Shown piece by piece: positions 1-33,675 of a stretch of 33,675 bases of DNA. The notes under the pieces were generated by a model. That model was given only the letters and a program-made list of their open reading frames with translations. It had not been told where the DNA came from and made no database searches. Numbering within the stretch: the first letter of the stretch is position 1; every line of letters starts with the position of its first letter. Position numbers and translations under genes: made by a program. Source of the DNA: Cyanophora paradoxa CCMP329 (lineage: Eukaryota; Plantae; Glaucophyta); NCBI GenBank assembly GCA_004431415.1, contig QPMI01000703.1:1-33675 (forward strand). Reading direction: 5' to 3'.

Positions 1-510
1 CGAGCTACCTACGAGGCGCTCCTCTTCCGCTCGGACAACGTACGCTGTCTTCGCGTTCCGTTCCGCGTTTGCCGTGACTGGGAAGCGCTTGGCAAGGATC
101 GCATTCCAGGCCGAGGCGGCAGCGGCTCTCAAAGTGCGGCAAGCGGCCTCCGCGGCACACAGGGAGCGAGCGTCGAGACGCTCAAGCACTGCGGGTGCGG
201 TCACTCAGGGGAGCCTGAGCATCGAATTCGCAGCAGCAATGAAGCCGGGTGCACCTAGCCGTAGGAGATCATGCGGAAGGTCGAGGAAGTCCGGCGAAGC
301 GCATTTTATCATCCTCGTTCCGATGCCCGTGCCCCGATGCGCAGCTGCCGCATCACTCGCTGGGGGTAGAGCTCGCCCGAAATCATGGACATACCCCTAC
401 ACAGAGGCGAAAATGTTCAGCTGCATCGTTCCCAGGCCGCCTGCGGCGTCGGCGCCGTTGTCGTTGCCGTCAAGCGCAACATGCACGGCGCCGGTGGGCC
501 TCAGAGTTAG
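1..510 (+). CDS. Probable 3' part of a spliced hypothetical gene entering from outside the window
   Basis: Short protein-like segments (ATYEALLFRSDN, AEAAAALK, GASVETLKH, EIMRKVEEVRRSAFYHPRSD) are separated by GT/GC...AG stretches. No recognisable domain, and the end is uncertain. Confidence 0.3.
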
Positions 511-531
511 ACCGGCCCGCAGCGGAAAAAC

Positions 532-2671
532 ATGGGACGCCGCAGCACAGCCTTAGGTTCATAGCTGGTGCTCCTGTAAGCGCGTCGGCATTGCTCCGCC
601 CGGTCCGCGCCGTGCGTCGCCCGCCATGCGCCGCGGCGCCGCGGCGTGCAGAACCGGGCCCTATAGCCCAGGCACGCATCGTTTTGGTGCGCGGCGTCCG
701 CGGACGAGCCGAAGGAAGCGTCTAGCTCCAGCGTGCGTGCCAGATCCCACGTCGTGCCAGGTCTCGTGTCGTGTCCAGGCCGCTCAACCAGGCCCGCACG
801 TGCAGGCGGCGCCGGCGCGGGCCCCGGCGGCGCCCCCGACACGGTACGGGGCGGGGCGCAAGACACGGTACGATCAGGCGCGGGAGGCGAGCGGGCTCGA
901 CTCGGAGACGTTCGACCGCTACGAGGACGAGCTGAAAGACCCCGTGCGCGCGCATGCGCCGGCCCGGGCCCCCGCCCGCCGCGCGCCGGCCCTCGTGAGT
1001 GACCCGTCTCCTGCGCAGGTCATCTTCATCGAGGTGAGGCGCAGGCCCCGCGCCGGAGCGCGCCAGGAGCGGCGCGCCGCTGAGGGCGGGTTCGGGGCGG
1101 CTCGGCAGTGGCTGGTCCCGCGGCCCGTGCGGCTGTTCCTGTACGCCGGCATCGGCGGCAACGCCCTCCTCGGCGCGGTGCGCGGCGGCCCACCGCGCCC
1201 CGTCGCTCGGGGGCGGCGGCGAGCGGGGCTGGGGCGGGGCAGTTCATCCAGGGGACGGGGGTGCTGGCGCGCTCGTCGCGGGGCGAGGCGCTGGGGGAGG
1301 AGCTGCTGGCGAACCTGGGGCTGAACCTCGCGGGGGCGGCCGGCATGGCCGCCGCCTTCCTCCTCGACCGCTGGCTCGGCGAGCGCCGCCGCGCCCGCCG
1401 CGCCCGCATCCGCGAGATCCAGGCCCGCCCCCGCCCCCGCCCGCCCCGCCCCCCGTCTCACCCGCGCCTCCGCAGCGGCTACGAGCCGAGCGGGAGGGGG
1501 CGGGGCCGGCGGTGCGGGCGGCGCGGGCGGAGAAGGAGCGGGCGGGGCGGCGGTGGTGGGCCCGGGGGGCCGGCGGCGGGGGGCGCCAAGCGGACGAGGC
1601 GGAGCGGATGCTGCGAAGGCTCTCTCGCATGGGGCCGGCGCGCCCTCCCGCCGTCCCCTGCGCCGCCCGCCCCTCCCCGGCTGAGGGGCGGGCAGGTGCC
1701 GATCGTGGGGGAGGCGAAGGCGCGCGTGCTGCGGGAGCTCGTCGCGGCGCTGCCCCCCGGCGCCCGCGTCGTCGAGGCCCGCACGCGCCCCGCCCGCCCC
1801 CTCCCGCGCCCCAACTGCGGCGCCGACTGCCCCGGCGGGGCGCGCGCAGGTGGCACTTTCCTGGGCTACTCGGCGATCTCGATGGCGCAGGCGCTGCCCC
1901 CGGGGGCGGAGGTCGTGACCTACGAGAAGGCGGGCGCCCTCGCGCGCCGCGGCGACGGGGGCGGGCTCTGAGGGCGGGGGCGGGGGTGCAGGACGTGCGC
2001 TTCGGGCTGCCGGCGATGCGGTTCGTGCAGCAGGCGGGGATGGGCGGGCGCGTGGACGTCAAGCTCGGCGACGCCGTCTCCCGCATCCCCAGCGACGCCG
2101 CCGCCTGGCGCCGCAGGCCCGCGCCCCCCGCCGCCCGCCCCGCGCCCCGCGCCCCGCGCCCCGCGCCCCGCGCCCCGCGCCCCGGGCCGGCCTCTGCTGA
2201 GGGGGCGGCAGCGAGCGGGGGGCGGTGATCGACCTCCTCTTCCTGGACGGGGCCCCCGGGGCGCGCCCCGGCCCTCCCCCGGCCCCCGCAGCCCCTCCAG
2301 CTCTCACCCCCGGCAGGAGTACGAGGCGTACCTCGAGGCAGCGCGCCCCTACCTCCGCCCGGCCTCGGTGCGCCCCGTCCCGCAGGGCCGGGGCGCGCGG
2401 GGGCCGGGGTGACGGGGGGCCCCGGGGCGGGGGCGCCGGGGCCAGGTGGTGGTGGCGGACAACACGGGGATCTTCGGGGAGCAGCTGGCCGGCTACCTCG
2501 CCGCCGTCCGCGACCCCGCCCGCTTCGCCTCCGAGGTCCCGCCCCGGCCCCCGCCCCCGCCCGCCCCGCGCCTCCGCCTGACGGGGCGGGCGGCCGGGGC
2601 AGTCGATCGAGGCGCCGCTCGCGAACTACCCCGACACGATCGACGCCATGGAGAAGAGCGTCCTCCTCTAG
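532..2671 (+). CDS. Putative plastid-targeted DUF3493 (LPA1-like membrane domain) + catechol O-methyltransferase-like SAM-dependent methyltransferase; about 10 introns
   Basis: The spliced translation has a transit-like FIAGAPVSASALLRPVRAVRR, then PRPVRLFLYAGIGGNALLGA-FIQG...LLANLGLNLAGAAGMAAAFLLDRW (DUF3493-like), then VPIVGEAKARVLRELV...RVVE-xGTFLGYSAISMA (SAM motif I), IDLLFLDG, VVVADNTG and DAMEKSVLL-TAG (2669-2671). The start is approximate and needs homopolymer indel corrections. Confidence 0.8.
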
Positions 2672-3157
2672 ATCAAGGACCCCTCCCCTTCCGATTGGTA
2701 CTGTGTACTGTCGACGTCAACTGCCGCTGTGTAGAAGTACGTGTAGCCTAAATTATGGCAAGGCCAAATTGCAACACCTGGATTGGATCGAATTTCTAGG
2801 TCATCTAGATCTAGATCACAAGGGTAGAGCCGTGGCGTCCGTACGGATGGGAGCATGCGCAGCCGGCGCCGTGAAGGCTGAAGTCGATTTCGGAGCTAGT
2901 GCACATGCCACGGTGAAATCTTAATCGGATCTGCAGCCTGTGCAGGCCCGCCAGCGAAGGCTGCGACGCGCGTGGCGGGCGACGCTTGAGTTTCTCGGAC
3001 GCGGGAGGGCGCTGGCGGGAACGATGACGTTGCCATCAGGAACAGCAATTCACAAACCGCTCTGACCTTGCGCGTGGAGCCCGGCTGATGCTCCGCTAGC
3101 TTGCTCCCCCGCTTCCCGCCTCCAGCGGCAGCGCGTCAGCAGCCGGCACGTCCAAGG

Positions 3158-4917
3158 ATGGTCCCATTCGATCTCCAGGCACCGCCCGTCACTTCCGTGG
3201 CGCGAAAGCGGACAGCCGGCGATCTCAGCGATCCCAGCGGCAGCGCGGGGCCGGGACGCCGGCGAGCGAGGACGGCGCGCTCGGATTCGCTGCTGGAGGG
3301 CTTCCGCCCTGCAGGTGGACGCGGCGTTCGGCGAGCGTCGATGGCGGCGCCCGCAGCCGCCGCAGACGTACGAGAGGCGTGGGCCTACTCACAGCGAGGA
3401 GCACGGTCCGCGCGCCCGCCCGACGCCTCGCGCGGCGCGGCGTGCCCCGCCGACGCCCGCGGCAGCGGCTCTTGCCTGCAGATCTCGGACATCCTCGCCG
3501 CCCTGCCAAGTGGGGTCCGAGGCCCGCGCCCGCTCCTCGGCGCCGCGCCAGCGCGCCGCCGACGCTCGGGCGCGAGGTGGCGGCGGAGAGCGTGCTGGCG
3601 AGGCAGCGGCAGCGGCGCAAGAAGAAGAAGCAGCGCGGGCCGAGGCAGCCGCCGAGGCGCAGGCGGCGGGCGGGGGCGGGGCGCAGGAGGGGCGGGGGCG
3701 GGGCGCGGGCCGTCGTTGATCTGGGCGCACTTCGAGCCGGTGGGGAGGGGCGAGGCGGCGGGCGCGGTGCTGCCACTGCGGGGCGGAGGTTGCGCTGGAG
3801 GGGGGGTCGACGTCGGGGCGGGGCAGCACCTGGCGCGGGCGCACGGCCTCGAGCTCCCCAGCGCCGCCCGCCGCCGCGACGACGACGCCGCCCTCCTCGC
3901 CGCCGCCGCCCTCCGCGCGCCTCCGCCCCCGCCCCGCCCGCCCCGGCCCCTCCCGCCCCGGCCCACGCCCCGCCACCGCCCCTTCGCCGGCTCCTCCCCG
4001 CACCCCGCGGTCCCCTGGGCGACCTGGCGACGCTTGCGCTCGGGGCCGGCCCCGCCGCCCACTTCTTCCTGCCTCTGCCTGCTGTCGCTTTCGCCCCGCC
4101 GCCTTCGCCCGCGACCTCGCCGCCCGCCCCCGCCCCGCCGGCCCCGCCGGGCGGCAGCGGCGCCCTGCCCTCGCCCGTCGGGCCTCCCCTGGGGCGCCCC
4201 CTGGGCCGTGCGCTCTGCAGAGCCGCCGCCGCGCCCGCGTCTGCGCGCCCGGCGGCCCCCGTCGCCGGCCGCCACCTCAATCCAATCTCCGCCCGCAGCC
4301 GAAGCCCGCCTTCGCCGTGCTCCCCGCCGGCGCCGCGCTCGCCGCGGGGCGCCCTCGCCCCGCCTCCGCCCCCGGGGGCGCAGGGTTGGCCCCCGCTCTG
4401 CCCCCCCGGCCCTCACGCTTCCTCCCAGCGCCCCTCCTCCGGGGCAGGCCACCCGCTGCCTCCCACAGCGCCCGCCCCGCGCCGCCCCCGCGCCCGGCGC
4501 ATCCCGGGGCCGGCCGGGCCGCGGCGCGGGCGGGCCTCTGGATGGTCGTGGCGGGGAGGGAAGGGGCGGAGGCGGGGGAGCGGCGGGCGGCGGCGCGGTC
4601 GTTTGTGTGGGGCTACTTCCGCGGGACGGGCGGGCCGGGGGCAGGAGGTCGCCCGCTGCACCCTCTGCCCGACGCCGTCCTCTCCTTCTCCGGTGCGCCC
4701 CCATCCCCCCATCCCCATCCCCCCCCCCCCCCCCCCCCCCCCGGAGCCGACGTGCAGCCCCGGCAGGGTCGACGTCGAGCTCTCCTACCACCTCGCCACC
4801 AGCACGGCGTCCAAGGCCCTCGAGCTCCCGCCCCGCCCCGCCCCGGCCCCGCCCCGGCCCGCCAGCGCCCAGCTTCAGCCCGGCCCCGTTACGCCCCGTC
4901 CTCGCCCTGTCATTTAG
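3158..4917 (+). CDS. Hypothetical spliced protein with a basic NLS-like patch (RQRQRRKKKKQR) and Pro/Ala-rich linkers
   Basis: ATG at 3158 (MVPFDLQAPP). Protein-like exons include ISDILAALP, SLIWAHFEP, VARCTLCP and VDVELSYHLATSTASKALEL. No family recognised, and the exon structure is uncertain. Confidence 0.5.
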
Positions 4918-5025
4918 TCATTGACCATGGCACCGTACGCTTGGCACCCGTTGACCGGGACCCTGCAGCTGTGTAAGAATTCGAACTCAGAACTGATTTG
5001 AAAAACTTTTTGGGGTTCAACGGTT

Positions 5026-5140
5026 ATGCGCACTGCGGCATGCGTGATCATGACCGTCGGACAATTCAAGTGCTTCATGATCAAGCTTGGGCCGGCACCA
5101 CTGGACGAAGTTGGAGCGCTGGCACTGCCGCAGTGCGCAT
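5026..5140. repeat. 115-bp MITE-like foldback with perfect 15-bp terminal inverted repeats
   Basis: ATGCGCACTGCGGCA (5026-5040) is the reverse complement of TGCCGCAGTGCGCAT (5126-5140). There is an inner inverted repeat, TGATCATGA (5045-5053) / TCATGATCA (5075-5083). No clear target-site duplication. Confidence 0.6.
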
Positions 5141-5419
5141 GCGGCACTGCAGCAGTACTCGTGCGCCAAGACTCTCACTGAGTCAGGCTCTCAGAGTCTG
5201 CTGCTGAGACGTCGGACTCTGAGACTCTGAGTTTCAAGTTTCACGAGTCCGACGTAGACGGTCATGATCACTGAGTCATGCCATGATGGCTTATATATGA
5301 GGCATCAATGGCCAAACGCGAAAAGTCAACTCCGAGAGCTCGAGACTCGGAAGTGACGCTTGGATTGCGGAGGTTCTTATAACCGCCGCAACAGCTGTGG
5401 GGTACCCCTTCCGAGGCTG

Positions 5420-5527
5420 GCGATCGCGGCGATCACGAGCCGATCGCGACCCTGGCGATCGCGATTTTCTCCGATCGCGACCCTTTTCGATCGCGATTTC
5501 GAGATCGGGGCATTTCTGCGATCGCGA
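5420..5527. repeat. Iterated CGATCGCG(A) palindromic motif array
   Basis: CGATCGCG occurs at 5421, 5441, 5456, 5472, 5488 and 5519, with degenerate copies at 5430 and 5502. Spacing in the core is about 15-16 bp. Confidence 0.9.
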
Positions 5528-5653
5528 GAAAGGAAAAATCGGAAAAGGCCGAAAAGTGCGTTTTTCACGCGTGAAATCGACCCAAAACGAGGGTTCGAAT
5601 CCGGGGCCGGATTTGGACTTGGGTAAAATCTCGAGTCAAATGGAGAAAAATGC

Positions 5654-5723
5654 GACTTGGACTTGGGACTTGGGACTTGGGACTTGGGACTTGGACTTGG
5701 GACTTGGGACTTGGGACTTGGGA
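5654..5723 (+). repeat. (GGGACTT)n tandem array, 10 units, G-quadruplex-capable
   Basis: Ten ACTT cores from 5655 to 5716 separated by GGG (GG in two units). Confidence 0.95.
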
Positions 5724-5779
5724 AGAGTCGGAGTCAGAGTCTGGACTCAAAAGCGGGGAAATTTTCGAAGGGGAGAAAA

Positions 5780-6047
5780 ATGGCAGACGAGCCCTATTAC
5801 GATTTCCCCTTTGAGTTGAATATGGCATTCGAGAGGTTGCGCGAGTTCTGGCGTTGGCACATCACAGGACATGAATCCCCGGAATAAGACCAGTGCCAAC
5901 ACACAGGGCGTCCTCGAAATTGTCCGTCAATATCCGCGTCGATTCAATGAATGGATTGAGTTCCACGCGACGAACCGTTTCCAAAGTCTCCCCGAGGCCA
6001 TACGCGAAAATTTCGTGAGGCTGTGGGCCAGGCTACGACAACCCTAA
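5780..6047 (+). pseudogene. Island ORF1, about 88 aa, unknown function, one frameshift at CCCC 5877-5880
   Basis: MADEPYYDFPFELNMAFERLREFWRWHITGHES continues in another frame as RNKTSANTQGVLEIVRQYPRRFNEWIEFHATNRFQSLPEAIRENFVRLWARLRQP*. The ATG has an A-rich context. The shift may be a sequencing error. Confidence 0.55.
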
Positions 6048-6273
6048 CAATCATCGACACGTACCACATGAAGACAGGGCTATTGTTCGACGGGACGGCG
6101 CATGAGACATCGCAGGGAGGCACGGGACGAGCGGACAGCCCTTCGCACCGGGGTAGGGCTCATCGAGAGGGAGGGGTACAGCCCCGGGATGTAGGGTAAC
6201 CCAACCCCGAGACTCGACCTTCGGCGGACGCACTCGGGCGATTTCCGTCAGGCCGGCTCAGCGGGTAGGGGGC

Positions 6274-6457
6274 TTCGGTCCAACTTTTTTGCGGTCCAGT
6301 TTGCAGCAAAACAGGGGGAGAAGGGACGTTTTCCGTGAGATTTCCTTCGGCCAACATTTTTTTAGGTCCAGTTTGCAGCGAAGGAAGGGGGAGAAACGTA
6401 AGAAAAGGCCAAATTTGGCTTTTTTCAGGCCAGTTCGCAACGTTTCTGCTGCAAACT
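6274..6457. repeat. Imperfect ~72-bp direct repeats with core GGTCCAGTTTGCAGC, upstream of island ORF2
   Basis: The core is at 6293-6307 and 6365-6379, with a degenerate copy at 6428-6441 and an inverted GCTGCAAACT at 6448-6457. Confidence 0.8.
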
Positions 6458-6630
6458 AGCCCAGGAAAAAATTCGCCCACAAACCGCGGTCCGCCGCCAT
6501 TTGGCTCACTCTTACAACGGGTTCGCCGCCTTCTCTCAGCCAAGCAAACTCTGCCTCTCCGAATTTTACAAGTCCGCTCTCTCAGTCACCTCACGTTTTG
6601 CCTTTGCTGATCTCTTTTCCCTTTGCGCAG

Positions 6631-7649
6631 ATGTCGCCTGTCTCTGAGATTCCCTCTGAGCTTGCCAAGGACTTTGCCAAGGCTCGCAATCTGCACAAGT
6701 CCGGACTTTGGCCTACCCTGCCATGGAGCGTCGCGCCAAGGCACTGGGGTACAACTACGGCTCCTACCACGGCTTGAACGGCGTCTGCTACCTTGGCCTT
6801 TTCCGCAAGGATGACGTCAAGAATCCCGAGCCCAAGCCCGCGCCGTCATTCGTCCCAACTCCGAAATGCTCCAGCTTCAAGCCGAGTCTGCGCCGAGACA
6901 CTCGCCTGGGCCAACCCCCTCAAGCCTTCACGAATTACCCCCTCCGTCATCGTCGTCATCTGCCCCCGAGCCTGCCCCTCAGCCCGTCGCCGAGCCGCCC
7001 CTCAGCCGCCGATGACGCCAAGTCCGAGGCTCTGACGCGAGTCTGACATCAACGACTTCATCGACTTTGACGTGCCGATTCCATACGACTCTGAGTCGTC
7101 TTCTGACTCTGAAGGCGACAACGAAAACCCGACTCGCAAGCGCCGCATTATCAAGACCAAGTCAATCGTCAGAAGAAGTTCATGGAGACTACGTCATTCA
7201 CCGACAACTCGAGCGCGTCAAGGACCCCGCAAGGAAAACGCCAAGGACTTGAAGCTCGGCGCTGGCATTGCCGTTCTCGTGTGACGTCACACTACAGCGA
7301 GCGCCTGACTCAGCACGTCAAGACCATTGAGAAGCGCGTCCTCTGCAACGAGCTCCGCAAGGAGTTGGAGCGCAAGCGGCGCCACGAGCGCCTTGTCCAG
7401 TACCAGATCAACAAGGCGCGGATCGCCGAGCGCAAGCAGAAGGAGGCAGCCGAGCTCAAGGCGCGCATCGAGGCTCAGCAGCAGCGCGAGGCAGAGGCGG
7501 CAGCGGCCTTGGCGGCGCAGCGCGAGCGCGAGCGGCAGGACTTGGTGCAGGCAGCGCAGGCCCTTCCCCGCATTCCCCTTAAGTCGGCGCCCGAGGGCCT
7601 CATTGAGTTGGTTTCCGATGACGATGACTCTGACTTTGAGATGCTGTAA
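6631..7649 (+). pseudogene. Island ORF2, about 340 aa: N-terminal domain, Pro/acidic linker, coiled coil, acidic tail; several frameshifts; probable 5'-UTR intron at 6572-6630
   Basis: Protein-like text hops frames: MSPVSEIPSELAKDFAKARNLHK, MERRAKALGYNYGSYHGLNGVCYLGLF, DINDFIDFDVPIPYDSESSSD, PTRKRRIIK, ELRKELERKRRHERL, LIELVSDDDDSDFEML*. Upstream is GTCCGC...CTGAT-pyrimidine tract-CAG|ATG. Confidence 0.55.
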
Positions 7650-7723
7650 ATAGTATTGCGTCATTCCATTGTACATACTTGTAAAAATTGGCCGACTATT
7701 CAGTTACGACTTGGCGCGATCCT

Positions 7724-7747
7724 GGGACTTGGGACTTGGGACTTGGG
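7724..7747 (+). repeat. Second (GGGACTT)3GGG array, a perfect minimal G-quadruplex motif
   Basis: GGG ACTT GGG ACTT GGG ACTT GGG, ending 25 nt before ATG 7773. Confidence 0.9.
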
Positions 7748-7772
7748 AATTTCTTGATGTGTGCAATTGCAA

Positions 7773-8459
7773 ATGTCGGATGCAGAGGAAGCGCCCAAGG
7801 ACGTGATCGCACAGTTCATAGATCAGGTCAAGGACCTTAGACGCTGGGTGGTAGAGCAGGCCTCGCGACCGAATCGACAGCGCCAACCCTGGCCGGTGCT
7901 AGAGCTGGCCCGGGCAGGGTGGCTAGACACGCATTACAACTCTGGCGGGGCCCTTTACGTTCGGAGCCACGACGAGGGCAGGATTATCGACGAGTTCAAG
8001 CGCATCTGGTTCGCCCTGGGCTCCAAGCTCAGCATACTCTCGACCTCCCGGACCACATTCGCATGCAAATCTCGAGTGGTACGCGAAGGCAAGGGACTCG
8101 CAATGGACGACGTAAATTTGCGCGACCTCTCGCGCTTGCGCTCGCTGTGACGGCGTATGTCACAAACTATGATTATCACGTCAAAAAGCCCCAATTCGAA
8201 GTTGAGCCAATTCCGATGAATCTGGTACCCTGGATGGAAGAGTACCCGAGTACTCGTGGAACAGGGCCTCAACCCCCGCGCCAGCCCTGCCAGCCCCGCC
8301 GCCCCACCGATAAACGGCCCCGCCCCGCGTGACGTCAGACGGGACATACGCGAATGGGAGGAGTGGAGCAACGACCCGAAGAACTGGCTACCCGGGGAGG
8401 CGGAGCTGCGCAAGCGCGCGAGGCTGATGCCCGGCGACAGGTACCCCGACCGCGAGTAG
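7773..8459 (+). pseudogene. Island ORF3, about 225 aa, unknown function, two or more frameshifts
   Basis: MSDAEEAPKDVIAQFIDQVKDLRRW...MDDVNLRDL, then ALAVTAYVTNYDYHVKKPQFEVEPIPMNLVPW, then VRRDIREWEEWSNDPKNWLPGEAELRKRARLMPGDRYPDRE* in successive frames. Confidence 0.5.
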
Positions 8460-8469
8460 GGGGTACAGG

Positions 8470-8475
8470 TATAAA
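8470..8475 (+). promoter_or_regulatory. TATA-like box upstream of the GNAT ORF
   Basis: TATAAA ends 21 nt before ATG 8497. This is short for a TATA-to-ATG distance, so the call is tentative. Confidence 0.35.
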
Positions 8476-8496
8476 TTCTCAGCGAGCCGCGAGCGA

Positions 8497-9222
8497 ATGT
8501 CGTACGGCGATCAGGAAGCATGGTTCAAGCTACACCGCCTCTTTCCTGATAAATTCGGCAATGCGCGCTACCCCCTCAACCTAATGACACGAGTCAACCG
8601 GCGGACCAGGGAATTCAAAATCGAAGTGTTTTCATCGTCCCCCGAGAGCGGCCGCTCCGCGGACAACGACTCCATGGCATGGTTATACGGCTTCGTCCAG
8701 CCTCGCGTCGGCAATAAGCCAGCCACCGTCGAAATAGAAAGCTACTACAACGATTACGGGCCGCAGGGGGGGTACGGGACGCCCGAGCAGAGGGATTCGA
8801 TGCGGGGGGCGGGCAAAATCCTGATGCGGGCCGCTGTAGACGCACTGCAGCGCTCCGGGCTCATTAGCTCGTCGGACCCGGGCGAGCACGCGGTGGAGCT
8901 CAAAGCCCTCCCAAGCGCAGTGGAGTACTACGAAAGGGAATTGAGTCTGCGCAAGAGAGACCTCGCCTTTCTCACCTACACACCGTCCCTAACACCCATG
9001 GAGGGTACGGTGCAGAACATCATCGACAACACGTACAACGTGGCCGTTCGCTGGCGCAAAGCGGCGGCGGATCTCGTAAAGGGCAACTACAAGGACCTCG
9101 CAGACGAAGACAACCCCGTGGGGGAGTACATGGAGCTGGCAAGCGGGAGCATCGTACCCCGCCGGAGGCCCCCATGGCCCCACCCCGACCTCGAGTGGGG
9201 ACCGTCGCACTTCGGCCAGTGA
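8497..9222 (+). CDS. Intronless GNAT-family N-acetyltransferase-like protein (island ORF4), 241 aa
   Basis: Intact ORF with an acetyl-CoA-binding motif A-like RDSMRGAGKILMRAAVDAL followed by a motif B-like VELKALPSAVEYYERELSL. Confidence 0.7.
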   Translation: MSYGDQEAWFKLHRLFPDKFGNARYPLNLMTRVNRRTREFKIEVFSSSPESGRSADNDSMAWLYGFVQPRVGNKPATVEIESYYNDYGPQGGYGTPEQRDSMRGAGKILMRAAVDALQRSGLISSSDPGEHAVELKALPSAVEYYERELSLRKRDLAFLTYTPSLTPMEGTVQNIIDNTYNVAVRWRKAAADLVKGNYKDLADEDNPVGEYMELASGSIVPRRRPPWPHPDLEWGPSHFGQ

Positions 9223-9833
9223 GGGGGTACAGCATTCAGTTAGAGCCTGAGCGTAGTCAGAGGCCGGGAGGCCCCCCGGGGGGTACGTCGGCTGTTACTC
9301 CCCGCGTCGGTTAGTGCTAGCCCCCCTGTTAGTGCAGCGTGTACCTGATCGCAATATAACACCCAAACCTCCGTGACGCGTGACTCATCGAACCTCCGAG
9401 GGTTAACAATGCATTGACAGCGAAGGGGCAAGCTCGAGAGCTCGACCTTTGGCAAGAGCCCACTTATATATATATATATTGATCCTGGGACCCGGGATCC
9501 AGGCTTAATTATAAGGCATAAGAAGCTTATGCTCATGATCACTAAGTCAACGACCGGCTTGAACTCCCGAGGCTCGGAACTTGGCCCCCCGGGGCCTGCT
9601 ACTCAGGCCTGCAGGGCCTCGAAGTCTCGCAAGCGGACTCGTGGTATCGACTGCACGACCCGGCGACTTCTCGCCCGACTTCGCGGCCAAGGCCTGCCCT
9701 ATAGAGTACAGGGGTTTCGCCGCTGCAGGGGACCCTCCATGCCAGCCCGGCCGCCCAAGGAAGCGAACGCCGGTTCGGCGTTGGCATGGACGGCTCCGCG
9801 AGCCGCCCGGCGACAGCGAGCGAGCGAGGGGGA

Positions 9834-12800
9834 CTAGAAGGGCCGCCCCCCGAAGCCGCCCCCGCGCCCGAAGAACTGGTTGAAGAACTCCGGGGGGAAG
9901 CCGCCGCCGCCGCCCCCGCCGCCGCCGCCGAAGCCGCCCATCCCGTCGTCCGCCGGCCCGTTGGTCAGCTGCCGCCGGCCTCAGGGAAGAGAGAAGCGGG
10001 AGCAAGCGGGACGGGGGATGAAGCGGGTGGGGGTGGGGGGGGTGGGGGGTGGGGGGTGGGGGGGGTACCTCCTCGTAGGCGGCGGTGATCTTCTTGAAGG
10101 CCTCGTCCGCCCCGGCACCGCGCACTTGTCTGCCCCGCCCCACAGCCGCCCCTCAGAGGCGCACGGGCGCGCGGGGCGGGGCGGGCGGGCGGGGCGCACC
10201 GGGGTGGAACTTGCGGGCCTGCATGTAGTACGCCTTCTTCACCTCGCTCTCCGACGCCGAGCGCTCCAGACCGAGCGTCTGCGCGGCCGCCGTGAGGGGC
10301 GGGCGGCGGGGCGGGCGGGGTGCGGGTGCGCGCCTCGTGGGGCCCCCGCGGGCCTTGACGACGCGCTTGATCTCCGCGAACGTCGCCCGGTCCTCCGGCG
10401 CGATCTTCGACTCGTCGATGTGCGCCAGCGCTGCCGCAGCCTCAGCCCCGCGCCTGGCCCCGGCGCGGCGCGAGGGGCGGCGCGCACGGCAGACGGGCTT
10501 GGCGGCGGGCGGGGGCGCCCCCAGCCTCCCCGAAGCCGCCCCCGAAGCCGCCGAAGGGGTCGTCGCCGTAGCCGTAGCCGCGGCGCTGCTGCTGCTGGCG
10601 GCGGGCGCGCTCCTGCTCGGCGCGGCGGCGGCGGGCGGCCTCCTGCTCGGCGCGGGCGCGGGCGCGGGCCTCGAGGACGGAGACCTCGCGCTCGACGGCC
10701 GCCTTGAGCACCTCCACGTCCCCGAGGCGCCCCTCGAGCCGCAGCAGCACCGCCGCCGCCGTCCGCTGCTGCACCGACACCGCGAGCCGCAGCCCCCCGG
10801 CCCGCACGCGGGCATCGATGAAGGCGGCGAGCTCCGAGTCGTAGAGCTCTGCGGAGAGGCGGAGGGTCTCGTAGACGAGCTTGGCGCGGCGGGCCGCCTC
10901 GGCCTCCACCGCGGGGAGGTGCTCCTCGAAGAACGCCTCCAGCCCGCTCGCCACCCGCCCTGCACGTTGCTCTGCGCCCTGCGCGTCGGCCCCCGGCGAC
11001 AGGCGCGCGGCGGGGCGGGGCGGGGCGGGGGGGCGGGGGGGCGGGGGGGCGGACGCGGAAGACGACGGCGATGTCGGTGCCGTCCTGCTCGCGGGCGACG
11101 GAGACGTGCGACTGGAACCACGGGCGGCTGCTCTGCCGCTGCGCCTCGCCGGCGAGGGCGGAGAGGGGGCGGATCTTGCCCTGCGCGGCGAGGTCCCGCA
11201 GCGCCTCGTCCTGCTCCTCGCTGAGCTCCACGCGCGCCTCCAGCAGCTGGCCCGTCGAGTTCGGCGCCTCGTCGAAGCCCCACTGCAGCGTCGCCGCCCG
11301 CACCGCCGCCGCCGCCCGCGAGAGGGCGCGCTCGAGGCGGCGGGGCGCGCCGTCGCGGCCGCGGGCGGAGACGAGGAGGCGGGCGATGGAGCGCCAGGCG
11401 GCCTCCACGTCGTCGCGGTCCGTGTCCGCCTGCACCTCGAGCACCTCGTGGGCCGTCCCCGCGTTCAGGATGCGGTGCACCTCCCCCTCCAGCGTCCCCG
11501 CCTTCAGCCGCCCCAGCGCCGCCTTCACCTCCGCCGCCGCCCGCTCCCCCACGAGGCGCGCCCCCGCGCGGACGACGAGGTAGTGGGCGATGGAGCGGGG
11601 CTCGTCGCGGGCGAAGGGGGCGCGGGGGGCCTTCGGCTGCGAGCGCTCCCGCTCGACGCGGATCTGGACACCGGCGTGGCGCGCCGCGACCTCCTCCGCC
11701 AGGCCCTCCTGCTCCACGTACGCCGCCTGGCCCCCAGTCAGAGCGCGCCCCAGAAGAGAGGCGGGGGGAGGGACCTCCTTGGCGAAGATGGGGAGGCGCG
11801 CCTCGTGGGGGCGCGCGAGGGCGTCGGCGTGGGCCGCGACGGCGTCGCTGAGGCGCTGGAGGTCGGAGAGGGGCAGGCCCCGGCCCCGCAGCAGCAGCTC
11901 CCCGCCCTCCACCACCACCTCCACGCGCTCCCGCCCCGCCGGCCCCGGCCCCCGGCCCCTGGCCCCGCCCCGCCGCCCCGCCCCTGCTGCCGCCGCCACC
12001 CGCGCCCTCGCTATCGTCGTCGCTGTCCGACTCCTCCTCCTCGTCGCTCTCCTGCTCGTCGCTCTCGTCGCGCCAGGCGGGGCGGGCGGGGGCGGGGGCG
12101 GGGCCGGCCCAGCCGGGGAGGCTCCCGGCGCGCAGGTCGGCCTGGATGCGCTCGGCGAGGTCGGCGGCGAGGAGCGCGGGGAGCGCCACCCGCCGCTCCT
12201 GCAGCGACGCGAAGAGCGCCTCCAGCTCCCCCCGCGCCCCCGCCACCGCCTCCTCCGTCTCCCCGAAGACGCGCACCTCCAGCGGGGCGCCCGAGCGCGG
12301 GTCGACGTGCACCGCGTGCGCCTCCTCGATGCGCTGCACCTCGTCGTCGTGCGGCCCGAAGCCGCCCAGGAACTTGCAGAGGTCGGGCGCGAACTGCGCC
12401 GCCGCGATCCTCGCGCTGACCGGCCCCAGAGGCTCCTCCGGCTCCTCCGCAGGCGCCGCCGGCGCGCTCGGCGAGCTCGCCGTGAACTCGAACGACAGGC
12501 CGGCGAGCTTCTCCGCCACGCCGTCTACGGCCCCGTAGGCCTGGGCGATCGAGACGAGCCCATCCACGTCCGGCGGGGCCGCCTTCCACGCCGCGGCCGC
12601 TTCGGGCACAGCGTGGCCGCTCGTCCCGTTAGATCTCCGCGCCGCATTGCGCTTCCGCCTCGCCCGCTTGGCAGCGCGCGTTGAGGGCGGCTTCGGGACT
12701 TGCTGGTCGCCCTCCTCCTCGGTGAGCGCTTCCGGGGTGCTCAGTTCGAGCTGCGAGGGCGTAGTTGGAGGAATGATGAGAGGGCGAGCACGAGGGACGC

Positions 12801-12948
12801 GCACGATGTCTTCAATGTCGGGCACCTCCAACTCGTCGTGTTTGGGCGGGGGCGCGGCCGATCCGGAGGACGTGGGCGGTGCGGCTGGCGGCGCTGCGGG
12901 CACCGAGGCCTTCGCGGGCTTGCCCGCGTCGAAGAAGCCCTTCTTCAT
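9834..12948 (-). CDS. J-domain (DnaJ/Hsp40-type) protein with a KH-like region, a degenerate internal J-like segment, a C-terminal J domain and a G/F-rich tail (copy A)
   Basis: MKKGFFDAG start; FLGGFG...LEVRVFGETEEAVAGARGELEALF (KH-like); AHEVLEVQADTDRDDVEAAWRSIARLL; TLGLERSASESEVKKAYYMQARKFHP|DKCAVPGADEAFKKITAAYEE (HPD motif split by an intron); GGFPPEFFNQFFGRGGGFGGRPF-TAG. Confidence 0.85.
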
Positions 12949-12993
12949 CCGTGAGTTCTACACCTGTACCCCACTCAACCTGCACACAAAAAA

Positions 12994-14170
12994 ATGGAAC
13001 GCTCCCTCCTCCGCCTCGCCGCGCTCCTTGCAGTCGCGGCGGCGGCATTCGCGTCCCGGAGCGCTAGCGGTGCGATCGCGCAAAGCGAGCTCGCCGCCGC
13101 GAGTAACTGCCGAGTGCGCAGGAGCTGGAATTGGTCGCGCGCTACAGAGCTCGTGGTCGCCGCTCGACAACCCCGCAACGCTCCAGTGAACAATTGCCCT
13201 GTCACCTTGATAGCTCCGCAGCTCCCGACGCGCGCGGACCGCGAATCTCGAGTTTGAATTCTGAGCCGCAAATTCGCGCGCCTCTCGGCAAGCGCAGGAG
13301 CTACCTCGGCGGGCCGGTGGAGTTCGCCTTCGACAAGCTGCCTCTCCTCGGCCGCAGCGCCGCGACGCCCTGGCCGTGCGCCGCAGCCGCGGCCGTCGCG
13401 CCGGCGGCTCACGGCGCGCGGTGTCTCGGGGCGCGGGCGCGCGCGTAGGGGCCCGTACTGGCCGACGTACCTGGACGCGATCAACTACCGCGTGGACGGC
13501 CCGAACACCCCCAACGCCGTCGAGAAGGCGCGCCCGCCCCGCCGCCGCAAGCCGGGCGGGAGGGCGAGGGGGCGGGGCAGTACGCGCGGGCGTTCGGGCT
13601 GGACGCGGAGCGGCTGCAGCGGACGGTCTCGCGGACGTGGGGCCTGGACTCGCTGCGGGGCCGGCGCCCCGCCTGCCGCGCCTCCCCGGACTGCCCGGGC
13701 TCCTCCGTCTGCTCCGAGGGCGTCTGCGTCTACACCTGGGAGGCGCCCCGCCCGCCCCGCTCTCGTGCTCTTCGCTGAGGCGGGGGCAGGGCCTGTGCCA
13801 CGCGTGGGCGCCGGCGGCGCTGCTGCTGCCGGAGCCGAGCGGGCCGGTGCTGGTGAACGGGGTGGAGTTCACGCCCCTCGACCTCAAGGCCCTCGCCACC
13901 GGGCCTCGAAGTCTCGCAAGCGGACTCGTGGTATCGACTGCACGACCCGGCGACTTCTCGCCCGACTTCGCGGCCAAGGCCTGCCCTATAGAGTACAGGG
14001 GTTTCGCCGCTGCAGGGGACCCTCCATGCCAGCCCGGCCGCCCAAGGAAGCGAACGCCGGTTCGGCGTTGGCATGGACGGCTCCGCGAGCCGCCCGGCGA
14101 CAGCGAGCGAGCGAGGGGGACTAGAAGGGCCGCCCCCCGAAGCCGCCCCCGCGCCCGAAGAACTGGTTGA
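12994..14170 (+). pseudogene. Truncated, chimeric copy of the transglutaminase gene created by the duplication
   Basis: Matches 17286-18192 up to ...PLDLKALAT (13900), then reads into unrelated sequence (GPRSLASG...RRTG*). It lacks the VWNQPV half. Confidence 0.8.
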
Positions 14171-17100
14171 AGAACTCCGGGGGGAAGCCGCCGCCGCCGC
14201 CCCCGCCGCCGCCGCCGAAGCCGCCCATCCCGTCGTCCGCCGGCCCGTTGGTCAGCTGCCGCCGGCCTCAGGGAAGAGAGAAGCGGGAGCAAGCGGGACG
14301 GGGGATGAAGCGGGTGGGGGGTGGGGGGGGGGGGGGGGGGGGTGGGGGGGGGTACCTCCTCGTAGGCGGCGGTGATCTTCTTGAAGGCCTCGTCCGCCCC
14401 CGGCACCGCGCACTTGTCTGCCCCGCCCCACAGCCGCCCCCTCAGAGGCGCACGGGCGCGCGGGGCGGGGGCGGGGCGGGCGGGGCGCACCGGGGTGGAA
14501 CTTGCGGGCCTGCATGTAGTACGCCTTCTTCACCTCGCTCTCCGACGCCGAGCGCTCCAGACCGAGCGTCTGCGCGGCCGCCGTGAGGGGCGGGCGGCGG
14601 GGCGGGCGGGGTGCGGGTGCGCGCCTCGTGGGGCCCCCCGCGGGCCTTGACGACGCGCTTGATCTCCGCGAACGTCGCCCGGTCCTCCGGCGCGATCTTC
14701 GACTCGTCGATGTGCGCCAGCGCTGCCGCAGCCTCAGCCCCGCGCCTGGCCCGGCGCGGCGCGAGGGGCGGCGCGCACGGCAGACGGGCTTGGCGGCGGG
14801 CGGGGCGCCCCCAGCCTCCCCGAAGCCGCCCCGAAGCCGCCGAAGGGGTCGTCGCCGTAGCCGTAGCCGCGGCGCTGCTGCTGCTGGCGGCGGGCGCGCT
14901 CCTGCTCGGCGCGGCGGCGGCGGGCGGCCTCCTGCTCGGCGCGGGCGCGGGCGCGGGCCTCGAGGACGGAGACCTCGCGCTCGACGGCCGCCTTGAGCAC
15001 CTCCACGTCCCCGAGGCGCCCCTCGAGCCGCAGCAGCACCGCCGCCGCCGTCCGCTGCTGCACCGACACCGCGAGCCGCAGCCCCCCGGCCCGCACGCGG
15101 GCATCGATGAAGGCGGCGAGCTCCGAGTCGTAGAGCTCTGCGGAGAGGCGGAGGGTCTCGTAGACGAGCTTGGCGCGGCGGGCCGCCTCGGCCTCCACCG
15201 CGGGGAGGTGCTCCTCGAAGAACGCCTCCAGCCCGCTCGCCACCCCGCCCTGCACGTTGCTCTGCGCCCCTGCGCGTCGGCCCCCGGCGACAGGCGCGCG
15301 GCGGGGCGGGGCGGGGCGGGGGGGGCGGGGGGGGCGGGGGGGGCGGACGCGGAAGACGACGGCGATGTCGGTGCCGTCCTGCTCGCGGGCGACGGAGACG
15401 TGCGACTGGAACCACGGGCGGCTGCTCTGCCGCTGCGCCTCGCCGGCGAGGGCGGAGAGGGGGCGGATCTTGCCCTGCGCGGCGAGGTCCCGCAGCGCCT
15501 CGTCCTGCTCCTCGCTGAGCTCCACGCGCGCCTCCAGCAGCTGGCCCGTCGAGTTCGGCGCCTCGTCGAAGCCCCACTGCAGCGTCGCCGCCCGCACCGC
15601 CGCCGCCGCCCGCGAGAGGGCGCGCTCGAGGCGGCGGGGCGCGCCGTCGCGGCCGCGGGCGGAGACGAGGAGGCGGGCGATGGAGCGCCAGGCGGCCTCC
15701 ACGTCGTCGCGGTCCGTGTCCGCCTGCACCTCGAGCACCTCGTGGGCCGTCCCCGCGTTCAGGATGCGGTGCACCTCCCCCTCCAGCGTCCCCGCCTTCA
15801 GCCGCCCCAGCGCCGCCTTCACCTCCGCCGCCGCCCGCTCCCCACGAGGCGCGCCCCCGCGCGGACGACGAGGTAGTGGGCGATGGAGCGGGGCTCGTCG
15901 CGGGCGAAGGGGGCGCGGGGGCCTTCGGCTGCGAGCGCTCCCGCTCGACGCGGATCTGGACACCGGCGTGGCGCGCCGCGACCTCCTCCGCCAGGCCCTC
16001 CTGCTCCACGTACGCCGCCTGGCCCCCAGTCAGAGCGCGCCCCAGAAGAGAGGCGGGGGGAGGGACCTCCTTGGCGAAGATGGGGAGGCGCGCCTCGTGG
16101 GGGCGCGCGAGGGCGTCGGCGTGGGCCGCGACGGCGTCGCTGAGGCGCTGGAGGTCGGAGAGGGGCAGGCCCCGGCCCCGCAGCAGCAGCTCCCCGCCCT
16201 CCACCACCACCTCCACGCGCTCCCGCCCCGCCGGCCCCGGCCCCCGGCCCCTGGCCCCGCCCCGCCGCCCGCCCCTGCTGCCGCCGCCACCCGCGCCCCT
16301 CGCTATCGTCGTCGCTGTCCGACTCCTCCTCCTCGTCGCTCTCCTGCTCGTCGCTCTCGTCGCGCCAGGCGGGGCGGGCGGGGGCGGGGGCGGGGCCGGC
16401 CCAGCCGGGGAGGCTCCCGGCGCGCAGGTCGGCCTGGATGCGCTCGGCGAGGTCGGCGGCGAGGAGCGCGGGGAGCGCCACCCGCCGCTCCTGCAGCGAC
16501 GCGAAGAGCGCCTCCAGCTCCCCCCGCGCCCCCGCCACCGCCTCCTCCGTCTCCCCGAAGACGCGCACCTCCAGCGGGGCGCCCGAGCGCGGGTCGACGT
16601 GCACCGCGTGCGCCTCCTCGATGCGCTGCACCTCGTCGTCGTGCGGCCCGAAGCCGCCCAGGAACTTGCAGAGGTCGGGCGCGAACTGCGCCGCCGCGAT
16701 CCTCGCGCTGACCGGCCCCAGAGGCTCCTCCGGCTCCTCCGCAGGCGCCGCCGGCGCGCTCGGCGAGCTCGCCGTGAACTCGAACGACAGGCCGGCGAGC
16801 TTCTCCGCCACGCCGTCTACGGCCCCGTAGGCCTGGGCGATCGAGACGAGCCCATCCACGTCCGGCGGGGCCGCCTTCCACGCCGCGGCCGCTTCGGGCA
16901 CAGCGTGGCCGCTCGTCCCGTTAGATCTCCGCGCCGCATTGCGCTTCCGCCTCGCCCGCTTGGCAGCGCGCGTTGAGGGCGGCTTCGGGACTTGCTGGTC
17001 GCCCTCCTCCTCGGTGAGCGCTTCCGGGGTGCTCAGTTCGAGCTGCGAGGGCGTAGTTGGAGGAATGATGAGAGGGCGAGCACGAGGGACGCGCACGATG

Positions 17101-17240
17101 TCTTCAATGTCGGGCACCTCCAACTCGTCGTGTTTGGGCGGGGGCGCGGCCGATCCGGAGGACGTGGGCGGTGCGGCTGGCGGCGCTGCGGGCACCGAGG
17201 CCTTCGCGGGCTTGCCCGCGTCGAAGAAGCCCTTCTTCAT
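14121..17240 (-). CDS. J-domain / KH-like protein (copy B)
   Basis: Same sequence as copy A apart from homopolymer indels. ATG at 17240, TAG at 14121-14123. Confidence 0.85.
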
Positions 17241-17285
17241 CCGTGAGTTCTACACCTGTACCCCACTCAACCTGCACACAAAAAA

Positions 17286-19601
17286 ATGGAACGCTCCCTC
17301 CTCCGCCTCGCCGCGCTCCTTGCAGTCGCGGCGGCGGCATTCGCGTCCCGGAGCGCTAGCGGTGCGATCGCGCAAAGCGAGCTCGCCGCCGCGAGTAACT
17401 GCCGAGTGCGCAGGAGCTGGAATTGGTCGCGCGCTACAGAGCTCGTGGTCGCCGCTCGACAACCCCGCAACGCTCCAGTGAACAATTGCCCTGTCACCTT
17501 GATAGCTCCGCAGCTCCCGACGCGCGCGGACCGCGAATCTCGAGTTTGAATTCTGAGCCGCAAATTCGCGCGCCTCTCGGCAAGCGCAGGAGCTACCTCG
17601 GCGGGCCGGTGGAGTTCGCCTTCGACAAGCTGCCTCTCCTCGGCCGCAGCGCCGCGACGCCCTGGCCGTGCGCCGCAGCCGCGGCCGTCGCGCCGGCGGC
17701 TCACGGCGCGCGGTGTCTCGGGGCGCGGGCGCGCGCGTAGGGGCCCGTACTGGCCGACGTACCTGGACGCGATCAACTACCGCGTGGACGGCCCGAACAC
17801 CCCCAACGCCGTCGAGAAGGCGCGCCCGCCCCGCCGCCGCAAGCCGGGCGGGAGGGCGAGGGGGCGGGGCAGTACGCGCGGGCGTTCGGGCTGGACGCGG
17901 AGCGGCTGCAGCGGACGGTCTCGCGGACGTGGGGCCTGGACTCGCTGCGGGGCCGGCGCCCCGCCTGCCGCGCCTCCCCGGACTGCCCGGGCTCCTCCGT
18001 CTGCTCCGAGGGCGTCTGCGTCTACACCTGGGAGGCGCCCCGCCCGCCCCGCTCTCGTGCTCTTCGCTGAGGCGGGGGCAGGGCCTGTGCCACGCGTGGG
18101 CGCCGGCGGCGCTGCTGCTGCCGGAGCCGAGCGGGCCGGTGCTGGTGAACGGGGTGGAGTTCACGCCCCTCGACCTCAAGGCCCTCGCCACCGTCTTCTT
18201 CGCCGACACCCGCTTCGCCCGCGTCCCCTTCCTCTCCACGTCCGCCCCCGCCCCGCCCCGCCCCGGCGGCCGGACTGCAGCGCCGCGGCGCGGGCAGGCG
18301 CTGCAACACGGACTCCCGGAACATACGCCTGGACGCCGCCGGTGCCGCCCCGCCAGCCGCTGAGCCGCCCTCGCCCCGCGCCGGCTCGGGCCGAGGCTGC
18401 GGGGGCGCAGGGCGGCCGCTGGCGCCGCAGTGCGCGGACACGAACGCCGGCACGCTCGTCGTCGCCCTCGCCAACGCCCTCGGCCTGTGCGCCCCGCCCC
18501 TCGCCGCCGCCGCCCTCCCCCGCCCACGCGCCTCGCGCAGGTACCGCAAGGGCCTCATCCTCGACATCATCTTCGACGACGAGGCCCGCCGCCGCCCCCG
18601 CCAACGGCCCCGGCCCGCGGGGCCCGCGGGGCGAGGCGGGGCGGGGCGGGCGGGCAGGTGTGGAACCAGCCGGTGCTGGGGTACAACGTGACGCGGGCGG
18701 AGGCGATCTCGCGGGAGGCGGCGGCGGCGCTGCTCGCGGGGCCCGGGCGGCCGCCCCTCGACACCTTCGGGGCCGCCGCCTCCCTCCGATACATCGAACT
18801 CGTGCCCCGCCCCGCCCCCGCCCCGCCCCCGCCGCCGAGCGTCGCCGCAGGACGTCGACTACGTCTTCGAGGCGCCGGCCTCGCCCGCCGCCGCCGGGCC
18901 CCTCCTCCCCGCCCTCCGCGCCGGCGTCCGCTCCCCGCCCCTCCCCCTCTCTGCGAGCGGCCGGCGCGGGGCCCAGCGGGCCGGGGCGCGCAGGACTACG
19001 TGGAGACGCTGCGGCTCTTCATCGTGCTCGAGCTCGACGCCGCCGGCAAGGTCACCGGGGTGCGGCGCGCCGCCGCCTTGTCTCGCGCGGGGCGCGAGGG
19101 TGCTGCAGGGGAGTGGGTGGGGCCCTCGCAGTCCCGCCACCCCGACTTCATCTGGGCCGTCGACCGCCCGCCGGCCGTCCGCCCCCCGGCCCCCGCCCCG
19201 CCCCCGCCTCACCCCCGCCAGTCCCCGCGGTGCCGGCGGGGACGCTCCTCGCCGCCTACGAGCCCGGCAAGGGCATCGCCTGGCGCGAGGCCCGCCCGCC
19301 CCGCCCCGCCCGCCCCGCCCGGGCGCGGCGAGCCGTCTCTCACGCCGCCCCGCAGGTCGCCACCCTCCTCGCCCTCTCCGCCGGCGGGGCCCCGAGCCCC
19401 AGCCCCAGCCCCAGCCCCGCGCTCGCCGGCCCGCCTCCCGGGGCCCCCTCCGGGGCTCTCGCAGCCTCGCCCTCGCCCTCGCCCACCACCGGCCTCAGCG
19501 ACCCGGGGGACGAGAGCCGCACCCCCGTGCAGTCCTCCCTCAACTTCCCTGCCGCCAGCACCAGCCCCTCCGCCCCCTCGAGCCCGAATTCCTCCCCGTA
19601 G
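17286..19601 (+). CDS. Secreted transglutaminase of the Phytophthora GP42 / TGase-elicitor family with a Ser-Pro-rich tail; about 14 introns
   Basis: Signal peptide MERSLLRLAALLAVAAAAFA. Spliced motifs: WSPLDNP, PWPGPYWPTYLDAINYR, AVEKYARAFG, TWEGLCHAWAPAALL, VNGVEFTPLDLKAL, DTNAG, DDEVWNQPVLGYNVTR, LELDAAGKVTGGEW, HPDFIW. Tail is PSPSPSPSP...SSP*. Confidence 0.9.
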
Positions 19602-19824
19602 GTCCCCCAGGCGCCCCGTCCCCGATAGCGCACCGAACCGAACGAACCAAACCGGAAGCGCCGGCGAGCACGCGCGCGCCAGCGCTCGAACCGCGGAGGC
19701 TGCATAGCTGTAGCTCGCCCGCCTAGCTTCATGCAGACTGCACACTGTACTGCTCTCACTGTAGCCGCTGGACAGAAAGCGGAAGGGGTGAGGAGGGGGG
19801 GCGGGGGAGCGCTGCGGGGCGGCC

Positions 19825-21872
19825 TCAGGCGAAGGCGATGGAGAGGGGCTCGGCGGAGGGGGCCCCCGGGGCCTCGTCCTCTGCGCCGGGCTCAGGGCCC
19901 CCGGCGGGGCGGGACGGGGCGGGGCGGGCGGACCCTCGACGATGACGTTGCGGGGCAGCAGGAGCACCACGCGCCGCGCCGCCTGCGCCCCCGTGCGCCC
20001 CGCCCCGTCACCCGAGCCGGCCCGGCGGCGGCGCCGGGGGCGGGGACCGGGGTGGCGGCGGCGGCGGCGTCGCGGGCGTGCTGGGCCTTCATGCGGGCGA
20101 CGGCGGCGATGAGCTTGGAGCGGCGGACGGCGACGAAGCCGGCGGCGTCCAGGGCCCCGCGGGGCCGCAGCGTCAGGAAGAGCGGCTCCGCCTCCTCCCG
20201 CCCCCGCCCCACGCTCTCCTTCACCGCCTCCCCCGCCCGCCCCGTCTCCCCAGCCCCACTCCCGCCCCCGCTCCCTTGGCCCCGGCAGGGCGAGCTGGGG
20301 CACGGGCGGGGGCGGGGCGGGGCGGGGGGCCTCGGGGGGAAGAGGACGCGGGCCGGGGTGGAGAGCTCGGAGCGGGGCTCGCTGGGCGGGGCGGGGCTCG
20401 AGGGCCGCAGGAACGGCGTCCCGGGCACGCTCGGCGGCTCGAAGGGCGAGGGCGAGGGGGCCCTCCGGGCGCCAATAGGCGGGCGGGGCGTCGAGGGGCT
20501 CGGGGCCGGGGCGGGGCTGGGGCGCGCGAGGGGGCGAGGCTCGGGGGCTCGAAGTCGGGCGGCTCCTCCACGGGGCGCCCGGCGCCTCCACCCTCGGCAC
20601 CAGCTCCAAGTTGATCCCGGCGCCTGCACCCGCCCGCCGCCACCCCCCCTCCCCGCCACGCGAGCCCGTGCCGCGCGCCCGGGCGCCCGGCGGGGCGGCG
20701 GAGAGGTCGCTGCCGAGGCGCGGGAGCAGCGTGCGCGGCAGCGGCGTGCGGAAGGGGCTCGCCTCGCCCGGGGCCCCGCCTCCTGCGCCGCCGCCGCCGC
20801 CCCCTCGTGCCAGCGCTTGCTCTCGGCCCGCGGGAGATCGCGGGGCGGGGCTCCGGGGGCCGCTCCGGGGCGTGGGGACGGCGAGCAGGCCGGTCGTGGC
20901 GGGGCGGCCCCGCCGGCTCGGCGCGGCGGGGCCTGCTCGGGGAGGGCGGGGCGGGGCGGGCGGCCTCGCGGAGGCCGCCGGCGATGGCCGCCGCGGGGCG
21001 GTCTTCGAGTGGGCAGCGCCTGCGCGGCCGGCGCTGGCGTGAGGGGGCGGGGCGGGCGGGGCGGGCGGGGGGCGCACGGAGGCGGGGCGGTCGAGGCGGA
21101 AGACGAGGCGGAGCTCGCCGGTGGGGCTCCGCGAGGCCGGCACGTGCAAGGGCACCCTGAGCGCGGCGCTCGTCAGTGGCGCTGCCGCGTGGGCCAGCTC
21201 GGAGGAGCGGGGCCCACCAGCGCTCGCCGGTGCGGGCGCCGGCCTCGAGCAGCTCGTCGTACTCGAGCACGAAGCGCCCCGCCACCACCGGCCACTCCCC
21301 GCTACCCTCCTCCGAGAGCCGCAGGTGGCCGACAACCGGGTTCCCGCTCGACGCCTTGAGCACGATCTCGAAGACCTCGTTCCAGGGCGCGACGTCGATG
21401 GCGCCGCCCTCCGCCACGCTGCAGCGCACCCGCTGCGTCCGGTGCGCCGCGTAGCCGTACCCGAGGAGCACGGAGGCGGTCCAGGGCGCCCCGCGCCTCT
21501 CGGCGACGGGGGCCGGGGCGACGACGGCGCGGGCCTCGACCACCTGCACCGTCAGCCGCGTCGCCTCCTCCTCGCCCTCCTGCGGCGTCCGCGGCGTCCG
21601 CTTCGACGCGCCCCGCCCCGCGGCTGCGCCCCCGTCCGTCGCCCCAGCCGGCTTCTGGCTCGTCGACTGCGCCCCAGTCTGCGACGCTGCTGGACGCTCC
21701 TCTGCGTTCTCTGCGAGCTCCGGATCAGGCCACAGGCAATGAAGGGAGACAGATCGCAACAAACGATCGGCAGGTCGGGCTGCTTCAGTCACGCACGGTT
21801 CGCGGGAGGGACCGCGGGTCTCGCCGGCGGGGGCTGGACATGGGGGGAAGGACGCGCGGCTGCTGAGCCCAT
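19825..21872 (-). CDS. C2-domain-containing, Pro-rich protein (spliced)
   Basis: ATG 21872 (MGSAAARPSP...AN) splices in frame to QNAEERP. The C2-like region is RLTVQVVEAR...RTQRV...PWNEVFEIVL...VAGRFVLEYDEL. The likely end is IVEEDEAPGAPSAEPLSIAFA*. Confidence 0.65.
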
Positions 21873-23093
21873 CCTGTCGAGCTAGCTCTAACCAAAGACA
21901 AACGCTCGGTGCTGCCTGCCCGAACGTCGATGGCCACTAGCCTGGCACTAGGCTAGGGTTGGTACGTGTTCGCGAGCGACCGTGCTACGGTACGGAGCGA
22001 CGCGAGGCGAGCAGCCGATGAACCTGTAGATCTCGGGCTCGCGGCAGCAGCGCCGGAAGCTTGTCGTCCTGCTGCTTGCTGCCGCTTGCTCCGAAAATAG
22101 AATTATATATCTCACTCCATATATCCTATATAATTTCAATTTCATTCTTTGATTTAATCAAGAAAATCGCAGAAATTTTGTGTGATATATATATGTATAC
22201 GTACCGGCCCGGGTCCGGCCGGCACTGTTGCACGTTGGCGGCACATGCATACGTGTATATATATACCACGTTTAAATATTATTTCGCACAATTAACTTGC
22301 ACAAATGAATTTGCGACGAACCTTCCTCTGGCAAGGCCGGCGCCTACTACTAGGCTAGGCGCGCGATTCCTTCGAGAGGGCGGCCCGCGGGGGAGCGGCG
22401 AGGCAATCAGCAGGACCCTGTAGCTGCGGCGCCCGGCCGGTATCTGGCTATAGGCCTAGGCCTAGGCCCGGCGCCGGCGGCCTTCACTTGCCGCAGTGCC
22501 ATGATGCATATGGAAGCATGCCATCATGTGCGCATCGGATCCGCGGCGGAAGACCCGAGGCACACATGGCCATGGATGCATTCACATGCGGATCGGACTC
22601 GCACAAGCCACGGAGGAGGGCGCACTAACCCCCTGAGGATTTTGCAGTTGCGAGGCATGGGCAGTTGACAAAAATTACGTTATCGATTCAGCTGTGGCAG
22701 CAATCTGCGTTCGGCGAAATGAAAGCAACGAAATTACCGATATCGATCACGATCTGCCCTGCATCCTACGCGACCTAGAGCTAGATGTTCCAAGGCTACA
22801 CAGGCTTTGAGCTCGAGAGGCGGCGCCGCAGCCACGGCCAGCCACGAAAAAAAGCAATACGACCCCATGAAACGCGGCTGAACACACACAGAAAAAGCAA
22901 GAGAAAAGGGGCCAGCGACCCGGTCTGCGTCAGGGTCGGCGAGGACCGAGGGAAAAAGAGCGGTAAGAAGGGGACTTCTGAGGATCCGACTTTGTGATGG
23001 AAAAAGCGTTTAAAAAGGAGGGGGAAGTACGCCCCGTCCGGGACCGCCGGGAAGGGTGGACGAGGGGGGCGGGGCGAGGGGGCGGGGCGGGCT

Positions 23094-24652
23094 CTAGTGG
23101 TAGCGGGCGCGGAGGATCTGGCGGGAGCGCTCGACCTTCTCCTCCGCCGGCAGCTGGGCGGGGCAGCGGGGCGTCAGGCGCGGGGCGGGCGGGGCGGGGC
23201 GGGGCGGGAGGGGGCGGGAGCGCACGGCGCCGACGTCGAGGTCGCCGGCGTCGATGCTGCGGTTCGCGATCGCCCGCGCGTCGCTGAAGTACTGCTTGCC
23301 CCGCGGCGACGCCCCCTGCCCGCCCCGTCCCCGCGTTCCCACGGTCAGGGGCGCGGGGGGCACGCATAGCAAGCTTAGACACTGCTTGGATTGGATCGGA
23401 TTGGAAGGGAGGGTCTAGGGGAGGGCCGGGACGGGGCGCACGGCGGCGGGGAGGACGGGGAGGGCGACGCGCCCCAGGTCCCGGTCGGGGGGGAAGGACG
23501 AGTGGAAGGGGCCGGCAATCTGCCCCCGCGTCAGGCCAGACTCGAGCTCACGCGCGCGCGGCGGGGCGCGGCGGCGCGGGGCGGGGCGGGGCGGGCCTCG
23601 GCGGCCTTGTGGCGGGCGCGGAAGGGGGCGAGGGCGGTGGCGCGGGGGTCGGGGTGGTCGCCGTAGGGCTCGTCGAGGCTGAGGAAGGCGCCGGCGGTCG
23701 GCGCCGTCTCCATCCGCCGCACCACAAACTCCGTCGCCTGCGCCCCCGGGGCCCCGGGCCCCCGCCTCAGCCCCCCGCCCCGCCGCGCGGCGCGGGGCCC
23801 CCGCGGGTGGTGCCGGGGCGGGCCTTGCCGGTGACGCCGGGGAGCGGGCGCTGCTGGCCCCGGAGCCGGCGGAGCGGGAGCCGAGCGAGGGCGGGCCCGA
23901 CGAGGAGCCCGACGCGTTGCCCGGAACGACGGCCGCGCCTCCCCGCCCCAGCGGTCCGACGCGTTCAGCACCGTCCCCGCGATCGCCTCGTTCACCCGCT
24001 CCGTCTCCGTCCGGAAGCCGTGCCTGCACACGCCCGCCCCGCCTCGGCGCGGGGCGGCGCGGCGGGCAGCGCGGGGCCGGGGCGCGGGGCGGGGGCACCG
24101 CCAGACGGGCCCCTCCCTGCTCTTGACGCGCTCGCGGAAGGGGTACTGGGGGTCGTTGTAGGGCGGCTGCCTGAGGTACGGGGGCCCCGCGCGCTCCGCC
24201 TCCGCCACGCGGCGCTTCTCGGGCACGTAGTTGCGCACCCCGAAGTACCGCCCGCCCTTCTCCACGCCCCGCGGGTTGTAGTCGGACACCCCCACCGGCC
24301 TCTCCACCGCCTCTGCCGCCCCTCCCTCGGAGGCCGCCGGGGCGGGGGGGCCGGGCGGGACGGACCGACTTCGCCGGGCTTGTCGAGCCAGTCCTCGACG
24401 CGGCTGCGGAACCGGTCGGCGAGCTCGTCCCGCAGGAACGCCTTGTACTCCTGCCGCCGCCTGCCGGCCGGCCCGCGGCGCGCCCGCCCCGCGTCAGCCG
24501 CTCGAGGGGGCGCCCGGCGGCGGGGGCGCTCACCGCTCGCGGGCCTCGGCGGCCGCCCTCTCCTCCGCCTCCCGCTGCCTTCTCTCGTGCATCCACCTGC
24601 GGCGCGTGAGCGGCGCGGGGATCGACCACCGCGGCACGCACTTGTTGTACAT
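23094..24652 (-). CDS. Hypothetical spliced protein
   Basis: MYNK|WMHERRQREAEERAAAEARER|RQEYKAFLRDELADRFRSRVEDWLDKP, YPFRERVKSREGP, HGFRTETERVNEAI, KQYFSDARAIA, ERSRQILRARYH*. No family recognised. Confidence 0.6.
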
Positions 24653-24988
24653 CGCGCGTTACCGATTCTCTCGCACGTGCCCGAGTTTCAACGACCTCTA
24701 CGCTCAACTAGCGCCAGCGAATAGGGCAAGCCGCCCCGTCCCGGGGCTCTCGCCACGCCGTTCCGGCAGGCAGCTGGAGCTCTCGAGAGGAGGGAGCTGC
24801 CCGGAGGGTGTTGCTAACCGCTGGCACGGTGCGATTTACGAGAACCCTCCCTCTTCCCTTGACTGCTGCCCAGGCCAACAGACCAGACCTTCTAGCTTTG
24901 ACTGGCCTTGGGTGCACACGCGCGTCGCTGGGGAATCCGAAGGCTCCGACCAAGCTCGAGTGTGACAGTATCCCCCCTTCAGAAAAAA

Positions 24989-26816
24989 ATGCAGGCGTTC
25001 GTCATCCCAGCCCCGTGCGCACAGCACGTCGCCGGCCCCGCGAGCCCGGCGCCGTTCCGCATCGCCCAGCGGCCCGCAGCCTCCCGGCTGCAACCGGCGA
25101 GGAAAGCCATCTTCGGGTCCGATGTCGCGGCCGCTCGTGAGCTCCTGGCCTCCGTTCGGCCAGCGGAGTTCCAGGCAGTCCGCAGGCTGGCCGTCGAATG
25201 CAGGCACATCCTCAGCCAGCCCCTCAGACCGCGCGCCGGTGCATTATCTTTCGCTTGCACGTGCCGCAGGCCGCGAGCGCACGCGCGCGGCCGCCGTCGC
25301 TGCTTAAGCCGTGCGCGGAATCTGATGCAAACGGCCGCCACCCTCTGTGCAGCCGGAGAGGCCGCGGGCAGCGAGGCGCCGGCTGGCGAGCTGCGGCTGA
25401 ACTCCCTGAGCCCCGCCATCCCCGTCTCACTGGTCATGGCCGCGCGTGCGTCGCTCGGCGCTCTCGCGGGCGCTGCGGGAGGGGCGGCCTGAGCGCGGGG
25501 CGGGGCAGTGGACTCGATCCTGGACGTGGGCGGCTCGCCGGGCTTCAAGGGGGCGTACGACGTGCAGCTCCTGCTCCTCTTCCTCATGTCCACCGGCCTC
25601 TTCTTCTTCATCCGCGCCTCCGTCAAGGCCCGCCCCGCCCCGCCCCACCCCGCCTCGTTGCCGACGCAGCGCGGGGCCTGACGGGGCGGGGGCGCTTGCA
25701 GGACCGGACGGAGCAGGAGGTGCTGGTGACGGGGGAGAAGCCGGCGGAGGTGGGGCGGGCGGTGTCGGAGTACATGCTGCGCAAGGGCTACCGCGTCACC
25801 GACAAGGGCGAGGACGGCGTCGTCACCTTCCAGGGGCTGGTGCGGCGCCCGCCATCCCCTCCCCGCCCCCCGCCTCGGGGCTCAGGGGCGGCGCAGGTGG
25901 CGCCGTCGGCGGGCCTGGCGGTGCTCCTCTCCATCATGGCCTTCGGCGGCCTCGAGTCCCTCGGTACCCCCCGCCCCCGAGCACCCCTCCCGCCCCTGAG
26001 GCCCGCGCGCCAGCGACGGTCATCGCCACGCTCAAGCCGGAGCTCGGCCCCCTCCCCTTCGCCATCGGCATCCTCGCCCCCGTCGCCGGCAAGTTCTACT
26101 ACGAGCGGTCCGCCCCCGCCCCACGCCGCCCCACACCGCCCCCGGCCGGCCGGGCGGGACGCGACGGGCGGGGCGGGGTGCAGGGCGGAGCGGCCGGAGG
26201 ACTTCCGGCTGCAGGTGGTGCCGCCGCCGGCGCACGGGCCCGGGGCCGCCGGCTCCAGCGCCCCCCGCACCCGCGTCCTCGTCAAGGGCCACAGCCAGGC
26301 CCGCCCCGCCCCGCCCCGCCCCGCCCCGCCCCGCCCCGCGGGCCGGCGCTCAGCGGGGCGCAGGAAATTGTGGAGTTCCGCGAGGCGCTAGGCTTCCCCG
26401 AGCCCGTCCGTCCCGCCTCGCCGGCCGGCCGGGGAGCGCCGGGGCGAGCGGGGCGGGGCGGCAGGAGCCGGAGCAGGCGGGGGAGCTCTACTGCGCGAAG
26501 TGCGTGGGGACGGGCCTCATGATGTGCCCCCGCTGCCAGGGCACAGGCTACGTCTACATGGGCATGGCCCGCCGCTGCCCCGTCTGCTGGGTCCGCCGCC
26601 CCCTCCCTGCGCAGCGCGCCCCGCGGCGCGCCTGGGCGCGAGGGGCGGCGAGCGCAGGGCTCCCGCTTCCAGTACTGCGACACCTGCGAGGAAGCCGACG
26701 TCGCCCGCGCCGAGGATCTCCTCGGCAAGAAGGAGGCCCGCCCGCCCCGCCCGCCTCCGCAGCCGCCCTTGACGCCCGCGCAGCGCGCCGCCGGTATCAC
26801 ACCCAAGCGGCGATAG
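24989..26816 (+). CDS. CCB1: Plastid-targeted CCB1 (cytochrome b6f heme ci assembly, DUF3529) with a C-terminal DnaJ-type Cys-rich zinc finger
   Basis: Transit peptide MQAFVIPAP. CCB1 core: LLFLMSTGLFFFIRASVK|DRTEQ, VTFQGL|VAPSAGLAVLLS, LAPVAGKFYYER|AERPEDF, VLVKGHSQ|EIVEFREAL. Then CAKCVGTG, CPRCQGTG, CPVCW|GSR, CDTC, ending RAAGITPKRR* (26814-26816). Confidence 0.85.
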
Positions 26817-26925
26817 GCCGCGAATTTTGCGCATCACCGCCGCGTGCAAATTTCGACATGCGCATTGGATAACAAGGGCATACGAGGCGGACTACGCAGG
26901 AGCTAGAAGCGGCGGGGGAAAATTC

Positions 26926-27285
26926 TCAGAACGTGCTGGTATGGGAACCCTTCATGCGCCGCGGCTCCTCCGCGCCGCCAGGAACTGCGGGAGAAATTAA
27001 AGAACGTACACGTGTCGACGCACGCGTACGGGAGAGAGCACTTTTCTGTTCATAGGCGGGGAGGTCGCGGGGTATCTGGCTCGCGATAACGCCGGCGCCT
27101 TCGCGCCGCGGCTCCTCGAGCCCCGGCGCCGGCCGCCGCTCGAGGGATCCCGAGTCCGCTTCGGCGCCCGCCTCGATGGCGGCGGCGGGGCTCGGTGGAC
27201 GCTGCTGAAGCACTTCCTGCGCCTCCGCACCCGCGCCGCGCCTGCGCTCCTCCTCGGCCTTCACGCGCTCGATGTCGGTGTTCAT
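26926..27285 (-). CDS. Short hypothetical protein, probably one intron
   Basis: AAAAA-ATG context; MNTDIERVKAEEERRRG...IPRDLPAYEQK; putative intron ending TTTCTCCCGCAG. Confidence 0.4.
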   Translation of the reverse strand: MNTDIERVKAEEERRRGAGAEAQEVLQQRPPSPAAAIEAGAEADSGSLERRPAPGLEEPRREGAGVIASQIPRDLPAYEQKSALSRTRASTRVRSLISPAVPGGAEEPRRMKGSHTSTF

Positions 27286-27370
27286 TTTTTACTGTACTCG
27301 TCCGCGGTTCGACCCCCCAGCAATCTGGGTTGTCATCGTACCGCGTCCGGGATGCGACGATGACTCGTCG

Positions 27371-29335
27371 ATGATGCGAGGGAAGGCTGCCGCGCGCCGC
27401 TAGCGCCGACGGCTGCGGTCCGGTCACCCGCTGCGGGCGATGCAGCTCGTACTCGTCGGCGCCGGCCATGCAAACCTCCAGGTCGTGCGCGACCTGGAGC
27501 TCCCGACTCCCACAGTCCAGCGCGGCCGGCGCGCACCGGGCATTCCGCCGCCAATTCTCATCAGCGACGAGCGATGGGCGTGGTACTCGGGTGCGCTTAC
27601 AGCTAGAGAAGCCTCTTGATTGCATTGATCGCGCTGGCGGGCGCGGAATGCCGCCGCGGCTGCCGCGCACGTCGCGCGGCGCGGGCGTGTGAGCGTTACG
27701 CGCGCAGGCATGGTTCCAGGCGTCGTTGCGGGGATCTACAAGCCGGAGGAGGCGCGAGTGGACGCAGAGGCGCTCTGCAAGAGGCACGGGTGGCTTTTCC
27801 TGAGGGCGACGGCGGCGGCGGTGCTGCCTGACCTGAAGGTTGTCGAGCTTTCAGACGGGCGGCACGTGCCGTACGACGTCCTCAGCGTCAACGTCGGCTC
27901 CGCCGTGCGCGGTAGCGACGTCCCGGGCTTCGAGCACGCCATCCCCGCCCGCCCCGCGGGGCGCCTCGTCGCCGCCCTCGACGCCTTCGAGGGGCGGTGG
28001 GTGCGGGACCCCTCCTCCTCCGTCCCCTCCATCGTCGTCGTCGGCGCCGGCGCCGCCGGCGCAGAGCTCGCGTTCGCCGTCAGGGTGCCCGCGCCCCGCC
28101 CGCCGGCCCCGCCCGCCGGCCCCGCGCCGCCGCCGCCGGTGGGAGGCTCAGGCGCGGGGCGGGGCGCGCAGGCGCGCCTGGAGCGGCTCGCCTGGGGCTG
28201 GCTCCCCGAGGTGCCCGCTTTCCCGCGCCCCGCCGCGGCGCCCGACCGGTGCGAGGGGCGCGGCGCGGCGCGGCAGGTGACGCTGGTGGACGAGGCGCGG
28301 GGCCTGCCGGCACTCGGCGCGGCCGCGAGGTTAGTGCGTCGCCGCGTCAACCTCTTTGGGATCAGGCTCCTCGAGGTCCGCCCCGACCGCCCCGCCCGCC
28401 CCGGCCCGCCCCGGCGATGTGGGACGGGGCAGGGGTACCGGGCGACGGGCGTGGGCCCCTCGGGGGTGGAGCTGCGGTGCCTGGAGAGCGAGGAGGCGAT
28501 CGCCCTGCGCGCCGACGCCGTCATCTGGGCCACCGGGCCCGCCCCGCCCCCGCTCGTCGCCAACTCCGCCAACAGCCTCGAGCGCGACCCCGCCGGCTTC
28601 ATCGCGGTGGGCCCCGGCCTCGAGCCCGAGCGCGCGCTCGAGCTTCGGCCGACGCGCGGCGCCGGGCGGGGCGGGGCGGGGCGCAGGTGGGGGCGACGCT
28701 GGAGAGCTTGTCGGCGGCGGGGGTCTTCGCGGCGGGCGACTGCGCGGGGATCGTGGAGGAGGAGGGCGGGCCGGCGCCCAAGGCGGGGGTCTCGGCGGTG
28801 CGCGCGGGGCCCGTCCTCGTCCGCAACATCGCGCGCCTGCTCGCCGAGCCGCCCGGCGCGCCCCCGCCGCCCCTCCCCGCCCGCCTCAAGCCCCGCGCCC
28901 CATTCCTCCGCATCATCAGCACCGCCGACGGCAGCGCCATCGGTGCCCCGCCCGCCCCCGCCCGCCCCGATCGCTGGCGCTGGCGCTGGCGGGGCTGAGG
29001 CGGGGTGCGGGCGGCAGCGACGAAGTGCGGGGTGGCGGTGGAGGGGCGTGGGCGTGGGGTGGAAGGACCGCATCGACCGGGCGTGGATGGCCGGCTTCGC
29101 GGGCCCCGAGCGCCCCTTGCCGCCCCGCCCGCCACCCCCTCCACCACCCCGCCGGGCCCCGAGCCCCTCCCCCCCGCCCTCCGCGGCCGCGACCGCGACC
29201 GCTGAGCCGGCCCGCCGCGGCCCCTCGGTCTCCCCTCATCAGGAGTCCGTGCACCCTGTGGGAGAGCCCGTGTACTTGTACCTGTACATTAGTGAGAGCC
29301 TGCGTGCACTTAACTTGTCCGGGTCATGTGCATGA
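27371..29335 (+). CDS. FAD-dependent pyridine nucleotide-disulfide oxidoreductase (Ndh-like, similar to the N-terminal domain of SelD fusion proteins)
   Basis: MMRGK|LVLVGAGHANLQV, WYS|GMVPGVVAGIY, YDVLSVNVGS, IVVVGAGAAGAELAFA, ADAVIWATG, VFAAGDCA, PKAGVSAVRAGPVLVRNI, WKDRIDRAWMAGF. An alternative start is at 27440, and the 3' end is uncertain (29205-29335). Confidence 0.85.
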
Positions 29336-29729
29336 TCCTCTGCGTTTGTCGCCCTCCGAAGTTCACCGCGTGAGCGTCGGAGGAGTGTCGGGCCGTGTGA
29401 AGCGTCGGAGGATCGCCATGGCCAGTGCAGGCCAAGCCTACAAGGGTGGCCCCGCGGCCGGGCCCTGCCAGGGGACTGGGGAGGAGCTTTCCTCAAATCC
29501 GGGAGTCCGATATCGATCATGAACTGACTCAGTGACTCCGTGCGAGCCGTTAAACTTTTGAAACTCCATGTTGTAGATCTAGAGTCTCGTGATCGTAGCC
29601 TCGTTCCTATTCAATTCTTCGAATTCGGCTTCCCCAATTCCGAATTCGAATCCGTTCCCCAACACCGTGGCCCATCACGTCTCACGATCATCGGATCAAA
29701 TGCATTCCGAGACCTTGAACCTGTAAGGC

Positions 29730-32700
29730 TCAGAGCTTCAAGCCTCTGAAGGCTACCCTGGGGGCTCGGAGGGCAGCGATGAGAAGGCAGCGTCCGGTCA
29801 GAGAGCGCTGGAGGAAGCGGCGGGGGCCGCGCCGAACGCGAACGAGGCCGGGGGGAAGGCGGCGCCGCCCCACGGCCACGCCGCCGACTGCCCCACGGCG
29901 TGCCCCGGCGAGCCGACGTCGACTGCAGCGGCCGGCGCGGCCGGAGGCGGGGGGGCGGGGTGCGGAAAACTGGCGAGGCGGTAGCCAGGAAGGACATGTA
30001 GGAGGGGTGCGGCGCGGACGGGAACGCGGTGGGCTGGGGTACACGGCGCCGCGCTCGCAGAAGACGGGCGTCGCGGCGTGGAAGGAGGGCGCAGCGCGCC
30101 CCCCGCCGGAGGGGCTGCGGGGGCGCGGCCGGGGCGCCGGGCGAGGCCAGCCGGGCGCCGAAGGGCCGGCCGTCGGGACGCCCCCGGGTGGAAGACGGGC
30201 GCGGGGGAGTGGAAGACGGGCGCGGGTGCAGGGGCGGCCTGTGAGGGCGGCATTGATACGGGCGCTGAGAAGGGCTGGAGGGGAAAGGCGGGGCGAGGGG
30301 CGGGGCGGCGGGGCGGGGGCATCGGGGCGCGGAGGAGGAGCGGGGGCGGGGCGGAGGAAGGGCCGGGGAGCAGGGCGGCGCCGGGCGGCCGGGAAGGGCG
30401 CGGAGGAGGCGAGGGCGCAGGCGGCGCTGCGGCGCGAGCGGCCGGCGCCTGCCTGCGCGGGCAGGCGGCGACGCCCGGCGGCATGAAGGGCGCCGGGCGC
30501 GGGGCGGGGCGGGAGAGGGGCGGGAGGGGGCGGGCGCGGGGCCGGCGCGTCGTCGAGCAGGAGCGCCGCCAGGAGCGCCGCCTCCTCCTCGTCCTCGTCG
30601 TCCTCCCCCCGTACCCGGGCGGCCGCGCGGGTGTACCCCGATCCTCCTCCTGCGGCGCGGGCCCCGGGCGGCGCGGGCGGCGAAGTCTGGATCTGGACGA
30701 CGGGAGCGGTGCGCGCCGGCGGCTCCGTCGACGCCGCCTGTGGGGCCAGCGCGGCGACCGGCGACGGCGGGGGCGCGCTACTGGCGGCGGGAGGCGGCTG
30801 CTGCTGGCGCGGCTTTGCCTGCGAGAAGCGCGGCGCGGGCGGCGGGGACCGGGGCGCGGGCCGACCGGGGAGGCGGGGCGGCGGGGAGGGCTGCGGGGCG
30901 GCGCGGCAGAGGGCGGCCCCGCGGAGAAGAGCCTCTGGGCGGGCGGAGGGCCGCCGCCCTCTCCGGCCCCTCCGACGCCGGCGCATCGGGCGGGGAAGAT
31001 GCCCGCGGGGCGCTCGCGTGCGGCCTTTGCAGAGCTGTCGGGGCCTCCGCCTGCGCGGGGCCGCCTTGGCCGCCTCCGCCTCCTTGCGCTGCCCGCCGCC
31101 TCAGCCGGGAGCAGAGGGGGCGTGAGAACCGCCGGTCGCACCTTGGGCGGGGCAGGGGACACGGCGGGCGGGGCCTGCGGGGGCGGCGAGGCGGCAGCGC
31201 TGCCGGCCGCGTGCGGCTGCGGCTGCTGCTGAGGCCGCCGCCGCTGCTGCGGTTTCGCCTGCGCCGGGGCTCAGCGGGACCCAGGAAGTTGGGCAGCCAC
31301 GCGGGCACCTGCTGCGGGGCGGGACGGGCGACGGCCCCGCCGGCGAGGGCGGCGAAGACGCCCCTGTACCCCCCAAGCGATTCTCCCTCCACCTCCTCGT
31401 CCTCCTCTTCGTCGCTCGGTTTGCCGCTCGCTTTGGGGCCGGATGCACGCCCCGCCGCCGCGGCGGCGGCGGCGGCGGCGGGCGTCTTTGCCGAAGTTGG
31501 GGAGCGCGAGGGCCCCCGGCGGGCGCCCGGCCGCGCCCGAGCCGGCCGCGCGAGGCTCCGGGGCGGGCGGCGCCTTCGGGGGCTCCTGATCGGGGGCCGG
31601 CCTGGCGGGGGCGCTGCTCGCCTCGAGGGCCCTCTCGCGGGCCCCTGCGGGGGCGCCGGCGCCGGGGACGCCGCCTTCTTCCCCGCCGCCTTCGGCCTCG
31701 CCGGGGCGGCCGCCCTCGCCTCCCCCGCCCCCGCTGCCCGCACCCGTCCGAGGCGGCGAGGAGGCCGGCGGGGCGGGGCAGGGCGGCACCTGGGCGGCCC
31801 GGGCGGCTCCAGCAGCTCCACCAGCGCCGCCGCCGCCTCCAGCGCCTCTGCGCCCGCTCAGCGCCCCTGCGGGCGGATGCGAGGGGCAGGGCGGACCCGG
31901 GAGGGCGGCGGCGCAGGCGGCCGGCGCCCGGTCGGGAGGGTGCCGAGGGCGGCGCGAAGGGATGCGGCGGCGCCCGTCGCGCGCAGCCGCTCCCGCGTGG
32001 GGCCTGCTCGCCCGCCTCGGCGGAGGGCGCACGGGCCGGGGCGAGGGTCGGCGGGGCGGACCGTGGGCGGCGAGCGAGGCGAGGGCGGCGAGGGCGGTGC
32101 GCGCTTCCCCCGCGTCCCTGTCGGGGCGCTTCGGCGGGGCGGGGGCGGGGAAGCGCGGGCGGGCACCCTTCGCGGGCGATGCGGAGGAGGGGCCCGGCGG
32201 CGCCGGCCTGCGCCAGGGCGGCCCGCTCGCGGTCTGCGCGCGTCAGGCGGGCGGATGTCGGGCGGGGGCGGGGGCGGGCGGGCGCGCACCGAGGAGCGAG
32301 GTAGTGGCGAGGCAGGCGGCCGCCTCCACCGCAAGCGCCCTGCGCCCCGTGAGCCCTCCCCGCGCCCCCGAGGGCCCCACGGCGCCGCGCACGGGTCGGG
32401 CGACTTGAGGAGCGGGGCGAGGGCGGCGGCGCGCCCCTGCAGGAAGCTTCCGTCTGCGCTCTGGCTTGAGCGGGAGCGAGCTGACGGCGAACCGGCCGGC
32501 GCGCGGCTTTCACGGGGCGGACCGAGGGCGGAGAGGCGGCGGGCGGCCTCGAGGGCGGCCGGGGCGCCCTTGTCGAGCGCCTCCAGCACCGCCCCTCGCG
32601 CCCCGGGCGACCCCGCCAGCGCCGGCCCCGCTGCCCCGGCCGGCGTCAGGCGGGGCGAGGGGCGGGGAGGATCGTGCCCAGGGGGCACCGGCGTCGAGGA

Positions 32701-33675
32701 GCTCGCGGAGGAGGGGGCGGGCGGCGGGGGGCGCGGCGCGGGCGAGGAGGGCGGCGAGGAGCGGGCCGGCCGCCTCCGCGAAGTCGGCGGGGGCGGCCGG
32801 CGGCGGAGGCGAGGGCGAGCAGCGAGGCGAGGCCCTGGCGGCCGCCTCGAAGGGGGCGGCGGGTCGGGCCCCGCGGCGGCGGCGGCGGCGACGAGGGAGG
32901 CGACGGGGGCGAGGAGGGCGCCGGGGGCCGGGCCGGCGTGCTTGGGCCCGAGGAGGGGCAGCAGGTGCGCGAGGGCGGCGGCGGCGAGGGCGCGGGGCGG
33001 CAGCGGGCACGCCGTGTCCCGCAGGAGCGACTCGAGGGCCGGGGCGGCGCCCCGAGGCAGGCGCGGCGGTGACGGGGGCGCCCGCGGGGGCGCCGGGCCG
33101 CGCGAGGGCCGCCGCCACGCCCGCCACGAGGCTCGCCGCCGCCAGCCGCGCCGCCGCCGGCCCGCCCGCAGCACCTGCCCCCGTGAGCCGGGCGAGGCGA
33201 GGGTGGCGAGGGCGGGGGGGATGGGGGCGGACGGGGCCGAGGCGGGCGGCGCAGGCGTGCAGGTGCGGGCTCTGGCGGCCCGCCCGCCGCCTCCTCCGTC
33301 GCCACGAGGCCCCGGCCGCCACGCACGCCGCCCCGCGCACTCCGCCGGCCTGCAGGTGGTCGGCGGCCGGCGGGGCGGGGCGGGCGGGGCGGGCGGACGC
33401 GGCGGCGAGGAAGGAGAGGGCGGCCTCGGCGGCGGCGGCCGCCGCCTTCGGGTCGCCCTGCGCCCCGTCCGGGCTCGGGTGCGGGGCGGCGAGCGGGGCG
33501 GGGCGGGGTGCGGTGCGGACGGCGCGGGGCGAGGCGTGCGGGGCGAGGAGGCCGGCGAGGCGCAGCGGCGCGGGGATCTCGAAGGGGTCGGAGGCCGTCG
33601 CGAAGAGGCGCGGCGCGGCGCCGGCGGCGGCTCGCAGGCACGCCGGTACACCCCGACGCGTCCTCAGAGAGGGCC
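29730..33675 (-). CDS. Large ARM/HEAT-like helical-repeat protein with a long Pro/Ala low-complexity C-terminus; probably 5'-partial
   Basis: Amphipathic helical exons: ALESLLRDTACPLPPRALAAAALAHLL, ADFAEAAGPLLAALL, AAALAPLLKSPDP, VEAAACLA, RAALAQAGAAGPLLRIARE. Both boundaries are approximate. Confidence 0.5.

Follow-up and report, generated by a model that had tools for sequence, protein, structure and literature searches.

Introns with complementary C-rich and G-rich ends and frequent GC donors in a nuclear contig of Cyanophora paradoxa

Analysis of a 33.7-kb stretch of Cyanophora paradoxa DNA (the window), containing about 6 genes, revealed introns with complementary ends and GC donors, and these features form a real pattern. 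The best reading, tentative and at slightly less than even confidence, is that these are ordinary U2-type spliceosomal introns whose simple-repeat architecture is lineage-specific and self-bridging; as part of this reading, we infer that the pairing functions in splicing.

The window is a nuclear contig, matched at 100% identity by the published models tig00021796_g23547 and g23561, which are P0059 and P0001 under EukProt 'tig00021796' names. This naming and the BRAKER/RNA-seq pipeline are those of Price 2019, whose authors state that the gene models need curation. A set of 43 introns of 47-117 nt was curated on the basis of annotation, Pfam profile continuity and a coding frame with GC3 of about 1.0 (Table 1); the candidates at 19060, 19177 and 26736 were left out of the counts. 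The curated introns are real. Spliced mapping of P0059 and P0001 gave GY-AG junctions only, Pfam profiles (PF16683, PF12046) are contiguous over four junctions, two of them with GC donors, and 27 of the 43 lengths are not multiples of three by our own count from the list. The GC content of the introns is 86% and exon GC3 is about 100%; Cyanophora has been reported as the sole case among 65 eukaryotes with introns more GC-rich than exons.

Table 1. Introns and candidate introns of the window. Gene A, g23547 (DUF3493 + O-methyltransferase); gene D, transglutaminase-elicitor homologue; gene E, CCB1 + zinc finger; gene F, g23561 (FAD/NAD oxidoreductase). Block link, link between coding blocks; z, folding z-score; MFE, minimum-energy fold.
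Gene	Position	Strand	Type	Features	Basis and remarks
A	494..545	+	GT-AG	no end pairing	exact GY-AG spliced mapping of P0059
A	603..666	+	GT-AG		P0059 mapping
A	733..805	+	GT-AG		P0059 mapping
A	944..1018	+	GT-AG	pyrimidine-type 3' tract	P0059 mapping
A	1034..1108	+	GT-AG	after 15-nt micro-exon; CTGAG motif; G arm; 12 end pairs	P0059 mapping
A	1178..1242	+	GT-AG	G arm; 14 end pairs	P0059 mapping
A	1423..1695	+	candidate GC donor	after CAG	acceptor 1475 (original prediction) or 1695 (one 273-nt in-frame intron)
A	1777..1851	+	candidate intron-like insert	within SAM-binding motif I	P0059 reads through
A	1930..1991	+	GC-AG	after AAG; CTGAG motif; G arm; 14 end pairs	P0059 mapping
A	2117..2211	+	GC-AG	after CAG; (CCCGCGC)x10 5' arm	P0059 mapping; TRF; no in-frame GT within 30 nt
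A	2261..2316	+	GC-AG	after GGG; no G arm; C/T-rich 3' tract; 0 end pairs	P0059 mapping
A	2368..2445	+	GT-AG		P0059 mapping
A	2536..2602	+	GT-AG	CTGAC motif; G arm; MFE -46.2, z = -2.86	P0059 mapping
C copy 2	14256..14355	-	GT-AG	poly-C 5' part; pyrimidine tract; CTGAG	unique frame-consistent block link; copy 1, 9969-10068
C copy 2	14418..14490	-	GT-AG	hairpin class; 15 end pairs	block link
C copy 2	14570..14645	-	GC-AG	after AAG	block link; copy 1, 10279-10353
C copy 2	15262..15348	-	GT-AG		block link
C copy 2	16019..16066	-	GT-AG	CTGAC motif	block link; copy 1, 11727-11774
D	17668..17740	+	GT-(T)AG	consensus GTGCGCC	dynamic programming + GC3 frames
D	17820..17872	+	GC-AG	after AAG; 14 end pairs	PF16683 33-57/58-104 over junction
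D	18035..18081	+	GC-AG	after GAG	phase- and GC3-consistent; next exon starts at PF16683 120
D	18240..18297	+	GT-AG		phase-consistent; 60 residues for 59 profile positions across four introns
D	18342..18410	+	GT-AG		phase-consistent
D	18487..18540	+	GT-AG	all-C class; no G arm; MFE just -9.8	phase-consistent
D	18584..18657	+	GC-AG	after GAG; best hairpin; MFE -62.6, z = -1.99	phase-consistent; no in-frame GT within 30 nt
D	18802..18850	+	GT-AG	all-C class	phase-consistent
D	18926..18993	+	GT-AG		phase-consistent
D	19060..19108	+	candidate	consensus GT donor	phase mismatch; frame-keeping alternatives 19046 or 19067, both GC
D	19177..19221	+	candidate	consensus GT donor	phase mismatch; alternatives 19166 or 19181, both GC
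D	19290..19355	+	GC-AG	after GAG; no G arm; CTCAC motif; pyrimidine-rich tract; z = +0.78	phase-consistent
H	23520..23596	-	GC-AG	after GAG; CTGAC motif	block link; no in-frame GT within 30 nt
H	24024..24098	-	GT-AG	15 end pairs	block link, near-tied alternative; consensus GTGCCCC preferred over GC 3 nt upstream
H	24313..24365	-	GT-AG	12 end pairs	block link
E	25446..25508	+	GT-AG		phase-consistent
E	25628..25701	+	GC-AG	after AAG; z = -2.51	PF12046 3-26/27-72 over junction
E	25840..25896	+	GT-AG		PF12046 72/74
E	25964..26013	+	GT-AG	no G arm	PF12046 95/98, split codon
E	26108..26183	+	GT-AG		phase-consistent
E	26299..26363	+	GC-AG	after CAG; (CCCGC)x8 perfect repeat	phase-consistent; TRF
E	26406..26464	+	GT-AG	near-perfect hairpin; z = -3.12	phase-consistent
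E	26591..26657	+	GT-AG		phase-consistent
E	26736..26783	+	candidate GC intron (original prediction)	48 nt; no G arm	in frame, no stop; indistinguishable from coding sequence
F	27591..27707	+	GT-AG		P0001 mapping
F	28085..28171	+	GT-AG	hairpin class; 15 end pairs	P0001 mapping
F	28211..28276	+	GT-AG		P0001 mapping
F	28376..28432	+	GT-AG		P0001 mapping
F	28607..28686	+	GT-AG		P0001 mapping
F	28943..29017	+	GT-AG	z = -2.9	P0001 mapping

The introns share a common layout. After an exonic (A)G the intron begins G-Y-S-C-G/C-C, continues with a C-rich (GCCCC)n tract, a branch-like CUSAS motif located 11-26 nt from the intron end and a (GGGGC)n tract, and finishes with G-C-A-G before an exonic G. The donor hexamers GCCCGC, GCGCGC, GTCCGC and GTGCGC occur as originally quoted. 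The first 20 nt are 62% C, the last 20 nt are 52% G, and 39 of 43 introns have G at -4. The two arms, C-rich at the 5' end and G-rich at the 3' end, were found as predicted in 32 and 27 of 35 introns, respectively, but are not universal: the G arm is missing in about a quarter of introns, which have a C/T-rich 3' tract instead. With the exception of this quarter, the reported lack of a polypyrimidine tract holds, since the stretch running from the motif to the 3' splice site contains 66% G and only 33% pyrimidine. The description of the introns as lacking an obvious branch consensus, made for 17820-17872, is wrong: CT[CG]A[CGT] is present in 21 of 43 introns, where 2.3 +/- 1.5 would be expected. 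The order of the arms is fixed, with 13 C-then-G pairs inside introns and 0 G-then-C pairs, and such tracts are nearly missing from 7.2 kb of intergenic DNA.

GC-AG introns account for 11 of the 43 (26%). An exonic AG precedes 10 of the 11 GC donors compared with 6 of the 32 GT donors (p = 3.8e-5), contradicting the claim that the GC donors are not compensated; compensation by an exon-terminal AG is the usual rule for GC-AG introns. The +5 position is G in 10 of 11. The GC donors may be the outcome of extreme GC pressure, a T-to-C change at +2 being tolerated where the exon ends in AG. No snRNA gene was found in the window. A link between GC donors and hairpins is not borne out, the number of end pairs being 9.0 for GC and 9.9 for GT introns.

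It is very doubtful that the GC donors and odd boundaries are errors of gene models or assembly, with nearby GT sites really being used. This reading is consistent with an assembly indel rate of about one per 200-400 nt of GC-rich sequence in homopolymers, with the above-mentioned call for curation, with three frame-inconsistent candidates (1777, 19060 and 19177) and with frequent chance in-frame GC alternatives due to the abundance of GC dinucleotides. However, three GC-AG introns, including 1930, are present in the RNA-seq-guided published models, and two further ones, 17820 and 25628, restore exact Pfam continuity (PF16683 57/58; PF12046 26/27). No in-frame GT lies within 30 nt of 5 of the 11 GC donors, the others having only Val codons without donor consensus, and GC donors share a tight consensus together with the AG rule. 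Four more of the ten GC donors originally listed (18035, 18584, 19290 and 26299) agree in phase with coding frames of GC3 about 1.0. Two are not confirmed: 1777-1849, at 73 nt, disrupts the frame, and 26736-26783 is indistinguishable from coding sequence. For the 1777 insert, the frame-keeping GY-AG alternative is 1781-1849, and alignments to PDB O-methyltransferases begin only downstream of it. The 1423 donor is plausible, and a first dynamic-programming pass picked 1423-1695, but the published P0059 reads through it in a single exon (1243-1929) with a low-complexity R/G/P translation; 1476-1637 has no clean GC3 frame. The phase mismatches at 19060 and 19177 could be caused by assembly homopolymer indels.

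In their minimum-energy folds, 30 of the 43 introns have 8 or more base pairs between the first and the last 20 nt. The arms described for 18584-18657, 2536-2602 and 17820-17872 exist as quoted, and each of these introns folds with its ends paired. End pairing averages 9.7 pairs in introns and 5.5 in exonic GY..AG decoys (p = 6e-7), and falls to 6.6 when 10 nt of exon are added on each side. The pairing probability of donor positions +1 to +6 is 0.62, so the helix sequesters the donor. Shuffles keeping the 5' C/3' G skew, against which the original prediction was to be judged, gave a borderline outcome: end pairing is higher in introns (10.1 vs 6.7, p = 3e-5), but folding energy is not significantly lower (z = -0.38, p = 0.07). 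Arm pairing is not intron-specific, since own arms (-26.2 kcal/mol) do no better than those of other introns (-26.5 kcal/mol, p = 0.59) and have no advantage over chimeric introns (p = 0.087); thus there is no intron-specific covariation. Together with the energies, this indicates a generic zipper rather than individually tuned hairpins. The proposal that splice sites are defined by folding is supported only in part: end pairing exceeds that of both decoys and shuffles, but energy and individual arms give no such excess.

The outermost pair is G+1:C-3 in 13 of 43 structures, so that the terminal AG protrudes by 2 nt. Such hairpins, with stems of 12-16 bp or more, could after debranching feed Dicer in a mirtron-like manner, and Cyanophora has an RNAi system. 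This is the least probable of the explanations considered: Cyanophora small RNAs are reported as preferentially exonic or mRNA-associated without mention of introns, the stems are GC-only and often below pre-miRNA length, and a feature affecting most introns is implausible for regulatory miRNAs.

The inverted-repeat termini also recall an introner or MITE, in which a transposon whose terminal inverted repeats are rich in GC (GCCCGCC...GGCGGGC) would have inserted at AG, giving a GC donor and an AG acceptor. GC is its own reverse complement, and in Micromonas pusilla 44-46% of introner-containing introns have GC donors. This origin, suggested initially, is nevertheless highly improbable. Target site duplications do not exceed chance (own 1.21 vs cross 1.22 nt, and 0.91 vs 0.89 nt), there is no shared unique core, the arms being microsatellites of variable length that are not specific to individual introns, and no free-standing copies occur in the 7.2 kb of intergenic DNA. 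Hairpin potential is the same for GC as for GT introns, and the literature gives no link between Cyanophora and introners.

Another possibility is a neutral by-product, in which extreme GC pressure and replication slippage expand GC-only microsatellites within introns free of constraint, the splicing signals being confined to short motifs at the donor, branch and acceptor. TRF resolves the arms into tandem repeats of 5-7 nt, pentamers and heptamers among them and some perfect; introns exceed exons in GC, composition and skew account for folding energy, and all 21 differences between the copies of a 4.3-kb duplicate are run-length indels. The latter may be sequencing errors instead of mutations, and arm lengths are approximate because of the homopolymer indels. 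This explanation is rather unlikely, as it leaves unexplained the fixed polarity of the arms, the G in place of a pyrimidine tract and the near lack of such tracts in intergenic DNA.

More weight, although still on the unlikely side, is given to independent linear signals, with the C-rich and G-rich tracts as separate binding platforms and their complementarity incidental. Candidates are a GC-adapted U1/U6 making an extended contact with the 5' splice site, KH proteins that bind poly-C, and factors of the hnRNP H/F-like or SPF45-like kind that would bind G-runs in place of U2AF65. Generic, interchangeable arms fit this reading, as does the presence of the C arm with or without the G arm (co-occurrence 24 observed vs 24.7 expected). 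Beside the donor, positions +4 and +6 to +10 show strong conservation of C, and a hairpin would not need strict C-then-G polarity. In short GC-rich introns of humans, G-runs act as intronic enhancers, which also counts in its favour. Against it, the two tracts complement each other exactly and share a pentamer period, they lie at the extreme ends so that the predicted helix closes at the first intron nucleotide, and end pairing exceeds that of skew-keeping shuffles.

Under the favoured reading, of self-bridging U2-type introns, the two complementary simple-repeat tracts would zip into a generic helix during transcription of the intron, bringing the 5' splice site next to the 3' splice site. 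Several results weigh against this reading: the folding energies relative to the skew-keeping shuffles, the interchangeable arms, the occurrence of C arms irrespective of G arms, the sequestered donor and the drop in end pairing once flanking exon is included, besides the small sample of a single window and the homopolymer indels of its assembly. The closest parallel is found in the (AC)n-(GT)n introns of zebrafish, where bridged introns are U2AF2-independent. The helix may flag the segment as an intron and substitute for the absent pyrimidine tract and the U2AF65 step, like the complementary repeats of zebrafish; because it covers the donor, it would have to be unwound ahead of U1/U6 pairing and catalysis. 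Introns without a G arm, which keep a C/T-rich tract, would take the conventional route.

In the curated set of 43 introns (47-117 nt, with a length that is not a multiple of three in 27), every member is a real intron with GY-AG borders, and the set has a distinctive common architecture, in most cases a C-rich tract, or arm, at the 5' end and a G-rich one at the 3' end. The set is 86% GC overall, in a window where genic stretches have a GC content of 73-84% and intergenic DNA of about 55%. The Cyanophora paradoxa assembly published in 2019 has 67.6% GC, with genes that average 9.2 introns and introns that average 86 bp, and its genes were predicted by BRAKER1/AUGUSTUS from STAR-mapped RNA-seq (PMC6704402). 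Gene models matching the window carry the 'tig...' names of that assembly, which makes it a nuclear contig of this glaucophyte.

Two published gene models provided the first group of introns; transcript support for their junctions is indirect, through the RNA-seq used to train and hint BRAKER. One long exon (27710-28084) has 100% identity to the 427-aa protein eukprot:tig00021796_g23561.t1, and a second query led to the model tig00021796_g23547.t2. Both proteins were placed on the DNA by an exact spliced matcher that allowed GY-AG introns only; g23547 required 11 introns, three of them GC-AG, and g23561 required six, all GT-AG. In true coding frames GC3 is about 1.0 and GC2 lies at 0.3-0.65, by which the frame of every exon is marked, and this marker yielded phase-consistent introns in the transglutaminase elicitor homologue (PF16683) and in the CCB1 gene (PF12046 plus a CXXCXGXG zinc finger). 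The Pfam searches were made with exons singly rather than with joined coding sequence, and the profiles run contiguously, or nearly so, over one GC intron in each gene and two GT introns of CCB1, while four further introns of the transglutaminase elicitor homologue leave a tally of 60 residues against 59 profile positions. Eight introns from two minus-strand genes were included because their coding blocks could be joined in a unique or consensus-like way. A codon-log-odds gene finder served as a hint only, having chained across genes via spurious long 'introns', and a skew-based intron caller was discarded, as it fused neighbouring introns.

Coordinates of genes, introns, repeats and duplicate copies in the window
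Position	Feature	Remark
413-2668	Gene g23547	
1930	Intron, g23547	GC-AG
2117	Intron, g23547	GC-AG
2118	(CCCGCGC)x10	Tandem Repeats Finder
2261	Intron, g23547	GC-AG; C/T-rich 3' end, no G arm
4694-4766	Intron, minus strand	Unbroken C-runs of 24-30 nt and (CCCCCCA)n
5654-5723	(GACTTGG)x10	Low-GC island
7723-7748	(TGGGACT) repeat	Low-GC island
9614-13901	4.29-kb direct tandem duplicate	First copy
9969-10068	Intron, minus strand	Unbroken C-runs of 24-30 nt and (CCCCCCA)n
13901-18193	4.29-kb direct tandem duplicate	Second copy
14256-14355	Intron, minus strand	Unbroken C-runs of 24-30 nt and (CCCCCCA)n; C/T-rich 3' end, no G arm
17741-19601	Transglutaminase elicitor homologue	PF16683
17820-17872	GC intron, transglutaminase elicitor homologue	PF16683 profile contiguous, 57|58
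18487	Intron	C/T-rich 3' end, no G arm
18626	(GCGGG)x6	Tandem Repeats Finder
18802	Intron	C/T-rich 3' end, no G arm
19290	Intron	C/T-rich 3' end, no G arm
25349-26816	CCB1 gene (cytochrome b6f cofactor assembly)	PF12046
25628-25701	GC intron, CCB1	PF12046 profile contiguous, 26|27
25840	GT intron, CCB1	PF12046 profile 72|74
25964	GT intron, CCB1	PF12046 profile 95|98; C/T-rich 3' end, no G arm
26300	(CCCGC)x8	Tandem Repeats Finder
26465-26590	Exon	CXXCXGXG zinc finger
27440-29202	Gene g23561	
27710-28084	Exon, g23561	

Several features of the gene content were recorded alongside. The PF16683 family is known mainly from oomycetes; exon 17873-18034 of the Cyanophora homologue contains a Cys-rich insert with weak EB/DUF7107-like matches, and a word search with an exon of this gene gave no match. 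The CCB1 gene appears to run into the C-terminal zinc-finger exon, which has marginal matches to BSD2 and DnaJ central domains. Third codon positions are about 100% G/C in true frames (e.g. 17873-18034 and 25511-25627), which explains the long antisense ORFs described as a puzzle in the genome paper. No Pfam match was obtained for the low-GC island, the two-copy minus-strand gene C, the minus-strand gene H or the gene at 20-21.6 kb, and scans of the window revealed no Rfam families, tRNAs or U1 snRNA.

The donors of the curated set comprise 32 GT and 11 GC (26%), and the acceptors are CAG in 41 introns and TAG in two; the GC donors are those of introns 1930, 2117, 2261, 14570, 17820, 18035, 18584, 19290, 23520, 25628 and 26299. 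The donor consensus, G-Y-(G/C)-C-(G/C)-C-C-C, bears out the one quoted in the original prediction; the acceptor reads G(-4, 39/43)-C(-3, 41/43)-A-G | G. Pairing with the canonical 5' end of U1 would be mismatched at +3, +4 and +6 (C/G, C and C). The GC donors had been described as uncompensated, a claim contradicted by the flanking sequence: the exon ends in AG at 10 of the 11 GC donors against 6 of the 32 GT donors (Fisher p = 3.8e-5), and +5 is G in 10/11 GC donors. GC donors thus follow the compensation rule, with a stronger flanking donor consensus than GT introns. When GT dinucleotides nearby were considered as alternative donors, no in-frame GT lay within 30 nt of five of the 11 GC donors, and the in-frame GTs near the remainder are only valine codons without donor consensus.

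The GC donors appear to stem from extreme GC pressure on the T at +2, as suggested by exon third positions essentially devoid of A/T and by the 26-50% of GC donors in other high-GC algae.

A branch-like consensus, which the original prediction had called not obvious in one intron, was found in about half of the introns: CT[CG]A[CGT] occurs in 21/43, compared with 2.3 +/- 1.5 in shuffles, and the distance of its A to the 3' junction is mostly 11-26 nt. The other half contain isolated A residues only. The proposed lack of a polypyrimidine tract is correct for the majority class, in which G makes up 66% and pyrimidine 33% of the sequence that follows the motif. It does not extend to about a quarter of the introns, which have no G arm and a C/T-rich 3' end. 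In their GY-AG borders, restoration of the reading frame and branch motif the introns are of the U2 type, from which they depart in the polypyrimidine tract. U12-type introns (RTATCCTT donor, TCCTTAAC branch) were considered and rejected, the donor consensus being G-Y-S-C-G/C-C instead.

Three of the introns first proposed fared less well. The one placed at 1777-1849 is 73 nt long and breaks the frame, and the published model reads through 1777-1851; PDB methyltransferase alignments start only downstream of this stretch. An intron is likely to be present near 1777-1851, with uncertain borders. The proposed intron at 1423 has a typical-looking donor, while the published model reads through it and the acceptor may be either 1475 or 1695. 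The segment 26736-26783 is indistinguishable from coding sequence. Exon 1243-1929 of g23547.t2 runs through likely introns (the 1423-1695 region and 1777-1851), and this read-through puts Arg/Gly/Pro-rich low-complexity inserts in the protein, one of them within SAM-binding motif I; in such GC-rich DNA ORFs persist by chance. These inserts are attributed to GC-donor introns left in by gene prediction.

The arms themselves were resolved by Tandem Repeats Finder as short microsatellites, of (GCCCC)n type at the 5' end and (GGGGC)n type at the 3' end. In the 20 nt that follow GY, C makes up 62% and G 28%; in the 20 nt that lead up to AG, G makes up 52% and C 34%. Polarity within introns is strict, with 13 pairs of a C-rich followed by a G-rich segment and none in the reverse order. 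Arm-like segments are nearly absent from the 7.2 kb of low-GC intergenic DNA, which holds 3 of the window's 109 C-rich and 4 of its 137 G-rich segments. Neutral growth of microsatellites driven by GC pressure is one of the two main rivals to a pairing of the arms in splicing, and in its pure form is made less likely by the fixed polarity and by the presence of G in place of pyrimidine.

The three hairpins quoted in the original prediction are present and fold end to end, and predicted intron structures are very stable, with -0.54 kcal/mol per nt, mostly owing to composition. Folds are more stable than those of dinucleotide shuffles (mean z -0.78, p = 4e-4), and the difference fades against shuffles that keep the composition of each half (mean z -0.38, p = 0.07). 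The pairing of intron ends, counted as base pairs between the first and last 20 nt, is more distinctive: it averages 10.1 pairs, compared with 5.2 in dinucleotide shuffles, 6.7 in half-preserving shuffles (Wilcoxon p = 3e-5) and 5.5 in exonic GY..AG decoys (p = 6e-7), and reaches at least 8 pairs in 30 of the 43 introns. The outermost pair lies no more than 6 nt from the 5' end and 8 nt from the 3' end in 32/43 predicted folds; in 13/43 it is G+1:C-3, leaving AG as a 2-nt 3' overhang, a mirtron-like hairpin geometry. Published Cyanophora small RNAs have been described as exonic. The predicted helix covers the donor, with a pairing probability of 0.62 at +1..+6, and becomes weaker once the fold includes 10 nt of either flanking exon. 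End pairing does not differ between GC- and GT-donor introns (9.0 vs 9.9).

The complementarity of the arms is generic. The duplex between an intron's own arms is predicted at -26.2 kcal/mol and that between arms of different introns at -26.5, giving no intron-specific pairing (permutation p = 0.59), and chimeric introns form 8.5 end pairs, nearly as many as real ones (p = 0.087). Intron-specific covariation of the arms was weighed and dropped; the arms are interchangeable. Both arms occur together in 24 introns where 24.7 are expected under independence, in a small sample in which C arms are near saturation.

Complementary repeat tracts of this kind would form a generic co-transcriptional helix, which would bring the splice sites together and substitute for the pyrimidine tract. 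The other main rival, a linear-signal model in which the C and G tracts are independent binding platforms for proteins or snRNAs, is kept alive by the very interchangeability of the arms. Extended to the genome, the helix would have (GCCCC)n/(GGGGC)n define most Cyanophora introns and replace the polypyrimidine-tract/U2AF65 step, with a GC-adapted donor code, GYSCGC, read by co-evolved U1/U6; this wider proposal is conceivable and at present less likely than not.

The original prediction had also raised an origin of these introns from introner elements. Such elements have reportedly been described in Micromonas and Aureococcus, in work ascribed to Huff in 2016, and share with the Cyanophora introns inverted-repeat-like ends and many GC donors. 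Unlike introners, the introns of this window lack target-site duplications, a conserved core and intergenic copies. Exon ends agree with intron ends over 1.21 nt, and over 1.22 nt when partners are mismatched; for intron starts and the starts of the next exons the corresponding values are 0.91 and 0.89 nt. In this one window the arms have no common core, being interchangeable microsatellites of variable length, and the literature searched contains nothing that ties Cyanophora to introners. An introner or MITE origin is not supported, given the missing target-site duplications, the near absence of arm segments from intergenic DNA and the silence of the literature.

The lengths of the arms should be read with the quality of the assembly in mind. 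A 4.29-kb stretch with 99.5% identity between copies is directly duplicated in tandem in the window and takes in one minus-strand gene together with the 5' portion of the transglutaminase elicitor gene. The duplication is very recent or else an artefact of assembly, and it provides a gauge of homopolymer error in the contig. The copies show 21 differences, all single-base indels in C- or G-runs with no substitutions, a pattern diagnostic of homopolymer error in long reads, so that arm lengths are approximate and frames can break artificially. Such error probably explains the wrong phase of two introns of the transglutaminase elicitor homologue with consensus GT donors (19060-19108 and 19177-19221), which were left out of the 43-intron count. 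No intron versus exon divergence is measurable between the copies, homopolymer indels being the sole differences; these fall in exactly the long C-run and (CCCCCCA)n tracts carried by minus-strand introns (Table).

Outside the curated genes, a low-GC island at about 5000-9600 (53-64% GC) contains coding-like blocks on the plus strand (6711-9153) with A/T-rich codons unlike those of adjacent genes, together with tandem repeats, and may be a mobile or foreign element. The regions 3100-4920 and 30000-33675, with 78-84% GC and weak coding blocks only, are likely low-complexity genes; in the former, two BED-zinc-finger-like peptide motifs were recognised by eye. Both have a strong skew on a larger scale, C-rich at 4001-5000 and G-rich at 30001-33000.

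Human short G-rich introns without a pyrimidine tract, bridged by G and C triplets, are said to have been described by McCullough and Berget, by Sasaki-Haraguchi in 2012 and by Fukumura in 2021. Like the Cyanophora introns they are short and GC-rich with G-runs, their pyrimidine tract is truncated or absent, and U2AF-independent recognition has been proposed for them. However, they are a minority class and their polarity is opposite, G triplets being placed towards the 5' end and C triplets towards the 3' end. They are also treated in a part of Lin 2016 (PMC4691745).

A closer likeness in repeats and geometry is found in the (AC)m-(GT)n introns of zebrafish and other teleosts, where repeats after the 5' site and before the 3' site bridge the splice sites (Lin et al. 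2016, PMC4691745). These introns splice without need of U2AF2, and their repeat dependence has been shown experimentally (PMC4691745). Common to both systems are complementary simple repeats at opposite ends with predicted bridging of the splice sites, generic arms, fixed polarity, and a 3' repeat where the pyrimidine tract would be. The differences are that the Cyanophora units are (GCCCC)n/(GGGGC)n rather than dinucleotides, that intron length is 47-117 nt where the fish introns are long, and that about 70% of the window's introns show the architecture as opposed to 10% of zebrafish genes. Moreover, co-occurrence of the repeats exceeds independence in fish and not in the small Cyanophora sample, and U2AF2 independence and repeat dependence are experimental results in fish and would be predictions for Cyanophora. 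The introns would belong to the zebrafish AC-GT class only in part, with repeats and modelled geometry that fit.

Compensated GC-AG introns reportedly make up about 1% of animal and plant introns, as Burset in 2000 and Thanaraj and Clark in 2001 are said to have found. The Cyanophora GC donors resemble them in being better matched at -2 A, -1 G and +5 G, and are about 25 times as frequent. Higher fractions are known from Emiliania huxleyi (about 50%) and Micromonas pusilla CCMP1545 (26%) (van Baren et al. 2016, PMC4815162); all three are high-GC algae with GC donors in the tens of percent, often missed by gene predictors. In Micromonas 79% of GC donors lie inside introner elements of high sequence identity (PMC4815162), unlike the Cyanophora window, which has no introner families and in which GC donors obey the exonic-AG rule.

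Among 65 eukaryotes, only Cyanophora has introns that are GC-richer than its exons (PMC6142364). The 2016 survey of GC donors names E. huxleyi and Micromonas pusilla only and does not list Cyanophora (PMC4815162). GC-AG donors, intron hairpins and loss of the pyrimidine tract in Cyanophora are undescribed in the literature searched and in the supplements of the 2019 genome, and an older mention is possible. The lineage-wide intron architecture is genuine and striking, and its role in splicing is a proposal.

With these donors Cyanophora would take its place beside E. huxleyi and Micromonas pusilla among high-GC algae in which GC donors reach tens of percent, which would support a connection of GC pressure with drift at donor sites. 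Since predictors that disfavour GC donors leave introns inside gene models, Cyanophora proteomes used for phylogenomics need re-annotation. If the arms act in splicing, RNA structure and not a pyrimidine tract would set the 3' end of most Cyanophora introns, and U2AF-independent, structure-assisted intron definition would become testable in a deep-branching member of Archaeplastida. If true genome-wide, bridging by complementary repeats would have been invented independently of the fish, and the mechanism shown in about 10% of zebrafish genes would be far more pervasive in Cyanophora.
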